This document shows, piece by piece, positions 1 to 64,000 of a stretch of DNA of 64,000 bases; within the stretch, counting starts at the first letter, position 1, and each line of letters opens with the position of its first letter. The DNA is from a virus: positions 130,557 through 194,556 of the IMG/VR virus record IMGVR_UViG_3300025881_000985; one strand, written 5' to 3'. A model generated the notes under the pieces. It did no database searches. It worked only from the letters and a program-made list of their open reading frames with translations, and had not been told where the DNA came from. The position numbers were made by a program, and so were the translations under genes.

Positions 1-250
1 TAAGAACTTGATCTACTAGGTCAGATTTCTTAAGTCTTCTGTCTAGTTCATGATCCCATTCTTTACGAGCTAGGTCTTCAAGTTGAACTTTTGTAAGTTT
101 GGTCAACGAAGCCTTTGTATGTTTAACTGCCTTCGAAGCTTTCTTTTCCATTAACGAAAATGAGCCTTCTGCACCAACTACTGTGGCAACTTCTTCGGCC
201 TGCTTCTTTATCTTTGAAGGGCTAAACCAACTCATAATTGATTTAAACAT
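1..250 (-). CDS. Small protein with Rho_N/HeH-like helical motif, runs off the window edge (partial)
   Basis: Manual translation from ATG at 250: MFKSIMSWFSPSK...LTKLTKVQLEDLARKEWDHELDRRLKKSDLVDQVL. AGGAG SD at 258-262. Open to position 1. Not in the ORF track. Confidence 0.6.
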   Translation of the reverse strand, partial: MFKSIMSWFSPSKIKKQAEEVATVVGAEGSFSLMEKKASKAVKHTKASLTKLTKVQLEDLARKEWDHELDRRLKKSDLVDQVL

Positions 251-277
251 GTTTAGTCTCCTTTAAGGTTACGATTG

Positions 278-285
278 TATTTATA
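278..285 (-). promoter_or_regulatory. T4-type late promoter TATAAATA
   Basis: Exact T4 gp55 consensus 27 nt upstream of the ATG at 250. Confidence 0.55.
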
Positions 286-306
286 AGGTAGTTAGAGCTA
301 ATCGTA

Positions 307-334
307 GAAAAAGGTGCCCTGGAGCACCTTTTTC
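307..334. terminator. Intrinsic terminator, probably bidirectional
   Basis: GAAAAAGGTGC-cctgga-GCACCTTTTTC perfect 11-bp stem with A/T tracts, just downstream of the dctP-like stop. Confidence 0.75.
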
Positions 335-358
335 AATTTTAAGATATTGAAACTTAAA

Positions 359-1327
359 TTAAGCTTCTTTAATCTTGTTAACTAGTCCGTCTGCGAACAT
401 ATGATCTAGTGTGTCGTATACACTTTCAGTTTTTGCACGGAAGTCTTCCATGTCAGCTTGTGAAAGATAAACAACGTCAACATTGTCTGACTCAAGGCGT
501 GCCTTGTTCTTTTCAATGTCTAGTAGAGCTTCGCGACGCTCTTCTAAAGCGGCTTCTTGTGCGGCTTCTAGGAAAGCTTCTTTTAGCTCTGCATCAAATG
601 ATGCCCAAAGATCCTTATTAATTAACACTGTGGTTAAGAATAAGCTATGCTCTGTATTAATAACAGCCTTTGCAGTTTTGCTTGGCTGAATTGTTTGCTC
701 AGAACCATATAAACGTGGGTATGTGCTTTCGCCAGCTACGATACGACCATCTCCGATAGCCGCTCCGATTTCTTCAATTAGAAGATCGCCAACAACGTCA
801 CAACCTAAGACTTTGAAAGTTTCTTTGGAAACTTCAGAGCCGGTACGTACTTTTTCTCCAGCTAGTTCAGAAAGGTTTTCAATTTTCTTACTAGAAGGTA
901 GTACGCGGAAACCACCGGAGTAGGTAAAGCATAATGGCTGAGCATTGGTTTTGGATGCAAAGCCGTCACGTAGATTGTCACCAATCTCGCCATCTAGTAC
1001 GCGAGCAACATGATCGTGATCATTAAACAAGAAAGGCATGTCTAATGCTAGTAGATCTTTGTGGTACTGGCTACCTAGTGTAGTGGTATAAAGCTGAGTC
1101 ATTTCTAGCTGACCTTCTTCAAGGTGCTTCATTAACTCATAGCGATATTGTGTGTTAACTTGGTCAATATTATGATATTTCTTGGCATACTCGTCGCATG
1201 ATAGAATTTCAATATTAATTGCGCCATCTGTCTTTTCACTGATTACTCTAGCGAAACGATTAGCGGCACGAATGAATATCTCAATTGGTTCATGTGCTAG
1301 TACCCAACGAAGTGTTCTTTTTTCCAT
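359..1327 (-). CDS. dctP: TRAP transporter substrate-binding protein (DctP family), no signal peptide
   Basis: Motifs LDMPFLFND..H..RVLDG.IG, GGFRV, L.GEKVR, H.L..T.VLIN...W. Start moved to ATG 1327 (GGGAGA SD at 1337-1342). Confidence 0.85.
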   Translation of the reverse strand: MEKRTLRWVLAHEPIEIFIRAANRFARVISEKTDGAINIEILSCDEYAKKYHNIDQVNTQYRYELMKHLEEGQLEMTQLYTTTLGSQYHKDLLALDMPFLFNDHDHVARVLDGEIGDNLRDGFASKTNAQPLCFTYSGGFRVLPSSKKIENLSELAGEKVRTGSEVSKETFKVLGCDVVGDLLIEEIGAAIGDGRIVAGESTYPRLYGSEQTIQPSKTAKAVINTEHSLFLTTVLINKDLWASFDAELKEAFLEAAQEAALEERREALLDIEKNKARLESDNVDVVYLSQADMEDFRAKTESVYDTLDHMFADGLVNKIKEA

Positions 1328-1411
1328 TTTAAATATTCTCCCGGGAATGTTAAAGATAAGCAATGTAATAACTCGATTTGGTACCATTGCTATTACTGTG
1401 CTTAGTAATAT

Positions 1412-1419
1412 TATTTATG
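1412..1419 (-). promoter_or_regulatory. Candidate late promoter CATAAATA (second copy at 1500-1507)
   Basis: Same ATAAATA core found upstream of structural genes. Confidence 0.45.
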
Positions 1420-1569
1420 CTAGAAGCAGATTTAGATACTTTTTAACTAGTATATTAAAAGGCCTTGTAATGATGGGGATCTGCTCTTTCAACTACATTT
1501 ATTTATGGATAAAATATCAAAAAAATGTAATTTTTTTAGGTTTTCAATGATTTCAATAGGTTAGCACCC

Positions 1570-1585
1570 CATAAAAAGGTTGACC
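1570..1585 (+). repeat. 16-bp exact direct repeat CATAAAAAGGTTGACC (second copy 2339-2354)
   Basis: Read directly. A variant CATAAAACGGTTGAC lies at 5313-5327. Confidence 0.85.
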
Positions 1586-1608
1586 TTTTGGGAAAGATGC
1601 CGTATACT
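1580..1608 (+). promoter_or_regulatory. sigma70-type early promoter
   Basis: TTGACC-17 bp-TATACT, AGGAG SD, ATG 1639. Confidence 0.8.
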
Positions 1609-1638
1609 GTATACATAATAAGGAATTAGGAGCAAGAC

Positions 1639-1983
1639 ATGAAATACCAAATTCACCAAGTGCAACTTACAGACGCTGAAGTAGATAAGATCAACGCCGA
1701 AGGGCACGATGCGGTAGAGCGTCATGCAATGAAGTTGAAGATGTCCTTTAGCGAAGATGCTGGTGGAATTGCTAGCCGCATGTATGGTCAGGGCTTTTAT
1801 GATCACGTTGCTAACATTACTGCTGATAGCCTCGAGGGTGTGTTCCATACAGGTAACATGGGTCCTGAGGAGAACATCGAGCGTTTGGCGCAGATGAGCA
1901 GTGTTAGCGTTGGTGACTTAGTTATTGCTGAGAACGGTGATAAGCATGTAGTTGCTAGTTTTGGTTTTAAGGAGGTATTCTAA
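1639..1983 (+). CDS. YodL-like domain protein
   Basis: 114 aa. FHTGN...SSVSVGDLV resembles the YodL S.SVGDVV motif. Strong SD. Confidence 0.55.
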   Translation: MKYQIHQVQLTDAEVDKINAEGHDAVERHAMKLKMSFSEDAGGIASRMYGQGFYDHVANITADSLEGVFHTGNMGPEENIERLAQMSSVSVGDLVIAENGDKHVVASFGFKEVF

Positions 1984-1984
1984 A

Positions 1985-2158
1985 ATGACTGTATACGAGC
2001 TGATTGATTTTCTTCAGGGTGCCAATCCCTTGGCCGAAGTATTCATTGAGACGTACTCATGCGGTGAAACGTTTCGTGAACCTCTAACTGGCGAATGGTT
2101 GGAATTTCACGATATTGATGACAAACGAGCTGTTGTAATTGACGCGGCCATCAACTAA
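1985..2158 (+). CDS. Hypothetical protein (57 aa)
   Basis: AGGAGG SD, ATG one nt after the upstream stop. Confidence 0.6.
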   Translation: MTVYELIDFLQGANPLAEVFIETYSCGETFREPLTGEWLEFHDIDDKRAVVIDAAIN

Positions 2159-2187
2159 CATCAACGAACACAAATAGAGGATTTGAC

Positions 2188-2343
2188 ATGTATTATTATA
2201 ATGTTTATGCTGGCACCAAACATATTAATTTAGTTCGTGCAATTAGCGAACAAGATGCTATTAATCAGGTGTACATGAAGTTTGGTGGTGCTAGTAGATA
2301 CACAGGATATAGTGCCGATAATTTTGTTGCAATCCGAGCATAA
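2188..2343 (+). CDS. Small hypothetical protein (51 aa), not in ORF track
   Basis: MYYYNVYAGTKHINLVRAISEQDAINQVYMKFGGASRYTGYSADNFVAIRA. GAGG SD. Fills the gap exactly. Confidence 0.6.
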   Translation: MYYYNVYAGTKHINLVRAISEQDAINQVYMKFGGASRYTGYSADNFVAIRA

Positions 2344-2348
2344 AAAGG

Positions 2349-2378
2349 TTGACCCTAAGGACCTTTTAGTGTTATAAT
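2349..2378 (+). promoter_or_regulatory. sigma70-type early promoter with extended -10
   Basis: TTGACC-18 bp-TATAAT preceded by TGn. Confidence 0.8.
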
Positions 2379-2413
2379 AAGTTATAGTTAAACAACTTGA
2401 GGTAATTATTAAA

Positions 2414-2662
2414 ATGTCTACATACACCACACAACAACAACTTTTTCTGTTCCTAGGCGAGATTACCATTAACCCTAACGTTCCTGCAAGTGTGCAAGAG
2501 GACGCCCTAGCGTTACAAGCAAAAATGGGAGATTATGCTAGTATGCAACTGCCTTACCACCCCAGCGAGGAGGAATTTGTAGCAGTTTATACTAACACAG
2601 CAAAAAAGCACCCCTGTGCTACTCTTAATCCCAAGCAATACATGTACACACACAAGGATTAA
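2414..2662 (+). CDS. Hypothetical protein (82 aa)
   Basis: Directly behind promoter 2349-2378, GAGG SD. Confidence 0.6.
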   Translation: MSTYTTQQQLFLFLGEITINPNVPASVQEDALALQAKMGDYASMQLPYHPSEEEFVAVYTNTAKKHPCATLNPKQYMYTHKD

Positions 2663-2709
2663 AATCCACTTGTTGACTAAATTAATTTGATATTTTGGCA
2701 AGAAAATGG

Positions 2710-2738
2710 TTGACATATTACATTTTATCGTGTACTAT
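2710..2738 (+). promoter_or_regulatory. sigma70-type early promoter
   Basis: TTGACA-17 bp-TACTAT. Confidence 0.75.
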
Positions 2739-2791
2739 GTATATATAAGCTAAAAAATTAGCTATTAACAGATAGAAAGGCCCGTGACGCT

Positions 2792-3901
2792 ATGACTACT
2801 ATTACTACTGAAAGAACTGTTACTGTACGAGACGCAAAGACTCGTTTACTTCGTTGCTTTAAAAAACAACGTCCTGTATTTTTATGGGGACCTCCGGGTG
2901 TTGGCAAATCTGAGGTTGTTAATGACCTTACTACCGAACTTGGTGGGTTTATGATTGATCTTCGTTTAGGTCAAATGGATCCTACAGATATTCGAGGTAT
3001 TCCATACTTCAACAAAGAACTTGGTGTAATGGATTGGGCACCGCCAATTGATCTTCCTACTGAAGAGATGGCCGCTGAGTACCCAATGGTTACTTTGTTC
3101 TTAGACGAAATGAACAGTGCCGCACCGGCTGTACAAGCCGCTGGTTATCAGCTAATTCTTAACAGACGAATTGGCAAGTACAAATTGCCCGACAACGTTG
3201 TGATTGTTGCCGCAGGTAACCGTGAAAGTGATAAAGGTGTTACTTACAGAATGCCTAGCCCACTTGCTAATCGTTTTGTACACCTTGAAGTCCGTCCAGA
3301 ATTTGAAAGCTGGTTGGAGTGGGCAGTAAACAAGAAGATCCACAAAGATGTGGTTGGTTACTTGTCTTTTGCTAAATCAGACTTGTTTGATTTTGATCCT
3401 AAGAGCCCAAGCAGAGCTTTTGCTACACCACGTACCTGGACTTTTATGTCAGATCTTCTTGAAGACGAAGATATTGGTGTTGACGAACTTGCTGACTTAG
3501 CATCTGGTACTATTGGTGAAGGGCTCGCTATTAGGTTCATGGCTCACCGTAAGGTTGCTAAAGATATGCCTAACCCAGAAGATATTCTTTCTGGCAAGGT
3601 TAAAACAATGAAGGTTACTGAAGTTTCAGCAATGTATGCTTTGGTTACTGGAATGTGCTACGAACTGCAAGAGCAGTTTAAGAAGCCTGAGACCAAAACA
3701 GATATGACTGAGTGGCACAAAATGGCTGATAACTTCCTTCGCTTTATGATGGACAACTTCACTACTGAGTTGGTTGTTATGGGTGCAAAGGTTTCGTTGG
3801 CTACTTACAACCTTCCGTTAATTCCTGGAAAGCTCAAGAACTTTAACGAGTTCCACGAAAGTTATGGCAAGTACATAACGAATGCGAGTGCCAAAAACTA
3901 A
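2792..3901 (+). CDS. MoxR/dynein-related AAA+ ATPase
   Basis: Walker A GPPGVGKS, Walker B LFLDE, sensor AAGN, Arg finger LANRF. Confidence 0.9.
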   Translation: MTTITTERTVTVRDAKTRLLRCFKKQRPVFLWGPPGVGKSEVVNDLTTELGGFMIDLRLGQMDPTDIRGIPYFNKELGVMDWAPPIDLPTEEMAAEYPMVTLFLDEMNSAAPAVQAAGYQLILNRRIGKYKLPDNVVIVAAGNRESDKGVTYRMPSPLANRFVHLEVRPEFESWLEWAVNKKIHKDVVGYLSFAKSDLFDFDPKSPSRAFATPRTWTFMSDLLEDEDIGVDELADLASGTIGEGLAIRFMAHRKVAKDMPNPEDILSGKVKTMKVTEVSAMYALVTGMCYELQEQFKKPETKTDMTEWHKMADNFLRFMMDNFTTELVVMGAKVSLATYNLPLIPGKLKNFNEFHESYGKYITNASAKN

Positions 3902-3985
3902 CTGAATCGCTGTCACGGGCGGTATGGGGGCAGGTTTTATCCGTAAGACCCCCACTTTATTACCGTTGATATCGACACTTTTTGG

Positions 3986-4014
3986 TTGACATTTGGTAAA
4001 AGATGTTATATAAT
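3986..4014 (+). promoter_or_regulatory. sigma70-type early promoter
   Basis: Perfect TTGACA-17 bp-TATAAT. Confidence 0.85.
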
Positions 4015-4045
4015 GTATATAACAATTAGGAATTAGGAGTTTTTT

Positions 4046-5317
4046 ATGTCTCAGGCAAGTTCAACATTAGCAGAAAAATCTAAAGAAAAAACTGTTACAG
4101 ATCCTGTTGCAGATAATAAAGCCAGAGAGATGCTGATTACTGCTCGTGTTGGTTTGTTGCTTAAGGCACCATTCTTTGGTAACATTGCTACTAGAATGGA
4201 TTTGATTAATGCAGACGATTGGTGCCCGACAGCGGCAACAGATGGCCGTCGTTTTTATTATAATTCCGCTTTTGTTAATTCACTTCCGTTGCGTCAGCTA
4301 GAGTTCTTAGTAGGACACGAAGTATTACATGCGGTATATGATCACTGTGGTAGACGTATTGACCGTGATCCTAAGATATGGAATATTGCCGCTGACTATT
4401 GTGTGAACTCAGATCTATTAGAACAAAAAGTTGGTGAACGTATTACTGTGGTGCCAATTTTGTTTGCTCACAAATACGTTGGTTGGGCATGTGAAGGTGT
4501 ATATGATGACCTTATTGAAAACTCATCTGAAGAGCAACTAAGCGAATTACTTCAGCAGGTACTTGACGAACACCTTGATGGTGATGATGGTATGGGTTCT
4601 GAAACTGATTCAAAGGATGGCAAAGGTCGTCCTACAATGTCAGATGCTGAACGTAGACAGATACGTGATGACATTAAAGAGGCTGTTCTTAATGCGGCTG
4701 AAACTGTAGATGCTGGTGATTTGCCTAGTGGTGTTAAACGACTTATTCAAAATATGACTAAGCCAGTTATCCGTTGGCAGGATCTCATTGAGCAACAGAT
4801 ACAGAGTGTTATCCGCAATGATTTTTCATTCTCGAGAATCAGCCGTAAGGGTTGGCACAACGATGCAATTATGCCAGGTATGATTCCTGGAGAGCAGATT
4901 GATGTTTGTATTGCTTTTGATATGAGTGGGTCAATTGGAGTAGAAGATGCGAGTGCCTTCCTAAGTGAGGTACAAGGTATTATGGAACAGTACACAGAAT
5001 ACAATATTCGTATTTGGAGTTTTGATACTGCCGTATACAATGAGCAGATGTTTACAAGCGACAATATGAGAGATATTACTGAATATGAGCCACAAGGTGG
5101 TGGTGGTACCGACTTTATGTGTAACTGGGAATATATGAAAGAACAAGGGATTGAACCCAAAAAATTCATTATGTTTACAGATGGTATGCCATGGGATAGT
5201 TGGGGTGATGAACACTATTGTGATACAGTATTCATTATCAAAGGCAACGAAGATGTACAACCACCATTTGGTATTTGGGCTAGTTACGAAAAAGAAGTTA
5301 GTAAACAAGCGGCATAA
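4046..5317 (+). CDS. Metallopeptidase-like (HExxH) plus vWA domain protein, DUF2201-like MoxR partner
   Basis: TAATDG, HEVLH, WNIAADY in the N-terminal half. MIDAS DMSGS, GGGGTDF, FTDG in the C-terminal half. Confidence 0.85.
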   Translation: MSQASSTLAEKSKEKTVTDPVADNKAREMLITARVGLLLKAPFFGNIATRMDLINADDWCPTAATDGRRFYYNSAFVNSLPLRQLEFLVGHEVLHAVYDHCGRRIDRDPKIWNIAADYCVNSDLLEQKVGERITVVPILFAHKYVGWACEGVYDDLIENSSEEQLSELLQQVLDEHLDGDDGMGSETDSKDGKGRPTMSDAERRQIRDDIKEAVLNAAETVDAGDLPSGVKRLIQNMTKPVIRWQDLIEQQIQSVIRNDFSFSRISRKGWHNDAIMPGMIPGEQIDVCIAFDMSGSIGVEDASAFLSEVQGIMEQYTEYNIRIWSFDTAVYNEQMFTSDNMRDITEYEPQGGGGTDFMCNWEYMKEQGIEPKKFIMFTDGMPWDSWGDEHYCDTVFIIKGNEDVQPPFGIWASYEKEVSKQAA

Positions 5318-5322
5318 AACGG

Positions 5323-5351
5323 TTGACTTTTCTTAAGAACTATCGTATACT
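5323..5351 (+). promoter_or_regulatory. sigma70-type early promoter
   Basis: TTGACT-17 bp-TATACT. Confidence 0.75.
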
Positions 5352-5380
5352 ACAAGTATAATAAGGAATTGGAGAAGCTC

Positions 5381-6238
5381 GTGATTACGAAAACCTTAAA
5401 ATTAATTGCAGTAGCTGGTTTACTAGCTGGAACTTCAGCATGTAATTCAGCTACACTTAGTACCGTTTATGAAGGTACTCACAAGGACCTTAGTTATAAG
5501 AGTTCACAGGCATATGGAATTGGAAACAGGATTTTCAAGCCTGCTAATTTTAACGGTGGAGCAGTATTGTTTCTTCCTAGTTGTACTGGTGTACAACATT
5601 TTAATTCAACAGACATTAAACGTAACTGGATTGATCCGTTATTGGAGCAAGGTTACGTAGTTGCCGTTACTGATTACAACGAAGGTCGTAGTGCAAGCCG
5701 TCCTTGGAACTGTGGTAAGAATAAACATCTATCACATGATCGTTTAGTACGTGATGTATACAACGGTGTGCAGGCTCTTGCTGAAGTGCCAGGTGTAAAC
5801 AAAAATCAAATCTTTACCATTGGAACCAGCCTAGGTGGACAGATTGGTGCCGCGGCAATTGATGGTCATGTTATTGACAAAGCCGAAAAGCAGGGTCTTG
5901 CTACTCCAAGAGCTCATGTAAGTTTGTATGCAGGTTGTGCTTACCCAAGCCAAACTTATCTTGATAGCAGTATTAAACGTCCGGTACTTTGGATGTCTGG
6001 AAGTGATGACGTTGAAGTTGGCGAAGGATGTAGCAGTTGGTTATATAGTAGTATCACAAAGAAGTTGCCTGAGAGCAAGTTTATTGAGTATGATGCAACT
6101 CACTGTTGGGATTGCCAACAACTAAATGGTTTTAGCAAAAACACTTACTACGGACATCAAGTTTATACATACAACGAAGATGTAACTGCAAAAAGCCAAG
6201 ACGAAACTTTTAAATTTATTGATAGGTTTATGAAATGA
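5381..6238 (+). CDS. Dienelactone-hydrolase-like alpha/beta hydrolase, probable lipoprotein
   Basis: GTSLGG nucleophile elbow, candidate Asp (GSDD) and His (ATHCW). Signal MITKTLKLIAVAGLLAGTSA|C. GTG start 6 nt after GGAG. Confidence 0.7.
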   Translation: MITKTLKLIAVAGLLAGTSACNSATLSTVYEGTHKDLSYKSSQAYGIGNRIFKPANFNGGAVLFLPSCTGVQHFNSTDIKRNWIDPLLEQGYVVAVTDYNEGRSASRPWNCGKNKHLSHDRLVRDVYNGVQALAEVPGVNKNQIFTIGTSLGGQIGAAAIDGHVIDKAEKQGLATPRAHVSLYAGCAYPSQTYLDSSIKRPVLWMSGSDDVEVGEGCSSWLYSSITKKLPESKFIEYDATHCWDCQQLNGFSKNTYYGHQVYTYNEDVTAKSQDETFKFIDRFMK

Positions 6239-6549
6239 CAGCAATGGATCCAGAAACAACAAAAGAAGAAATTGATATTGGCCCCAAGTGGGCCAATATT
6301 CCTGAAGATTTAGAGAGTGCCATCGAACGAATTAAAAGACTTGAATGGGTACTTTCTGATCTAAGTCGTAGTGTTGAAATTGCAATAGCAATGGACAGGC
6401 CCGAGTTAATGAATGAGTTCATAGTTACTGCAAACAAAGAACTTGAAACTAAAATTGATCAGATTCACAATGACGATCAACAGCCTATTAAAATTGTTCG
6501 TGTAGTAGACGACGTCAGTGATAAGGAAGAAAAAGATGCTAAAGTTTAA
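6235..6549 (+). CDS. Hypothetical protein
   Basis: ATGA overlap with the upstream gene, 104 aa. Confidence 0.6.
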   Translation: MTAMDPETTKEEIDIGPKWANIPEDLESAIERIKRLEWVLSDLSRSVEIAIAMDRPELMNEFIVTANKELETKIDQIHNDDQQPIKIVRVVDDVSDKEEKDAKV

Positions 6550-6832
6550 TGAGCCAAATGCTATTGAAGTACAAGGTCTCAGACGTTTATATCATCTTCC
6601 ACCGCATTTTGACAGTGTAACATTCAATCTTTATGTACATGAAAAAGATGTTACAGATTGGATTTATGAAAACTTAAATAGTCGTTTCTATGTTGGACCT
6701 TTTGCACAAAAAGATATGCAAAATATTGGATCAAGAGAGATGACACATATAGCAGGATTTGAAGAAAATAGCGAAGCCAGTTACTTTGCTTTATTGATGG
6801 ATACGTTCAATAGTTCAAAAATTACGTACTAA
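6536..6832 (+). CDS. Hypothetical protein
   Basis: Start moved to ATG 6536 (AAGGA SD). Confidence 0.6.
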   Translation: MLKFNEPNAIEVQGLRRLYHLPPHFDSVTFNLYVHEKDVTDWIYENLNSRFYVGPFAQKDMQNIGSREMTHIAGFEENSEASYFALLMDTFNSSKITY

Positions 6833-6910
6833 CCGAAATAATATTTGGATACAGTACAAATACACGTTAAATAACAGAGTAGTTTATTCAATTAAAGGAG
6901 ACTAAAAACT

Positions 6911-7267
6911 ATGAGTGATGAAGTAGAAAACGAAGTAGTTGAAGCACCAGAGCCAGTAAGTACTGAGCCAACTCCCCCAGGCGACACACCAAGTGCCGCA
7001 GGATTAGGCGTTAGTGACTTATTGTTAATGTTGCAAACTATCCAAGTTATTGCCAGACGCGGTGGTTTTCGTGCCGATGAAATGGCAAATGTAGGCGGAC
7101 TTCATGACCGTTTACTTAACTTTCTGGAAACTAGCGGAGCAATCACCAGAGAAGCTCCTAAGACAGAAGGTACACAATCAGAAGGTTCTATCTCAGACGC
7201 ACCAGCAGAAGGCGATAATATCGCTAGTGAATTAAGTGGTGACGATGAGGAGCCAGCAGGAGAATAA
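6911..7267 (+). CDS. Acidic phage protein with helical core
   Basis: AAGGAG SD. Ordered core LGVSDLLLMLQTIQVIARRGGFRADEMANVGGLHDRLLNFL flanked by low-complexity tails. Confidence 0.7.
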   Translation: MSDEVENEVVEAPEPVSTEPTPPGDTPSAAGLGVSDLLLMLQTIQVIARRGGFRADEMANVGGLHDRLLNFLETSGAITREAPKTEGTQSEGSISDAPAEGDNIASELSGDDEEPAGE

Positions 7268-7269
7268 AA

Positions 7270-7962
7270 ATGGCAGGTTTTACAAAACACGTAGCTCAGC
7301 ATAATCAACGTAAATGTGTAGTCGCATTTAGACAAGTACCAGATGAAGCACATATGGCTCTCGTTGTATATACTGATGATTTACCAGCACAAGTACACGA
7401 TGAATTAATTAAAGCAGTTGATAGCGAGCCGGCTCAAGCCACTCCAGATCTAGCTGATGTACTTCATCGTACAACTATGTCGGACAATAGAAATTTACTA
7501 GATGTTCTACACAACGAACATCGTATTAAAAAGGTACCAACTAATCAGGTATTGTTGACTCCTAATGTTTCAACCAAGCAAAGATTAGATGAGGTTAATA
7601 CATTACTAGCAGATATTAAAGCTGGTAATGAAGCCGCACAAAAGGCCAAAGCACTAGATGAAAATCAAGGTATGGCCGCTAATCATGCAAGGGCTTATAA
7701 TAGAGGAAGAGATGTTGGTGAACCGCCAGCACCTATGGAGACAGTTGCACCGCCAGTAATTAATGCACCGGATGGTGGAGTATTATCCAATGAGGCAATC
7801 GCAACTAATTTACTGGAACAAGCCAAAGCTCATGAAACCAATGCAAAGGGATTAATGGCTGAAGCAAAGCGATTAAAAGAAGAAGCTAAAGGGCTCAATC
7901 CAAATGTCAAAAGTACCACAACCCGCAAAAAGACGACGAGGACCAAAAAGCAAACGGCTTAA
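7270..7962 (+). CDS. Hypothetical phage protein (230 aa)
   Basis: Long ORF coupled to the upstream gene, C-terminal coiled coil and basic tail. Confidence 0.7.
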   Translation: MAGFTKHVAQHNQRKCVVAFRQVPDEAHMALVVYTDDLPAQVHDELIKAVDSEPAQATPDLADVLHRTTMSDNRNLLDVLHNEHRIKKVPTNQVLLTPNVSTKQRLDEVNTLLADIKAGNEAAQKAKALDENQGMAANHARAYNRGRDVGEPPAPMETVAPPVINAPDGGVLSNEAIATNLLEQAKAHETNAKGLMAEAKRLKEEAKGLNPNVKSTTTRKKTTRTKKQTA

Positions 7963-8260
7963 GATTACCAAGAAAGACAAGTGGGAACGAATACTAAACG
8001 ATGTTGATAAAGCTCAAGTTCCAATCACTTGTTTGGAGTCGTTAGACGTTAATCTTAAAGACGGGTCTGTAGTAAGAATTGATATTCAGGAATTGCTTGA
8101 CGAAGGTCAGCTACACCCTGATGAAATTGAGCTACAAATTAATACTCGTTTATCCGATATGGAAGATATTATACGAGATGTAGATTTTTATATTAATCTC
8201 GACTCAGTTGCAAATAGTGTGCAACCATTAACAGATAAAATATTAAAGGATCTTACATGA
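7904..8260 (+). CDS. Hypothetical protein
   Basis: 118 aa, ATGA-coupled to folA. Confidence 0.6.
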   Translation: MSKVPQPAKRRRGPKSKRLKITKKDKWERILNDVDKAQVPITCLESLDVNLKDGSVVRIDIQELLDEGQLHPDEIELQINTRLSDMEDIIRDVDFYINLDSVANSVQPLTDKILKDLT

Positions 8261-8763
8261 TATCAGCATTACTAGCAGTAGATTCAAGAGGAGGAATGGG
8301 ATATAAAGGCACATTGCCTTGGTATGTTCCAGAAGACTTGCAAAAGTTTAAAGACCTCACTATGAATAATGTTGTAGTAATGGGAAGAAAGACTTGGGAC
8401 GATAAGAAGATGCCCAAGCCATTGGTAAACCGAACTTGTTACGTAGTAACTTCTCGCCCTGATACACTAGGTGATCATGCTTTACCAATTAACGGAACTA
8501 ACCTTGAGAAGTCCATATTAGATTTAGAATTCAAACATCAAGATAAAAAAATATATGTTATTGGTGGACCTAAAATAATCATGCAGGTTCATAATATATT
8601 AGATCAAATACACATCACTCAAATTCAAGGTCAATTTAAAACTGATGTTAGAATCAATGTTGACAATTTAGTAACTCGTGATTTTATTCCAAGAAGCAGT
8701 TCATCAGGGCCAGACCAAAAAGCGACATTTATACGTTATGAAAAATTATTTAAACGCCATTAA
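8257..8763 (+). CDS. folA: Dihydrofolate reductase
   Basis: G.LPW.VPEDL..FK..T, VMGRKTW, KPL..R, IGG motifs. Confidence 0.92.
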   Translation: MISALLAVDSRGGMGYKGTLPWYVPEDLQKFKDLTMNNVVVMGRKTWDDKKMPKPLVNRTCYVVTSRPDTLGDHALPINGTNLEKSILDLEFKHQDKKIYVIGGPKIIMQVHNILDQIHITQIQGQFKTDVRINVDNLVTRDFIPRSSSSGPDQKATFIRYEKLFKRH

Positions 8764-9568
8764 AGAAGTACTAATAAACGGACAAGAACGCAGAGATCGC
8801 ACCGGCGTTGGTACCATTGGTTTATTTGGTATGCAACAACGTTATGATCTAAACAAAGGTTTCCCAGCAGTAACTACAAAGAAACTTGCATGGAAAAGTG
8901 TAGTTAGCGAGTTGCTCTGGTTCTTAGAAGGCAGTGGCGACGAACGTAGACTAGCCGAAATATTACACAAAACAAGAGATGAAAACAAGAAAACTATCTG
9001 GTCTCCTAATGCAGAAGCAGACTACTGGTTACCTAATGCGGAATACAAAGGCGACCTTGGTAGAGTGTATGGTGTACAATGGCGTGAATGGGGAACAGAT
9101 CAAATTGAAAAACTAATTGAAGGTATTAAACAAGATCCATTTTCACGTAGACATATACTAAGTGCATGGAATGTAGGCGAGCTAGATCTAATGGCATTAC
9201 CACCATGTCATATTATGGCTCAGTTTTATGTTAGCACAGACAACAAATTAAGTTGTCAAATGTACCAACGAAGTTGCGACATGTTTCTTGGAGTACCATT
9301 TAACATTGCAAGTTATAGTCTACTCACACATATGATTGCCCAAGTATGCAATCTAAAAGTAGGCGAGTTTGTGCATACATTAGGCGATGCACATATATAT
9401 CTTAACCATGTCAATCAAGTTAAAGAACAACTTGCAAGAGAACCGTTGCCTTTACCTACACTTTGGCTAAATCCAGAAAAAAGACATATTGATCATTTTA
9501 CAATGGATGATATACGTTTGCAGAATTATCAAAGTCACGAAACAATTAAAGCGGAGATGGCAGTATGA
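8738..9568 (+). CDS. thyA: Thymidylate synthase
   Basis: DRTGVGT, LPPCH, YQRSCDMFLGVPFNIASY, GDAHIY. Start moved to ATG 8738. Confidence 0.95.
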   Translation: MKNYLNAIKEVLINGQERRDRTGVGTIGLFGMQQRYDLNKGFPAVTTKKLAWKSVVSELLWFLEGSGDERRLAEILHKTRDENKKTIWSPNAEADYWLPNAEYKGDLGRVYGVQWREWGTDQIEKLIEGIKQDPFSRRHILSAWNVGELDLMALPPCHIMAQFYVSTDNKLSCQMYQRSCDMFLGVPFNIASYSLLTHMIAQVCNLKVGEFVHTLGDAHIYLNHVNQVKEQLAREPLPLPTLWLNPEKRHIDHFTMDDIRLQNYQSHETIKAEMAV

Positions 9569-10572
9569 CCAGAGCATTAGTAACAGGCGGATTAGGACTT
9601 ATTGGTCATAATATAGTACAAGAACTTGTTAGTCAAAATATCCCTACAGCCATTGTTGACAACCTAACAAATTATAACAATGCAATTAGTATGAAAGAAT
9701 TAGGATATCTATTTGGTGAAAGACTTAAACTAGTACACGACCTGCCACCTAATCTTGTTAGTTTAAATTACCTACACAAAGACATTGAAACAAACGATTT
9801 TGAATCTTGTTTTAACTTTGTAAAACCAACAGTTTTGTATCATTTGGCTTGTCCTCCTAGACAAAAGATTGTTGGACTAAGTCCACAGTTCTGCGGTAAT
9901 ACAATGATTGGCGGATTGCTTAATACTTTAAAACACTGTGTCAAATACAATGTAGAAAGAATTGTTTATATTAGTTCTAGTATGGTATATGGAGACTTTG
10001 AAGATAATGTTACTGAAGATGCAGTACTAAATCCACAAGGTGAATACGGTATTTTAAAACTTGCTGGTGAACAATTGGTCAAAGACTATCACAGAAAGTA
10101 TGGACTAAATTATACTATCATTAGACCAAGTGCAGTTTATGGTCCGCTTGATTTAAGTGATAGAGTTATTAGTAAGTTTCTGTTAACTGCAATGGGAGGC
10201 GGAGAGCTTACTGTCAATGGTGAACACGAAACACTTGATTTTACATATGTTGGTGATGCCGCACAAGGTATTACGAGTGCCGGATTAAGCGAAGAAGCAG
10301 AAAATAAAACCTATAACATTACCAAGAGCCACAGTAAGACTTTATTAGCGGCCGCTGAACTAGCAGTTGAGATTGCTGGAAAAGGTACTATTAAGATCAA
10401 TGAAAAAGATGATGATTTTCCAAGTCGTGGAGCATTAGACATTACCGCGGCAAAACAAGACTTTGGGTTTGATCCCCAAGTTGATATTGAAGAAGGATTT
10501 GGCTTATATCATGAGTGGCTTTCAAATTCCGTTTACTGGAACAAAGCGGCAATATCAAAGTTTGCGAAGTGA
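9565..10572 (+). CDS. NAD-dependent NDP-sugar epimerase/dehydratase (extended SDR)
   Basis: GGLGLIG, SSSMVYG, YGILK, IRPSAVYGP, DFTYVGD. Confidence 0.9.
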   Translation: MTRALVTGGLGLIGHNIVQELVSQNIPTAIVDNLTNYNNAISMKELGYLFGERLKLVHDLPPNLVSLNYLHKDIETNDFESCFNFVKPTVLYHLACPPRQKIVGLSPQFCGNTMIGGLLNTLKHCVKYNVERIVYISSSMVYGDFEDNVTEDAVLNPQGEYGILKLAGEQLVKDYHRKYGLNYTIIRPSAVYGPLDLSDRVISKFLLTAMGGGELTVNGEHETLDFTYVGDAAQGITSAGLSEEAENKTYNITKSHSKTLLAAAELAVEIAGKGTIKINEKDDDFPSRGALDITAAKQDFGFDPQVDIEEGFGLYHEWLSNSVYWNKAAISKFAK

Positions 10573-11674
10573 GCTTCTTGATACTGCTGATAAAGTTTGG
10601 TCTACAGGACAACACCTAAACGGATACTACACAGAGACTTTTGAAAGTGTAATTGCTGAACGATGCAATCGCAAATATGCTATTGCTGTTAACAGCGGAA
10701 CACAGGCGTTGATATTCGCTATTAGATCTCTCAAGCTACCCTTTCGTAGCAAGATAGCAATACCAGGTTTAAGTTTTGTTGCAACTCTTAACAGTATAAT
10801 TGAAACTGGTTATATCCCACATTTAATTGATGTTGACAAAGATGGTCTAATAGATCTGACAACCGATGAAGATATTGAAAAAACCTATGATGCTTTGGTA
10901 TATGTTAACCTATATGGTAACATGGTTGATTATAGTAAAATTAAATTAATTACAGAATTTTTTGGACAAATTACAAAGTTACCTGTTATTGAAGATGCCG
11001 CTCAGAGTTTTGGATCCACGTTTCAAGGTAAACCAAGTGGTAGCTTTGGAGACATTAGTATATTAAGTTTTGATCCAATGAAAAACTTTAACAGTTATGG
11101 CAGTGGCGGAATGGTATTAACTGATGACATGGCTATTGCATCAAGTGTTAGAGACCTTGCTACCAATGGCAAAGAAAATAACTATTCTCACAGTGGAACC
11201 AACAGTCGTATGAGCGAACTGGATTGTGCTTGTATGTTAGTGAAGTTGGGCCACTTTGATAAATGGCAAGCACGCCGAAAGAAGATTGCAACTTACTGGA
11301 ATGATGAATTTAACAATCATATTAGAACACTTGTTGTACATGATGATGTTGAATCAAGTTATCACAAATATCCAATATTTGTTAATCCAAATGTAACCAG
11401 TAGAAATAGATTAAAGTATAACCTACAAGAGTTAGGAATTGCAACAAAAGTACACTACGATAAAGCTCTTGGCAACTATCAATCCTTTATTGAATGTGCT
11501 TATAGTATTTACGATGCCGACCTTAGAGCCGGAATAGAACACCAAGCCACACAAACCAACATGGCTGTAACTATAGCAAATAACCAATTGAGTTTACCTA
11601 TATATCCTGAACTAACTGATGCTGAAGTTGAATTTATTGCAGAACAAGTTAAAGATAATGCATCCAAGTACTAG
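10511..11674 (+). CDS. DegT/DnrJ/EryC1/StrS PLP-dependent sugar aminotransferase
   Basis: AVNSGT.AL, IEDAAQSFG, SFDPMKN (PLP lysine), GSGGMVLTDD, NSRMSEL. Start moved to ATG 10511. Confidence 0.9.
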   Translation: MSGFQIPFTGTKRQYQSLRSELLDTADKVWSTGQHLNGYYTETFESVIAERCNRKYAIAVNSGTQALIFAIRSLKLPFRSKIAIPGLSFVATLNSIIETGYIPHLIDVDKDGLIDLTTDEDIEKTYDALVYVNLYGNMVDYSKIKLITEFFGQITKLPVIEDAAQSFGSTFQGKPSGSFGDISILSFDPMKNFNSYGSGGMVLTDDMAIASSVRDLATNGKENNYSHSGTNSRMSELDCACMLVKLGHFDKWQARRKKIATYWNDEFNNHIRTLVVHDDVESSYHKYPIFVNPNVTSRNRLKYNLQELGIATKVHYDKALGNYQSFIECAYSIYDADLRAGIEHQATQTNMAVTIANNQLSLPIYPELTDAEVEFIAEQVKDNASKY

Positions 11675-12449
11675 AAAACTTGATAAGTTTCTTTACAGTA
11701 ACAAAGTACATGCTTCAGCATTTGAAAAAGGCTTGAACGGAGATATCCGTGACTTTAGAGGCCAAACCCTTGACTGGCTTCCAACGGATACCGAAAAGCT
11801 ATACCTAACAAATATTAAAAAGTTTCCTGAGTTTTTTGCAGACAAGGAATGGACACAACCAGGAAATATTACATATCATATCAATGCACACGGGTTTCGT
11901 GGAGAGTTCTATACTGAGCCAGATATAGTAGCACTAGGATGTAGTAACACTATGGGCATTGGGTTACCCGAGGATAAGATATGGTGCTACCAACTTGGTC
12001 AAAAATTAAATATGACTGTAACCAATTTAGGAGTTGGCGGAATTGGTACAGACAGTATATATAATATTGTTAAGTCAATGATATTATCAAAGATAGTAAA
12101 ACCTAAATTTGTTGCAATGCTTGTGCCACCAATTGGAAGACTTGAAATACGTACAAATCATCATGATGTTCAACAAGTGAACACTGCGTCAGATAGTGCT
12201 ACATTAATAGGTAAACATTGGTGGCTTAATGATGAGAATAGCACACTGTTTGATGAAAGAAATATTATGGCAATTTACTTTCTACTAGAAAGTTTAAATA
12301 TTCCAATTATACACTTAAACAGTAATCAACTCCTGCACCGGCAACACCCCAAGGGAGATCTTGCAAGAGACATGATGCATCCTGGTCCTGTATCACACAA
12401 CGGACTATCTCAACTTATGGCAAACCTAGTAGAAGCAAAACTAACTTGA
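11658..12449 (+). CDS. SGNH/GDSL hydrolase-like protein
   Basis: ALGCSNTMG (block I), NLGVGG (block II), DMMHPG (block V). Confidence 0.7.
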   Translation: MHPSTRKLDKFLYSNKVHASAFEKGLNGDIRDFRGQTLDWLPTDTEKLYLTNIKKFPEFFADKEWTQPGNITYHINAHGFRGEFYTEPDIVALGCSNTMGIGLPEDKIWCYQLGQKLNMTVTNLGVGGIGTDSIYNIVKSMILSKIVKPKFVAMLVPPIGRLEIRTNHHDVQQVNTASDSATLIGKHWWLNDENSTLFDERNIMAIYFLLESLNIPIIHLNSNQLLHRQHPKGDLARDMMHPGPVSHNGLSQLMANLVEAKLT

Positions 12450-15092
12450 CTCAAACTTTTCTTTGAGCCACGCCCAATCAAAACTCTTTTGTAGCTCTAT
12501 AGGATCACCATCTACTTCTTCATAATATCTAAGTGCATCACTTGCACCTTGTATACTATAAACACCATTCAAACTATCTCGACCTTTTGTTAGCCAAGAA
12601 GTAAGTCTAGCTTCATTTTCAATACTAGGGTTTATGTCATCAAACTGTTTCAGTTTCAATACTTCACGAAATGCTGTACGCCAAGTCATCCACGGGTCTG
12701 TATTGTAATGAGCAGTGCCGCTAAGAACTGGTACAACTTCATGTGGAGCACTCAGTGTAAAGTCCAGTCCTGGTTGGTTTGTGGCTAGTGTAAGACGCTT
12801 ATTATAAGCTATAACCCCCATGTGTCCGTATTCTAATCCGTTTACTGGATTACGTGCATTAAAAATATAGTGCTTTGCTTGTTGGAAATAGTCTGGTTGC
12901 CAAGTAAAATCAAAGTCTCGTTCTACTTCAATTTTAGCAAACACTGCAAAGAACCATTCAGTGTTTGATGCATGGGCCGCGGCTTGGTATGCTTTTACAC
13001 GACCATCAATACCTTCAATGTGATGTATTGTATTCTTATGTTCTAATGCTCCTGCTGGATCTTTTGTAATTGCTACATCTATTAGATGTGTGTACCAACG
13101 ATTTGCTTCAGTCTCGCCGTTACTGATAAAACATATATCCAATGGTCGTGGTATAAAATCAGAACGTCCCGGAGACTTTTTATTAATATAAGGAAAGTCA
13201 TATACCTGTTCAATTTGACGTTTACTAATATCACGAGGTATAACAGCCAAGCTATTGTCGCTGGTTAAACTTACAACCTCACGGTCTTTTTGCCTCCACA
13301 AACATATAGCACCATATACTTCGGAAGTGTAACGTATTGATGCCCCCATGTTAGGTAATAGATTATCTTGTTTCTGAAAAACGGCATATGGAAAATTGGG
13401 CCAAACATAATTGTTAATTGTATCAACCATGTTATCAGTGGTGTATTCAACAACAGGCATTGGCCATCTTTTTAGTTCTTGTTCTAATGTATAATTAATA
13501 ACGTTGAACCAATCCAGTATTTCTAAATCATACATCTGAGTTTTAAAACTCTCAACGTGTATATAAAAAGTATCTCCTCGTTTTTGTCCGTTACTAGGAA
13601 ATACGTGTATCATTTCGTTTTGCCAAGGCTCAGGTTGCCAACTAAAATCAAAACGAGCATAGTCACAAATACTGTTGATGATCCAAATGTATTCATGTCC
13701 TTCGTGGTTGTTAATAATTCTTTTGAATGTATCCAGATAGTTGTCAACAAAACGTGTAACAGTTATATTATTGTGTTGACTTTGCAGTTTGTCAAGTTGA
13801 ACTTGACTTTGTTCATTACCCCAATCAACATATACAATAGCATGTAGATCATCAGGTACAGTAACAGATTGTTCTTTAACAAAATTTAAATTTGGAAACT
13901 CCGTTATGGAGTTGGCCCATTGACTTGATCGTTGAAATTCAAACTTGTTAATTAAAAAAGTATCACTCCATTTTTGCCATTGGCTACCAAACACATGAGT
14001 CATATAACTTTGCCAACTCTCAGGACGCCAATCAAAATCAAATTCATCATATACATTTTCGCTACTAATAATCCAAAATCTATTGGTACTACTACGACTA
14101 ACACATCTGCGTACTGTTTCCAACATTGAGTTGGCGTAGCGAATCTTTTGCATTCCAGGGTACTTTTCTAGTAGTTTTTCGTACCTTGCCTTAGCTAAAC
14201 TATTGTTTTTATCTACGTAAAATACATCTATTTCTTTGAAGGTGCCAATGTCGTGTCCTGGAAAATAATCCATCAATTTAACTTCTGTAGCACCTTCAAC
14301 AGTGTACATCAATCCGCTTGATTGTATATCACCAATTGGAAAATGGTATATGTACGGAGGATCAAGTACATTGGGTTTCCATGTAAAGTCAACTGTTGAT
14401 TCATCAACATCGTCGGGTATTGTCCAACATTCTTTGCTTTCGTCTTGCGTACTTATAAAGTCTGCAATTTTAATTTGTTCACCCATTCCGTATGTAATGC
14501 CACCTGCACTTTGCCACTTAGTAGGAAAATGGTATGTGTATTCTGGATCTAATATGTTAGGATGCCAACTGGTATCAATTGACATGTCATTGGGAATATG
14601 CCAATTATCTAATACTGGAAATGCTGTTGCTATTTGTGCATCAACTAACTTAACTCCAGCAGTGCCAGAATACACAGGACCTCCTGCACTTTGGTGTTGT
14701 GTAGGAAAGTAATAACTGTAGTCAGGTTCATGTGGATCAGGATGCCAACTATAATCAAAATTTTCTGTATATTCAGTATTAATAAATTTTGATTTGTCTG
14801 ACAAACGTGTTACAGTTTGATCTGTGCAGAAATGGTATTGCATTTCTTGTATACGTTTACTCACAAGATATACTTCGCCATCACGTTGCCATTGGCTGGC
14901 CCAACAATGTACATACTTTTCCATCCAAGGCTCTGGAACCACATGAAAGTTAAAGTTTGAGTAGTCATTACCGCCATATAAATAGAAACAATACCTAGTA
15001 CGACTTAGTTTGATAGCTTCAGTTAAACTTGAAGCAGGCTTCTCAAACTCAAATAAACCAGGCTTAGGGCCAAAGTAAAAAACATCAAACAT
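12441..15092 (-). CDS. 883-aa multi-repeat glycosyltransferase-like protein
   Basis: C-terminal domain clearly paralogous to 29573..30505. Four repeats of a ..W....DFDF.W.P..W unit plus three short WHP/WKP repeats. Confidence 0.6.
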   Translation of the reverse strand: MFDVFYFGPKPGLFEFEKPASSLTEAIKLSRTRYCFYLYGGNDYSNFNFHVVPEPWMEKYVHCWASQWQRDGEVYLVSKRIQEMQYHFCTDQTVTRLSDKSKFINTEYTENFDYSWHPDPHEPDYSYYFPTQHQSAGGPVYSGTAGVKLVDAQIATAFPVLDNWHIPNDMSIDTSWHPNILDPEYTYHFPTKWQSAGGITYGMGEQIKIADFISTQDESKECWTIPDDVDESTVDFTWKPNVLDPPYIYHFPIGDIQSSGLMYTVEGATEVKLMDYFPGHDIGTFKEIDVFYVDKNNSLAKARYEKLLEKYPGMQKIRYANSMLETVRRCVSRSSTNRFWIISSENVYDEFDFDWRPESWQSYMTHVFGSQWQKWSDTFLINKFEFQRSSQWANSITEFPNLNFVKEQSVTVPDDLHAIVYVDWGNEQSQVQLDKLQSQHNNITVTRFVDNYLDTFKRIINNHEGHEYIWIINSICDYARFDFSWQPEPWQNEMIHVFPSNGQKRGDTFYIHVESFKTQMYDLEILDWFNVINYTLEQELKRWPMPVVEYTTDNMVDTINNYVWPNFPYAVFQKQDNLLPNMGASIRYTSEVYGAICLWRQKDREVVSLTSDNSLAVIPRDISKRQIEQVYDFPYINKKSPGRSDFIPRPLDICFISNGETEANRWYTHLIDVAITKDPAGALEHKNTIHHIEGIDGRVKAYQAAAHASNTEWFFAVFAKIEVERDFDFTWQPDYFQQAKHYIFNARNPVNGLEYGHMGVIAYNKRLTLATNQPGLDFTLSAPHEVVPVLSGTAHYNTDPWMTWRTAFREVLKLKQFDDINPSIENEARLTSWLTKGRDSLNGVYSIQGASDALRYYEEVDGDPIELQKSFDWAWLKEKFESS

Positions 15093-16173
15093 GTATAATA
15101 TTCACTCTCATTATGAAAACATCTTCGCGTTAGCAAACCAACATTGGCCCGAAGGTGTTGTGTTAGTATATCCGTTTCCTTTTGGTTCTAGCACTGTTGA
15201 AAGCCTCGAATGGTTAAACAGTGGCGACGATGGCCCTGTATTGTTTTGCTATGATCAAGAACCTCTTATTCCAGGTTACAATGATCCGTTATTTGATTAC
15301 GTTAGAGACTCATGGCCTAATAGACGTATAATATTACTTAACACTGAATACCACAGTGAGTCAAAAAACTATTTCAACGACAAGTACGGCTTTGAAGATT
15401 GCTATTACTTTTATCATGTATTTGCCGCACATGATTGGTTCCGCGGTTATCAATACTGTCCAGATATTATAGCACCAGTTGATCGAAAAGTCAAGAAGAA
15501 ATTTATTACATTTAACCGAATTACAGGTAATGCTAGAAGTTATCGTAGTTTGCACGTTGCTGATTTAAAACGCAACAATCTATTACAACACGGAAATATC
15601 AGTTATAGTGTTGATTGTCCAGAACACGGAAACAACATTAAACAACTTGATTGGGCAGAAGATACTTACAAGTATGATTTTACCTGGGCTAAAAACGAAC
15701 TAAAAGATTTAGAAGAGTTACGTATTGATACAGAATCATTGAGTCATATACCAAACGGAAGTATGGTACTTAGTGCAGTTAACCAATGCATGGAAAGTTT
15801 CTTGTTTGTTGTTACAGAGACTGAATTTTGGACTAACAAATGTCACTTAACAGAAAAGATATTCAAACCTATAATCAGCGAAATGCCATTTGTATTACTT
15901 GGTCCTCCGGGTAACTTGTTATACTTTAGAAGTCACGGATTTAAAACGTTCAATGACTGGTGGGACGAAAGTTACGATAATATAGTTGACCCTGTTGATC
16001 GTTTGTTGGCTGTTAATAAAGTTATTAAAGATATCTGTGCAATGCCACATAGTGAATTAGAATCTATGCTTAAAGATATGGCTCCTGCACTAAAGTCTAA
16101 TAGACAAAAGTTTGAAAGTCAATGTTTTCTTAATTCTATGTGGGACGAATTAAAACACAATCTATTTAAGTAA
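15091..16173 (+). CDS. Putative glycosyltransferase-like protein
   Basis: FITFNR...R, VVTET...LTEKIFKPI...PFVLLG, GFKTF..WDESYD. TEK motif recalls GT10-like enzymes. Family not certain. Confidence 0.45.
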   Translation: MYNIHSHYENIFALANQHWPEGVVLVYPFPFGSSTVESLEWLNSGDDGPVLFCYDQEPLIPGYNDPLFDYVRDSWPNRRIILLNTEYHSESKNYFNDKYGFEDCYYFYHVFAAHDWFRGYQYCPDIIAPVDRKVKKKFITFNRITGNARSYRSLHVADLKRNNLLQHGNISYSVDCPEHGNNIKQLDWAEDTYKYDFTWAKNELKDLEELRIDTESLSHIPNGSMVLSAVNQCMESFLFVVTETEFWTNKCHLTEKIFKPIISEMPFVLLGPPGNLLYFRSHGFKTFNDWWDESYDNIVDPVDRLLAVNKVIKDICAMPHSELESMLKDMAPALKSNRQKFESQCFLNSMWDELKHNLFK

Positions 16174-16659
16174 CTTCTTTGCTTTCTTTGTAGCCATATC
16201 CCATTTTAGTTTACTACATCGATCTTTGAATGTAATACCCATTAAATGATCAAACTCATGCAAGTAGCACCTGGCAGTATAACCAGTTAATGTTTCTGTT
16301 TGCAACTCAAGTTTTTCATTATAAAACTCAGCAATAACAGTTTTAGGTCTGGCAATCTTAACAAACACCATTGGAAAACTTAAACAACCTTCATAGTCTA
16401 CTACAACCTCATCATCAGTTGTTTCGTCAATACGTATTGTTGGATTGATACACAATGTACTATTTTCTTTGCTGTCGCCAATAACAAACAAACGGTGATC
16501 AATTCCAACTTGATTAGCACTTAAACCCATGCCTTCATGTTGTACCATCAAGTCTACCATTTCGTTTTTCATTTGCCCAGGATCAAATCCTGGGTTATCA
16601 ATATCCACTGCGGTTACTGCTTTCGCTAACCAAGGATCTGGTGCTAGTATTAATTCCAT
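16162..16659 (-). CDS. def: Peptide deformylase
   Basis: All three motifs: GMGLSANQVG, EGCLS, HEFDHL.G. Start moved to ATG 16659 (TAATG overlap). Confidence 0.93.
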   Translation of the reverse strand: MELILAPDPWLAKAVTAVDIDNPGFDPGQMKNEMVDLMVQHEGMGLSANQVGIDHRLFVIGDSKENSTLCINPTIRIDETTDDEVVVDYEGCLSFPMVFVKIARPKTVIAEFYNEKLELQTETLTGYTARCYLHEFDHLMGITFKDRCSKLKWDMATKKAKKLLK

Positions 16660-17078
16660 TATTGCCTTCCTGCCCAAAAGTCTCTGTTAAAATGTTGCTT
16701 TTCAGCAATCGTTGTTTTAGTTTCAAGTGGTTCAAGATCTTTATCAATATGTATACGTTCAACATCATAACCAATTGTACGTCCGTAGAAAACATTAGTA
16801 ATATTTGGAACTTGAATTATTTCAATCATTTTAGGATAATCAACTTTGAGATCATCTTCGATTGTTTTTTTAATTTGTTCAAATGTGTAAGGATCTTTCT
16901 TGTGTGGTGCTCGCACCATTATAACAACTTGTTGAGCTTTGCTTGTTCTATACATTTCTGGAGTTTCGATTCTACCTTTATAGATCATAGAATCAAGTAT
17001 AGCACGATGTCCTGGATCCCAAGGTTGAAATCTTCCTAAGAATTGAGCAGTGGGTCTACTCCAATCTTCAATACTCAT
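16659..17078 (-). CDS. HIGH-family (cytidylyl/NMN-adenylyltransferase-like) nucleotidyltransferase
   Basis: FLGRFQPWDPGH, DPYTFEQ, VPNITNVFYGR..GY. Confidence 0.7.
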   Translation of the reverse strand: MSIEDWSRPTAQFLGRFQPWDPGHRAILDSMIYKGRIETPEMYRTSKAQQVVIMVRAPHKKDPYTFEQIKKTIEDDLKVDYPKMIEIIQVPNITNVFYGRTIGYDVERIHIDKDLEPLETKTTIAEKQHFNRDFWAGRQ

Positions 17079-17090
17079 TTTATTGTCCTC

Positions 17091-18572
17091 TTAACTGCAA
17101 ACATCTATGCCGTATTGATCTTCAAAACGATCAGCATCAGCTCTAGTGTTTACTATTGGTTCACCTCTGATATTTAAACTGGTGTTTAGTAACATTGGGC
17201 ATCCAGTTAGTATAAACCATTTTTCTAACATCTCTCTAATATGTTTAAACTCTGGCTCTTTACCTACAGTTTGTACTCTGCTTGAATTGTCAACATGACA
17301 TATAGCAGGAAACTTTTTTGGAGATTTACATATTCCAACACTTTGCATATACGGACTATGAACCCAAGCCTTGGGCAAATCAAAATATGCTTGTGCTTGT
17401 TCTTCTAATATCATTGGAGCAAACGGCCTAAACTTTTGTCTACGTTTAATTTCGTTTACTCTATCTTTAATATCATCTCCTCTTGGATCTGCTAGTAAAC
17501 TTCTATTGCCTAATGCTCGTGGTCCAAACTCTGCACGACCACTTGCTACACCTACAATTTGTTTTTCTAATAATAGATCAAGTAATTGGTCCACTGGATA
17601 TTCACCCGGGATATCACAGCCCAAAAACGGACCTTGCCAGTTAAGTTTCTTTTTATAACTCAATGCCGCCGCACCTAAACTGCTACCTGCATCACCTGGG
17701 TTAGGCATAATCCAAATATTATCAAAACTATCAATTTTACTATTAGCGACACAATTGAGAGCAACACCACCCATTAATACCAAGTTGTTGCTGTAAAAAC
17801 TATGCCTTGCTCTATTGCATAAACGAGTTACCAAGTGTTCAGTTATAGCTTGTACACTAGCCGCAAGATCAATATCCAATGCTCCTGGCAAATAATCTTC
17901 GTCAATACCAGCATGACAATTTTGTCTAAATGTAAAGTCTCGTGAGTTTAGAATAAAGTCGTTGTATATTGTATCAAAATGTTTATTCTCACCCCAAGCG
18001 GCCATGCCCATAAAAATATACTCTTCGTCCATTGGCTTTAAACCAACATGTTTTGTCATTGCACTATAGAATAATCCCAAACTATGAGGATAACCTTGCT
18101 TCCATATTTGACGGTATCGTGCAATGCCTTGGTTATCATACATTGCTCGCCATATACTAGCGGTTGTAAATTCGCCAATGGCATCTATTACAACTACTGT
18201 AGCAACATCATATGGTGATGTTTGAAACCCTGCGGCCGCATGTGATAAGTGATGATCATACTTATGAATTTTAGTGTTACACTGAAAAGGAACGCCTTGA
18301 TTCTTTAATACATGCCTTACTGTAATGTTTGACCAATCAATTTTTTGGCCTGCATAACACTGTCTTACTTGTTTCTTAATTGGATCTTCGTAGTATGCAA
18401 TAGTATCAATATCGTCAAAATCAACTTCGCTCAACAGCTCACGACATAAGTCTTTATCATTTTTATTTCTACTATATCTTTCGCTATGACTTGCAAATGA
18501 AATATTTCCTTGTTCGTCTACAACGCTTACTGCCGCATCATGAAATCCAGCTGATATTCCTAATATACTCAT
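17091..18572 (-). CDS. Carbamoyltransferase (NodU/CmcH/TobZ family)
   Basis: FHDAAV, HHLSHA, DAIGE, GGVALNC, PGDAG, EFGPRALGNRSLLADP, FRPFAP, LNTSLN..GEP. Confidence 0.93.
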   Translation of the reverse strand: MSILGISAGFHDAAVSVVDEQGNISFASHSERYSRNKNDKDLCRELLSEVDFDDIDTIAYYEDPIKKQVRQCYAGQKIDWSNITVRHVLKNQGVPFQCNTKIHKYDHHLSHAAAGFQTSPYDVATVVVIDAIGEFTTASIWRAMYDNQGIARYRQIWKQGYPHSLGLFYSAMTKHVGLKPMDEEYIFMGMAAWGENKHFDTIYNDFILNSRDFTFRQNCHAGIDEDYLPGALDIDLAASVQAITEHLVTRLCNRARHSFYSNNLVLMGGVALNCVANSKIDSFDNIWIMPNPGDAGSSLGAAALSYKKKLNWQGPFLGCDIPGEYPVDQLLDLLLEKQIVGVASGRAEFGPRALGNRSLLADPRGDDIKDRVNEIKRRQKFRPFAPMILEEQAQAYFDLPKAWVHSPYMQSVGICKSPKKFPAICHVDNSSRVQTVGKEPEFKHIREMLEKWFILTGCPMLLNTSLNIRGEPIVNTRADADRFEDQYGIDVCS

Positions 18573-19194
18573 CAATAACCTTTGCTATTCTTTTGTGTCC
18601 AAGTTCTAAAGGATGACCTCCAGGACCTTTAACACAATTTCCTTGCCATTCTAGTATGCCGTCTTTAGGCCAACCAACAAAGAATCTTTTATCAATTTCT
18701 CTAAACTGAGCTTCAAGAAGTTGATAGTATTCGTCATAGTAACCTTGTAAACCAGCTACATTATACATTAGATAACGTTGATTACGATTTAGTAAAAATC
18801 CTTGCAATGCAATTATCTGATTAAACTGTTTTCGAAATCCCCAAGCGATATCATAACTATACTTATAATAGTCTGTTATCCAGTCTGGTTCTTTTTGTGT
18901 TCGAGCACGAATTGACATGAACTGCGAAGGTTCTGTATTTGGTAAATCAAGTGCTTCAAAACGACTTTGTTCCGGCCAACTTATTAATACTAAATCAAAT
19001 GTTTCGTTGATTAAAGTTTCAATTGTTGTTCTAAAAACATAATCAGAACTAGCACCGCAAAGTCCTAGATTAACTACTTCGTCAAAGCCCAATAAGTTTT
19101 TCATTAGATATGGGTAGGCATCAACTTCTCTATTAGGAAGTTCATCTCCATATGTAAAACTATCACCAACGGTTAATAATCTACGTTTACTCAT
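18538..19194 (-). CDS. SGNH/GDSL hydrolase-like protein
   Basis: TVGDSFTYG, NLGLCGAS, GHPLELGH. Confidence 0.75.
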   Translation of the reverse strand: MSKRRLLTVGDSFTYGDELPNREVDAYPYLMKNLLGFDEVVNLGLCGASSDYVFRTTIETLINETFDLVLISWPEQSRFEALDLPNTEPSQFMSIRARTQKEPDWITDYYKYSYDIAWGFRKQFNQIIALQGFLLNRNQRYLMYNVAGLQGYYDEYYQLLEAQFREIDKRFFVGWPKDGILEWQGNCVKGPGGHPLELGHKRIAKVIDEYIRNISWIS

Positions 19195-19295
19195 TTATAG
19201 ATAAACGGATCCCGTTTGCGTAATTCTTTAAGTTTTTTGCGATATGCAATCTCTAATTTCACACGGTTAATTAAACTCTTAAACCATTTGATCAT
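19191..19295 (-). CDS. 34-aa basic micro-ORF, not in ORF track
   Basis: MIKWFKSLINRVKLEIAYRKKLKELRKRDPFIYK. AGGAG SD at 19303-19307. ATGA overlap with the next gene. Confidence 0.75.
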   Translation of the reverse strand: MIKWFKSLINRVKLEIAYRKKLKELRKRDPFIYK

Positions 19296-20061
19296 TGAAA
19301 AACTCCTGCATTAGGTTTGCGGCTGATTTATGTGCATCTTCTAAGGGGTGTGTAGTGCCTACCTTGTATTTATTCTCTAGTGCCCACTGGTAAAAACCTC
19401 TAGGGTTCTGAGTTTCACCATTCTTTGTTCCTTCTGGAAACCAAAACCATTTGTTCATATCTATTAGATTGTACAAAGTTTTGATTGACACATCGGCATT
19501 TTCTATTGTATAATTGTATAATATACAGTTGTCAGCACAGGTAAACATGTAGGGAATACTATTAGATTTTAAGTAGTTTTGTAAGTACACTATTTCTTTT
19601 AGTGTGCTATATATTTCCCAGTATTCACTGCTACCAACATGTTTATAGAATGTTTGAGCAAAGCCAGCAACACCTGTCTCGTTTGCTCTTTTAATAGTAT
19701 CTTGTTGAGCCGTTAGAATACCATCATCTTGGGTATGGAACTCTTTTTCAATTGAAGATAAGTCACTTTCAATTGTCCACGAGTTAATTGAATACCAATG
19801 CCCTGTACGTTGTTTGGTATCGTAATTGAAACGAAACTCATAGCGTCCTGGAAATGTCCAACTAACTATAGCAAACTTATCTTTTGTTAATGACTCTAAT
19901 GCATTAATTGTTTGTCTAGCGATTGCTTCGTTGCTATTGCCAGGTGTTGCTACATTTATATAATTGGTATATTGTTGACTAACCAACTTTGTAAAATTAT
20001 TATCAGAGTGTTCTAGTTCACTTCCTGCAACAAAACTATCACCCCCGGCTACTATAATCAT
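19279..20061 (-). CDS. SGNH/GDSL hydrolase-like protein
   Basis: AGGDSFVAG, NVATPGNSN, THPLEDAH. Confidence 0.75.
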   Translation of the reverse strand: MIIVAGGDSFVAGSELEHSDNNFTKLVSQQYTNYINVATPGNSNEAIARQTINALESLTKDKFAIVSWTFPGRYEFRFNYDTKQRTGHWYSINSWTIESDLSSIEKEFHTQDDGILTAQQDTIKRANETGVAGFAQTFYKHVGSSEYWEIYSTLKEIVYLQNYLKSNSIPYMFTCADNCILYNYTIENADVSIKTLYNLIDMNKWFWFPEGTKNGETQNPRGFYQWALENKYKVGTTHPLEDAHKSAANLMQEFFNDQMV

Positions 20062-21112
20062 AACCTGGTTTTAACCTTTCAATTTGTACGTCATAATAAT
20101 CCTTGTCTGTCCAGCAATAATCAAAATCACATGAAGCCTCAAGTGTTTCAATTTTTACAATGTCTAAGTGTTCGCCAATGATCTCCCACACTGTTTCAGG
20201 ATTGTCTGTACCAAAACTACCTACTAGATCAACTTGTCCAACTGAATGATATCCATAGTTGTATTGTGTGTCATTGTGATTAAAACCATTACGCTCTAAC
20301 CAATCTGCATATTCATCCATTCGTTGCTTGTGCCACGGATATTCACCAGCATAGGTAATATCACGTGACCATTCAATGTCAAACTCGCCACTGTAGTAAC
20401 GCAAATGAGTAATCTCTTCACACATTGCGTCTGTTAAATCAGGTGCGCCTTCATCAACGAACACTTCATATAATGTTTTTCCTACTTGAGTCCAGTGTTG
20501 GTAAACAGTACCAAAGGTACGATCATATCTTTCCTTGTTGAATGTCCGCTTATGCTCGTCGGGATAATCAAATCTAGGAGCATTTAAAAATGTTGTGATC
20601 TGAGACGGACGCATCCACTGCGGTGCCTCAATTTGTTTCTTCTGGCTCAGCATTAATGATTCTGCTTCGTGACACAAATTGTTTAACTGTCTAATAGCAA
20701 ACTTAGTTTCGTGATTTGCTTTTTTATACCAGTCACTCAATCCCCATGCACTACCTTGTAGTACTTCAAAATGATTATGCAATCTGTTCATAATATCCTG
20801 ATTTGGGTTCATGCCATCTCTCAATGTTTTTGGTGTAAATATTTCTCTTATTATATACTCCTTGTTAAAAAAATCATTGATAGTATTTTTGACCCACTGT
20901 AACTCTTTACATATGAAGTTAATATCTCTAGCAGTATTAGGAAAACCCAAGAATAAAAAGTTCTTTTCTAAGTAGGAATCATTTATTAATAATCCATTTA
21001 ATGCACCTAGCCAGTTACGTCCCATTATAGTTTGCTCAACGTCAATATGAAAATCAACTGTTTTACTTTTGTTAACTGGATTTCTTAATACTACTTTAAC
21101 TTCTCGTGTCAT
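20039..21112 (-). CDS. Unknown 357-aa protein inside the cluster
   Basis: Long ORF, ATGA-coupled to the upstream radical SAM gene. No motif recognised. Confidence 0.7.
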   Translation of the reverse strand: MTREVKVVLRNPVNKSKTVDFHIDVEQTIMGRNWLGALNGLLINDSYLEKNFLFLGFPNTARDINFICKELQWVKNTINDFFNKEYIIREIFTPKTLRDGMNPNQDIMNRLHNHFEVLQGSAWGLSDWYKKANHETKFAIRQLNNLCHEAESLMLSQKKQIEAPQWMRPSQITTFLNAPRFDYPDEHKRTFNKERYDRTFGTVYQHWTQVGKTLYEVFVDEGAPDLTDAMCEEITHLRYYSGEFDIEWSRDITYAGEYPWHKQRMDEYADWLERNGFNHNDTQYNYGYHSVGQVDLVGSFGTDNPETVWEIIGEHLDIVKIETLEASCDFDYCWTDKDYYDVQIERLKPGYDYSSRG

Positions 21113-22407
21113 ATTTCTAACCACCAATCTAATATATCATGCCGTGAAGATAGAATATCTGTCATCGTCAGATCTTGTGTTCTAATTTGTTCTAATTTTA
21201 ATATACGTGCTTTGCCTTTTTGTAGTCCTGCTTCATACTGATCTGGCCATTGTTCTGCAAATGTTGGTCTATTCTTTAGTTGTACTAGCACATCTTTTAA
21301 CGCACCATCAACTGAAGGAATAAGTTCATCTAACCATTTATCCAACAGGTTACGAGGCAATGCCAATGGCGACATTACAATGTCAGGACTAAAACTAAAG
21401 ATTACTTTAGCAAGTATTCCTACACCTAATCTTTTTGCGAGTTCTTGTATTTTTTGGACTTCAAAGAGTCCTGGTAAGGTAAGAGTGAAGTCAATACGAA
21501 TTTGGCGCGAGTGGTTGCTGACCTCAACTCCTTTATTGAAGTTTTCAAGCCACTGGTCAAAATTGAGACCTGTTCGAATATACTCTCCAATTCGTCCCGT
21601 GCCATCGAGGCTTGCACATATTTGCCAATCACGTAGCCTAGCCAAAATATCAGTATAAAGATTAGTGCCAGAATAACTAATCCTAGATAAGTTAGTGTTA
21701 TATCTTGCATAAACATTTGGTCCATCTCCTAGCTCTATAATTCTCTTCATATACCTCCAATGCTGTTCATACATTAAAGGTTCGCCACCTACCCAGTAGA
21801 CTTCTTCTACGCGGTGACTTTCAACTGCTTCAGCAAACTCCTGTTCTATCTGAGTTGACTGAAATTTTTCTATTTGTTTTTTGAGATTAGGTCGCATCCA
21901 GTTGTTCTTAGGATCTTCCCAATTTATCATATTATGCTTACGTTGCTCGGCTTCCCAACTTGAACTGAGCATATCACCACACATACGACATTTGAAGTTG
22001 CATAGGTTTGAAAACCTATAATCCCAACTAACTGGCTTTAAACGGGTCGTACCATCAGGATCGGTGTGATCCCATATACTATCATATTTATGTCCAAATA
22101 GGTTATTAAAATAACTTCTGTAAACATCTGTGTTTAATAACTTGTTAGTACAAACTTCACATTCACTAAGTTCTTCACCAGACATCATTCTACGCCTAAC
22201 ACTTTTCATGTGTTCGCTGTTCCAGTGTTCGTCTAGTGTGGTAGGTTTATATTCACCTGTTCCTGAGTCTGTATCAATATACTGCTCAAAGTTCTGTGCT
22301 GGTTCTCTACTAGCACAACAAAGTCTGCGTTCTGTTTGCGGACTTAGGTAGGTATGTGTCCACGGAGCCATACACAAATTTTCAGGTTTTTTGTCTGGTT
22401 TTATCAT
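21109..22407 (-). CDS. Radical SAM protein with N-terminal SPASM/twitch-like domain (type A)
   Basis: CNFKCRMC, GGEP. N-terminal CMAPW...LCC...CEVC. Confidence 0.9.
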   Translation of the reverse strand: MIKPDKKPENLCMAPWTHTYLSPQTERRLCCASREPAQNFEQYIDTDSGTGEYKPTTLDEHWNSEHMKSVRRRMMSGEELSECEVCTNKLLNTDVYRSYFNNLFGHKYDSIWDHTDPDGTTRLKPVSWDYRFSNLCNFKCRMCGDMLSSSWEAEQRKHNMINWEDPKNNWMRPNLKKQIEKFQSTQIEQEFAEAVESHRVEEVYWVGGEPLMYEQHWRYMKRIIELGDGPNVYARYNTNLSRISYSGTNLYTDILARLRDWQICASLDGTGRIGEYIRTGLNFDQWLENFNKGVEVSNHSRQIRIDFTLTLPGLFEVQKIQELAKRLGVGILAKVIFSFSPDIVMSPLALPRNLLDKWLDELIPSVDGALKDVLVQLKNRPTFAEQWPDQYEAGLQKGKARILKLEQIRTQDLTMTDILSSRHDILDWWLEI

Positions 22408-22408
22408 A

Positions 22409-22918
22409 TTAAAAATTTACATATAAAGATTTTCGAATAACATTGTTAGGAACTTTACCTTTCATGCCGTGTTGTATTGTGTGCGAATTTAATAACATTA
22501 GTCCAGTATTTACTTCATAGTCAACTTCGTACTTGATATCATTTTCATACCAGTAAGTACCCATTGATTCACTGTTACTTTCTTCTCCTAAGTACAACAT
22601 AATAATATTACAAACACTATTAGGATCATCAGTATGCATTGCGTTTTCATAGCCAGCATGATCAAACCATATTTCAACACCACGCACCTTTTGCTTGTCA
22701 ATATCAAGGCTAGAAAATCTACCTGCTATTTCATTGCGTACAATACTATCACGATCAATATCTAACCACCACAACTCTCTGTAGCCTCCAAGATGCCATG
22801 TTTCAGTAATAGGGTCAAATTGCGTTGTATGATTAAACAACTTATTTTTAACACCATTGGGGATATTGTGTTTTAACTTGTATCCGTTTGTGGATATTTG
22901 TTGTACCTCACGTATCAC
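22409..22918 (-). CDS. 2OG-Fe(II) oxygenase-like protein
   Basis: HTD...HG facial triad, GT motif, distal RKS. Confidence 0.65.
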   Translation of the reverse strand: MIREVQQISTNGYKLKHNIPNGVKNKLFNHTTQFDPITETWHLGGYRELWWLDIDRDSIVRNEIAGRFSSLDIDKQKVRGVEIWFDHAGYENAMHTDDPNSVCNIIMLYLGEESNSESMGTYWYENDIKYEVDYEVNTGLMLLNSHTIQHGMKGKVPNNVIRKSLYVNF

Positions 22919-24131
22919 TGTAACCCATTGCCTTTGCTATTTGTGTATGTGTTTCTAAAAAGTTTTCTTTACGATATGTATCTGTTTGTTTCATTAATCT
23001 AACAAAGTCTTTACCATTACTGCTAGGTCCATTGTCAATAAACTTTATTAGTTTATCAATTTCATTTTTATCGTGTGGATGAAATTGATCTTGTTTTAAA
23101 CGATTGGTTACTATTTGTTTTGCTTCTATTGTCATTTCACCAATGTTTTGGTGGCGCGGATCATGTAACATATTAAAGTGATGATAATCAAAGTCCTGTG
23201 TACGCATCCAGTCACATAAATCTTTCAAGTAGTAGACATTCTGAATATTTACAGTTAAACAAATCTGTAACTTAATATTGTTATTCTGATCACGCAAGTC
23301 TCTAAAACGTTTTATATTTTCGCATACTTCGTCCCAGCGAGCTCCAAAACGTTCGTACTCAAATCGTTTGCCTACGTTATCAATACTAAATGCAATCTCA
23401 ACATACTTAAACTCTTTCCATAAATGTACAAACTCTTCTGGATATTGTGTGCCGTTGGTATTGTAATGTATTTCAATATCTTTTGCAAAGCCGCCGTCAA
23501 CTGCTTGTTGTAGCAATTGAAAGTGTTCTTTGATCATAAAAGGTTCACCACCTGTAAACTCAAAGTATTTTATGTTAGGCAGTAAGTCAATCATGTTCTC
23601 CCAAAATACTTCAGACTCACGAGGCCACTTGCCATCTTTAAGCCACTTGTATGCAATATGATCCTTGGCATTTCTATTTTTGTATTTGCGTATATAATCA
23701 ATTTCTTCTCTTGCCCATTTACTGCTTGACCAACTTCCACATATACGACATTTAAGATTACAAATGTTTCCAAGTTTTAGATCAATAAACCATAAACTGT
23801 CAGGATTGGTGTCAGAAAAATCTATCAACGGGCGTTCATGTTTGAAACGCACATCTGTGTTCATGCGTTTGCTTGTGCGTCCTGCATCTTCTTCATCCCA
23901 ACAGCGACTACATGTTTTAGGTTTTTCTCCACGCAAAAACTGTTCACGTAAATCAACCATGTATTCGCTTTTATATATTTCTTCAAGTGTATTTTCTCGT
24001 AGTGCATACTTTGTACCATCTGGTTTTGTAATTTCGTCCATTGCTAAACAACAAGGTCGACTGGTACCCATTGGTGTTGTTTCCATACTAACCCAAGGTA
24101 ACATACATATTGTCTTGGAATTATTATCCAC
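22908..24131 (-). CDS. Radical SAM protein with N-terminal SPASM/twitch-like domain (type A)
   Basis: CNLKCRIC, GGEP. N-terminal CMLPW...PCC...CSRC. Confidence 0.9.
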   Translation of the reverse strand: MDNNSKTICMLPWVSMETTPMGTSRPCCLAMDEITKPDGTKYALRENTLEEIYKSEYMVDLREQFLRGEKPKTCSRCWDEEDAGRTSKRMNTDVRFKHERPLIDFSDTNPDSLWFIDLKLGNICNLKCRICGSWSSSKWAREEIDYIRKYKNRNAKDHIAYKWLKDGKWPRESEVFWENMIDLLPNIKYFEFTGGEPFMIKEHFQLLQQAVDGGFAKDIEIHYNTNGTQYPEEFVHLWKEFKYVEIAFSIDNVGKRFEYERFGARWDEVCENIKRFRDLRDQNNNIKLQICLTVNIQNVYYLKDLCDWMRTQDFDYHHFNMLHDPRHQNIGEMTIEAKQIVTNRLKQDQFHPHDKNEIDKLIKFIDNGPSSNGKDFVRLMKQTDTYRKENFLETHTQIAKAMGYSDT

Positions 24132-25449
24132 GTGCCGACTCCAACTCCGGAAATGTTTTCCAAAAATCTTCGTTGCGTATGCGATCTAACTTTGTAATTT
24201 CTTCTTCAAACCTTGGCCATTCTTTTGATCCATCGTTGCTCATCATAAAGTTAATAGCACTTTCAAATCCTGTTGTTGCTCTACGTAACTTATCTTGTGG
24301 ATCTAACCATTCAATGTGTTTGCGATATGCAGGTTCAATAACTTCTTTTTTAAACTTCTCTGGAAAAATATCAATACGATACCATTCAGGACTTTGACAA
24401 ATATTAACATTAAAATCCTGTGGTTGAATAAACCCTTTTTCAACCCAGTCTTTGTGAAAGTCTAGTACATGTAAAACGTTTTGACTAGTGACTGTAGCAC
24501 TAACATAAAAGTCAACATGTGGCACTTCAGCCATCATACGTACTCTGTTTTCTTCAGTCTGTTTCCAATCTGCACCTTTGCGTATTAGCTCTGCTTGTGG
24601 ACCCATGCCATCAAGACTAGCACCAACATTTACTGTTTTAAACTGTTTCCAATAATCAAATACATGCTTTTTCTTGTAACGCATTTCACTAAAGTTTGTA
24701 TTGTATACCAAACGCACATCAGTCTTGCCTAGTTCAATTAAACGCTCAAGCAAGTAATAATGCTCCTTCATAATCAAAGGTTCACCACCTGCAAAATATA
24801 CTTGTTCTAAATACGGAATATGTTCTTCCATTTGATTCAGCATTCCGTCTTCATCGCCAGTTGTGTACTCTACTCTGGCCATGTCTCTTTTAAGCACATC
24901 AGGTACTCTTCCGTACAGTTTTACATGATCGTTGAACCAGTTACTGCTAAAAATAGGACCACAAGAACGGCATTTAAAGTTACATAGGTTACTGAAGCGT
25001 ATATCCCAATAACGCAACTTAAACTCAGGATGTTCGCCATCTTCTGTTGTTTGATTTACTTCTTCGATCAAATGTCCGTAGTTTCTATTAGCATCATTTC
25101 GCATACTAAAGAAACCGTTTTGTTCTTGTTCATAGCATTTAGTACATTCTTTACATGGCTTGTCTTCAAGCATGTTTTTACGCATTGTTTTATACGCATC
25201 TTGATTCCATACTTCACGCATTGTGTCTTTGCGTAAGTCTCCAATTGGATGCCAGTAATCACCTAAACAACAAGGATACACTCTACCATCTGGAAAGGCA
25301 TGCATGTGAACCCAAGGCAACATACAAAAGTTATCCTCTTTGACAAGTCTGCTAAGTTGCTTGTCTGTTAAATCTTCAGGCTTGACAAAGTGCGGAGTTC
25401 TTTCGTTATAATCATATTTTTCATAAAAGTCTTTTTTACTTGAGTCCAT
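24124..25449 (-). CDS. Radical SAM protein with N-terminal SPASM/twitch-like domain (type A)
   Basis: CNFKCRSC, GGEP. N-terminal CMLPW...PCC...CKECTKC. Confidence 0.9.
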   Translation of the reverse strand: MDSSKKDFYEKYDYNERTPHFVKPEDLTDKQLSRLVKEDNFCMLPWVHMHAFPDGRVYPCCLGDYWHPIGDLRKDTMREVWNQDAYKTMRKNMLEDKPCKECTKCYEQEQNGFFSMRNDANRNYGHLIEEVNQTTEDGEHPEFKLRYWDIRFSNLCNFKCRSCGPIFSSNWFNDHVKLYGRVPDVLKRDMARVEYTTGDEDGMLNQMEEHIPYLEQVYFAGGEPLIMKEHYYLLERLIELGKTDVRLVYNTNFSEMRYKKKHVFDYWKQFKTVNVGASLDGMGPQAELIRKGADWKQTEENRVRMMAEVPHVDFYVSATVTSQNVLHVLDFHKDWVEKGFIQPQDFNVNICQSPEWYRIDIFPEKFKKEVIEPAYRKHIEWLDPQDKLRRATTGFESAINFMMSNDGSKEWPRFEEEITKLDRIRNEDFWKTFPELESARG

Positions 25450-26791
25450 TGTACCACTCCGCTAAGGTTGGAAACGTAGCGGTAAAGTCTTTACCTCTGC
25501 GTTGGTCGTATTGTGAATAAAATTGTTTAAAATCGTTGTGAAGTTTAGGCATTTCAAATGTTTCTCTATGTGGAGTTTTAACAACATCTAAGTAATCAAT
25601 TAAACGCTGTACATGATTAATTTCGTGTTCATGTAACATTGCATGGTTACGAAAATTAGATAACCAATCTTGTAATCTTTGCTTGTGATGTTCCCTAATC
25701 TCGTCAGGTAACACAAGAGGTGATTGGAAACTTGGAAAGCGTAAAATATTGAGTGTAAAGTTTGGAAAGTCTCTGCCAAACTTTGATTTCCATTCTAGCA
25801 TCCACGTTAAGAACTCAGGTAAACTTTCTAAGCATAATGCATTAATGGTATTCATTACATGCAATCCTCGTAGTTTACCACTTCGTATCAGTAGCTCTAC
25901 GTTTGCTGTCCATTGTTTCCATTCTAATCCATCACGTATATATTCGGCTTGTAGACCCATACTCTCGTTGCTGGTATATAAGTCTAATTCAAGATGTTCT
26001 GCCGCATCAAGCAATTTCTCAACTTTTTCGCTTTCAAATCCCAAGTTGCTGTTAATAGCAATTCGAGTTTTTGACTTACCTTTGTTTTCTTTAAACCAAT
26101 CAAACAGGTCCCATGTGTGACCGCTCATCAACGGCTCTCCGCCAGTGATACGTAATTCTTGTAATGTTTCGTGCAAGTCACTTTCCCACCATTTGAAAAA
26201 TGCTTCAACGTATGGGTTGGTTTCGGAATACTTGTACAAACTTGCTTCGTTGTGTTCATGTGTAAAGTGATTACGACCATCGCTTTCTAGACCGGCATAT
26301 GCTCCATTCTTTTTAATATCTTTAACCCATGTAGTACTGAACGCTGGGTTACAATAACTACATGCAAACTGACAAGTTCTATCAAAAGCAATTTCAAGTG
26401 TACGCAAGTTAACATCATCTTCCGGAGGTGTATTGTATGCATCTTGTAATAATTTGTCACTGTAGATTACACTTTTGTAAACTCTATCACTGATATTATC
26501 TCGTTTAATATCTTCAATCTTCCAGCAGTATTCGCAACCTTTGGGCCTTACACCTGTGAGCATATCAGCACGATCTTGTTTCTTTTGTGAACTGTTGTGC
26601 AATGCTCTTGGATTAAATTTAACTTCATCAACATCAACTTTGTGTGCTGGTGGATGATGACAACTTGTAGTCATACCACTGCCTAACCATATAGTAGCAT
26701 TATACCATTTGGCTCCACAAAAACTTGCACTCTTTGGATCAAGAATTCTTTTTCTAAATTCTAAATCTGTTTCATTAACTAACTTAGGCAA
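25436..26791 (-). CDS. Radical SAM protein with N-terminal Cys/His domain (type B)
   Basis: CQFACSYC, GGEP. N-terminal CGAKW...SCHHPP...CEYCW. Confidence 0.9.
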   Translation of the reverse strand: MPKLVNETDLEFRKRILDPKSASFCGAKWYNATIWLGSGMTTSCHHPPAHKVDVDEVKFNPRALHNSSQKKQDRADMLTGVRPKGCEYCWKIEDIKRDNISDRVYKSVIYSDKLLQDAYNTPPEDDVNLRTLEIAFDRTCQFACSYCNPAFSTTWVKDIKKNGAYAGLESDGRNHFTHEHNEASLYKYSETNPYVEAFFKWWESDLHETLQELRITGGEPLMSGHTWDLFDWFKENKGKSKTRIAINSNLGFESEKVEKLLDAAEHLELDLYTSNESMGLQAEYIRDGLEWKQWTANVELLIRSGKLRGLHVMNTINALCLESLPEFLTWMLEWKSKFGRDFPNFTLNILRFPSFQSPLVLPDEIREHHKQRLQDWLSNFRNHAMLHEHEINHVQRLIDYLDVVKTPHRETFEMPKLHNDFKQFYSQYDQRRGKDFTATFPTLAEWYNGLK

Positions 26792-27875
26792 AGTGTTCCT
26801 CCATTTCGGATATATAGTTTACTATCTTTGTGCCACGATGTCTATCTCTAATAGTAATCATATCTAAAAATTCTTTCCAGTTTTCTTCATTGGAGTTATC
26901 CAATGTATTGATAATTCCTTCTAAACCATTTTGTGCTTCGTAGTCAACAGCACGAAGTCTATCTTGTGCAAGTTGAGCTAATTCTTTTGGCAAACATACA
27001 GGTGCCAGATAATGAGGCTTTGTTAATATATCAAACTGTACAAAAAGCTCTTCCTGTTCAGCCCACTCTAATAATCTATCAATATATAATACATTTAAAT
27101 TTTGTACGACTGTGTTTACAAAAATATTAGCATCGGGTATTTGACGCATCAACTCTATATTATTAGTTATAACATTCCATTTACTTGGATATCTTATGTA
27201 ATGATTAAGTTCTGCATATCCGTCAATACTTAAACACATCTTAATGTCGTGTGCTGACAATACATCAACCCAACTTTGATCAAATTTAGTTCCATTTGTT
27301 GCAATCATTATTTCTTTACGTTGTGTCAATGATGAAAGAATATCGCGAACCCAAGGCAACATAAACGGTTCGCCTCCTCTTAGAATAAAACTATCACAGT
27401 GTTCCATTATTTCAAGTATCTTGTAATTGTCTTTTTCATTCCAATCGTATTTCTTCTGATCCCATACCTTGTCAAACAGTTTGTTTTCTTCAACTAAAAA
27501 TTGACTACTAGATTGCGGATTACACATCAAGCATTTCAAGTTACATAAATTTGATAACTGTATTTCCCAATCCAGTGGCTGTTCTGTTTGTTCTGTTATG
27601 TCACTCCAACGTTCATTGCTGTACTGTCGAAAACTTTTTGATCCTTGCTCCTCTTGTTTATAACAACGAACACATTCATCACTGTGTTCATTGTTCTTTA
27701 TACGCTTTCTTAGATCATTGAGATAATCGCTATTCCACCACTCGTCAACAGAGTGTGTTTTCATATTAAAATCTGTTGTAACAAAACTACGACAACAAGG
27801 CATAAAACGTCCTTGGGTGTCTACTAGACTATGCATAAACGGACGCACACAAAATTTATCGTTATCTTTGAGCAT
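26784..27875 (-). CDS. Radical SAM protein with N-terminal SPASM/twitch-like domain (type A)
   Basis: CNLKCLMC, GGEP. N-terminal CVRPF...PCC...CVRC. Confidence 0.9.
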   Translation of the reverse strand: MLKDNDKFCVRPFMHSLVDTQGRFMPCCRSFVTTDFNMKTHSVDEWWNSDYLNDLRKRIKNNEHSDECVRCYKQEEQGSKSFRQYSNERWSDITEQTEQPLDWEIQLSNLCNLKCLMCNPQSSSQFLVEENKLFDKVWDQKKYDWNEKDNYKILEIMEHCDSFILRGGEPFMLPWVRDILSSLTQRKEIMIATNGTKFDQSWVDVLSAHDIKMCLSIDGYAELNHYIRYPSKWNVITNNIELMRQIPDANIFVNTVVQNLNVLYIDRLLEWAEQEELFVQFDILTKPHYLAPVCLPKELAQLAQDRLRAVDYEAQNGLEGIINTLDNSNEENWKEFLDMITIRDRHRGTKIVNYISEMEEHFA

Positions 27876-29268
27876 AATATCTACACTGTTTCCAAAACTC
27901 TTCCATCTCAGGAAATGTTGCTAAAAAGTTTGTGTCTCTGCGTTTATCGTGTTCAGTAAAGAACCTATAAAAGTCTGCACGATTGTTTTGCAAATATTGT
28001 TCAGGTAATTCATCTCCTTTACGCATCCACGCTATATCTCTACGCATACGCTGTACTTCATAATCTTTAAATCCGTGGAATGGATCGTCTTTGGTTTCTA
28101 AGTTTCGTTCCATCCAATTTGCAACTTCTTCTAATTTTTCAGCATAAGGCCATGGCAATATCTGTAGACTTTGCCAAGTTGGTTGACGCAACAATGGTGT
28201 ATCAAACCATATACGCTGATAAGTTGAACTAAACGCTTTACGTAAATCAAGTATCCATTCTAACTGCTTTTTAATTCCACTCACACTCAAGTTATTCATT
28301 GTAATAATAAATGTTAAACTATTACGCTCGGGCACCTCTCCTAAATACCTATATACATTATGATGCATACGAGTCCATTGAAGTCCGTGCCTAATATATT
28401 CTGCTTGTTCTGGCACACCAGTGTCAAGGCTAACATATTGCATAAAATGTTCTATTTGTGTTTTACATAACTTTTTTACGTAACCAATATACTTTTCAAA
28501 CAGTTTATCTTCAACACTGAAGTTGCTTGTTACATTTAGATGTAACTCTGGATTTGGTAATGCTAGTACATAATCAAACACACGATATGTATTGTTATCC
28601 ATCAACGGTTCACCACCAGTCATACGGAAATGTTTTAGGTGTGGGTATAACGAGGGCCACCATTCCCAAAACGCATCAACATATGGATTTTCTTCTCTGT
28701 GTGGAATTGGTCTATTACGCCCAACAAAATGTTCAGGTGCATTATGCGGAACACTAGTAGGATATGCTCCTACTTTTTTAGTTTCCTTCATCCATGTGCT
28801 ACTAAATTGTGGACTGCAATACGAACAGGCCAAGTTACATGCATTATTAAAATTAACTTCAACGTAACTAGGTTTCCAGTCTTCGTCACCAGTACTGTTT
28901 TTAATTGCTTCGTAATCACTGGCCGCCCAAGGTTCTCCACTGCGATAATGTCTATCGCTTAGGTTACCTGAATCCTCAATGTTCCAGCAATACTGACACT
29001 CTGGAGGACGTTCACCTTTGAGCATCATTTTACGCTGTTCTTTTTTGTGTTCTGTATTGTGCAATGCATTAGGATCGAGTTTTACTTTCTCGCGATCCAT
29101 TTGATGCAACGGAGGATGATAGCAACTATTATTCAGCCCTGTTGGTAAATGAAAACTTACTTGTTTCCATTTTGCTAAACACAAGCCGTGGCCAAGATTA
29201 TCTTTCATAAACTCGGCACTAGCCATAAACTTACTTTTATTACCTACGGATTCGTCACCCTTGTTCAT
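27862..29268 (-). CDS. Radical SAM protein with N-terminal Cys/His domain (type B)
   Basis: CNLACSYC, GGEP. N-terminal CLAKW...SCYHPP...CQYCW. Confidence 0.9.
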   Translation of the reverse strand: MNKGDESVGNKSKFMASAEFMKDNLGHGLCLAKWKQVSFHLPTGLNNSCYHPPLHQMDREKVKLDPNALHNTEHKKEQRKMMLKGERPPECQYCWNIEDSGNLSDRHYRSGEPWAASDYEAIKNSTGDEDWKPSYVEVNFNNACNLACSYCSPQFSSTWMKETKKVGAYPTSVPHNAPEHFVGRNRPIPHREENPYVDAFWEWWPSLYPHLKHFRMTGGEPLMDNNTYRVFDYVLALPNPELHLNVTSNFSVEDKLFEKYIGYVKKLCKTQIEHFMQYVSLDTGVPEQAEYIRHGLQWTRMHHNVYRYLGEVPERNSLTFIITMNNLSVSGIKKQLEWILDLRKAFSSTYQRIWFDTPLLRQPTWQSLQILPWPYAEKLEEVANWMERNLETKDDPFHGFKDYEVQRMRRDIAWMRKGDELPEQYLQNNRADFYRFFTEHDKRRDTNFLATFPEMEEFWKQCRYYAQR

Positions 29269-29571
29269 TTACCATCCCATCATAAATCGAGTTTCTTCAG
29301 GTACCATTTCTATTGTAAACGGTGGATCAAATGTTGTGTTAACAATAACACTCAACACTTCTGGTGCATACCCTGCTTGTTGTATATCACTAACAATTTG
29401 ATCTGCAAACGGACAGAATGCACTTGTTAATGTGTGCGTGATTGTAACTTCGTATTCGCTTTGATCTATCGCAATATCGTATATCAATCCTAAATCATAT
29501 ACATTACAACTTATTTCTGGATCAAAAACTTTACGTAAGTTTTCAATAACAATATCTTTATCTATTGCCAT
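29269..29571 (-). CDS. sufT: DUF59/SufT (MIP18-like) Fe-S cluster assembly protein
   Basis: LRKVFDPEI..NVYDLGLIYDI, TLTSAFCP, FDPPFT.EM. Confidence 0.88.
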   Translation of the reverse strand: MAIDKDIVIENLRKVFDPEISCNVYDLGLIYDIAIDQSEYEVTITHTLTSAFCPFADQIVSDIQQAGYAPEVLSVIVNTTFDPPFTIEMVPEETRFMMGW

Positions 29572-29572
29572 T

Positions 29573-30505
29573 TTACCAACCCTCTATTCTGCGAATAACA
29601 TCAATTTCTTTTGTCATTAGCTCTAAGTTTTTATGACCAGTTGCATAGTGATATTTAAAGAAAGCACTTTGTTCTGCATCAAGTTCAACAATATTTAATG
29701 CTAATCTATTATTAAGTAATTCTGTAATAGTTTCCATGTCATTATGATTTCCTATTGCAGTAACTTCGAGGTATTCTTCATGTAAGTATGCAAGTTTATC
29801 AAAGTCTTGTACTTGAGTAAAATCCCAATCCGACAACATTGTTTTGTATGTGCCGTACCGAGCTCCGTTGATTGCTTCTTCTCCGTGTTCAACATCACGA
29901 CCAATTGTTTGCCAAATCTGCAAGTGATCTAGATTACGTTTCTTTGCGTTATCATCGAACTCTTGCAGACTTGGCTTGCGTCCACGATCTAAGCACATTT
30001 TAACACCTTCGCGAAAACCAGCCCTCCAGGCATGATATTGACTTCCGTTAGGATATGTAGTGCTATAGCAGTTGTGCATAGGGTAGTAAGTTTCCTCGAA
30101 ACAAAACTCTACAGCCGTTTCGTGACTCCCGTCACTTGCTTCGTGGGTTCGCATATTGTTAACAAAGCCTTTGCTCCAGACACTCATGCCACCATTACCA
30201 TACATTAATCCATTAATGTGGTTACGTGCTTTCCATCTAAAAGCAGAGTCTTCGCCAGGCGTTTCAATTTGTAAATTAAAAAACTCTGGATCTGGAATAT
30301 TATCGCCATCAATTAAAACAAAAAAGTTAGTGTCACTTGCATCAGCACACGCCTTATGAGCCGCATCTGATCCTTTAACGTTATCTACTCGTTTTGCCCA
30401 TGGAACAATATTCTGTATTTGTAGCCAGAATTCTTCTTTCTGAGGTTCGTCATAACTTAAATAGATGCAGTCTAAATCTGCAACATCAGTGATTTTCAAA
30501 TCCAT
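29573..30505 (-). CDS. GT-A-like glycosyltransferase
   Basis: IYLSYDEP, VKGSDAAHKACA, FVLIDGDN (DxD), YGNGG, AWRAGFREGVKM. Confidence 0.6.
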   Translation of the reverse strand: MDLKITDVADLDCIYLSYDEPQKEEFWLQIQNIVPWAKRVDNVKGSDAAHKACADASDTNFFVLIDGDNIPDPEFFNLQIETPGEDSAFRWKARNHINGLMYGNGGMSVWSKGFVNNMRTHEASDGSHETAVEFCFEETYYPMHNCYSTTYPNGSQYHAWRAGFREGVKMCLDRGRKPSLQEFDDNAKKRNLDHLQIWQTIGRDVEHGEEAINGARYGTYKTMLSDWDFTQVQDFDKLAYLHEEYLEVTAIGNHNDMETITELLNNRLALNIVELDAEQSAFFKYHYATGHKNLELMTKEIDVIRRIEGW

Positions 30506-30773
30506 AGTATTGCCCTTCTCCGGAGTTAATTAATATACCAGCATGATTCTTAGCAGACTTATACGAACTGATTTTACATTTTTGTAATAACATTTGATCA
30601 GGATTATCTGTTGCACGAGTAAGTTTTCCATTGACTACTCTTAGGCGTGTATACTCAGGTCTATCGTACATTGCTTTATTGATACGAATAAATCTACCAG
30701 GAACCTCTTCATTGACTGTTATCCTAATAGGCATTCCTGCCTCATCATAGTATAACCTGTAGATAAAATCCAT
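30486..30773 (-). CDS. Hypothetical protein (95 aa)
   Basis: Start moved to ATG 30773 (TAATG overlap with the micro-ORF). Confidence 0.6.
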   Translation of the reverse strand: MDFIYRLYYDEAGMPIRITVNEEVPGRFIRINKAMYDRPEYTRLRVVNGKLTRATDNPDQMLLQKCKISSYKSAKNHAGILINSGEGQYYGFENH

Positions 30774-30898
30774 TATTTTAAAATCCATAGCAGAGTTAAT
30801 CCCACTGTAAGGAATGCAAGTAAATGCCATATCTTAAGTTTAGGATACACAACGTGGCCTTTGTTTTCGTCTTGTAAATCATCCCATATGTTTTTCAT
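30773..30898 (-). CDS. 41-aa single-TM micro-ORF, not in ORF track
   Basis: MKNIWDDLQDENKGHVVYPKLKIWHLLAFLTVGLTLLWILK. AGGAG at 30912-30916. Stop overlaps the next ATG. Confidence 0.55.
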   Translation of the reverse strand: MKNIWDDLQDENKGHVVYPKLKIWHLLAFLTVGLTLLWILK

Positions 30899-31733
30899 AG
30901 TCTTGTATTAACTCCTTAACTTTAAATTTTTTATCATGATAATGTACTGGTTGAAGTTGTTGTACGTTATTAATACGCAATTCATTTAATTCATTTTCAA
31001 CCAGCACACTATCAAATATTTGTGTACTCTCAGCCCAACCTTGTATACCCGGTTTCATATGTGCAAATGTAAAGAAATCTAAGCTAGGAACATAAGGCTC
31101 AATTTCTAACATTGCTGATACAATACTGTAAACAACATCAGTTGTAGGATTTTCATCACGTATATTAGTAAGTGCAAAATCACGCACTTCAGTCCAGTTA
31201 CGATATACGTCACGAGCTAGGGTAAAAAACTCTGTTGCTTCGCGACTGTACCGGAAATACATCATACCATTATATACATCAGGTAAATTATTATCACTGA
31301 ATAACTTACGATAGCGATTGCCTGTGTATAAACGTTGTTGCAGATCTACTACTCCATGACTTAAAACTACATTTCTTAATCTAAGTGCTGGCCACCAATG
31401 GGAGATATTCCTTGGAAACAGCAAATCAGATTCAAGTTTGATGGTCTCTTTAAACGGCGTTAACCAGAATGATTGCCATTCGTTGGCCAACTTCCATTCA
31501 TCATTTTCAGCTTCATCAATTTCTAGGGTAATAACGTAGTCGAACGCACGGCGTTGAGTGTCTGTTATTTGAGACTTAGTAAACTCGTCAACTATGACAG
31601 CATATAGACTGTCGGGCTGAGTTACCTTTATATTTAGCGCCTGAAGGTAGGCCAGCTCTAAATAATCCACATCATTTGTGTTCTGTGCAATAGTTAGAAA
31701 TCCTCTTTGAGCACAATGTGGTTGTTTACGCAT
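30879..31733 (-). CDS. GT8-like glycosyltransferase (DxD altered to ESD)
   Basis: Paralog of 31726..32472: GFLTIA.N...DY, TPFKETIKLESDLL, HYHDK. Confidence 0.55.
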   Translation of the reverse strand: MRKQPHCAQRGFLTIAQNTNDVDYLELAYLQALNIKVTQPDSLYAVIVDEFTKSQITDTQRRAFDYVITLEIDEAENDEWKLANEWQSFWLTPFKETIKLESDLLFPRNISHWWPALRLRNVVLSHGVVDLQQRLYTGNRYRKLFSDNNLPDVYNGMMYFRYSREATEFFTLARDVYRNWTEVRDFALTNIRDENPTTDVVYSIVSAMLEIEPYVPSLDFFTFAHMKPGIQGWAESTQIFDSVLVENELNELRINNVQQLQPVHYHDKKFKVKELIQDYEKHMG

Positions 31734-32472
31734 TTAATACCTCTTCAAACTCTATACTTTGTAGATATTGTTTGTCGTGGAAATGCAAAGATATGTATGG
31801 TAAAACATATGCTCCGTCGTCTGTAATAACTTTGATCCAATCGTCTATAATAATTTGGTTAACTTTGCCTTGAATAGTTTGTATACTCCACGGTATTTTA
31901 GTAGAAGTATCTTCAACATAACCATTTACTAACCTATCTGCAATAGTAAAAGCGGCATCATTGCGAAAATTACTTGTCTGTAATTTATACAATGCACGAT
32001 AATAAGGATAGTTGTTTTGTATCATTTTAGCAAACTCAAATAAATCCTTTGACTTCTGTGTCTTATTAAATACAATTACTGTAGCCCATAACATAGGACC
32101 AATCGATAACTGTCCAAGAGTATCAACCAAGTTTTCTTTGTTAACATAAGTGTTCTTGTCTACTATAGCATAATCTTGTACAGTGTCAAGTACTTTGAGT
32201 AAATTACTATCAAATATTAGATAATCGCCGTCAACTAATATAGTTTGATCATATGGAGATAAGTCGTATGCTTCACACCTTCCGGTATTTTGCCATTCGA
32301 CTATTTCATTGTCCACTCTTCTTTTATTACTTGACTTTGTACCACTTACAATAGTTGTTGGCAATCCAAGATACTTTTTAATTAGTTTAGCATTAATTTT
32401 TGCAATCTTTATATAATCAATTTCTTTTGTATTAGTTGCAAATATTAATACACCTTTAGACTTTTCTGACAC
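31726..32472 (-). CDS. GT8-like glycosyltransferase
   Basis: GVLIFA.N...DY, SPYDQTILVDGDYL (DxD), LWATVIVF, HFHDK. Confidence 0.6.
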   Translation of the reverse strand: MSEKSKGVLIFATNTKEIDYIKIAKINAKLIKKYLGLPTTIVSGTKSSNKRRVDNEIVEWQNTGRCEAYDLSPYDQTILVDGDYLIFDSNLLKVLDTVQDYAIVDKNTYVNKENLVDTLGQLSIGPMLWATVIVFNKTQKSKDLFEFAKMIQNNYPYYRALYKLQTSNFRNDAAFTIADRLVNGYVEDTSTKIPWSIQTIQGKVNQIIIDDWIKVITDDGAYVLPYISLHFHDKQYLQSIEFEEVLNA

Positions 32473-32761
32473 GTTTTAGTTCCTGGTGTTGAGTATGCCA
32501 ATCATTCATTACTGCTTGGTAACGTTGATTGGCTAACTCTAATAATTCATAACGTTTAATAGCAATAGGATTATTATACGTATCTTCGAGGAACATGTCT
32601 TCGTCGTTCCAGGTTGACAAAAAAGAAATTAGTTCAGGTGTGATATAAAACAGTCCACCATTATAGGTTACATGTAACTCTGTAACCATTTTTTCTCTAA
32701 GTGCTTTTTTATTTGTTTGGAATTTAGTAGCTGACTTAACACGTTCTACTATATCAGTCAT
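32456..32761 (-). CDS. Hypothetical protein (101 aa)
   Basis: ATG one nt after the acpP stop. Confidence 0.7.
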   Translation of the reverse strand: MTDIVERVKSATKFQTNKKALREKMVTELHVTYNGGLFYITPELISFLSTWNDEDMFLEDTYNNPIAIKRYELLELANQRYQAVMNDWHTQHQELKRVRKV

Positions 32762-32762
32762 A

Positions 32763-33017
32763 TTATTTTCCTTGAACTTTTCTTACATTCTCTATAAAGG
32801 TAATTGCATCCTCTACGGTATGAAAATTTTCAGCATCGCTATCATCTATTTCAATCTGAAATTCTTCTTCAAATGCCATAGCCAACTCAATGGTATCCAG
32901 GCTATCGGCCCCCAGATCATCAACAAAGTCTGAATTTAAATATATATTTTGTTCTTCAACACCTAGGTGTTCTTCTAAGATATTGATTATTCTAGGTAAA
33001 GTGTCTTCGTAAACCAT
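32763..33017 (-). CDS. acpP: Acyl carrier protein
   Basis: FVDDLGADSLDTIELAMAFEEEF.IEI.D with phosphopantetheine Ser. Acidic, 84 aa, AGGAG SD. Confidence 0.95.
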   Translation of the reverse strand: MVYEDTLPRIINILEEHLGVEEQNIYLNSDFVDDLGADSLDTIELAMAFEEEFQIEIDDSDAENFHTVEDAITFIENVRKVQGK

Positions 33018-33045
33018 GTAATACTCCTAAACGAAAGTTGCTAGT

Positions 33046-33074
33046 AGTATATAACAAAAAACCCACTCTGTCAA
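33046..33074 (-). promoter_or_regulatory. sigma70 promoter for the acpP-led operon
   Basis: TTGACA (33074-33069)-17 bp-TATACT (33051-33046). Confidence 0.75.
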
Positions 33075-33090
33075 GTGGGTTTTTCTTTTT
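33056..33090. terminator. Intrinsic terminator ending the structural operon, overlapping the acpP promoter
   Basis: AAAAA-ACCCACT-ctgtca-AGTGGGT-TTTT stem with A/T tracts on both sides. Confidence 0.8.
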
Positions 33091-33113
33091 TTGGTTTAAT
33101 TAGTGGAAATTTA

Positions 33114-34037
33114 TTAACCTGGAGTAATGGATCCCCATGTATTTGCTAAATTAGTTGTTTCTGGTGGGCGAACAGTAAGAGAAGTAACAACATTTACACT
33201 AACCGCATCATCAAATCCATCAGCGGCTGTATCAGTTAATTCTACAGTCAATGTTACAATCTGACCAACGTCTGCGTTAGAACCTTGTACACCATTTGTA
33301 TGGATTTTAACTTGTACATCGTTGTTGTTATAGTCTGCTGTACCTGTGGCACCGAATAGTCTTAGAATTGATGCGGCGCTTGTGCCTGCATTCCAATATC
33401 CTAATGCTGTATTAGATGAGTTTAATGTACCACCTGTTCCTGTACGACTGTTAGTTTGACCGCCAATGATAATAGTTCCAATGTGGCCTAGTAATGTAAC
33501 CCAGTCACCACTTTTTGATGTACTGTTTTGATTAGTTGATGAAAAGTTCCAAATTAGTTTACCACCTGCGTTAAAGAAATAACGTGCTTGGTCCGCACTA
33601 GCGAATGTTGCTGTACGTGTAAAACTTTGTGTTCCAGTATTAGTTGTATAGTTGTATGTTGAACTGCCTGTTGCAGTTGCATCAGATCCGTTTGAATTTG
33701 CATCTAAACGATTGTTCATTCCGTCTGTAATCTTAGAACTTAGTGTGCTTAGGAAAGCAATGTTACTTCCTGCTGTCGGAGCACTAATTCCTGATCCAGA
33801 TCCTGCTTGGTGTGTTAGGATAGAATCAAGTCTAGCAATCAATGTAGCCCATTGCGTTGCTGTTACGGTTTCAACTCCAACTGTTGATAGTGTTGATGTT
33901 TGGCCGTATCCTTTGTTTCCTGTTCCGACACCCCAAACTGTGTTAATGTTCGCAGTTGTATGCGTTACAGACGCACCACCTTGTGCGAATGTATTGTAAT
34001 CAACCGCTTGGATTAATCCACCTTGGCTATATGTCAT
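33114..34037 (-). CDS. Virion structural protein, Thr/Gly/Ser-rich, tail-associated
   Basis: Last gene of the fibre operon. WG.G..NKGYGQ and F.S.DQARYFFNAGG motifs. Composition typical of fibres. Confidence 0.6.
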   Translation of the reverse strand: MTYSQGGLIQAVDYNTFAQGGASVTHTTANINTVWGVGTGNKGYGQTSTLSTVGVETVTATQWATLIARLDSILTHQAGSGSGISAPTAGSNIAFLSTLSSKITDGMNNRLDANSNGSDATATGSSTYNYTTNTGTQSFTRTATFASADQARYFFNAGGKLIWNFSSTNQNSTSKSGDWVTLLGHIGTIIIGGQTNSRTGTGGTLNSSNTALGYWNAGTSAASILRLFGATGTADYNNNDVQVKIHTNGVQGSNADVGQIVTLTVELTDTAADGFDDAVSVNVVTSLTVRPPETTNLANTWGSITPG

Positions 34038-34055
34038 TTTGTTTTTACCCTATAA

Positions 34056-35600
34056 TTATGATGTTAATTTAACAATGGCTTCGACTTGGCCTTCCTCGTC
34101 TGTCCATTTATCTTCTAAAGAACGTCCGATGACGTTCCAAGGGGTAATTTCATCTTTAGTAGCGGATCTAGCACGGCCATCACCTGCACTCACTAATCTG
34201 TCACCCTTATTGACTGTTCCAACTACTGTTACCGGAACTCTTCCACTAACTGCAATCGCTGGATGCGTTTCATCGTCTCCGGCACCACTATTCATTAAGT
34301 ATGCCGCTCTACTACTTACCACGCCAAAGACATCGTCTGATAAATCATTGGCCACTTTGGTAATTTCTTCTGCTCCACCTAGTGCAACAACTGTTCCAGG
34401 AGCATAACTGCCATCACTGGCAAAACGCTCCGCCAAGTCAGCGTATTGTGCTTGGGTTGAAGTTCCATTAAATGTGGAAGCATAAATTGTGTTAAATTTG
34501 TGTGTAGCATTACCTAAACTAAATGAGTTTCCTGTTGAAACTCTAATACTACCTGTAATTTCATTTGTACCGTCATGTTTTAGTAATGACGCTAACTGTG
34601 TTTGAATATCTGAAATGCTACTACCTGAACCAGCAATAGCGTTTGTTAATGTAGTAATTTCACCATCAACATAACCTTTAGTCGCAATACCATTTGTAGT
34701 TGTTGGAACACCAACTGGAACTTCTGCACGGCCTGCGCCTGTTAATGAAAGTACTTTGGTGTTAACGTTGCTTGATTTAACATAAAAATCAAGATCATTT
34801 CCGTTTGTTACACTAGTAACGTTACTAGCACCCGATGTAACAGTTAAACTCATATCGTTACTTGAACCAATGTTTAGTCCGCTGTTATTCTGAATTGATT
34901 GTGCGGCTGTAAATGCTGTGGTTCCTGCTAGTGTAGCATATGCTGTTGCCGCAACACCGTTAAGTGAAGTAGCGTTATCTGCATCGCCCCAATATTTAAG
35001 TCCTGAAATTGCTGTACTTAAATTAAAGCCTGGTTTGATTGTAGTGAAACCTGGAGCAGAACCTGCTGTTAATGGAGTAAACTCTGCATCTCTACTTAGT
35101 ATACTAGTTAATTGGTTATTAACGAAGAACTTAACAACAACGTGAGTAGCGTTACTAACTGTGTTATCAGCAATAATATCTGCTACTGCACCTGTTTGTC
35201 CTGATGTTGCTGTAAATGCTGGGCCAATTGTTACAAAGCTAGTTCCGGAGTAAACTTTAAGCTGAGTATTTGTGGTATCCCACCATAAATCGCCAACAAC
35301 TGGATCAGCTGGGGCGGATGAACTACTAATTGAACTCGAAATAACTTTCCAAGCACTTCCTGTGAACACTTTAAGTAGTTTGTTAGCACTATCATACCAA
35401 AGTTGTCCAGTAAGTGGATCATCTGGGGCGGCAGAGTTTGAAAAGTTCTCTAATATTTTGACAAAGTTCTGGTTAAGGAAAGCACCGTAACCTGAATAGT
35501 TTTTTCCGATTAGTACAAGACTTGTGGTTGTTTCGTCAGTCAACCCGTCTGCTAAGTTAATTAGCGTAGTACCATCTGTTTTGGTAATTGTATATGGCAT
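34056..35600 (-). CDS. Tail fibre protein with shared N-terminal anchor and C-terminal peptidase-G2/chaperone-like domain
   Basis: LIGKNYSGYG...ENF...GQLWYD. C-terminal QYADLAERF...SGRVPV.V.G.V.KGD.LVS. Confidence 0.7.
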   Translation of the reverse strand: MPYTITKTDGTTLINLADGLTDETTTSLVLIGKNYSGYGAFLNQNFVKILENFSNSAAPDDPLTGQLWYDSANKLLKVFTGSAWKVISSSISSSSAPADPVVGDLWWDTTNTQLKVYSGTSFVTIGPAFTATSGQTGAVADIIADNTVSNATHVVVKFFVNNQLTSILSRDAEFTPLTAGSAPGFTTIKPGFNLSTAISGLKYWGDADNATSLNGVAATAYATLAGTTAFTAAQSIQNNSGLNIGSSNDMSLTVTSGASNVTSVTNGNDLDFYVKSSNVNTKVLSLTGAGRAEVPVGVPTTTNGIATKGYVDGEITTLTNAIAGSGSSISDIQTQLASLLKHDGTNEITGSIRVSTGNSFSLGNATHKFNTIYASTFNGTSTQAQYADLAERFASDGSYAPGTVVALGGAEEITKVANDLSDDVFGVVSSRAAYLMNSGAGDDETHPAIAVSGRVPVTVVGTVNKGDRLVSAGDGRARSATKDEITPWNVIGRSLEDKWTDEEGQVEAIVKLTS

Positions 35601-35641
35601 TTACATGTTCTCCGTACAAGTATATTTCACTTTATATGTTT

Positions 35642-35649
35642 TATTTATC
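35642..35649 (-). promoter_or_regulatory. Late promoter GATAAATA
   Basis: Intergenic, 41 nt upstream of the fibre ATG. Confidence 0.55.
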
Positions 35650-35661
35650 AACATCGTAGTC

Positions 35662-37191
35662 TTACTGATCAACGACAAACCAAAAATCTCCATCAACTCC
35701 AGTAGCACTATCTGGCGTTTCTGTGGAAACAAATTTCTTAGATCCATGCCATTTTTCATCATTGATAATTGCCTGCGTAACAAACTCTGTATTTGCAATC
35801 TGCTGATCGCTTTGGTTTGCTGTTGCAGTAGGCGTTAATGGTTGACCTGCAAGTTGAGGTGATGCAAGAGGTGCTTTTGGTGTGATTTGAGCTATTACCT
35901 CAGATCTTACTTCGTTGTCTCTATTTTGTGCCCAGTTTTGTATTTCTGCTATAACTTGAGCTTTGATTGCTTGAACATAAGCCGTTGTTGCTAACTTTTG
36001 ACTGTTATCAGTTAGGTTTGGTGTTGCGGCTTGTGGTGTCCCAATGAACACTGGGGCATTCAATGGTGCTTTAGTATTCAATACTGTATTGATTGTTGAT
36101 ATATCTGCTGTATGACCTGATATAGTAGTTTCAGCTGAAATCAATCGAGTATTAATTCTACTAATAGTATTGTTTAATTCATCTTTAGCAGTGTTAATTG
36201 CTGTTGTATAATCTGCTGTAATATCACTTCTAACACTTGTAACATATCCTCTATGAGCAACTCCTTGCTCAGTTGAAGGTTGTGTACCAGCAAAACTTGG
36301 ACCCACTTGGATTTCTCCTGTGTTTCCTTGAATAGTCATTGCTCTAGTTCGTGTTCCATTAAAATTAATAAAGAATTCAAAATCAGCATTTAATTGTTCG
36401 TTATCAAAACTTATGCTTTTAATATTTTGATCAGTGTATATTCTACCGTGTGTAGTTCCACCAGATGCAATCTTTAATCCTTGAGATCCATTGATTGTTA
36501 CATTGGCATTGATTGTGCTATCTTGATTCTTTCTAACATATTCAGTTGCTAGTTGATTTCCCAATTTGGTTGAATCTTCGCTTATGCCGTGGAAATGAAA
36601 GTTTGGTGTTGATTTGTTAATATTAATTCCGTTTTTAATAGTATCAAATCCAACTAGTGCTGGTTGAGGAACAAATTCAGCATCTTGGTTAATAATTGCG
36701 GCAATAGTGCCGCCTGTAACTATTTTAAGAACAACGTGTGGAATAGTATTGTTGTCAGGTACAATAAAAGGTATACATCCTGACTCGCCCCAGTTCTTTT
36801 CATAATCTGGACCAATAACTTTAAAGCCTGATCCGCTGTATACTTTTAATTGATCTTTACCTGTGTCCCACCAAAAATCACCAACTGCTGGGTTTGCTGG
36901 TGTTTCAAGCGATATACTTTCAGATGCCAATGGCTTCCAACCTGCAGATGATCCTTTAAATACATAAAGTATCTTGTGTGCGGTATTATACCAAACTTGC
37001 CCAGTAACTGGTCCAACTGGAGCACTAGGGGAAGCAAAGTTTTCAGCTAATTTGTATGTATTTTCGTTTAAGACTTTACCATAACCTGCAAAGTTACGCC
37101 CTGCAAGAATAACAGGTGCGTCATTAACTGTGGTAGTTGTACCATCAGCTAGTGTAGTAAATAAGTCTCCGTTACTCTTGTAAATATCCAT
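35662..37191 (-). CDS. Tail fibre protein (shared N-terminal anchor, coiled coil, LASP.F.G.P..PT repeats)
   Basis: GRNFAGYG...ENF...GQVWYN. Two APL..P...G.P...T repeats typical of fibres. Confidence 0.7.
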   Translation of the reverse strand: MDIYKSNGDLFTTLADGTTTTVNDAPVILAGRNFAGYGKVLNENTYKLAENFASPSAPVGPVTGQVWYNTAHKILYVFKGSSAGWKPLASESISLETPANPAVGDFWWDTGKDQLKVYSGSGFKVIGPDYEKNWGESGCIPFIVPDNNTIPHVVLKIVTGGTIAAIINQDAEFVPQPALVGFDTIKNGININKSTPNFHFHGISEDSTKLGNQLATEYVRKNQDSTINANVTINGSQGLKIASGGTTHGRIYTDQNIKSISFDNEQLNADFEFFINFNGTRTRAMTIQGNTGEIQVGPSFAGTQPSTEQGVAHRGYVTSVRSDITADYTTAINTAKDELNNTISRINTRLISAETTISGHTADISTINTVLNTKAPLNAPVFIGTPQAATPNLTDNSQKLATTAYVQAIKAQVIAEIQNWAQNRDNEVRSEVIAQITPKAPLASPQLAGQPLTPTATANQSDQQIANTEFVTQAIINDEKWHGSKKFVSTETPDSATGVDGDFWFVVDQ

Positions 37192-37212
37192 TGATGCTCT
37201 CTATCTTTGTAG

Positions 37213-37220
37213 TATTTATG
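37213..37220 (-). promoter_or_regulatory. Late promoter CATAAATA
   Basis: 21 nt upstream of ATG 37191, overlapping the upstream stop. Confidence 0.55.
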
Positions 37221-37401
37221 TTATCTTATGAGACTTTGCTTGTGCAAGCCTAGGCATGCCTTCAAATAATTCAGGACCAAGAATTTTAATTAATGTAGTT
37301 GCATGTTCTTCGCGTACTGCTTCTCTGATATGTTCTTTTTCTACTTCTGATAGTGCATCATACCTACTTTTAACAGCTATTTTATATTCGTCGAATGTCA
37401 T
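37216..37401 (-). CDS. Hypothetical protein (61 aa)
   Basis: Start moved to ATG 37401 (AGGAGA SD). Confidence 0.65.
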   Translation of the reverse strand: MTFDEYKIAVKSRYDALSEVEKEHIREAVREEHATTLIKILGPELFEGMPRLAQAKSHKIT

Positions 37402-37446
37402 TGATTGATCTCCTATGTGATTGTACACAGTTCTCTTAATATAAAC

Positions 37447-37454
37447 TATTTATG
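37447..37454 (-). promoter_or_regulatory. Late promoter CATAAATA
   Basis: Intergenic, upstream of the 61-aa ORF. Confidence 0.5.
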
Positions 37455-37466
37455 GTCTTTTATTCA

Positions 37467-38582
37467 TCAAAAATCCAGGCCGCCGAAGTCGGAATCACCA
37501 GTGTTTGGATTGTTTGGTTCACGTACTGGCGGCGGTGGGGGTGGTGGGGGTGGATCAACATATTGAGCACTTGCAGGAGCATGGCCAAAAATACCATCGT
37601 TGGGTACAAAAGTTAAATCTGGTTCTTCACCGTAGTTGTTAACTATATTCCAAGATCCAGTGGCAAAATGATCGCCTTGTGTTTTTAAATAAGCTGATTG
37701 TATCTTTTTCCAATCTCCATTAATTTTTTGATGTGCAGTAACAATTTCTTGCCACTCACCTGATCTTTTGACGTGTCCAATCTTTCCAATTGTAAATTCT
37801 ATTTCAGCATAACCGTTGGCACCAAGTTCGTAATTAGTAAGTCCACCTTGACCGTATCTAAATGTTCCATCATCAAATTTGACTGGTGTACGACCAATTC
37901 CAAGTTCAGCGAACCCTCCACCGGTGGCACTTAATATGTATCCGCCGGAACTTCCACCGCCTCCACCAGAGACATTATCTGCACCAAAGTGTCCGCCGCG
38001 TCCAGAGTTTGGGCCGCCACCACCGCCTCCGCCTCCGGCGCCATTGCCAATCATTTCCTGTCCTTGTTGACCGGGGCCAAATGCGTAATCACCAGGTGTT
38101 GTGGTTCCATGGCCGCCTGCGTGTCCAACACTTGCACCTCCACCACCACCGCCGCCTCCTGCGGCGGCAAGAACTAGGTTATTAACTAATACTAAACTTG
38201 CACCTCCGCCGGCGCCACCTCTACCCATAGAATTATTAGAGTTTTTGTGCCCGTGCCAGCCGCCAGCACCTCCAGATGTTTTAAAACCGTTTTCTTCGTA
38301 TAAGGACTTACCACCTAGTGCTAAGTTACTTCCAGGATGGGAGCCAGATTGTCCGCCGCCTGCACCTACAGCAACTGTCATAGTTATATGTTTTTTTAGA
38401 TAAAATAAATTGGTTCTTATATGAACTCCAGCCGCACCACTTCCACCTGCTTGACCAGTACTATTGGCACCGGCCCCGCCGCCGCCTCCCCATAATCGTA
38501 CTTTTGCATATGCTTCTATTCCTTCAGGAAGAGTAATAGTGTAAACACCTGGATGCGGAAAAGTAATTAATTTTCTAGACAC
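37467..38582 (-). CDS. Glycine-rich tail/receptor-binding-like protein
   Basis: LWGGGGGAG, AGGGGGGG repeats, NGYAEI. Pro-rich C-terminus. GTG start. Confidence 0.65.
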   Translation of the reverse strand: MSRKLITFPHPGVYTITLPEGIEAYAKVRLWGGGGGAGANSTGQAGGSGAAGVHIRTNLFYLKKHITMTVAVGAGGGQSGSHPGSNLALGGKSLYEENGFKTSGGAGGWHGHKNSNNSMGRGGAGGGASLVLVNNLVLAAAGGGGGGGGASVGHAGGHGTTTPGDYAFGPGQQGQEMIGNGAGGGGGGGGPNSGRGGHFGADNVSGGGGGSSGGYILSATGGGFAELGIGRTPVKFDDGTFRYGQGGLTNYELGANGYAEIEFTIGKIGHVKRSGEWQEIVTAHQKINGDWKKIQSAYLKTQGDHFATGSWNIVNNYGEEPDLTFVPNDGIFGHAPASAQYVDPPPPPPPPPVREPNNPNTGDSDFGGLDF

Positions 38583-38596
38583 TTAGTTGATCCTAT

Positions 38597-40405
38597 TTAC
38601 GAATTTAGTCGAACAATAGCTTCAATTGTTCCAAAGGCCTCATCATCTTTATTTTCTAAACTGCGACCAATAACATTCAAGTTTGTTATTTCTTCTTTAG
38701 TCGCTCCTTTTGCAATGCCATTGCCGGCACTTATAAGTCTTTGACCTTTTTTAACTTTGCCTACTACTTTAACAGGAACTCTTCCGCTAACAGCTACAGC
38801 CGGGTGTGTTCCGTTTGTACCTGCACCGGCATTCATTAAATGTGCTGGTTTAGTACTAATAACTCCAAATACTTCTTCACTGGCTTCTTCAACTGCCGCT
38901 GTAATTTCATTTACACCGCCTAACGCAACCACTGTGCCTGCATCATATAAACCATCTGCATGAAAACGTTCTGCAACGTCAGCGTATTGTGCAGTAGTGG
39001 AAGTTCCGTTGAATGTGCCAGCATAGACTGTACTAAAAGTCTTAGATGACGATCCAAGATCCAGTGTACCATCAGCAATAGGAACTATGTTACCAGTTAG
39101 TGCGGCCGTTCCAGCTAGTGGAATAGACGTGTTTCCAGTTAAGTCTGCGTAAGCACCAGTTGTGGCTACCGTAGCAAAGGCTGGCTGATTGATTAAATCT
39201 CCATAATCTCCTGTGGTAGCCACAGTAGCGAAAGATGGTTTTCCAGTAATTTCTGTCCATGCATTTGATCCTGCTGGTCCTTCAGGTCCAACTGGTCCTT
39301 CAACTCCTTGAACTCCTTGTGGTCCAGTTGCTCCCTGAGCTCCTGTGGCTCCTTGTGATCCAGTAAGTCCAGTTGGTCCTTGTGGTCCTGCCGGTCCTTG
39401 TGGTCCAGTTGCTCCTGTGGGTCCTGCAACTCCTTGACTACCTGTTGGTCCAGCATCTCCTTGAGAGCCAGTGGGTCCTGCTGGTCCTTGTGGTCCGGTT
39501 GGTCCTGCAATTCCTTGCGGTCCTGTGGGTCCAGTTGGTCCTTGAATACTACCAACATTCTCCCAAGCTGTTCCATTCCATACATATAAACTACCACTGA
39601 TTAAATATCCATCTCCAAGTGTACCTAATGCGGGTAAATCAACCTCAGCCGCTACGCTTCCAAGAATAGTAATACTAGTACCATCAGTACCTTCAGCACC
39701 AGTTGCACCTTGTGGTCCAGTAGCACCTTGTATTCCTTGTTCGCCTTGTATTCCTTGAATACCTCTAAGTCCTTGTACACCAGCTGATCCTGCTGGGCCT
39801 GCAACTCCTTGTGGTCCTTGGTCTCCAGTAGAGCCTTGCGGTCCAGCTGGGCCTGTAGGTCCTTGTACTTCACCAACATTAGTCCAACGCTCAGTGTCCC
39901 AAATATGTAAGTCACCGTCAATTAAGTATGCATCGCCTGCAACTTGTCCTGATGTAGGTAGCTGGGCTACATTGGTTAGTGTTCCTTTAATAAAGACACT
40001 TGCTAATCTAGATAAATCAGTTGGACCAATTAATGTCCAACTTGTACCATTCCACATATAAAATTCGTTTTGATCAGTGTTGAACCATTGGTCGCCAATA
40101 TTAGTATTTAAAGGCCTGCCTAATTCACCTGCCACTGTCAAGTTACTAATTGGTTTAAAAACACTACCGTTGTAATATTTCAAAGAACCAGTTGCTGTAT
40201 CATACCAAAGTTGCCCTGTCATTGCTTGACTAGGTCTTGTTGAATTTGCAAAGTTCTCTAACAACTTAATAAAGTTTTCTTGTTGGATTTCGCCATAGCC
40301 GATATAATTTCGACCAACCAGCGACAATCCTGTACTATTATCCAATGCACCATCGGGTAAGTTAATTAATATATCACCATTGGTTCTGTTTATAACGTAT
40401 GACAT
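38597..40405 (-). CDS. Collagen-like tail fibre with shared N-terminal anchor and C-terminal peptidase-G2/chaperone-like domain
   Basis: Two Gly-X-Y blocks. LVGRNYIGYG...ENF...GQLWYD. QYADVAERF...SGRVPV. Confidence 0.8.
   Translation of the reverse strand: MSYVINRTNGDILINLPDGALDNSTGLSLVGRNYIGYGEIQQENFIKLLENFANSTRPSQAMTGQLWYDTATGSLKYYNGSVFKPISNLTVAGELGRPLNTNIGDQWFNTDQNEFYMWNGTSWTLIGPTDLSRLASVFIKGTLTNVAQLPTSGQVAGDAYLIDGDLHIWDTERWTNVGEVQGPTGPAGPQGSTGDQGPQGVAGPAGSAGVQGLRGIQGIQGEQGIQGATGPQGATGAEGTDGTSITILGSVAAEVDLPALGTLGDGYLISGSLYVWNGTAWENVGSIQGPTGPTGPQGIAGPTGPQGPAGPTGSQGDAGPTGSQGVAGPTGATGPQGPAGPQGPTGLTGSQGATGAQGATGPQGVQGVEGPVGPEGPAGSNAWTEITGKPSFATVATTGDYGDLINQPAFATVATTGAYADLTGNTSIPLAGTAALTGNIVPIADGTLDLGSSSKTFSTVYAGTFNGTSTTAQYADVAERFHADGLYDAGTVVALGGVNEITAAVEEASEEVFGVISTKPAHLMNAGAGTNGTHPAVAVSGRVPVKVVGKVKKGQRLISAGNGIAKGATKEEITNLNVIGRSLENKDDEAFGTIEAIVRLNS
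39268..39866 (-). repeat. Collagen Gly-X-Y coding repeats (about 20 and 30 triplets)
   Basis: ggtcct/ggacca 9-nt periodicity, interrupted by one globular insert. Confidence 0.9.
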
Positions 40406-40418
40406 TTTATTCTATTCC

Positions 40419-41117
40419 TCAACTAATACTACTTAGATTTGTTAATGTTTGAATTCTAACAGTATAATCGATTTGGATAAGTCTATTCAATGACTTTTGC
40501 ACGGGGTGAAACACAACGTGAGTAAGTAGTTTGCCTGTTGTTGTTAATCCGCTTGTACCATCTGTACTCCTGGCTCTTAGACCTAATTCATCAAACACAT
40601 AATCTCCGTTTAAATCTTGTACGTTATCAAATGCACTTTGATCACTTGGTTCACCATAATCAAGTAAGCATGTTACTAATATATCTGTATATGGCTGACC
40701 TGGTGTGTGTCTAATTTCCATTTTATTCCTTGTTGCATCAAGGTTGTTACTGTCTGTATCGTCTACAATTTTACTGTATGTTGGATTGTATAAACTACTG
40801 TTCTGTGCATTGGTGTTTGCAGGGTTGTATGTAATAACACCAGTAGCATTAACAGTTGTGCCACCATTTCCAAAATGCATTTCGTAAACGTAATTACTAT
40901 TTTTATTTGCTAAATTGAACGCTAGTGCTTCACTTATGTTTTCATAATGAATTGCATTACGTTTATTAACAAATACTTCACCAGAATCTGGATCGTGTAT
41001 TTTGATATGCCCTTGAAGATGGAAACCACCTTGTTCGTCGGGCACTCTAGTTGTTTTTGTATCATTTTTCATATTATCAGTATCCTGCTCTACTGTTGTA
41101 TTATCATTATTTATCAT
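40419..41117 (-). CDS. Virion/baseplate structural protein
   Basis: 232 aa, coupled to the giant wedge gene. FGNGG, LLDYGEP, FDELGL, HPVQKSLNR motifs. Confidence 0.6.
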   Translation of the reverse strand: MINNDNTTVEQDTDNMKNDTKTTRVPDEQGGFHLQGHIKIHDPDSGEVFVNKRNAIHYENISEALAFNLANKNSNYVYEMHFGNGGTTVNATGVITYNPANTNAQNSSLYNPTYSKIVDDTDSNNLDATRNKMEIRHTPGQPYTDILVTCLLDYGEPSDQSAFDNVQDLNGDYVFDELGLRARSTDGTSGLTTTGKLLTHVVFHPVQKSLNRLIQIDYTVRIQTLTNLSSIS

Positions 41118-44100
41118 GGGTTATAAGCCGTTGCTTTGGATAAGAAAGTGGCTTGCTCAGATGCACCTCCACCCGACGAAATACTAATACTGTAATCGAA
41201 TGGTGCATCACCTGGATCACTGTCTGCATCGTTTGGACTATCTGGGAAACTTTGGTTGAATGCATAACCAAATCCTGGACCAATGTAGTCAAAATCGCCA
41301 ACTTCAATAAATCCAAATTCATTCAAACCATTCATCCAGTCTGTGTGATCTGAATTGTCTGGTAATGATTGTAAGTATCCTAGATCGTCTGCTCTAGTAC
41401 CGACTGCGATAGTAGCCGGTACACTAGTTCCTAGTACACCTCTGCGTATTCTACCAACGGTATTATTAACAGTATCTTTTTCATAGTAGTATATGATTTC
41501 TCCCTGACAATACAGTACTCCTGGTTTTCCAAGTCCTGGGTCTGGGTCTGGAATTTTACTAACATCTTGTAGATGTAGTGTAGTATCCGACCAATCAAAG
41601 GGTTGTGTTAATACTGTTGAACGTGCTTCTGCAATTCTATAATACTTACGTGAAGTTTCTGGAGCAAATTTAACCGGACATGTTCCTGTATTACTTTCAA
41701 CATTGACCTGTTGCCATATAATTGGCATACTTAATGGTGTACTACCTAACGTTTCTGAAATCTGTGTTAATCCTAACCAAAAAGCTGGTTGGTTGGCTGG
41801 AGTTGATCCAGCTACTGCCCAATTAAAGCCATTCCAGTAATAATAGTTTGATTGATCTGTAACAAAATGTACATCACTTTCAAGTTGGTCAGTTGATGGC
41901 AATGAAGCTATATCAGCAACTTCTGTTTTGTAATTAAATCCACGTCGTGATTTATAAAGTGTTCCATTGTATACAATGCTATCACCTTTTCTATAGACAG
42001 ACTTGGGTACCCAAGTGTCAGCACTTGCAACTAGCCATGCATTGTCAGTATCTTTCCAGTAATAGTGTGTTGATTCTGCTGTTACGTAGTACAGATCAAA
42101 ATCTATATTTGATGCTGACACCGGTAAGTCTGCTGTTTGTGCTACTGTGCCTTTATGATCTATTTTATGCCTGGTTACATATGTATGTCCATTATAGGTA
42201 GCGTATGCCGTTTTGTCATAATCAGCATCACTATTCCATGCAACCGGAGGCTTCCAAACAAATCTCCAACGTGCATTAGTATCTGGTGTTAATGTAAGTT
42301 TATTTTTAACATCTGCAATAGCAACATAATAAATTCCGTTGTATTTTACATAATCGCCTTTGTTGTATGTTATAGACGAAGTCCAATCGGTTGGACATAA
42401 CTCTTGACTTCCAGTTAAATCATGCACAACTCTATATCCTAGTGGAGGTCCACTAACTATTGCACCTGTGTTATCTGTTACTCTTGTAAACACACTTAAA
42501 ATTAATGTATCAAAATTAATTCCTGGAACTAATTCTTCTGGGGCATGCGAGCTATACTTGTCAACAAATGCTCCACCGTCAATGCTGATATCTTCAGCAC
42601 GAGTACCCAAAGCAGTATCAAGATACGTACTTTGAATGTATGAGTCAATAAAGTCTCCTGCAACATTTTCATCACTAAATTTTAACCCTGTGACTATTAC
42701 ACCTGGGTAGTTGATACCAATGATCAAGTTTGTAAGTAAATCTTCACCAGCTACTCCATCTTCATTGACATAGTACGCAACAATTCTATCAAGTGCGTTT
42801 CCATATTCATGACTTAGTTGTGTAAAAAATCTAAAATCAAATATTGTACTTGCTGGTACATCTTGCGTGGCTTGGTAAATTTCGTTTTGGTAATAAACAT
42901 AATCACCAGACACAACATCTAATGTAGATGTCCATTTAACCAAGTTACTTCTATATGTTGTTCTATCAAATTTAATTGTAGTGTTTAGTCCTCTAACTTT
43001 GTTATTAACCATAACAGGATATGCTTTGCCACCTGTTCCGTTACCGTTAATGTTAATGATTGGACTAGAATTAAATGTGTATGTTCCACTGAATGTAATA
43101 CTTGTAACTTTTCCTGTTGATGGATTAATCTTAGCAATTGGTTTAACACTAGACAATGCTCCAGTTACACCATCGTTAACTGTAACAACCGGAGGAACTG
43201 TATAGCCTTCTCCACCTTGTGCAACTTGAATACTTTCAAGTGTCAATGCTTTATTTGATACCCAATCCTGGTATTGTGTTTGCTCAAGTAATGTATTATC
43301 ATTGATACCTTCTCCTGACGGACTACGGAAAGCATCAATAGTTTCCTCGTAGTATGAAGGTAAATCAAAGTCTGACACGTTGCCAAAGAAAGTATCGTTA
43401 CCAGCATAACTAATTAAATATTCACGTATCTTACTTCTATACGGTTTAACCTCATTGATATAATCAATGTAATAATTTTGATTGTCTTTAACATAACTTG
43501 GATACTGAGTTAATTCACGTAACTGATGGAAAACAGTTATGAAACTGGTTTTAAATATCCAGTCAGTATTTCTTTGTGTGTAAAGAATATAGTAAACCAA
43601 TGTAAAGAATAACTTGTTAAACTCTTCACGTAGTTCACCAATGTAGATATCAAATCTAAGTGCATTAAAGATATTGCGTATTTCAACACTAGGATTAATA
43701 TCAAATCTTTCACTGTCAAAGTTTTCAGTAGCAAATCCTAATGTATACTTTGAACTATCATAAAGTTTATCTGTTATTTGAACTGTTCCGTTACCAAGAC
43801 CAATTAATGTTAGATTATTAACGTCGTTGTAATTTATAGTCCTGTATAGTGTAAATGTCCCAATTTGGTTGTATCTAACTTTAATAACACTTCCTGCTGG
43901 AACTAGACTTAGTTTTTTAACATCTGCTTCGTAATCAACAGTATAGTCTGGCCTATTTGTTACTGACCAACCTTCAGCGTACCAATCAACATAATCCCAA
44001 AAGAAATTTGTATCATATGATTGTACTCTAGTTAAAACAAAATCATTTGCACTGTTCAATGTATATATTGACCAACGGTTTTCAATCGTACTATCAACCT

Positions 44101-47100
44101 TAACATATACTCTATGTCCTGCAGATAATGCTGTTAAATCAAGATATGCTAATTCATCATAAATGTCAACCACTGAATCAAATTCAGTTACTCCTGGTAC
44201 AGGCTCAGAACTAAGTAGTCTAGTTAAAATCTTTTGTTGTCTAATAGGATGTTTTATTAATACAGCATTGGCTGAACCAACAAAGTTTTTTAGTGCTTCT
44301 TGTCTATTAATAATCATTGTCTGTCGAGGTCTAACATTGATGCCGTAACGATCCTGCTCAAGTAATCCAGAGTCTGGAACAACAAAACCTGATGAATCTT
44401 CACCTGCTAAACTATCAATTAATTTACTAATAATACTTTCTGGAATATTACTATCAGGATTGCCTTCTTGTATCAATTCATATTCAGTGTGTACAGTATT
44501 AGAGTTGCGTATCTTATCGTAACGAATTTGTAAGACTGTGTCTGTACCACTTAGTTTATCATTTACATTGTATAAACTTATTGCGTTTTCTGCAACCAAT
44601 GCGGCATACGGAATACCTTGTAATTCAGGTTGCTCAATCATTTCTGCAATACCAACAATACTTCTAGTTTTGTTAATAGCACTATTTTTATTTGTTACCC
44701 AATAATAGTATTTTTCTTTAACAATTCCTGTGCTTTCGTCAACGGCAGTAGTAGTAACAAATGTTCCTTCGCCAGTATATTTTGGCACTCCGTCTGCATC
44801 AGTTAATGAAGTATATTCACTTGGCTTAACAGTACTTTCAATCCATTCGCTAACACTTACTACACTTCCTGGGAATAATTTACCCCAGTTCTTAATACGA
44901 TAAGTTAAGGAATCTTGTTCGTAGTCTACGTACCTAACCAAACTTAAATCCCACCAAGTTGTTCCAACTTGATCTTCACCCCAGTGCATGTTTTCGTCAA
45001 CCTGTACGTCAACTCTGCTACTTGGGTTAGTTGTATAAAAAGCAGGATCAGTTGCTGTTTTGTAATCAAGGTTTATTTCAGCTTGTCCTAGTACCTTTCC
45101 TTTAGCAGGATCAATATAATCAAAGTTTGAAATAATTGAATTTGATTCTTTGCTATATATCAACATACGACTTAGTGTATCAATATCAACATGTGTACCT
45201 TCTTGCCTTGTACGTGACCAGATTCTGGTGTTATTAGTTTTGTATAACCAAGCAGTACCACCATTGGGCACAATATTGTCATCACCTGGATCGCCTACAA
45301 TAATATATTGGTTTTTAAGATCAAGTCCCAGACCAAAGAAATCAAATCTACGATTCTTTATTAAGTCAAATTTCTGTGCAAATATTTGTAATCCTGTATT
45401 GGATACGTGAGTTTCTTTGTTTTCAAATAGTTCGTAAATGTATGCATTACTTCCAAAGATTTGATCAATAAATGCAGTACTGTTTCCATCAAATGTAGTA
45501 GTTGATTCTGTAGTATCTTCTGCTTTGTCAATTATTAATGCTTGTAATGTTTTACTATTTCCGCTTCCAATTAGTAGCGTTTCATCTGAGTCGCCAACGC
45601 TGATACTTAATCCAAAGCTCTCACTACGTGCTCCGCCTGGCACTGCAATAGTTTGTTCGTATTCAAATTTACCAATATCTAAATCATCACATATTGTATG
45701 ATCCATACCAGTAACAAATAGTTTGTTTCTTTTTAGTTTACTAGTGCTTTCAATAGTTAACAAACCATTGGCAATTGAACTGCTAATTCCTGGAATGCCG
45801 CTGGCATTAATCTGTTCACTCAATGTTTCAATTGAAGTGTCGTTTAGTGTAATTCTAAATCCATTAACGTACAAGTTGTCACCAGCAGTGAGTGATGGGT
45901 TTGCAACCTTAGCTGTTGCTTTACCAAGATATCTATTTTTCTTTGTGTATCTGTAAACCTTACCACTATCATAAAAACTTGTTTTATATCCTGGTGCAGT
46001 AACATAAACACCTGCACCACTAGAGTCAACTGCAATCTGCGATCCAAACAATGTATTAGCAATATTATCTTCGCTTGGAGCAGTAAGTTCTTGTACTTTG
46101 TCCCAATGTGTAGAACTAAATTTAATCTTTTGTCCTGATTCAACTGTTTCGGTTAAAATAATTTCTGACGTACTTGATAATGCATCTGTATAGCTTGTGC
46201 CATCAAGTAGTTCTTGTTCACCAACATAAACATTTGCCATGCTAGTAATATCAGGTGTTGGAGTATATGAAGTTGTGAGTGAATTAGATTTTTGGAATTC
46301 AACTCTTCGTTGATAGCAATATACTTTACCTGCGTCTGCTAAACCACCAACTGTTTCGCTTGGTGCTCCAACAAATAACTCTGACCCATCTTTGTTGCAA
46401 TAAAGAAACTTGCCAAACTCTGCATCTGCATTAATACCAGGTGTTCCTAACGATGGATCTGCTCCATTTATTGTATTTTGCTCTGCATAGTATGGTGCTT
46501 GTGTTATTTCAAGTGACGTTATATTAGTATCAATTGCAGGTATAATAGTAATTACACTACCAGTAATAGTATAATCAATACCTGGTGTTAGTATATTAGT
46601 AGCACTTGCTTTAACAACAACTGAATTAATATTAGTTGGTGTCCATCCTATGTCATATGTTTCGCCAGCACTAACACCGTCGTGTACCAACGCCGGAGTT
46701 GTACTTGAAGTCAATGTTATTTGATTGAATTCAACATTATTCTTTTTGTGATAAACATACACTTTGTTAGCATCTGGTGCACCAACAAAAATCCAATTAC
46801 TGTCTTCACTGATTCTGACAGCCTTACCAAACCCTTCGGTACTCGATGAACCGGCTGGTGCAGGTAATATTTGTACTCCGTGTTCTTTTTCACTAACTCT
46901 AAAGTTGTGTACAAACGCTATTCCTGGATCAGTTCTTGGTGCTCCAACAACACAAACATATCCACTTAGGTCTACAGCATCTCCATAACCAGTAAATGTT
47001 CCGGTGTGCTGATAAGGAATAAGTTTAGCTGTTTGTGCAAACTTGCCTTCCGGTAACAATGAGAATATATTAACACGACCGTTTTGTCCGTTTCCGGCGC

Positions 47101-50100
47101 CAACTGCTATTAGGTCTCCGTGAATATTAATTTTAGTTGCACCACCGTATCCATCATTTCCTACGTAATCACTGCCTTCACTGTTTAGTTCTTGACTTTG
47201 TGTCCAATTGTTTTGTTTTTCGTAGACACCCCATTTTTCAGTATCATCAAAGTTTTCAACCCAAACTCTATCGCCATTTTTCCATCCACGTTTAGGAGCA
47301 ACAGTATCAAGCAACATTGGATTTTCAATTCTCATACTATCCATTTCAAATAGTATTCCTGTGTCATTGGATATCGAACGAGCTTCTTTGAGGAAGTCCT
47401 CTCCTTGATACATTGCAACCAATACTGTTTGTTGTCCTTCTACAGATTTTACTCTATAAAAACCATCATAACTAGCATCAAAGCCTTTTATGCAAAATAC
47501 TTCGTTAACTTTTAAGTTGTGTGGTTCAGTGAAGTCAATGCTCATTACTCCATCAATTTCAAAACTAATAGTCTCTGGTGCGGCATCGCTTGCGGTTAAT
47601 CTATATACGTTCCAGTCTAGGTCAAAATCTTTAGCTACCCAAATTTTAAATCCATCACCAAGTTTCTTTAGATGAGTGTTAAGTGCATTAAAGTTTGTAA
47701 TATCGTATAATGTTGCATCAATATCGGCACTGTTTACAAAACCTGCTTTAGCAATATCTTTTGAATAGTCACTATCATCACTGCGTGAATGGAAGATATT
47801 CTTTTCAAACTTTGCTCCAGTTTTCTTATACAGGCCAGCTGACTTAACACTAATAATATCCGGTATGTCTGGATCTAAATTATCTAACAACTGAAGCGAA
47901 CTTGGATTGTCAGTTAGTTTACTATCATCTAGTTCTATTTCAATTTGTGCATCACTTTCTAGTGATCCGTATTCTCCAACACGTACCGCCCATTCTTCGT
48001 AAGTATCAATTTTACTTGATATATTATTAAAGCTGGCACTTGTTAATGCTGTAATACTATTGTTAGATCCTTTTTCTTTGATAAATCCTTGATAGAACTT
48101 TGTTTGACTTTGGAAGTCTAAGTTTAAATCTGCTAGGTATTTTCTATTGCGTAATCCAATCAGTCCAGTTGAAAATTGCTGTAATGATTCATCGACTGGC
48201 ATGTCTTCAATATTGTATAGGTTAACAAACTTCTGTGCATTGAATGCAAAGTTTGGAAGTAATCCAGTTTTAATTGCAAAGCGATCAACTTGTTGCCAAT
48301 TGTTTAAATCAAACTCATCGCTTCCAATAACATTGTTAAGAGCTACATAGTAGTTTCCTTTGAATGTAACCAATGATCCTTTTTTGTAATCAGTATTTGT
48401 TACCCAAACATCAATTTTAGGATCGTTATAAACAAATCCTGCAGGTGCTAATTCGCCTGTCCAGTCTGCTGTTTTATTACCAACAACTTTTAATCGGAAC
48501 TGTCTATTTCCTAATTCTGGCAAATAGATAATGTCATTGAACACTGTAGTATTATCAAATACCAGTGCATGTTCAAATTGTACAATTCTACCTTCAAACA
48601 AGCAAATAGTATTGTTGTTTAGTGTCTCTAAACTAAATTCGCCCGGCTGTCTATTAATTGTAAATTCAGTGTTTTTAATAACTCCAAAGTTTTGATTTAA
48701 TACTTTATTACCATTGCTTTCGTTTGTGATATGATCAATAGTTCCGCCAGTTGTGTTAACTTCAATACGATCAAACGTTGGACTTAATATTAATATACTA
48801 CCTGGTGCCCATTCTTGCTGTTCCCAGGATAAAAATTCTTTACAACTTAATTCCCAGTTGCGTTGCTCGTTTAGTGCTGGATCATTTACGTTAAATGTAA
48901 ATCCTTGACCTACTAGATAACGCCCATAACTGATTAGAAAGTCGCATACTTGCTGTACGTTAGCAAATTCATGTCCGTATGGTACAAGTATTTTCTTACG
49001 TTGATAATTGTGATACACTACTGCTCGTCTATCTAGTACAACCAATGTATGATTTTCGTTGTCAGCAATACTTGGAATAATTGGAAAGTACGGATTAGTT
49101 AAATCGTACCCAGAAATTGTAAACCCGTTTCCGCTACGCTCAACAACAACTCCACTGTATACTAGTTTCCTAACTGGTGTACTTTTGTTTAGAATAATTT
49201 TATAGTTCTCGTCAGGTACAATAATACTTTCGTTGTTACTGGTTGGACTACTTTGTTCAGCCAATACATTGATATAATTTTTACCTGTGAAACTTGCAGT
49301 TTTATAACCTAGTTGAACATCAATATTTTTAAATTGTTTAGTTAAAGTTGTTTGAGGATCAATCCCTCTGTACTTCATATAATCAACAATCCAGTTCAAA
49401 TAACCAGCAACGAAATTGCGTGATTCTTCTGTGTTTGCAGTAGCCGGAATAACGCTGTCCGGAACGACCACTGTATCTGGACTGATACGTTTCAGAGTGC
49501 TAACATTTACAAGTTGCTTTAATTTACTATCTCTGTAATAGCGTTTGATGTTTAACAAACTACCAAAGTAGAACGCTGGTTTAAGTAAACTTAGTCCACG
49601 CTGTACTGCAAATGGATAATCACTTGATCTTCTCCAGGAGAACTCAGCAGGTCCAACAGAACCAACTGAAAAACTTTGATTTAACTTTGGCGGATTTAGT
49701 GCTCTAACTATAAACTGATCTGGGCTCTTTAATACACCATACTCATCAACAGGGATAATACTGGTTAATCCTGGACGTTTATAATTGTCATCGTATCCTG
49801 CTCTGTTACCAGCATAAATGTATCCTTTTTCAAGGTCTTCCCACAACAATAAGTTGCCGCCAGTATATGGTGCTTTGCCGTAACGGTCTTCCCACCAACT
49901 TGGAATAATACTGAACCCAAGCATTTCCCATGGATGCGTATGTGGGCGAACTGTATCAAATACACTTAGATAAACTGCTCTAGCACTGCCTGGTAATTTA
50001 GTATCGTCTAACTTGTTTAACTGATCTTTGTAGTTCCATGACCACGGATCGTTTGATTGGAAGAAACTGTTGGTTGAGTAATCAACTTGGTTGGCTCCTG

Positions 50101-53100
50101 CCCACTTCAAGAAACTACGACTAATAATACGTTCCCATTCAACTTCTGTGTAATCAGTATCTCTGAAATTTCCTGGAATATAAGTGTTAATATCAAAGAT
50201 GTTAGTTGAATAATCTATTTTAATATTGTTATAAATTCTACGCTCAAATTCTAATAGCAAGTCATCTCTAAAATCATTGAACGCTGGAATAATACTTCCG
50301 TCATGTCCTTGTATAACAAAAATTGGAGTTTGATAGTTATCATCTTTAAACTTGAGAGGTCTAAACGCTGGAAACAATCCTAATTTACTTGGAGTTGCAG
50401 GTAAGTAACATCCATCTGTATTATGATAAACTGCAATCCTAATTTTATCATCAACAACCAATGTATAGTTTTCGTTAATAATAACTGCTGATCTATCCTG
50501 AGGGAAATAATAGTCTTTACCTTTTACTAATTGTACATCATTTACATAAACAAGTATTGCAGTATTTCCTAATTGATCATCATTGAATACTGATGGTAAA
50601 TCAAATTGTTTAAGATTTGGATTGATAACAGTGTCGGCATATATTGTTCTATTGTTACCATACGGCAACATGTCTGTGTGGTAGAAAGGAAACGAACTGT
50701 CTTTTGTTAAGTTGATAGCATCAATTATAGCATCAACATGTTGTTCAGTTGTCTTAGAATCAATTGATGCAATCTGTCCAGAAAGTTCAAGAAACTTGTT
50801 TTTAAATTTTGTATATTCTCTACTGGAAAATTCAATACTTTCAATAAAGTTTGTATTATCTTGTGTTAGGAATAGGTTGCTGTACAACAATGGAAAACCA
50901 TGCTGTAATATAGTTCCTGAACTATCCTTGTAATAAATGTCTCGTTGACTACTAAATGCTCCAGTTGCTTCATATATAACATTTGTGTTTTCTTCTAATT
51001 TAGAAATATGATCCTTGAGTTGACCAAGTGTTAAACTACTAAAGTCAGAATTTTTACTGTTAAAGTCCAAGTTACTTGGAACTTCGTAATATCCCTGTTG
51101 ACTAATACTCTTTCTACTATACAACAGAATGTCAACTTTGTCAAACTCTTGTGTCAAGAAAGTTGGATTAATTACCACACATAACTTTTCACCAATTAAC
51201 TCTAGTGTAAAATTACCTCTACTCAACAGTGTATTTTTAACCCAAACTTTGATGTTAGGCATTGTTACAACTTCGTCACTGATAATATCAATCTCAAAGT
51301 AATTGGTAAGCCCATCAAATTCAAATGTTAATATTTGAAACTGTTTACTTTCTTCTTTGTTCTTAACCCAAGTATTACGATACTCTTTGTTTGTCTTGGT
51401 ATAATTTTTAATTAAAAATCCTGTATTGATACTTTTGGATACTGTGTCCAATGCAATACTACTAGTAAACGTATCGCTGTTATACGTTGCTTCAAATTCT
51501 AAATCACTGATGCTGTTAAAGTTTCTATAACTGACAGGAAATCCTAGTACGTTATCATTGACAGTGCCTGTTCCTTGCTTGTATTGGAATAGCGTTGTTC
51601 CTGTAAAAGTAGTGTTAGGATAGGTTGTTGTATTAGAAAAACTAATGTCGTTGCTGTCAAAAACATCAAACAAAGGACTTTCGTTTACTTTTGTTTTTAG
51701 TTGCCCTTCGTACCAAAGGTTGCCGTCATAATGATAGTTCTTTTTACTGTTCTTACCAGATAACACAATAACCACGTCGCCGTCTTCAAGTAATCTTGAT
51801 CCTGCTTTTTCTTCTAAGTGAATTGTAGGGGAACCAGCAATAGTCACCAAACTAATTGTGTAAACACGCTTTCGAATTTCAGGATCTTCTTCGTTTGCAA
51901 AGATAATACTTTTGTTATCTTGTAAAGAGAACAGCAATTCCCAACTAGAACTTGTTGTGGGATCCTGTGCAATGTTCTCTTTTGCTTCATATGCAATACC
52001 ATTGTAAATAACATACTCTTCAGCAAGTATTGTATTTGCTGTTGATGTATCATACACTGAGTATGCAAATAATTCAAACCAAGTAGTTCCAATATTCTCA
52101 ACAGCAGGAACAACATTTATGCCAACGTTTTGAAGTGCTTCGTATGCTTTATTATTATAAGCCATACGCTCGCCTTTTTGATATGTACGTGAATCATCAA
52201 AAGGTATTAGTGGAAAATGTTCTTTCCAAACAACAGTATCAGTGGGCAATGTTTGTGTATTCTTAATAGCACCATAAACACTCGTTCCTGATATAACAAC
52301 TGATCCTTTAAGATAATGAGAAATATTTGAATATATACTTCCTGAGCGTTCAATGTCACTAAAGGCATCTTTAACAGTAAAATCTAAATAGTCAACTGGT
52401 TCAATGGCTTGAATACCAAAATTAAGTAATCTTAATGAATGTTCAAACTCAATGACTGGGCGTTTAGCTCTAAACTCTTGATCTGGCAAACTAGTATTCT
52501 TAGCTCGGTAATTAGGAAGTTCAACTAGTGTTACTCCATCAGACTGAAGTTGAAAAAAGTTATCTTCGCCGTATGCATAAAATATCTGGTCTGGATTATA
52601 TTCGTATGCTAAATTTTGTATTGCTACTTTACTTCGTAGTGTAGTTACTACCTGCACATCATCTGGTATAGGAACAAATTCATTGTTTAAGTTTGGATCA
52701 AATGTGAAAGTATATATTAGTACTTCTTTATTAAGTTCAGCAGTCTTAGTTAAGACATCAATATGGAACCAACGATTACTTCTTGACCAACCGTTTAAAT
52801 CATAACTTCCTCTATTAATAGTAATATAGTCAGGTGTGTTTAACCCACCTATAGCATATGTTTCGTTTGGTGTTAAGTCAGCAACTGAAATCAATCTAAT
52901 ACTTCTACCAACACCTTCAACATAATATTCTTTATTTGCCCACCTTGCTGGAGTTACACTATCATTAAATAAAATCTTTAATCCATTTGTAAACTCAACG
53001 CCGTTTGGACTTGCATAACTAATTTGTCCAATAATGTCTTGGGCAACATCAATGGTAAAGTTATCAGCATCAACAACACGAATCTCTCCAAAGAATACAT

Positions 53101-54355
53101 CTGATGTTGAGTCTTGGTAATACAATCTATCAAGTATACTGGTAATAACTGGTACTTCGTGGTATGTATTATCAAAGTCTAAATAGTACTCTTTAGTTCC
53201 ACTAGCAATTCCGTTCTTTACATAAACTTTCTCATCAAATGCCACGGCAGTTGAAGGCACAAGCGTAATAATATAATCATCGGCTAATCCTGTGTCTAAA
53301 TCTATATCACTGGTCGCAATAAGTGTTACTCTCCAAATATTTCTTCTAATGTTAAACGGAACAACTTGATCATCTGTAGCAATTCCATATCGTAACATAT
53401 CAAAAAATTCATTGTTTGTCCATTCAATGTCTGTTACAACATCGTCATTGGTAACAAACACCATGCTTTTATTGTGCAAGTTAGCATATGTTTGAGCTCC
53501 GTCAATTCCGTTTTGGTGTGTCTTTAAGAACTGACTTAGTAAAACACCTTGTATCTCATCATAATGAATACCACTTGCAATATCAACCTGCTCAATAGTG
53601 TCCATAAGAGTAAATCTATTTTGTGCATCAGCTAGTGGAACTTTGAAAGTAACTGTACCATCATCTGTTCCGTTGTTTTCTACACCAAATACTTCACGTG
53701 TACTAATGTTGCTTTGGTTTGTACGAACCCCGCTTGTGCCGGGCTCAGTTTGAATCCAAAATTGATGTTCTGGATCATCAATTTTAAAAGTATAAGTTCC
53801 ACCACGTGCTAGAACTAGCACAGGATTACTTTCAATTCCTTTTTCACTGAAGTTAAAACCACTAACACTAAGGTTACGTGTTACGCTGTAGTCTTCGCTG
53901 GTTTCAACGTTGCCTGCAAATACATCTACACTTGCTGGTCCGTCTGGAACCCAGTAGTAATTCTTAAAGTTTGTAAACTTGTCATAATCAAACAATCCAT
54001 CAAAACTATAACTTTCATTGGAAAACAATCTATTATGATTGTCAATGATGCCGCCGTTGTATTGAATCTGTTGCAATAGGTCAACATACGAGCTAAAGAA
54101 ATCAATGGTGTCAGTGTCTTTGTCTTTAACAACAACAGCTGGTTCTAATTGATAGTTCTGTCTTGTAATACTTGGTTCAGCGACATAGTTGTCGTTTGTT
54201 TTATATGTAGGACTAAACTTACGGCCAATGTAGCCATTTACTTTTGTAAAGTTTGGTTCAGATACTAATTGATCGAGTGTAGCATTTAAGAACTTCTTGT
54301 TAGTCTCTGTTCTAAATACTTCTGGAAGAAAGTTAACTGTTTTAACGATTGCCAT
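41114..54355 (-). CDS. Giant (4413 aa) baseplate wedge-like structural protein with FG-GAP propeller and CBM-like modules
   Basis: Uninterrupted 13.2-kb ORF directly after the gp6-like gene. Seven FG-GAP-like blades. Seven W....Y..G..V.Y.G..Y modules. Confidence 0.8.
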   Translation of the reverse strand: MAIVKTVNFLPEVFRTETNKKFLNATLDQLVSEPNFTKVNGYIGRKFSPTYKTNDNYVAEPSITRQNYQLEPAVVVKDKDTDTIDFFSSYVDLLQQIQYNGGIIDNHNRLFSNESYSFDGLFDYDKFTNFKNYYWVPDGPASVDVFAGNVETSEDYSVTRNLSVSGFNFSEKGIESNPVLVLARGGTYTFKIDDPEHQFWIQTEPGTSGVRTNQSNISTREVFGVENNGTDDGTVTFKVPLADAQNRFTLMDTIEQVDIASGIHYDEIQGVLLSQFLKTHQNGIDGAQTYANLHNKSMVFVTNDDVVTDIEWTNNEFFDMLRYGIATDDQVVPFNIRRNIWRVTLIATSDIDLDTGLADDYIITLVPSTAVAFDEKVYVKNGIASGTKEYYLDFDNTYHEVPVITSILDRLYYQDSTSDVFFGEIRVVDADNFTIDVAQDIIGQISYASPNGVEFTNGLKILFNDSVTPARWANKEYYVEGVGRSIRLISVADLTPNETYAIGGLNTPDYITINRGSYDLNGWSRSNRWFHIDVLTKTAELNKEVLIYTFTFDPNLNNEFVPIPDDVQVVTTLRSKVAIQNLAYEYNPDQIFYAYGEDNFFQLQSDGVTLVELPNYRAKNTSLPDQEFRAKRPVIEFEHSLRLLNFGIQAIEPVDYLDFTVKDAFSDIERSGSIYSNISHYLKGSVVISGTSVYGAIKNTQTLPTDTVVWKEHFPLIPFDDSRTYQKGERMAYNNKAYEALQNVGINVVPAVENIGTTWFELFAYSVYDTSTANTILAEEYVIYNGIAYEAKENIAQDPTTSSSWELLFSLQDNKSIIFANEEDPEIRKRVYTISLVTIAGSPTIHLEEKAGSRLLEDGDVVIVLSGKNSKKNYHYDGNLWYEGQLKTKVNESPLFDVFDSNDISFSNTTTYPNTTFTGTTLFQYKQGTGTVNDNVLGFPVSYRNFNSISDLEFEATYNSDTFTSSIALDTVSKSINTGFLIKNYTKTNKEYRNTWVKNKEESKQFQILTFEFDGLTNYFEIDIISDEVVTMPNIKVWVKNTLLSRGNFTLELIGEKLCVVINPTFLTQEFDKVDILLYSRKSISQQGYYEVPSNLDFNSKNSDFSSLTLGQLKDHISKLEENTNVIYEATGAFSSQRDIYYKDSSGTILQHGFPLLYSNLFLTQDNTNFIESIEFSSREYTKFKNKFLELSGQIASIDSKTTEQHVDAIIDAINLTKDSSFPFYHTDMLPYGNNRTIYADTVINPNLKQFDLPSVFNDDQLGNTAILVYVNDVQLVKGKDYYFPQDRSAVIINENYTLVVDDKIRIAVYHNTDGCYLPATPSKLGLFPAFRPLKFKDDNYQTPIFVIQGHDGSIIPAFNDFRDDLLLEFERRIYNNIKIDYSTNIFDINTYIPGNFRDTDYTEVEWERIISRSFLKWAGANQVDYSTNSFFQSNDPWSWNYKDQLNKLDDTKLPGSARAVYLSVFDTVRPHTHPWEMLGFSIIPSWWEDRYGKAPYTGGNLLLWEDLEKGYIYAGNRAGYDDNYKRPGLTSIIPVDEYGVLKSPDQFIVRALNPPKLNQSFSVGSVGPAEFSWRRSSDYPFAVQRGLSLLKPAFYFGSLLNIKRYYRDSKLKQLVNVSTLKRISPDTVVVPDSVIPATANTEESRNFVAGYLNWIVDYMKYRGIDPQTTLTKQFKNIDVQLGYKTASFTGKNYINVLAEQSSPTSNNESIIVPDENYKIILNKSTPVRKLVYSGVVVERSGNGFTISGYDLTNPYFPIIPSIADNENHTLVVLDRRAVVYHNYQRKKILVPYGHEFANVQQVCDFLISYGRYLVGQGFTFNVNDPALNEQRNWELSCKEFLSWEQQEWAPGSILILSPTFDRIEVNTTGGTIDHITNESNGNKVLNQNFGVIKNTEFTINRQPGEFSLETLNNNTICLFEGRIVQFEHALVFDNTTVFNDIIYLPELGNRQFRLKVVGNKTADWTGELAPAGFVYNDPKIDVWVTNTDYKKGSLVTFKGNYYVALNNVIGSDEFDLNNWQQVDRFAIKTGLLPNFAFNAQKFVNLYNIEDMPVDESLQQFSTGLIGLRNRKYLADLNLDFQSQTKFYQGFIKEKGSNNSITALTSASFNNISSKIDTYEEWAVRVGEYGSLESDAQIEIELDDSKLTDNPSSLQLLDNLDPDIPDIISVKSAGLYKKTGAKFEKNIFHSRSDDSDYSKDIAKAGFVNSADIDATLYDITNFNALNTHLKKLGDGFKIWVAKDFDLDWNVYRLTASDAAPETISFEIDGVMSIDFTEPHNLKVNEVFCIKGFDASYDGFYRVKSVEGQQTVLVAMYQGEDFLKEARSISNDTGILFEMDSMRIENPMLLDTVAPKRGWKNGDRVWVENFDDTEKWGVYEKQNNWTQSQELNSEGSDYVGNDGYGGATKINIHGDLIAVGAGNGQNGRVNIFSLLPEGKFAQTAKLIPYQHTGTFTGYGDAVDLSGYVCVVGAPRTDPGIAFVHNFRVSEKEHGVQILPAPAGSSSTEGFGKAVRISEDSNWIFVGAPDANKVYVYHKKNNVEFNQITLTSSTTPALVHDGVSAGETYDIGWTPTNINSVVVKASATNILTPGIDYTITGSVITIIPAIDTNITSLEITQAPYYAEQNTINGADPSLGTPGINADAEFGKFLYCNKDGSELFVGAPSETVGGLADAGKVYCYQRRVEFQKSNSLTTSYTPTPDITSMANVYVGEQELLDGTSYTDALSSTSEIILTETVESGQKIKFSSTHWDKVQELTAPSEDNIANTLFGSQIAVDSSGAGVYVTAPGYKTSFYDSGKVYRYTKKNRYLGKATAKVANPSLTAGDNLYVNGFRITLNDTSIETLSEQINASGIPGISSSIANGLLTIESTSKLKRNKLFVTGMDHTICDDLDIGKFEYEQTIAVPGGARSESFGLSISVGDSDETLLIGSGNSKTLQALIIDKAEDTTESTTTFDGNSTAFIDQIFGSNAYIYELFENKETHVSNTGLQIFAQKFDLIKNRRFDFFGLGLDLKNQYIIVGDPGDDNIVPNGGTAWLYKTNNTRIWSRTRQEGTHVDIDTLSRMLIYSKESNSIISNFDYIDPAKGKVLGQAEINLDYKTATDPAFYTTNPSSRVDVQVDENMHWGEDQVGTTWWDLSLVRYVDYEQDSLTYRIKNWGKLFPGSVVSVSEWIESTVKPSEYTSLTDADGVPKYTGEGTFVTTTAVDESTGIVKEKYYYWVTNKNSAINKTRSIVGIAEMIEQPELQGIPYAALVAENAISLYNVNDKLSGTDTVLQIRYDKIRNSNTVHTEYELIQEGNPDSNIPESIISKLIDSLAGEDSSGFVVPDSGLLEQDRYGINVRPRQTMIINRQEALKNFVGSANAVLIKHPIRQQKILTRLLSSEPVPGVTEFDSVVDIYDELAYLDLTALSAGHRVYVKVDSTIENRWSIYTLNSANDFVLTRVQSYDTNFFWDYVDWYAEGWSVTNRPDYTVDYEADVKKLSLVPAGSVIKVRYNQIGTFTLYRTINYNDVNNLTLIGLGNGTVQITDKLYDSSKYTLGFATENFDSERFDINPSVEIRNIFNALRFDIYIGELREEFNKLFFTLVYYILYTQRNTDWIFKTSFITVFHQLRELTQYPSYVKDNQNYYIDYINEVKPYRSKIREYLISYAGNDTFFGNVSDFDLPSYYEETIDAFRSPSGEGINDNTLLEQTQYQDWVSNKALTLESIQVAQGGEGYTVPPVVTVNDGVTGALSSVKPIAKINPSTGKVTSITFSGTYTFNSSPIININGNGTGGKAYPVMVNNKVRGLNTTIKFDRTTYRSNLVKWTSTLDVVSGDYVYYQNEIYQATQDVPASTIFDFRFFTQLSHEYGNALDRIVAYYVNEDGVAGEDLLTNLIIGINYPGVIVTGLKFSDENVAGDFIDSYIQSTYLDTALGTRAEDISIDGGAFVDKYSSHAPEELVPGINFDTLILSVFTRVTDNTGAIVSGPPLGYRVVHDLTGSQELCPTDWTSSITYNKGDYVKYNGIYYVAIADVKNKLTLTPDTNARWRFVWKPPVAWNSDADYDKTAYATYNGHTYVTRHKIDHKGTVAQTADLPVSASNIDFDLYYVTAESTHYYWKDTDNAWLVASADTWVPKSVYRKGDSIVYNGTLYKSRRGFNYKTEVADIASLPSTDQLESDVHFVTDQSNYYYWNGFNWAVAGSTPANQPAFWLGLTQISETLGSTPLSMPIIWQQVNVESNTGTCPVKFAPETSRKYYRIAEARSTVLTQPFDWSDTTLHLQDVSKIPDPDPGLGKPGVLYCQGEIIYYYEKDTVNNTVGRIRRGVLGTSVPATIAVGTRADDLGYLQSLPDNSDHTDWMNGLNEFGFIEVGDFDYIGPGFGYAFNQSFPDSPNDADSDPGDAPFDYSISISSGGGASEQATFLSKATAYNP

Positions 54356-54371
54356 GTTACTGTACTTTACC

Positions 54372-57300
54372 TTATGTTACCACTGACGTGGATTGGTTCA
54401 GTTGACTTGCTGTAATTGATGCGATAACTTCAACATCATCAACTGTAGCAGAGCTAATAAGAATTTCATCTGGTTCAGCATTAATTTGATACAAGTTACC
54501 AAATTGTGCCGCACTGTTATTTGGAACAATAATAATACTTGCTAACTCAGGTGTTAGTTCTGAATGCAAGTAAGCACTTAGTTCACTAAAATAAAATGTT
54601 TCGCCAAAGTCCCAGTTATTAATATCAAAGTATGCGTTAATAGCGTTAATAACACTAGTCTTAACATCACTGTCTGAAATAATCATATTAGAATTTTTAA
54701 CAACTTTAAACTTGGCCTTTAATGCTGTGTCTGCTAGTTCACCAAATATTGGTTTAAATCTAGCACTGTTATAGATTATTGCATCACTCATTGCTTTAAA
54801 GTTTTCAAGACTTGCAAATTCTGATTTAAGTTCTTCTTGTGAAGGTGCTACTGGTAACGTTAAAGTATTACTAGTGTCTGTAATAAAAGCGGTATAATCT
54901 GTTGCATATTGCTTGGTTAGTATGAACATATCCATTAAGTTGTTAGGACTTGGATCAACTCGTCTGTTGTTAGGACTTGTATGGATATACTGGAAGTTCA
55001 ATGAATCTCTACCAACACGAGCCAAATATTCAGAACTAACATCTGTTGCATTTCGTAATCCAACAGTATCAATATCTAATCTATAAAACTTATCTTCATC
55101 AGAAGCATAAAAAATTTGTTTGTCTGTATAATTGTCTAGCGATAATTTAATAGTTTCAAGTGTAGCATCAATTACAACATCATTGTATGGAACCGGAGTA
55201 TACTGAATAAAACTGGTTGCTGATTGTTCTTTAGTGAAGAACACAAACTTTTCACTTACGTTAACGTTACTTGCAACAATTAAGTCAAACAAGTCTGGAT
55301 TATCTGGAACGCCGTCGCTATCAAAGTCAGGAAAGGTAACTAATACTTTTCTATTGTCTCTATATCCATCACTGGCAACAATGCTTCCATATACATTCCA
55401 AGTTAAGTTCTGCGCCAATGGCAAAGCACTATCGGCTTGACTGTTAAACTTGAGAACTGTTACTTCGTCGTTTTGTGTTTTACCAGTTTTACTGTCAAAC
55501 ACTTTTGCATTATCGTCAAAGTAGAATTTAGTTTCTGCCGCACTTTCAAAGTAATAATCAAGACCTCTATAACTGATCACGTATTCTGATCCAGTATAAA
55601 TTAGTTTAATAATCCAACTTGAATCTAATCCAGTACCTGCTGTTGAGCCAGCATTGTCATTGCTGTATACATTGCCCCCGATGTCAGCACTATCAATTAG
55701 TGCCCAACCGTTAATTGTTGTGTCATAACGTAGTGCAAAGTTTTTATAAATCTTAATAAATGTAACCATCTGGTTAATAAGACTGTCACTTAGTACACTC
55801 TTAAACACTGGAATAATCTCTAACGGAATAGCGTTTGTTGGAACTGTTTCGCTGATAGTAATAGCGTTTGTTGTTTGGTTAATACTGCTTACACTTGCAT
55901 AGATATATGTACGATCTTTATCTTTGCTGATACTTCCTGTTTTAATTTTGTTACGTGCATCAAAGTAATTTCCGTCGCCGGCACCAAACTTAATAATAGC
56001 ACCTGGAACAACATGTTTTAAGACACTAGAAATACCAGCACCAATTGGCATTGTTATAAAAGGCAATCCGTCAGCATCGTTGCTGTCAGGACCTTTAATA
56101 TATCCAATACTTTTGTTTGTACTAGCACTTTCAAAACTCCAACTTAAATCCGTTACAAGTGTGCCGCTACTACCAATTGGCCATGTAAGTTGTGAAAGTG
56201 GAAAACGATCAGTTTTATTATAATGCAAGTGCGATACTGGCTTGTCTCTAAGTATAGGAGCAATAGTATTAAAGACTACATTAAAAATTTCATTTACTGT
56301 TTGGTAAGTGAAGTTTGTTGTTTTAACATATTCATCTTTGTACAGTAATCCGTCAGCACTAAAAATATTAGTACTGGAATACTTTCCTGTTACGTCAACA
56401 ACATCAAGGAAACGACTTACACCACTTGAGCTACGATTGGTACTCTTAACTTTCTGAATGTTATTAAATGCTGTATACGGAAAGATATTATAATCTTCTC
56501 CTGTAATCATTCTATTTTGAGTGTAATATTGCTGGGGTGCTTTACGTCTAATTTCAGTAAGTGTTTCACGTGGACTGGAATTAGCTACTGTATATTTCAA
56601 ACTTACTTTTGCTGTTAATACAGCATTTCTTCCATTACGATCAACATACGAAATAGGAATATCAACATTTTGAATTTCGTCAGGAGTAATTTTATAGCGT
56701 GTTCCAATACTTTGTCTATAAAATAATCTAAATCCTCCTTGCGGAATATTAGCAAACGATCCGTCACCAAAGCTCAGTGTTATTTGATCATCATTTCTAG
56801 TAACCACTTGATACAAGTTACGCTCAGATTCGTTATTGTAAGTGATATTGATTCCGTTGATTGCTGGAACTTGAGTCCACTTATCTCCAATAGAGCCATC
56901 TGTATTTAATTTGTATAACCAAACGTCATTGTTGTTAATGTTACTAAAATCAATGTTGACACCTCTATTAGGCAATGCATCAGTGATGTTAAAGTCAACA
57001 CTGTTCATTGTACCTTGTTTAAAATAAACAAAGAATCCTGTGTTATTAGAACTGTTACCAAGATTGTCAGTTCTATACAAAATATTAAACTGTCCTAAAG
57101 GCTTTGGAGGTATTTCATAAACAAATGTTCTGTTAACTGATGTAGCACTAATTGTTTCAAAGTTCAATTGGTTACCTTCAACTTCTGTTGAAAAACGGAA
57201 AGTTGGTAAAATTTGATCAAGAATTCTAAGTGTGTATTCTTGTGTACTAACGCCATTGACTATTTGTGAATTACCACTTTTGCCAACAGTTTGAGAATCA

Positions 57301-57794
57301 ATCAATGCGGCATTAAGAATAGTATTAAATTGTTCTTGCCAGTTATCATTACTAGGATCGTCCCAGTTGATGATTAGATTGGATAAGTCTGATCCGTTGC
57401 TATCAAAAACTTGTTCTGTGGTTGTTACACTTTCAACTTTTAGTAGCCCACTACTAGCAATATTACGTTTTGGATTGTAGTTAATTAAACGTGCAAGTTT
57501 AAGTACACTGTCTCGGCGTTCAGCAGTATCAATAAAGTTTTCACGTGCATTTAGATCAGTACGAAATGCAAGTGTTTGTCCTAAGAATGCAATTAAGTCT
57601 ATTAGAGCAATATATTCACTTGATTCTGTAAAATCGTTAAAATCTTCTGGGTAATATGTACGCAAGTAATCAATCATAGTCTTGCGTAGAGTTTCAAAGT
57701 CATAACTCTGGAAGTCTGCTTCTTTGAAAGTCTCGTAAACTTTGGTCCAGTCTTGCTGTACTAGTAAACTGGTTTGTCTGTCGTTTAACGCCAT
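54372..57794 (-). CDS. Baseplate wedge subunit (T4 gp6-like)
   Basis: YDFETLR..MIDYL, LIDLIAF, ENFIDTAERRDSVLKLAR, EIRRKAPQ.Y..QNRMIT.EDY. Confidence 0.8.
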   Translation of the reverse strand: MALNDRQTSLLVQQDWTKVYETFKEADFQSYDFETLRKTMIDYLRTYYPEDFNDFTESSEYIALIDLIAFLGQTLAFRTDLNARENFIDTAERRDSVLKLARLINYNPKRNIASSGLLKVESVTTTEQVFDSNGSDLSNLIINWDDPSNDNWQEQFNTILNAALIDSQTVGKSGNSQIVNGVSTQEYTLRILDQILPTFRFSTEVEGNQLNFETISATSVNRTFVYEIPPKPLGQFNILYRTDNLGNSSNNTGFFVYFKQGTMNSVDFNITDALPNRGVNIDFSNINNNDVWLYKLNTDGSIGDKWTQVPAINGINITYNNESERNLYQVVTRNDDQITLSFGDGSFANIPQGGFRLFYRQSIGTRYKITPDEIQNVDIPISYVDRNGRNAVLTAKVSLKYTVANSSPRETLTEIRRKAPQQYYTQNRMITGEDYNIFPYTAFNNIQKVKSTNRSSSGVSRFLDVVDVTGKYSSTNIFSADGLLYKDEYVKTTNFTYQTVNEIFNVVFNTIAPILRDKPVSHLHYNKTDRFPLSQLTWPIGSSGTLVTDLSWSFESASTNKSIGYIKGPDSNDADGLPFITMPIGAGISSVLKHVVPGAIIKFGAGDGNYFDARNKIKTGSISKDKDRTYIYASVSSINQTTNAITISETVPTNAIPLEIIPVFKSVLSDSLINQMVTFIKIYKNFALRYDTTINGWALIDSADIGGNVYSNDNAGSTAGTGLDSSWIIKLIYTGSEYVISYRGLDYYFESAAETKFYFDDNAKVFDSKTGKTQNDEVTVLKFNSQADSALPLAQNLTWNVYGSIVASDGYRDNRKVLVTFPDFDSDGVPDNPDLFDLIVASNVNVSEKFVFFTKEQSATSFIQYTPVPYNDVVIDATLETIKLSLDNYTDKQIFYASDEDKFYRLDIDTVGLRNATDVSSEYLARVGRDSLNFQYIHTSPNNRRVDPSPNNLMDMFILTKQYATDYTAFITDTSNTLTLPVAPSQEELKSEFASLENFKAMSDAIIYNSARFKPIFGELADTALKAKFKVVKNSNMIISDSDVKTSVINAINAYFDINNWDFGETFYFSELSAYLHSELTPELASIIIVPNNSAAQFGNLYQINAEPDEILISSATVDDVEVIASITASQLNQSTSVVT

Positions 57795-57831
57795 GTTGAG
57801 TCACACCTTAAATAATATCTCTTTATGCTAT

Positions 57832-57839
57832 TATTTATG
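57832..57839 (-). promoter_or_regulatory. Late promoter CATAAATA
   Basis: Intergenic, 37 nt upstream of the gp6-like ATG. Confidence 0.55.
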
Positions 57840-57859
57840 TGATTTAAAAAGTGCGTATA

Positions 57860-58234
57860 TTAAGTTTGGGTGGCTAGACCTCTATCGCGGTCAAAGTTAA
57901 CAGTTAGAATTTCTTGCTGATTTGTTGTTATAAAGTCTATTTCAACTTCAATTTGAATTCCGGTATCGTATTGATCAACAATAATGTTCCTAACCGCTGT
58001 ACGTGGGTCGTAACTAACAATTTTTGTTACGTCTTCGATGATTAGGCCTCTGATTTCATCGGTAATTGGCTCATAAAGGCAATTCCAAACTATTGAACCA
58101 AACTCAGGGTTCATTAGCTTTTCACCTTTACGTATATTAAAGTGATTGAGCAAGTCCTGTTTAACTAAATCAACATCAACTGCTCTAAACTTTTTGTAGC
58201 GTCCTACTGTACTAAAACCTTTATATCTTGCCAT
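57860..58234 (-). CDS. gp25/GpW-like baseplate wedge protein
   Basis: DLVKQDLLNHF..RKGE.LM.PEFGS, YDPR. Confidence 0.85.
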   Translation of the reverse strand: MARYKGFSTVGRYKKFRAVDVDLVKQDLLNHFNIRKGEKLMNPEFGSIVWNCLYEPITDEIRGLIIEDVTKIVSYDPRTAVRNIIVDQYDTGIQIEVEIDFITTNQQEILTVNFDRDRGLATQT

Positions 58235-58251
58235 ATCAATATTTACCTATT

Positions 58252-59526
58252 TTAAGCAGTGGCTACTTGTTCAACAGCATGTCTACCTTTGTTAAAGTAT
58301 GCAATACCAGTTGTTCCGTTAGCGTCAGACCCTCCGCCACCGTTTCTCCATTTCTTTGCTCCACCTGCACCTAATAAATGAGCAGTTTGTAACATACCAC
58401 CAGTTGTAGCGGGGCTATCTCCACTTTGACTTCCACCAATACGTTTTAATGTTTTAGCATTGCTTACTAGTAAATTATCCATAACTTGTTCTTGTACTGC
58501 ACCATTGGCTAAGAAATCTCCTTGACTTCTGATACCTAAACTGTGTGCTTTAGCAGTCCACGCTTCAGGATGCAATGCGGCTTTGTTACCATATTTTTTA
58601 ACGTATTCAGGACGTAATAATCCTTGGTCTTGTAACACTGCTCCACCAACCTGATATCTTCCAAGATAATTGAACCGATTAACAGCATCATATTTTCCAC
58701 CGCTTTCGCTTTTGGATATCTGTGCTTTGAGTGCTTGTGTTTGTTCGGGACTAAGATTTGCAACACCAATAGTTGTTGGTGGAGCATCTTTACTGCTTAA
58801 ATCTCTACCGGTTATTCCACCTTGTATACTTTGATTTTCAGCAGTTGCTGGTCCAGAATCTGTACTGTTTCCAGTTGCAGGAGGTTTACCAGTGGGAGGT
58901 TTACCACTTGAGTTAGAATCACCAACAGGACTAGCTGTTCCACTACTTGCGGCACTGGTTGTATTGGTTTGTGCTACACTTGTAGTTGGTCCATTGCCTC
59001 CAGCGATCGTTCCGCCAACCTCAGCAAATGTTGTGGCTGTATTTGTTTCTCTTGTTGCTGATGCGGCAGTTAATACTTGTCCTACCACAAAACCTGTGTC
59101 AGTCATTGCTTCGCCGGTCTGTCTTGCCCATGGCTCATGTGCAGGAACTATACTGGCTATACTGATATTGCCTTTGGGAACACTTGTCCACGGTGTAGCC
59201 AAACTATCTCTATTAACGTCTGCATGGTAAAACTTCTTTAAGTTTCCTGGATCTGGTACAATTGGTCCAGAGGCAGTATTTAGATGCAGTTCTTTAGGAG
59301 TGAATAGATTTATATTTCCACCAGCAGTTGTATCAACTTTTGCCGCGGCACTTGTAGTAATATTACCACCGCTACCAACAGATATTTGTCCACTGTACTG
59401 TGTCATTGATACATTGGATTTTAATGTTAGACTTGCTTGACTATCCAGTGCAATATCACCGTCGGCATGCACATTAAAGTTTTTCTTGGTGTGCATATTG
59501 ATATTACTATCAGCGTGAAAATTCAT
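58252..59526 (-). CDS. C-terminal part of gp5-like tail spike: beta-helix, linker, lysozyme-like domain
   Basis: NFHADSNINMH beta-helix repeats. SKSESGG..Y....LGRYQ....AHLLGAGGA lysozyme-like fold with candidate catalytic Glu. Confidence 0.7.
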   Translation of the reverse strand: MNFHADSNINMHTKKNFNVHADGDIALDSQASLTLKSNVSMTQYSGQISVGSGGNITTSAAAKVDTTAGGNINLFTPKELHLNTASGPIVPDPGNLKKFYHADVNRDSLATPWTSVPKGNISIASIVPAHEPWARQTGEAMTDTGFVVGQVLTAASATRETNTATTFAEVGGTIAGGNGPTTSVAQTNTTSAASSGTASPVGDSNSSGKPPTGKPPATGNSTDSGPATAENQSIQGGITGRDLSSKDAPPTTIGVANLSPEQTQALKAQISKSESGGKYDAVNRFNYLGRYQVGGAVLQDQGLLRPEYVKKYGNKAALHPEAWTAKAHSLGIRSQGDFLANGAVQEQVMDNLLVSNAKTLKRIGGSQSGDSPATTGGMLQTAHLLGAGGAKKWRNGGGGSDANGTTGIAYFNKGRHAVEQVATA

Positions 59527-60527
59527 TTCACCTTCTGTTCAATATGCATACCACCATATGAATACATCATCAAATGACCATCGCCAGTCATTTCTAACCA
59601 TACACTACCATTACCATTTATGATGTTAATAAGTTTTGCATCATCACTCATTAGAATTTGATGGCCGGCACTAGAACGTAATCTTAATAGTTGATCGTTT
59701 CCACTGAGATCGCCATCGTCCATAATAAAACTATGACCGCCTCGGCGTTGTCGTACTGCGTAATCTTCTTCAGTTAACTTACCTTCATTCAGACGTTTAA
59801 GATAATCTGGTGCGAGTGTTGGATCTGCTGTTGGTCTTCCTGGTGTACTAATACCAAATACGTTACTAGGAGTTTCACGTTGGCTACTGCTTGAAATAGG
59901 ACCTTTGCCTAAATCTCCGTCAAGACCTTGATTGATTAAAACTTCTGCTTGGTATTCGTGTACACTTTTTGGATTTGTTAAGTAACTAGGACCAATATTG
60001 CCTTCTTTGTTTTCGTTGAACTCACCGCTTGGTTGTTTTCTTCCTAGGCCTATACTTGCTTTTGTAAGAGCACTAACTACTGTACCTTGTTCTTGTGGTC
60101 CAAAATGACTGTTATTGGCTGGTAACCCATTGTGAGAAAGATGCTTATCAACACATGCAAACCAATATCCACGACCCGGATCGCCGTTTACAAAAATACA
60201 CAATACTTCATTGCCAATGTCAGGCGGTACCATCCACATTCCGTAGTTGTGGTGTACTGTATCATGTGCCGTTACTTCTGTTGCTTCAGGTTGAAAAGTA
60301 CTGCCAAAGAAAGGACTTGCATAAGAAACTGTTCTCCAGTTCTGCACTTCGTCTTCACTACCGCCAAGGTCTGTGATATAAACTTGCAATCTACCACTAC
60401 GTGTTGGATCTAGGTTATTTTTAATAACTCCAATGTACGGTCCGTTTTCAATGACTTGTCCGCCGGTCTTGCTAACGTCAGCCCACGGTGCAACTCTATC
60501 ATTACCTAATCTTCTTCCTACTGCCAT
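59523..60527 (-). CDS. N-terminal part of gp5-like baseplate hub/spike (OB fold and start of beta-helix)
   Basis: GPYIGVIKNNLDPTRSGRLQV, YGMWMVPPDIGNEV, GHSFIMDDG, GHQILMSDD. Confidence 0.8.
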   Translation of the reverse strand: MAVGRRLGNDRVAPWADVSKTGGQVIENGPYIGVIKNNLDPTRSGRLQVYITDLGGSEDEVQNWRTVSYASPFFGSTFQPEATEVTAHDTVHHNYGMWMVPPDIGNEVLCIFVNGDPGRGYWFACVDKHLSHNGLPANNSHFGPQEQGTVVSALTKASIGLGRKQPSGEFNENKEGNIGPSYLTNPKSVHEYQAEVLINQGLDGDLGKGPISSSSQRETPSNVFGISTPGRPTADPTLAPDYLKRLNEGKLTEEDYAVRQRRGGHSFIMDDGDLSGNDQLLRLRSSAGHQILMSDDAKLINIINGNGSVWLEMTGDGHLMMYSYGGMHIEQKVK

Positions 60528-60548
60528 ACTATTATATACCTGACCTTA

Positions 60549-63185
60549 CTATGCTATACCTAAATCATCATCATCTGTAAACGATGGAATTGATGCTTTA
60601 GCAAAGCCTGTTATAACCGGTGCATTATTTGTTTCAGGTGATCCTGCTTCGTTTGCAACTACAGTATTAAAATCAACACCGTCAACAAAACTTGCTAATT
60701 GCATTAGATCTGCTTTGGCGCCTGTTACTCCTACACCATTTGCAAACTTGTTTGCAAAGTTTACACCTTGTTGTAATATATCTCCACTGCCTGTTCCTGC
60801 TCCTAACGAAGCAATGCTACTAACAGCATTTTGTAATCCAACTGCACCACTTAATTCATCAATGGCACCAGTAACAGCATTGGTAAATCCACCAATTGGT
60901 AGTGCTGAGTTTACAAACTGACTTGCATCAGCAAGTGCTCCACTTAGTCCACCAATTCCTGCACCAATATCCCCGACGTTTGGTATTGTTGTATTTGATA
61001 CTCCTGCCGCACTAGCAAAATCTCCAAAATCATCTACTGGAGATATAATGTTTCCAGCACCAACACTTCCTTGACTAACGTCTGAAACATTAACAATATC
61101 TGCACCAATTGTATCAACTTCAATTGATCCTTTAGTTGCTAATTTAGAAGTCTTGGGCTTGGCTCGTCCTCTTAAGAATTCTTCGTCACGTGTTCTGTTT
61201 TGAGTATCGGCTATTTCTAGTTTATAAGCTCTGATTAGATCAACAGTTTGCTTGAACTGTCCTTGCCTGAATGTGTTTTTAACTGCAAGTATTCTATACA
61301 TACCACTGAAGGTACTTTCGCTATATGCACCACTTCTTATTAATCCTGTCTCGGGTTCAATATCAGTTGGTGTTCTCCATTTAACAAGTGCATACAGTTC
61401 ACCTTTGTCCATTGTTAAACTTCCAGCTCGTGAAATATAAGGACCTGCTGTATTGCTTAGATAATCAGGTTGTCCTGGGTTAACAAATACATCGTCCTGT
61501 TTAATAAAATCAGGATCTCCAACTATATCAAGTGAAACATTAAGCATGTCTGCTTTAGCGTTTTGGTATAGATTACTTTGAATGTCGTTGATAGTTGCTG
61601 ATCTTTCGTCAGCTTCGGCGTCAAGTCCAGAGGCAGTTTTACTTCCGGCAATAACTTCGTACTGTGCCGCAAAAGGTGAATTTGTTCCACCGTCTGGATT
61701 TACCACTGGAGTACTGTTGCTTTGACTTCCACCGGGAGTAACTGTACTTGTTTGGGCCGCCGCTCTGTTAATAGTAACAACGTTATAATAAAGAGCGTTA
61801 AACTCAATTTTAAAATCAAGTACATCTTTATTTTGTCCTGTGTACAAATAGTTGTAAGATTTATGATATACTGTAGGAGTCTTTTTAGGTCCGTGTGGGT
61901 GCTTGGTATCACTAACTTCATACTTTACAACATTATATGTAACAATCTTAGCAAAACGATTTGCTTTTTCGTCAAATTCTCCTAGTTTAACTGATGGTAT
62001 AATCTTGTACCAATTAAAATTCTTTTCAAGTTTTTTAGCAATTTCTTCTGGGCCTAATTTTGCAATAGCAGGATCTTTAGCATCAAGTAACTGATCCGTT
62101 ACATATGTACTGCTACGCATAACCATATCAATTACTTTTTCAACAGTTGTTCCTGCGTTAATACTAAATTCTTTTTTATTAAAGTCAGGGCCTTTGCCTC
62201 CAGCACGAGCTAACGCGGCCGCTTCTTGTGTACCAGGCTTTGGTAATTTTGTTTTCTTGTGATCAGTTTGTTGTTGTTTTACTATTCGTGAGTTTGCAAT
62301 TTCAGCATCAAAATTGAATATAACTTTGTCAGGATGATCTCTTGCTTTTTCTCCAACTTGGTATTCAAACCATTGATTCAACCCATTGGCATATGTATCA
62401 ACACTGATATTTAATCCAGCTATTTGGAAATCTGATTTGCCTTCGCCGAACACATCGTCTACTGCGGCCGATTCACGTTGTGCGTTAATTGATTGTGATA
62501 ACTTTTTACTTTGTTTACTAGCAAAAAACTCTTGTACTGTACTTGCAGTAACCTGCAGATTGACTGGAGTTGTTGCTAGTTTATCATCAAATGCTCCATG
62601 ACTGTACGGACTTGCTTTTACTTTATATGTTGAGCCTTTTGTTGAAACATCAATTTCCATTGCTAATATACGGATTGGAAATGCTTTCTTTGTTCTCGGA
62701 ATAGGTTTAAAATCTGTTACACCTTCGTCGTTGTGACCAAAAAATTCAATCTGTAACAAATATGGCATGTCCAAGTAATTCTTAGATCCAACACGTGAAC
62801 TACCAACTACCAGTCTATCAAGGAATGTTAAACCATATGGCTCAATGAGAGTGAAATCAATATCCAGTACGTTACTGGCTTTAGAACGTTTGTTCAATCC
62901 TACCATTGTTAGGATTTGTAATTCATCAAAATAAAAATCATCACCAAAGTCAGGATGTCTTTTATCTAGCACAGGGTCATGTTTTCCTGCACCTGCAACA
63001 ATGCAATTCTTTGGTCTCCATGAGAATGGCTTTTCGCTTATGGTTGTATAGTCCTCGCGTGATAGCATATACAAACTCAAACGGTATGTATAACTGGCGT
63101 ATTCATGTAATACGTTATCAAGCCCTACTAGTTTAGCAGAAGCGGCTTCTGCTACGTTAGCTGAATTTTCTGAAACATCTACCAT
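60549..63185 (-). CDS. Baseplate hub-like protein (gp27/GpD-like) with low-complexity C-terminus
   Basis: 878 aa between gp53-like and gp5-like genes. FTLIEPYG, PYLLQIEF, LDIVGDP, FSG.YRI..V...F..GQFKQ. Confidence 0.6.
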   Translation of the reverse strand: MVDVSENSANVAEAASAKLVGLDNVLHEYASYTYRLSLYMLSREDYTTISEKPFSWRPKNCIVAGAGKHDPVLDKRHPDFGDDFYFDELQILTMVGLNKRSKASNVLDIDFTLIEPYGLTFLDRLVVGSSRVGSKNYLDMPYLLQIEFFGHNDEGVTDFKPIPRTKKAFPIRILAMEIDVSTKGSTYKVKASPYSHGAFDDKLATTPVNLQVTASTVQEFFASKQSKKLSQSINAQRESAAVDDVFGEGKSDFQIAGLNISVDTYANGLNQWFEYQVGEKARDHPDKVIFNFDAEIANSRIVKQQQTDHKKTKLPKPGTQEAAALARAGGKGPDFNKKEFSINAGTTVEKVIDMVMRSSTYVTDQLLDAKDPAIAKLGPEEIAKKLEKNFNWYKIIPSVKLGEFDEKANRFAKIVTYNVVKYEVSDTKHPHGPKKTPTVYHKSYNYLYTGQNKDVLDFKIEFNALYYNVVTINRAAAQTSTVTPGGSQSNSTPVVNPDGGTNSPFAAQYEVIAGSKTASGLDAEADERSATINDIQSNLYQNAKADMLNVSLDIVGDPDFIKQDDVFVNPGQPDYLSNTAGPYISRAGSLTMDKGELYALVKWRTPTDIEPETGLIRSGAYSESTFSGMYRILAVKNTFRQGQFKQTVDLIRAYKLEIADTQNRTRDEEFLRGRAKPKTSKLATKGSIEVDTIGADIVNVSDVSQGSVGAGNIISPVDDFGDFASAAGVSNTTIPNVGDIGAGIGGLSGALADASQFVNSALPIGGFTNAVTGAIDELSGAVGLQNAVSSIASLGAGTGSGDILQQGVNFANKFANGVGVTGAKADLMQLASFVDGVDFNTVVANEAGSPETNNAPVITGFAKASIPSFTDDDDLGIA

Positions 63186-63421
63186 TATTCTACAGAATCC
63201 GTAACCAGTGGAGGTGCAAAATCATTGTCAATACTGCCATCTGGGCCTTTATTTTCAATAAAATTAATTTCTTCTTCTGTTAACCACACAACATCACCCA
63301 ATGCTGTATCAGCTGGAGTTGATAATCCTGGATCCAATGAGCCTGGTCTAACACTATCTCCGGCAACATCTCTATGAGCTTGTTCGTTGTTTTGGCGCCT
63401 AGTTTCAAATGTATCAGGCAT
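63185..63421 (-). CDS. Small acidic hypothetical protein
   Basis: 78 aa, TAATG-coupled to the hub gene. Confidence 0.5.
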   Translation of the reverse strand: MPDTFETRRQNNEQAHRDVAGDSVRPGSLDPGLSTPADTALGDVVWLTEEEINFIENKGPDGSIDNDFAPPLVTDSVE

Positions 63422-63422
63422 G

Positions 63423-63734
63423 TTAAATTCCTAAGTCATCAATTAACGTTTGTTTGTATGGAACTTTGATCCAAACTCCGGCTTGAAAATCAAGCAAAGG
63501 ATTAACAAGTGTATTGGGATTGCGAACAGAAAATACCCACCACAGTCTTGTATCTCCATACAAAGCATATGCTAACTTTTGTGGCGAAAATGCATACCCA
63601 GATTCAATTTGATAATCAACATCATCAGCACGAAACGTAAATGTCCTGGCTTCTAATACATCAAGATACTTGCCATATAGTTCTGTATTAAAATAAGGAC
63701 TTGTTTCATGATATTCTTTTTTCTGTATGGCCAT
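63423..63734 (-). CDS. gp53-like/LysM-like baseplate wedge protein
   Basis: P.KLAY.LYGD..LWWVF..RN...L.NPL.DF..G..IKVP. Confidence 0.75.
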   Translation of the reverse strand: MAIQKKEYHETSPYFNTELYGKYLDVLEARTFTFRADDVDYQIESGYAFSPQKLAYALYGDTRLWWVFSVRNPNTLVNPLLDFQAGVWIKVPYKQTLIDDLGI

Positions 63735-64000
63735 TAGACAAATCCTTTTCCAACCAATTTACCTGCGGCAAAATCGTCTAAATTAAAATCGTTATGCAAA
63801 GTACGTCTGGAGTAGACTGGTTGCAAGGAACATTGAATGTTACTGTTGGTTGGCATACGAGTACCTCCTGGGTCATTTGTTGTAGCTATATAATCAACAT
63901 CATTGGGCATGGTATGTGTAAAGTTTGTAACCACACAAGGCACATTTGGAAAATAGTGTTTTCCATATCCATTTAAAAATACCATTGGCGGAGGAGTTCC
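63734..64000 (-). CDS. Tail-tube initiator-like protein (gp48/gp54-like), C-terminal part only
   Basis: Open past the window edge: GTPPPMVFLNGYGKHYFPNVPCVVTNF.....DVDYI....MP....I...LQPVYSR. Confidence 0.6.
   Translation of the reverse strand, partial: GTPPPMVFLNGYGKHYFPNVPCVVTNFTHTMPNDVDYIATTNDPGGTRMPTNSNIQCSLQPVYSRRTLHNDFNLDDFAAGKLVGKGFV

Follow-up and report, generated by a model that had tools for sequence, protein, structure and literature searches.

A conserved gene cluster of a jumbo myovirus as a candidate sugar/glycan-tailoring pathway

Introduction

What would an uncultured giant freshwater phage, a jumbo myovirus of ~340 kb, make with a ~23-kb cluster of enzyme genes directly behind its tail-fiber genes? 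In the window, i.e., the whole analyzed stretch of 64,000 nucleotides, the cluster occupies positions 9565–33017 and comprises 26 genes, largely abutting or overlapping in the ORF listing (Table 1). The first-pass annotation had described it as a biosynthetic unit in which sugar and carbamoyl chemistry is combined with radical SAM enzymes, which is borne out by the ORFs, HMM matches, and synteny; literature searches, in line with that annotation, turned up no characterized phage pathway of such composition.

Results

Gene Content

HMM matches above cut-off are obtained for the SDR epimerase-family enzyme, DegT aminotransferase, NodU/TobZ carbamoyltransferase, six radical SAM enzymes, SufT-like protein, and ACP, all classes that the first-pass annotation had named. 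Its three SGNH-like, about five GT-like, and nucleotidyltransferase proteins are weakly supported, and its 2OG-Fe oxygenase (22409–22918) is unsupported: the basis was an HxD...H pattern seen by eye, no tool supports it, and no family matches at E up to 10. Absent from its gene list were a peptide deformylase (GxGxAANQ-like, EGCLS, and HExxH motifs) and a conserved 34-aa ORF. Beyond the Pfam families listed here no cluster protein has a Pfam match, and an inosose-synthase-type enzyme is not seen. The ACP, SufT-like protein, radical SAM 5, deformylase, and putative oxygenase are accessory, being found in the closest relative only.

The cluster proteins are apparently all soluble: a hydropathy scan (19-residue KD windows, threshold 1.6) yields no plausible transmembrane helix, the lone window above threshold being a marginal 1.66 in radical SAM 1. 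The cluster also lacks genes for a flippase, a polymerase, or an exporter.

Table 1. Features of the cluster and of its junction with the tail-fiber genes.
Feature	Coordinates	Strand	Basis
SDR NAD-dependent epimerase/dehydratase-family enzyme	9565..10572	+	PF01370 1e-36
DegT/DnrJ/EryC1-type PLP sugar aminotransferase (longest ORF; real start probably downstream)	10463..11674	+	PF01041 6e-74
SGNH/GDSL-like protein (weak)	11619..12449	+	NF047474 GDSL_LA_2486 E 1.8e-4, far under cut-off
883-aa multi-domain protein (g883), Trp/Pro-rich F-x-W-x-P repeats	12441..15092	-	hhalign to 29573-30505
Conserved 360-aa protein (g360)	15091..16173	+	GT10 clusters, atlas feature score 0.81
Peptide deformylase, accessory	16162..16677	-	PF01327 3e-36; TIGR00079 104 bits (cut-off 104)
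Small cytidylyl/adenylyltransferase-like protein	16659..17078	-	NadR-like 6e-5; phrog_10255 2e-8
NodU/CmcH/TobZ-type O-carbamoyltransferase, Kae1-like and YrdC-like domains	17091..18575	-	PF16861 1e-49; PF02543 5.5e-40
SGNH/GDSL-like protein (DUF6071)	18538..19194	-	PF19547 1e-6; PF13472 (Lipase_GDSL_2) 1.5e-4
34-aa basic micro-protein ending RKRDPFIYK	19191..19295	-	ORF; conserved
SGNH-like protein, some relatives only	19279..20061	-	DUF6071 E 0.014; GDS block I motif
Conserved 362-aa protein (g362)	20039..21127	-	alignment A2; model pLDDT 76
N-terminal-twitch radical SAM 1, core orthogroup	21109..22407	-	NF033640 299 bits; 69-86% identity in relatives
169-aa accessory protein	22409..22918	-	found in L002 only
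N-terminal-twitch radical SAM 2, core	22908..24131	-	NF033640 351 bits
N-terminal-twitch radical SAM 3, core	24124..25449	-	NF033640 406 bits
N-terminal-twitch radical SAM 4, core, SC-H subtype	25436..26791	-	NF033640 307 bits
N-terminal-twitch radical SAM 5, accessory, closest relative only	26784..27875	-	NF033640 281 bits
N-terminal-twitch radical SAM 6, core, SC-H subtype	27862..29268	-	NF033640 319 bits
SufT/DUF59-like Fe-S assembly protein, accessory	29269..29571	-	PF01883 4e-11; TIGR02945 82 bits, below cut-off
310-aa protein, GT-A/nucleotidyltransferase-fold N-terminal domain	29573..30505	-	model and alignment A3
114-aa protein, variably present among relatives	30486..30830	-	synteny
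GT8-like (glycogenin-like) GT-A protein	30879..31733	-	profile vs PDB: glycogenin E 0.03
GT8-like paralogue with DxD-type motif VDGDY	31726..32472	-	hhalign 98.8%, E 5.5e-17 to 30879-31733
101-aa conserved helical protein (g101), operon's first core gene	32456..32761	-	alignment A6
Acyl carrier protein with DSL serine, accessory, closest relative only	32763..33017	-	PF00550 4e-14; NF002148 96 bits, above cut-off
Sigma-70-like promoter of the operon, TTGACA-17-TATACT	33046..33074	-	agrees with early-type promoters at 3986, 5323
GC-rich hairpin between A and T runs, intrinsic terminator ending the tail-fiber operon	33057..33084	.	sequence

Enzymes of the Cluster

All six radical SAM genes (21109–29268) match NCBIfam NF033640, a family with an N-terminal twitch domain, at 281–406 bits (cut-off 170), and their products keep CX3CX2C and four N-terminal Cys. 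They are 22–30% identical to one another, while orthologues in relatives reach 47–90%; judged by sequence, the six are ancient paralogues. Radical SAM 3 has >7,600 homologues at E ≤ 1e-10, and no NF033640 member characterized by product, acceptor, or activity was found.

Among the GT-like proteins, 29573–30505 shows an IDGDN (DxD) motif and 74% mean column identity; residues 4–153 of its model (pLDDT 70) resemble nucleotidyltransferases and GT-A enzymes (VIA Z 6–7), and Foldseek matches to the model are not significant. The homologous C-terminal domain of g883 (hhalign 97.3%, E 2.4e-11) is GT-A-like and lacks the DxD motif; g883 has no Pfam, NCBIfam, or PHROG match, and orthologues are present in related phages. 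As a lead only, g360 is possibly GT10-like; it has no match to PDB profiles, and other parts of the contig encode two paralogues of it. Since the GT assignments are based on E 0.03, Z ~7, and an atlas score of 0.81, and since the GT-A-like domain of g883 is without DxD, a glycan-tailoring function is weakened. The HxGH motif of the nucleotidyltransferase-like protein is degenerate (GRFQPWDPGH), g101 matches no family, and the model of g362 weakly suggests a cyclophilin-like barrel (Z ~6, TM 0.35–0.41 against cyclophilins) with an inserted helical bundle, with no significant Foldseek match.

The SDR enzyme carries YxxxK and a GalE-like SSSMVYG in its translation, lacks the Asp–Glu pair of 4,6-dehydratases, and has dTDP-glucose 4,6-dehydratase as its top NCBIfam match, at 109 bits under a cut-off of 365. 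Hence, a source of keto-sugar for DegT is not evident, which counts against a sugar pathway. DegT is PseC-like at 173 bits and LegC-like at 149 bits, neither reaching cut-off, and adjoins the cluster in four of five related records.

Conservation and Regulation

In 10 related viral contigs, the genes follow one and the same order: fiber genes, then g307, the terminator/promoter, g101, the pair of GT8-like genes, the gene for the DxD protein, radical SAM 6-4-3-2-1, g362, micro-protein, SGNH, carbamoyltransferase, g360, g883, DegT, SDR, and ThyA. Such repetition argues against a chance assembly of unrelated genes, and a conserved syntenic core is present. The cluster enzymes (61–86% identity) are conserved more strongly than the core structural gene for baseplate gp6 (~37–73% in the same records). 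The carbamoyltransferase is 57–81% identical in relatives and 45% in the cultured Ralstonia phage RsoM2USA, which has a minimal module of a radical SAM 4 orthologue (54% identity), SGNH, DPFIYK peptide, SGNH, and carbamoyltransferase.

The junction hairpin is kept in L002, L003, and L009, and promoter-like boxes are comparable at the equivalent junction in relatives. With its own sigma-70-like promoter and a terminator before it, the cluster lies outside the late tail operon. The first-pass annotation had placed it next to the tail genes; the adjacency holds, but co-expression does not follow from it, as the terminator and the early-type promoter separate the operon from the late fiber genes, a point against the reading favored below.

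Bacterial Relatives

A bacterial chromosome (G109 contig 19, with dnaE and accA) contains rmlC (5e-58), rmlD (6e-101), wzm (4e-11), and wzt with its C-terminal domain (4e-70). Here wzt and an NF033640 enzyme are fused in a single 854-aa ORF, followed by three further members (four in tandem), two methyltransferases, the first a TylF O-methyltransferase, and then a WbsX glycosyltransferase. This NF033640 tandem in an O-antigen-type locus supports a sugar/glycan substrate, the bacterial support coming chiefly from one locus in one genome. In addition, an array of NF033640-type enzymes in a metagenome contig is followed ~4 kb downstream by a UDP-glucose dehydrogenase gene, and a Bacteroidota chromosome has a carbamoyltransferase ~2 kb from two sub-cut-off NF033640 matches.

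Discussion

It appears unlikely that the cluster is a RiPP-like pathway, in which the RKRDPFIYK micro-protein would serve as substrate or as scaffold, its tail would be cross-linked or epimerized by the twitch radical SAM enzymes, and the carbamoyltransferase and GT-like enzymes would then decorate the peptide, as MftF glycosylates mycofactocin. The micro-protein is translationally coupled to its neighbors, annotated as a gene in one public assembly, and conserved in seven related contigs and RsoM2USA, always within the radical SAM/SGNH/carbamoyltransferase block and directly upstream of the SGNH/carbamoyltransferase genes; its last 11 residues are invariant in the seven contigs, and the DPFIYK ending is kept in RsoM2USA. 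Peptides are common substrates of twitch/SPASM enzymes, and the NCBIfam matches of radical SAM 2 and 5, NF033640 aside, are mostly peptide/cofactor maturases; such often peptide-acting enzymes, together with the conserved peptide gene and the cyclophilin-like g362 in the operon, weaken the case for a sugar substrate. However, the peptide tracks the carbamoyltransferase and not the radical SAM array (directly preceding the former in L011), it is conserved over its full length, unlike a leader-plus-core precursor, no PFIY-type peptide lies near the NF033640 array of the bacterial O-antigen-type locus, and family profile searches find no RRE/PqqD-type or leader-peptidase family in the cluster. 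Hypermodification of DNA, with GT-like, carbamoyltransferase, and radical SAM enzymes building a sugar/carbamoyl adduct on phage bases against restriction, is improbable. It has precedents in a phage carbamoyltransferase making 5-carbamoyloxymethyl-cytosine from 5hmC (PMC8670742) and in DNA glycosylation by GT-A, epimerase, and ThyS or 5mYOX neighborhoods (bioRxiv 10.1101/2023.12.21.572611); thyA has the SDR epimerase-family gene and GT-like genes as neighbors here, the promoter is early-type, and very high enzyme conservation is expected of a universal substrate. Yet this ThyA is canonical, with Asn177 at the dUMP-specifying position (DMFLGVPFNIASY), the Cys–His pair, and a TS-type C-terminus; given also the adjoining DHFR gene and the presence of just one TS-family gene, here as well as in a relative that is 97% complete, 5hmC-type modification is weakened. 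No Tet/JBP match was obtained, in a weak search, as control genomes equally gave none, and carbamoyltransferases on unmodified contigs are flanked by, e.g., glycosyltransferase (group 1) or tRNA threonylcarbamoyltransferase-domain genes, not TS homologues (PMC8670742).

Similarly improbable is a host-directed function, in which the enzymes would alter or divert host nucleotide sugars or surface polysaccharide via host export machinery, e.g., to block superinfection. The bacterial radical SAM relatives in an O-antigen-type export locus and the early-type promoter, compatible with host takeover, speak for it; but a host envelope target is weakened, as no cluster protein is predicted to be membrane-bound and the cluster has neither an initiating phosphoglycosyltransferase nor a flippase or ABC exporter, and host-specific surface chemistry fits poorly with enzymes that outconserve structural proteins among phages with strongly divergent fibers. 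Least probable is a free small molecule of the aminoglycoside/nucleoside-antibiotic type, acting in the infected cell as toxin, signal, or anti-defense metabolite. Aminotransferase, twitch radical SAM, carbamoyltransferase, and ACP recur in such pathways, and all cluster enzymes appear soluble, but the cluster shows neither a cyclitol synthase nor a resistance gene or an exporter, and the ACP is confined to the closest relative. The aminoglycoside analogy drawn by the first-pass annotation is weakened by the missing inosose-synthase-type enzyme and by the radical SAM enzymes, which belong to NF033640, carry an N-terminal twitch domain, and are unlike BtrN of the aminoglycoside pathway. The presence of several GT-like proteins, along with a repeat-bearing multi-domain protein, rather suggests a polymer or macromolecular acceptor. 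The heavily modified glycan or glycoconjugate proposed in that annotation retains its sugar/glycan substrate, supported by the bacterial locus, while two of its targets, host envelope and 5hmC-type DNA, lose weight.

On balance, it is somewhat probable that the cluster is a self-contained cytoplasmic sugar/glycan-tailoring pathway of the jumbo myovirus. Its own promoter would drive transcription at early or middle times, and SDR and DegT, whose genes lie beside folA-thyA, would supply an NDP-amino sugar. GT-A-like proteins (the two GT8-like paralogues, the DxD protein 29573–30505, the 883-aa protein, and perhaps the GT10-like protein) would attach sugars to an acceptor made within the infected cell. 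The five core twitch radical SAM enzymes, with the sixth here, may each carry out a distinct hydrogen-abstraction edit of the sugar, with epimerization, oxidation, and deoxygenation as candidates, aided by a SufT-like factor in loading their two [4Fe-4S] clusters. SGNH proteins would add or remove acyl groups, with the ACP as lineage-specific acyl donor, and the NodU/TobZ-type enzyme with the DPFIYK micro-protein would O-carbamoylate a hydroxyl group. As the least certain step, put forward tentatively, the favored acceptor would be a phage protein, e.g., a fiber or other virion component, given the lack of flippase, polymerase, and exporter and an operon tied to the fiber module throughout the clade; the predicted product is most likely a heavily edited, carbamoylated sugar decoration.

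Setting and gene content

The source is a linear 194,556-bp IMG/VR viral contig of 55% completeness (CheckV), of which the window covers bases 130557–194556; an operon-bearing relative reaches 338.5 kb and 97% completeness. Its baseplate wedge protein gp6 has 33–36% identity to Atu_ph07, Phosso, SCTP-2, and GAP32/Rak2-like jumbo myoviruses. On the left, the cluster is flanked by DHFR, ThyA, and genes preceded by sigma-70-like promoters; on the right, by gp5-, gp25-, and gp6-like baseplate genes, an ORF of 4413 aa, and a number of fibre genes. The 23-kb block has no Megablast match among cultured phages.

The ORF listing with Pfam, NCBIfam, and PHROG scans yields 26 genes in the cluster. Assignments from sequence are firm for an SDR epimerase-family enzyme, a DegT aminotransferase, a carbamoyltransferase, six radical SAM enzymes, a SufT-like protein, an acyl carrier protein (ACP), and a peptide deformylase (PDF). 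The main enzyme classes of the first-pass annotation thus stand, although the peptide deformylase was absent from its list, and the 2OG oxygenase it had placed at g169 (gN denotes a protein of N residues) finds no support from any tool. DegT retains the PLP lysine, and the SDR enzyme carries SSSMVYG and YxxxK; from these motifs, an epimerase or oxidoreductase is more likely than a 4,6-dehydratase. Three SGNH-like proteins, a small nucleotidyltransferase-like (NT-like) protein with a degenerate HxGH motif, and a set of glycosyltransferase (GT)-like proteins are weaker, putative assignments.

Features discussed in the text (positions in the window unless another record is named)
Feature	Position	Strand	Remarks
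DctP-type gene	359-1387	-	TRAP solute-binding protein (PF03480, 2e-33)
Promoter-rich segment	2663-5368	+	three strong sigma-70-like promoters, GGTTGAC-N17-TATAAT or TATACT
Alpha/beta hydrolase	5369-6238		dienelactone-hydrolase-like
Cluster	9565-33017
g883	12441-15092		repeat protein
g360	15091-16173
Micro-protein	19191-19295	-	unannotated 34-aa ORF
g362	20039-21127	-	core gene
rSAM1	21109-22407	-
g169	22409-22918
rSAM2	22908-24131	-
rSAM3	24124-25449	-
rSAM4	25436-26791	-	SC-H motif subtype
rSAM5	26784-27875	-
rSAM6	27862-29268	-	SC-H motif subtype
g310	29573-30505		DxD protein
g114	30486-30830
First GT8-like protein	30879-31733
Second GT8-like protein (g248)	31726-32472
g101	32456-32761
Operon promoter box	33074-33046		TTGACA-17-TATACT
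Unannotated stretch	37192-37466
Collagen-like fibre gene	38597-40405	-	two long Gly-X-Y tracts
4413-aa protein	41114-54355	-	single ORF between baseplate wedge gene and fibre genes
gp6	54372-57794		baseplate wedge protein
Seventh NF033640 gene	G000:C1:39073-40113 (source contig, outside the window)	+	match at 39076-39996
RsoM2USA micro-protein	L015:14018-14128		36 aa
Wzt-radical SAM fusion	L032:8579-11143 (G109 contig 19)	-	854-aa ORF

DxD-like motifs occur in sequence among the GT-like proteins, with no Pfam GT family above cut-off. The first GT8-like protein reaches E = 0.03 with glycogenin and is a paralogue of the second (hhalign, 98.8%). The extremely conserved g310 carries an IDGDN motif; in its AlphaFold model (pLDDT 70), residues 4–153 resemble nucleotide-diphospho-sugar-transferase-type folds at Z 6–7, tied with sugar nucleotidyltransferases. 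The C-terminal domain of g883 is homologous to g310, without the DxD, and g360 gives a GT10 lead only. For g362, which has many invariant residues and belongs to no sequence family, three structure searches give weak likeness of the model to a cyclophilin-like barrel into which a four-helix bundle is inserted. Foldseek of the g310 and g362 models against PDB returns nothing at E ≤ 0.001, and profile searches of g362, g310, g248, and g360 against PDB sequences return nothing significant. A GT42/Maf-like assignment for a 1063-aa neighbour in another locus (L036) was dropped for want of a PDB sequence match.

Two further flanking genes are of note. The DctP-type gene is phage-borne, and no transporter gene that could partner it lies close by. 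The collagen-like fibre protein shares its C-terminal part with two other fibre genes, and its tracts explain why GC peaks locally at 0.475, compared with about 0.36.

Conservation and gene order

Ten related IMG/VR contigs share a gene order in the fibre-to-g883 block. With variable members in brackets, it runs: fibre genes, g307, terminator and promoter; (ACP), g101, GT8-like, GT8-like, (g114), DxD protein, (SufT); rSAM6, (rSAM5), rSAM4, rSAM3, rSAM2, (g169), rSAM1; g362, (SGNH), micro-protein, SGNH, carbamoyltransferase, (NT-like), (PDF); g360, g883. Four of five related records have DegT 1–3 kb past the retrieved cluster locus; ThyA comes next after it in the 97%-complete relative. Cluster enzymes are 61–86% identical between related phages, compared with approximately 37–73% for gp6, and the operon is under stronger constraint than this baseplate protein. 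As both order and high identity are shared across related phages, the cluster has a conserved core; the random co-occurrence without such a core that, by the first-pass annotation, would have refuted its reading is not observed.

A public assembly collection indexes the identical rSAM3 protein in 67 blocks; 22 contigs that carry it were read. Lake MAGs assigned to six unrelated taxa also contain close operon copies (L016–L022; rSAM1 64–75% identity). These are most likely phage contigs mis-binned into bacterial MAGs, and the labels (Haliscomenobacter, Lishizhenia, Polynucleobacter, Chitinophagaceae, Legionellales, Saccharibacteria) were set aside as evidence on the host.

Radical SAM enzymes

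All six enzymes score above the curated cut-off of the NCBIfam family NF033640 (N_Twi_rSAM), at 281–406 bits versus 170. A solitary seventh copy elsewhere on the contig scores 268 bits and adjoins a ClpP-like gene; the region at ~27–30 kb of the contig holds more sugar genes, a g360 paralogue and, by eye, a UDP-glucose-dehydrogenase-like ORF. The six-way alignment has invariant C156/C160/C163 (CX3CX2C), with C42/C61/C102/C105 N-terminal to the core, and the Pfam SPASM match falls at residues ~9–105, before Radical_SAM. The enzymes thus carry an auxiliary-cluster (twitch) Cys domain ahead of the CX3CX2C core. All six and the seventh match the NF033640 entry and share its N-terminal auxiliary Cys domain.

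Mutual identity among rSAM1–6 is only 22–30%, while each shares 47–90% with its orthologue in the related phages; hence, they are old, functionally distinct paralogues. In a profile search, 33,352 clusters pass E ≤ 0.001 and 7,123 clusters (50% identity) pass E ≤ 1e-30, and fusions of two or three modules are numerous; the atlas clusters closest to rSAM1–6 are labelled 95–100% viral. The literature searched holds no study, reaction, substrate, or structure for NF033640, and no description of a phage operon with a fixed array of five to six distinct NF033640 orthogroups. The cultured 255-kb Vibrio phage K566 also has four N-terminal-twitch radical SAM genes, at 161.5–168.3 kb among hypothetical genes; a search of 25 kb there finds no carbamoyltransferase homologue.

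Carbamoyltransferase and micro-protein

The carbamoyltransferase matches Carbam_trans_N (Kae1-like) at 138 bits and Carbam_trans_C (YrdC-like) at 169 bits (cut-offs 24 and 27). This two-domain architecture is common to the O-carbamoyltransferases TobZ, NodU, and CmcH and to the phage 5hmC carbamoyltransferase (PMC8670742). The operon enzyme differs from the latter in its companions, namely SGNH proteins, a radical SAM enzyme, and a PFIYK micro-protein, while the 5hmC enzyme is accompanied by a thymidylate synthase (TS) homologue with Asp177, in contrast to the canonical ThyA here.

The micro-protein (MIKWFKSLINRVKLEIAYRKKLKELRKRDPFIYK) is encoded in seven related contigs, with its final 11 residues invariant (…LRKRDPFIYK). 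The cultured Ralstonia phage RsoM2USA has a version ending in RKQDPFIYK within a minimal module of an rSAM4 orthologue (54% identity), SGNH, peptide, SGNH, and carbamoyltransferase (45% identity). Three DPFIYK peptides match no Pfam family, DUF5989 (PF19451) included, in hmmscan at E up to 10, although very short queries are easily filtered out. Complex prediction of the carbamoyltransferase with the peptide scores 0.11, which speaks neither for nor against binding.

Transcription signals

The gap separating g307 from the ACP gene contains a GC-rich hairpin with A and T runs on either side, and the operon promoter box overlaps it. At this junction in relatives there is a hairpin, a similar promoter box, or both. 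The box resembles promoters before early-looking genes at 3986 and 5323; the sigma-70-like pattern occurs eight times in the window versus 1.4 expected. In the promoter-rich segment on the left, the three promoters occupy the gaps before genes for a phrog_1297 ATPase, a phrog_1314 protein, and the alpha/beta hydrolase.

The T4-type late motif TATAAATA was set aside, with two found against about eight expected. CATAAATA is not enriched overall (six vs. 6.8 expected); five of the six sites are intergenic or in the unannotated stretch, four of them immediately upstream of minus-strand genes. It precedes structural genes, while its single occurrence in the operon is within a coding region. Two copies stand upstream of the DctP-type gene. 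The operon adjoins the fibre module, yet is probably not a late transcript.

NF033640 enzymes in bacteria

The family is rare in bacteria. In two 400-genome phylum samples, two genomes besides the query MAG exceed the cut-off in the phylum of the Polynucleobacter-labelled MAG, and three, plus one just below, in that of the Haliscomenobacter-labelled MAG. Contig 19 of the bacterial genome G109 is genuinely chromosomal (DnaE 2e-292, AccA 1e-139). It carries, in order, rmlC (5e-58), rmlD (6e-101), wzm (4e-11), and wzt with its C-terminal domain (4e-70, residues 26–402); wzt runs without a stop into an NF033640 module. Three more NF033640 members, a TylF-type O-methyltransferase, a second methyltransferase, and a WbsX glycosyltransferase follow. 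The layout is that of an ABC-transporter-dependent O-polysaccharide locus, with tandem NF033640 genes between wzt and sugar O-methyltransferase/glycosyltransferase genes on this one bacterial chromosome; it ties such arrays to sugar polymers and supports a sugar-tailoring role common to the phage and G109 enzymes. However, phage and bacterial enzymes are only 22–28% identical, and the phage operon lacks Wzm/Wzt, rml genes, and a membrane protein.

Elsewhere, a GT2 and an SDR gene adjoin one NF033640 member in a possibly prophage-like region, a UDP-glucose dehydrogenase gene lies ~4 kb downstream of an array of NF033640-type enzymes on a metagenome contig, and on a Bacteroidota chromosome a carbamoyltransferase is ~2 kb from two sub-cut-off NF033640 matches.

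Interpretation and significance

A soluble sugar or glycan-tailoring pathway is the best-supported explanation, which we hold with moderate confidence. The GT-like enzymes would load sugars on an intracellular acceptor, the radical SAM array would edit the loaded sugars, and the SGNH proteins and the carbamoyltransferase, with the micro-protein, would complete the product. A virion protein is the favoured candidate acceptor because of the missing export route, the fixed position beside fibre genes, and core-gene-like conservation, a preference tempered by the early-type promoter. Glycosylation of the collagen-like fibre through hydroxylysine was dropped, as its Gly-X-Y repeats contain no Lys.

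Other products fit less well. Host-directed sugar changes are improbable: the cluster proteins have no plausible membrane segment (a single 19-residue window, in rSAM1, marginally exceeds KD 1.6, at 1.66), therefore a lipid-linked surface-polysaccharide route is not encoded, and no transporter family match is found in the cluster. Lipid-linked O-antigen or capsule assembly calls for membrane components, namely an initiating transferase and Wzx/Wzy or Wzm/Wzt. We rate DNA hypermodification as similarly doubtful, given that ThyA is canonical. It follows DHFR and shows GVPFNIASY with the dUMP-specifying Asn (E. coli position 177), the Cys-His pair, and a TS-type C-terminus. It is the sole TS-family gene both in the contig and in the 97%-complete relative; the phage 5hmC carbamoyltransferase pathway (PMC8670742) calls for a co-occurring TS homologue that has Asp at this position, a dCMP hydroxymethylase. 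PF12851 (TET/JBP-type) has no match in the source contig or in a second genome (G001), and is equally silent in control genomes. The ThyA evidence argues against the known 5hmC-carbamoyl (PMC8670742) and 5hm-glycan (bioRxiv 2023.12.21.572611) pathways, and would be compatible with DNA modification through a new handle.

A peptide-based product is unlikely. A conserved 34-aa peptide is present, and no RRE/PqqD or peptidase family is detected in the cluster by Pfam, NCBIfam, or PHROGs. A free small molecule has very low probability. The aminoglycoside analogy of the first-pass annotation (BtrN, BtrR, BtrI, TobZ, KanJ) is not supported: although BtrN likewise combines one auxiliary [4Fe-4S] (twitch) with a radical SAM core, and a sugar substrate is plausible, the twitch here is N-terminal, not C-terminal, and no BtrN-type family match is found. 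No cyclitol (2-deoxy-scyllo-inosose) synthase occurs among Pfam and NCBIfam matches of the cluster ORFs, and the phage cluster has no other aminoglycoside core enzyme.

The enzyme classes of the glycan-tailoring pathway are familiar, and glycosylation encoded by viruses is already known: chloroviruses make capsid glycans, Mimivirus builds its fibril sugars using a DegT-type aminotransferase and SDR enzymes, and mycobacteriophages O-glycosylate their virions. Like these systems, the operon would supply sugar-nucleotide enzymes of its own, all soluble, together with GT-A-type transferases, from a site near structural genes, and act in the cytoplasm independently of the host lipid-linked export route; in contrast to them, it is known here from genes alone. 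To our knowledge, none of them has radical SAM enzymes, a NodU-type carbamoyltransferase, or a DPFIYK micro-protein. The literature searched offers no counterpart to an operon combining at least five distinct N-terminal-twitch radical SAM enzymes with the carbamoyltransferase and micro-protein.

As a tentative and rather unlikely extension, NF033640 may be a new carbohydrate-editing radical SAM class, phage arrays of at least five members each making a different radical edit to a glycan that is carbamoylated with help of the micro-protein and borne on the virion. If true, abundant freshwater and marine jumbo phages bear a chemically unprecedented surface glycan. Two experimental entry points are available, the cultured RsoM2USA with its minimal module and the bacterial O-antigen-type locus with its Wzt-radical SAM fusion. 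The central family is very large and has no reaction in the literature searched; solving the chemistry would yield new radical sugar reactions, and could expose an unrecognised decoration of phage particles or DNA, with bearing on host range and defence evasion.

Follow-up and report, generated by a model that had tools for sequence, protein, structure and literature searches.

Six divergent N-terminal-twitch radical SAM proteins in a conserved sugar-gene operon of an uncultured marine jumbo phage

Analysis of a 64,000-nucleotide window from the 194-kb genome record of an uncultured marine jumbo phage showed six divergent radical SAM genes, each encoding an auxiliary Cys domain ahead of the catalytic core, within a conserved operon of sugar-enzyme genes. 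All six products belong to NF033640, an already catalogued family without an assigned function. We see about an even chance that these are six non-redundant enzymes that tailor a phage-made glycoconjugate.

The radical SAM array and its family

The six N-twitch radical SAM ORFs all lie on the minus strand and span 21109-29268. The array is broken only by one 169-aa ORF (22409-22918), and adjoining genes abut or overlap by 8-14 nt.

27862..29268, minus strand: R6, 468 aa, type B; NF033640 318.8 bits
26784..27875, minus strand: R5, 363 aa, type A, accessory copy; NF033640 280.8 bits
25436..26791, minus strand: R4, 451 aa, type B; NF033640 307.0 bits
24124..25449, minus strand: R3, 441 aa, type A; NF033640 406.4 bits; Pfam SPASM at residues 42-105
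22908..24131, minus strand: R2, 407 aa, type A; NF033640 351.0 bits
22409..22918, minus strand: X169, the 169-aa ORF between R2 and R1, with an HxD...H motif; accessory
21109..22407, minus strand: R1, 432 aa, type A; NF033640 299.3 bits

NF033640 (N_Twi_rSAM, 'twitch domain-containing radical SAM protein') is a 'subfamily' model of 398 positions with a cut-off of 170 bits. All six proteins exceeded this value, at 281-406 bits, with near full-length matches starting at profile position 1-4 and ending at 388-398; a seventh paralog elsewhere in the same genome also scored above it. The auxiliary Cys module does precede the core, as originally predicted: Pfam SPASM matches fell at residues ~9-105 in R1, R2, R3 and R5, before the Radical_SAM match. 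The inverted architecture had also been put forward as a novelty, a claim that falls because it is already curated as NF033640, in which the same N-terminal Cys domain is followed by the CxxxCxxC core. R1, R2, R3 and R5 passed the PF04055 cut-off of 29.5 bits, while the type B copies R4 (28.0 bits) and R6 (20.7 bits) were below it and were too diverged for a Pfam SPASM match.

In an alignment of the six array copies with the seventh genomic copy (A1), the CxxxCxxC triad (C136, C140 and C143, R1 numbering) and GGEP (207-210) were invariant, as predicted for the six minus-strand genes. Also invariant were the N-terminal cysteines C12, C31, C83 and C86 (R1 numbering), spaced as C-x17/18-C-x41-51-CxxC in 7/7 copies. 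Pairwise identity among the copies was 20-30%. The predicted division into two subtypes was borne out, with four type A members (R1, R2, R3, R5) showing C-x2-P(W/F)...CC...CxxC and two type B members (R4, R6) showing C-x-AKW...SC(H/Y)HPP...CxYCW. The suggestion that His may replace a Cys ligand in type B was not upheld. The invariant type B Cys shares a column with the second residue of the type A 'CC' pair, so that all four aligned Cys are present and a His ligand is unnecessary, and in bacteria the type B motif reads SCYLPP, with no His. At the 'CC' position of type A, some bacterial members hold one Cys only. Together these alignments indicate a conserved ligand set of four Cys in both subtypes.

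The four cysteines agree with the half-SPASM pattern of three or four conserved Cys expected of a twitch domain with one predicted auxiliary [4Fe-4S] cluster. A seven-Cys SPASM motif, which would serve two auxiliary clusters, was absent, the six copies having 4-6 Cys before the core. Peptide-maturase models of the anSME, PqqE and SkfB type gave 15-40 bits against cut-offs of 300-650, and the viperin family NF038283 gave 15-40 bits against a cut-off of 180. The closest PDB sequence matches to the radical SAM core were weak ones to viperin, BlsE and MoaA, which are nucleotide or nucleoside-sugar enzymes. The likeness to MoaA and BlsE did not extend beyond the core (E 1e-7 to 1e-4), and BtrN was absent from the PDB sequence search results at E ≤ 0.1. 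BtrN, MoaA and BlsE likewise have a single auxiliary cluster site of the pattern C...C...CxxC, and their substrates, small-molecule sugars or nucleotides, suit the gene context here; unlike the phage proteins, however, they carry the twitch domain C-terminally. In the profile search of the PDB, A1 weakly matched tetraether lipid synthase. No solved structure was found in the PDB search, nor was a characterised NF033640 member or an 'N-terminal twitch/SPASM' domain found in the literature.

Conservation across viral loci and bacterial relatives

Viral context counts were taken from ~80 fetched loci out of >580 viral matches. The gene order R6-R4-R3-R2-R1 was repeated in these loci, with five to nine ancient paralogs per fixed phage operon. 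R1 orthologs were 43-86% identical in nearly all 80 loci, with one at 33%, and R4 orthologs occurred in 76/80. Among viral orthologs of at least 40% identity, subtype A was kept for R1 (77/79), R2 (54/56) and R3 (60/60), and subtype B for R6 (58/61) and R4 (72/76). R5 had a close ortholog only in one locus, L038, at 98% identity; X169 had a counterpart in the same locus at 92% identity and weak matches in three further loci. In the tree, R1, R3 and R6 each formed a single clade with support of 99-100 (R1 100, R6 100), the R4 and R2 orthogroups were nearly single clades, and R3 was the copy closest to bacterial members. Orthologs of the array in other phages were 45-90% identical, against 20-30% between copies. 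Each copy therefore belongs to its own conserved orthogroup, which fits the non-redundant roles originally proposed for the divergent paralogs; the six enzymes may also perform sequential steps.

Metagenome relatives of R3 numbered 7,711 at E ≤ 1e-5, and the best 120 of these 7,711 were all at least 71% identical. The array had no Megablast match among 50,697 phage records. A profile search of genome contigs with R3 alone also gave none, whereas matches were obtained with a three-paralog alignment as the query. Bacterial family members occur in mixed contexts: GT2 or DegT genes adjoin some, two Paenibacillus members lie within ACP/KS/KR/DH/GT2/PPTase clusters, a Cellvibrionaceae member stands beside a C39-ABC exporter and small ORFs, and Flavobacteriales members have housekeeping-like neighbours.

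Neighbouring genes and a possible glycoconjugate

The conserved module has a fixed order: GT8-like and GT-A glycosyltransferases, the array, X362, SGNH/DUF6071 proteins, carbamoyltransferase, and an NDP-sugar dehydratase with an aminotransferase. It is regularly located behind tail-fibre genes. In the window, its genes and those around it are as follows.

33114-34037: fibre-type virion protein, candidate modification target
32763..33017, minus strand: acyl carrier protein, accessory; NF002148 95.9 bits against a cut-off of 71
31726..32472, minus strand: X248, probable second GT-A-type protein, DGD motif; 31/80 loci
30879..31733, minus strand: X284, GT8-like (glycogenin-like) glycosyltransferase; 37/80 loci
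29573..30505, minus strand: X310, GT-A fold glycosyltransferase-like, DGD motif; 53/80 loci
29269..29571, minus strand: DUF59/SufT/PaaD-like Fe-S assembly protein, directly adjoining the start of R6; PF01883 43.3 bits
20039..21127, minus strand: X362, conserved protein after R1, 362 aa; 49/80 loci
19279..20061, minus strand: SGNH-like protein, N-terminal GDS motif seen in the sequence; 18/80 loci
19191..19295, minus strand: micro-ORF of 34 aa, ending YRKKLKELRKRDPFIYK (DPFIYK), partner of the carbamoyltransferase
18538..19194, minus strand: DUF6071/GDSL-like protein; PF19547 29 bits
17091..18575, minus strand: NodU/TobZ-type carbamoyltransferase; PF02543 138 bits, PF16861 169 bits; 55/80 loci
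15091..16173, plus strand: X360, conserved protein on the opposite strand; 36/80 loci
12441..15092, minus strand: X883, with a C-terminal domain that is an X310 paralog lacking the DGD motif; 37/80 loci
9565..11674, plus strand: NDP-sugar 4,6-dehydratase-like SDR and PseC/LegC-like DegT aminotransferase; PHROG 540, PHROG 3139

The glycosyltransferase assignments are weak, coming from scores of E about 1e-4 and TM 0.3-0.4. The AF2 model of X310 (pLDDT 85) gave as its best Foldseek match the PBCV-1 capsid glycosyltransferase 2p6w (E 2e-4), along with SunS, and X284 (profile A5) matched glycogenin-1 over the N-terminal ~100 residues (E 9e-5). X248 is probably a glycosyltransferase, and its D81 and D83 were invariant in alignment A6. 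The C-terminal domain of X883 matched X310 with 99.5% probability (E 1e-22, hhalign of A3 against A7). Pfam, PHROG and NCBIfam searches with X362, X310, X248, X883, X360 and X169 returned zero or negligible matches, and PDB profile searches with the first five of these gave nothing usable. A Foldseek search with the X362 model (AF2, pLDDT 89) gave no match; its lone structural match was a cyclophilin-like barrel at Z ~8, within the range that unrelated models reach. The SGNH-like protein had no family match in Pfam, PHROG or NCBIfam. The dehydratase-like SDR (dTDP-glucose-dehydratase-like) and the DegT aminotransferase, whose NCBIfam matches were under the cut-offs, close the module in 23-26/80 loci. 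TIGR02945 and SufT matches to the DUF59/SufT-like protein were likewise under their cut-offs; its gene recurs in 5 related loci, where its place varies, and an A-type Fe-S carrier is also encoded in this genome.

The acyl carrier protein is the first gene after a promoter-like site. Related loci that extend this far lack it, so it is not counted among the core genes of the module. A scan for promoters and terminators gave counts near those in shuffled sequence. Contigs from two RNA libraries covered the operon with 0-1 mismatches, coverage that may be DNA carry-over since depth was similar in a DNA run of that study.

The position of the array within a conserved sugar-gene operon behind tail fibres suggests that it most likely edits a phage-made sugar structure. 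We infer a substrate class, a chemistry and a target as follows. The dehydratase-like SDR and DegT aminotransferase would supply an amino-deoxy NDP-sugar, and three or four GT-A/GT8-type transferases would place sugars on an acceptor. Each radical SAM enzyme would cleave SAM at its CxxxCxxC cluster and abstract a specific C-H hydrogen, with the predicted four-Cys twitch cluster taking or giving an electron. Possible outcomes are oxidation, epimerization, dehydration or C-C/C-methyl chemistry, of the BtrN type. The SGNH/DUF6071 proteins and the carbamoyltransferase would then finish the product, while the SufT-like protein may aid the loading of roughly 12 clusters. The modification could act on a fibre-type protein of the virion or on the host envelope. 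A product made beside tail fibres probably bears on host recognition or virion protection, and its chemistry would show what abundant aquatic jumbo phages build there. As NF033640 is a large family without a known reaction, it would also add new radical SAM reactions.

The sugar-gene neighbours, the weak PDB matches, the GT2/DegT contexts in bacteria and the SufT-like gene all favour this glycoconjugate, as do published cassettes. Marine myophages have cassettes of radical SAM and GT8 genes next to their tail-fibre genes (Zaragoza-Solas 2020, PMC7029224), and T4-like genomes are rich in radical SAM genes, with paaD and an A-type carrier (Nishimura 2017, PMC5332604). By description, these cassettes resemble the present module in gene kinds (multiple radical SAM, paaD/DUF59, A-type carrier, GT8), although both papers merely mention such radical SAM genes. 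Counting against a glycoconjugate are the mixed bacterial contexts, the weak glycosyltransferase scores, and the cultured Ralstonia phage RsoM2USA, in which no glycosyltransferase adjoins the R4 ortholog.

RsoM2USA and other possible products of the module

The gp199-gp203 region of RsoM2USA contains, as here, an R4 ortholog (gp202, 54% identity), DUF6071 proteins and a carbamoyltransferase. It also has a 36-aa unannotated ORF ending in DPFIYK beside the R4 ortholog. Unlike the present phage, RsoM2USA carries only one radical SAM gene, and its minimal module is surrounded by genes for DNA/RNA repair and metabolism (DNA ligase, RlaP, helicase). The RsoM2USA and K566 annotations hold no functional names, the RsoM2USA module genes all being listed as hypothetical.

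An alternative, which we judge unlikely, is that the radical SAM enzymes, glycosyltransferases and carbamoyltransferase instead mature a peptide or protein, either the 34-aa DPFIYK peptide (RiPP-like or as a scaffold) or the fibre-type virion protein (33114-34037). SPASM/twitch enzymes are typical peptide maturases, glycogenin, which X284 resembles, glucosylates Tyr, and HypF, to which the carbamoyltransferase is related, transfers a carbamoyl group to the C-terminus of a protein. The micro-ORF lies inside the operon, recurs next to the R4 ortholog in RsoM2USA, and is constrained at the protein level, with variability of 0.13, 0.08 and 0.30 at codon positions 1, 2 and 3 in 58 distinct DNA versions. 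Structural matches of X310 include the peptide/protein glycosyltransferases SunS, PBCV-1 A64R and GlyE, and one bacterial member has the small ORFs and C39-ABC exporter noted above. However, the distribution of the micro-ORF follows that of the carbamoyltransferase rather than that of the array: it occurred in 50/55 loci with a carbamoyltransferase and 0/22 without, and these 22 loci still hold 3-8 radical SAM genes. The DPFIYK peptide was found in 0/75 bona fide bacterial loci, and the search of the six enzymes revealed neither a RiPP recognition element nor a second SPASM cluster. It is distinctly unlikely, in our estimate, that the array, glycosyltransferases and carbamoyltransferase act with the DPFIYK peptide to make a new product class, a glycoconjugate anchored to a peptide and modified by radical reactions. 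Were it true, the N-twitch family would account for several different radical reactions not seen before.

Radical SAM enzymes also occur in thymidine hypermodification pathways, and the module might decorate bases in the DNA or RNA of the phage. The carbamoyltransferase would then work as it does in the formation of 5-carbamoyloxymethylcytosine, and the glycosyltransferases would add sugars to hydroxymethyl bases. Carbamoylation of 5hmC by a TobZ-like phage carbamoyltransferase has been demonstrated (PMC8670742). Here 7.5 kb separate thyA from the carbamoyltransferase, and the repair-type surroundings in RsoM2USA point the same way. We nevertheless consider this improbable: the sole thymidylate-synthase homolog in the 194-kb record scores above equivalog cut-offs and stands beside DHFR, which fits ordinary dTMP synthesis, and the module is consistently behind tail-fibre genes together with NDP-sugar enzymes. 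No hydroxymethylase, 5-HMU kinase or DNA glycosyltransferase family came up incidentally, but missing genes are weak evidence since the genome record is ~55% complete. About as improbable is ACP-bound acyl or lipid chemistry, such as remodelling of host envelope lipids or glycolipids to block superinfection. The ACP gene at the operon head, the two Paenibacillus clusters and the weak A1 match to tetraether lipid synthase agree with it, but the ACP is missing from all related loci reaching that position and the conserved neighbours are sugar enzymes. The window also holds no ketosynthase or PPTase. That the copies are redundant or decaying duplicates sharing one activity is highly improbable; one family model does cover 6/6, but the copies are much closer to their orthologs in other phages than to one another, every copy has intact catalytic motifs, and gene order is fixed across loci.

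The minimal module of the cultured phage RsoM2USA offers a route to bench testing. The present phage itself differs in lineage from the moraphage (PMC12619734), which was rejected as a match. A pelagimyophage label was also dropped, because its structural protein is closest to those of RaK2/Atu_ph07-type jumbo phages, at 22% identity.

Architecture and family of the radical SAM enzymes

Gene calls across the window resolved the minus strand from 16.1 to 33.0 kb into a single tightly packed gene run. Six radical SAM genes, designated R1–R6, lie within it, each with CxxxCxxC and GGEP in its translation:

21109–22407, minus strand: R1, type A
22908–24131, minus strand: R2, type A
24124–25449, minus strand: R3, type A
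25436–26791, minus strand: R4, type B
26784–27875, minus strand: R5, type A
27862–29268, minus strand: R6, type B

In all six translations a Cys-rich N-terminal module lay ahead of the CxxxCxxC core. R1–R6 were aligned with a seventh copy from the same record (G000:C1:39073–40113, where G000:C1 denotes the whole record). Four N-terminal Cys, three core Cys and GGEP were invariant, confirming the original prediction that both motifs are kept throughout; pairwise identities were only 20–30%. The proposed division into two subtypes was real by motif alignment, with C-x2-P(W/F)...CC...CxxC in the four type A proteins (R1, R2, R3 and R5) and C-x-AKW...SC(H/Y)HPP...CxYCW in the two type B proteins (R4 and R6). 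Of the type A CC pair, it is the second residue that lines up with the conserved Cys of type B; some bacterial type A members have one Cys only at this position. It had also been proposed that His may replace a Cys ligand in type B. This is not needed, as four Cys are invariant and the His is not present in bacterial type B sequences; judged from the alignment, these four Cys would suffice to ligate the predicted cluster fully.

All six proteins scored above the cut-off of NF033640 (NCBIfam N_Twi_rSAM, twitch domain-containing radical SAM protein), at 281–406 bits versus 170, across almost the entire 398-position profile. For the four type A proteins, Pfam placed SPASM at the N-terminus and Radical_SAM behind it, as expected from the predicted order of module and core; R4 and R6 were too divergent for the SPASM model. 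Since all six pass NF033640 and Pfam puts SPASM N-terminal, the 'inverted' architecture is already catalogued, and architecture and family were known beforehand as NF033640. A literature search found no paper naming this family or reporting an N-terminal twitch enzyme, and no functional knowledge of the family was found in the literature or PDB sequences. Across all PDB sequences, profile matches covered the core only, to viperin, BlsE, SkfB and MoaA (E 1e-8 to 1e-4).

Conservation of the array and its bacterial relatives

The source is a marine jumbo myovirus. Its 194.6-kb IMG/VR record has an estimated completeness of 55%, and the window, which is the final 64 kb of that record, carries baseplate and tail-fibre genes and a structural gene of 4413 aa. 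An 878-aa virion protein was closest to Agrobacterium phage Atu_ph07 and RaK2-like jumbo phages (22% identity), metagenome contigs with R3 orthologs reach 364 kb, and near-identical DNA occurs in marine metagenomes of several studies. The seven radical SAM genes of the record are all N-twitch members. Features outside the window were:

G000:C1:39073–40113, plus strand: orphan seventh N-twitch gene, 346 aa, type A (L001:9073–10703 including ClpP)
G000:C1:40110–40703: probable ClpP protease gene, called from translation, with the orphan gene directly 5' of it
G000:C1:59240–59542: A-type Fe-S carrier gene

A viral contig scan yielded >580 confirmed relatives, and the best 80 loci of these were analysed. 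Among these 80, N-twitch genes numbered 1–9 per locus, mostly 4–6, and the order R6-R4-R3-R2-R1 was kept by best match, with a more distant group ordered R6-R4-R1-R2.... R5 is an accessory copy, found elsewhere in one of these loci only (L038). In a FastTree phylogeny of 122 sequences, R1, R3 and R6 each formed one clade (support 99–100), as did R4 (support 99), one extra copy excepted, and R2, leaving aside one outlier and two interlopers. A single clade (support 99) comprised type B: R4 and R6, two Halobacteriovorax proteins and several extra viral copies. Orthologs of R4 and R6 were almost always type B, and those of R1, R2 and R3 almost always type A. R3 grouped with most sampled bacterial members, a grouping biased by the use of type A motifs to draw that sample. 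The paralogs diverged long ago, keep their motifs intact, form separate orthogroups and stand in a fixed order, which argues for distinct roles and fits the earlier suggestion of non-redundant copies. We infer that the enzymes may act in sequential steps.

The cultured Ralstonia phage RsoM2USA (343.8 kb) carries a minimal version of the module, in the order DUF6071 protein, gp202, DUF6071 protein, 36-aa ORF, DUF6071 protein, gp199. Here gp202 is a type B ortholog of R4 (54% identity) and gp199 is the carbamoyltransferase. The unannotated 36-aa ORF (L168:11018–11128, plus strand; MG752970.1 about 125891–126001) lies between gp201 and gp200 and ends RKQDPFIYK. DNA ligase, RlaP and helicase genes surround the module, with no glycosyltransferase close by, and the published RsoM2USA paper makes no mention of these module genes. 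Vibrio phages K566, K567 and QD01 have more distant type A copies only. Four contigs assigned to MAGs of Porticoccaceae, Legionellales and Haliscomenobacter (L083–L086) carried a phage-type five- or six-gene array, with 46–54% identity to R3, and three of the four had the DPFIYK micro-ORF described below; they look like phage contigs misplaced in bacterial bins.

Bacterial members occur in Bdellovibrionota, Bacteroidota, Paenibacillus, Polyangiaceae, Pseudomonadota and others. In Bdellovibrionota there are 2–5 copies, with both types represented, accompanied by DegT and PhoX; two Oligoflexia/Bdellovibrionota MAG contigs (L163 and L164) had five N-twitch genes of both subtypes on alternating strands, adjoining PhoX alkaline phosphatase and DegT aminotransferase genes. 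A PhoX neighbour was seen in five bacterial loci. Members lie within ACP/ketosynthase/GT2/PPTase clusters in two Paenibacillus genomes, and, in a Cellvibrionaceae genome, beside small ORFs, GT2 and a C39-ABC exporter; neighbours in Flavobacteriales are housekeeping-like. GT2 and DegT neighbours repeat across bacterial loci, not universally. These mixed contexts indicate that the family is functionally diverse, and context elsewhere cannot fix the phage substrate.

The surrounding module and the DPFIYK micro-ORF

Mapping window proteins (X followed by length in aa) on the 80 loci gave a recurring order: (fibre-like X307)-X101-X248-X284-X310-R6-R4-R3-R2-R1-X362-(SGNH/DUF6071)-carbamoyltransferase-X360-X883-aminotransferase-SDR, with X360 on the opposite strand. 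Features in and beside the module were:

12441–15092, minus strand: X883, with a C-terminal domain at residues 646–853
16162–16677, minus strand: peptide deformylase gene, end of the minus-strand run, not kept in related loci
19191–19295, minus strand: 34-codon micro-ORF, product ending YRKKLKELRKRDPFIYK
33046–33084: hairpin, 11-bp stem, flanked by A and T runs, between the fibre-like and ACP genes
33114–34037, minus strand: X307, 307 aa, Gly/Ser/Thr/Asn-rich, fibre-like, no family match

X284 resembles a glycogenin-like GT8 protein (profile match E 9e-5). X310 has a predicted GT-A fold (AF2 pLDDT 85), best matching the PBCV-1 capsid glycosyltransferase and SunS (E 2–4e-4, TM 0.3–0.4), and the X883 C-terminal domain is an X310 paralog without the DGD motif (hhalign 99.5%). 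The N-terminal part of X883 has repeated FDFSWHP-type motifs and no family match. The carbamoyltransferase is a complete NodU/TobZ-type enzyme; the dTDP-glucose 4,6-dehydratase-like SDR and PseC/LegC-like aminotransferase score under NCBIfam cut-offs. X362 was modelled as a cyclophilin-like barrel with a helical insert (AF2 pLDDT 89), its match (Z about 8) being at an uninformative level. A predicted SufT/DUF59 Fe-S assembly factor abuts R6 and is present, at varying positions, in five related loci. The ACP gene heads the operon here and is accessory, being absent where related loci extend to that position.

The hairpin region, overlapped by a minus-strand TTGACA-17-TATACT site, is likely the operon boundary and start. 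In 11 related loci the X307 gene was kept directly 5' of the module. Two marine metatranscriptome libraries contained contigs that matched the operon with 0–1 mismatches in all bins, which is weak evidence of expression because a DNA library of the same study was similarly deep.

Among 58 distinct DNA versions of the micro-ORF, the last six residues, DPFIYK, were almost invariant. Variability was greater at third codon positions (0.30) than at first (0.13) or second (0.08), which indicates a coding sequence constrained at the protein level. The micro-ORF occurred in 50 of 55 carbamoyltransferase-bearing loci and in none of the 22 without that gene, all of which still had the radical SAM array. 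Its occurrence is tied to the carbamoyltransferase gene rather than to the array. Its stop lies ≤3 nt from the carbamoyltransferase start in 18 loci, and the two would often be translationally coupled. It was not found in the bona fide bacterial loci searched (0/75).

Possible substrates of the array

Glycosyltransferases and sugar-finishing enzymes flank the array in a fixed order, and NDP-amino-sugar enzymes end the module. Radical tailoring of a phage-made glycoconjugate by the array is the best-supported reading, and may equally well prove right or wrong; X307 is a candidate glycosylation acceptor. A peptide or protein substrate would suit the conserved micro-ORF and the protein-glycosyltransferase-like folds, but the association of the peptide with the carbamoyltransferase counts against it, and it seems unlikely. 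Nucleic-acid hypermodification has a precedent in a phage TobZ-like enzyme that makes 5-carbamoyloxymethylcytosine (PMC8670742), and the RsoM2USA gene context is compatible with it. The sole ThyA homolog, however, passes thymidylate synthase equivalog cut-offs and adjoins DHFR, and we consider such a role improbable. ACP-linked lipid chemistry is very improbable, and that the paralogs are redundant duplicates is barely credible.

The chemistry of the array is a testable question. T4-like marine viral genomes with many radical SAM genes, paaD and A-type carrier genes were noted in 2017 (PMC5332604), and radical SAM cassettes with GT8 genes beside tail fibres in 2020 (PMC7029224), both without analysis.
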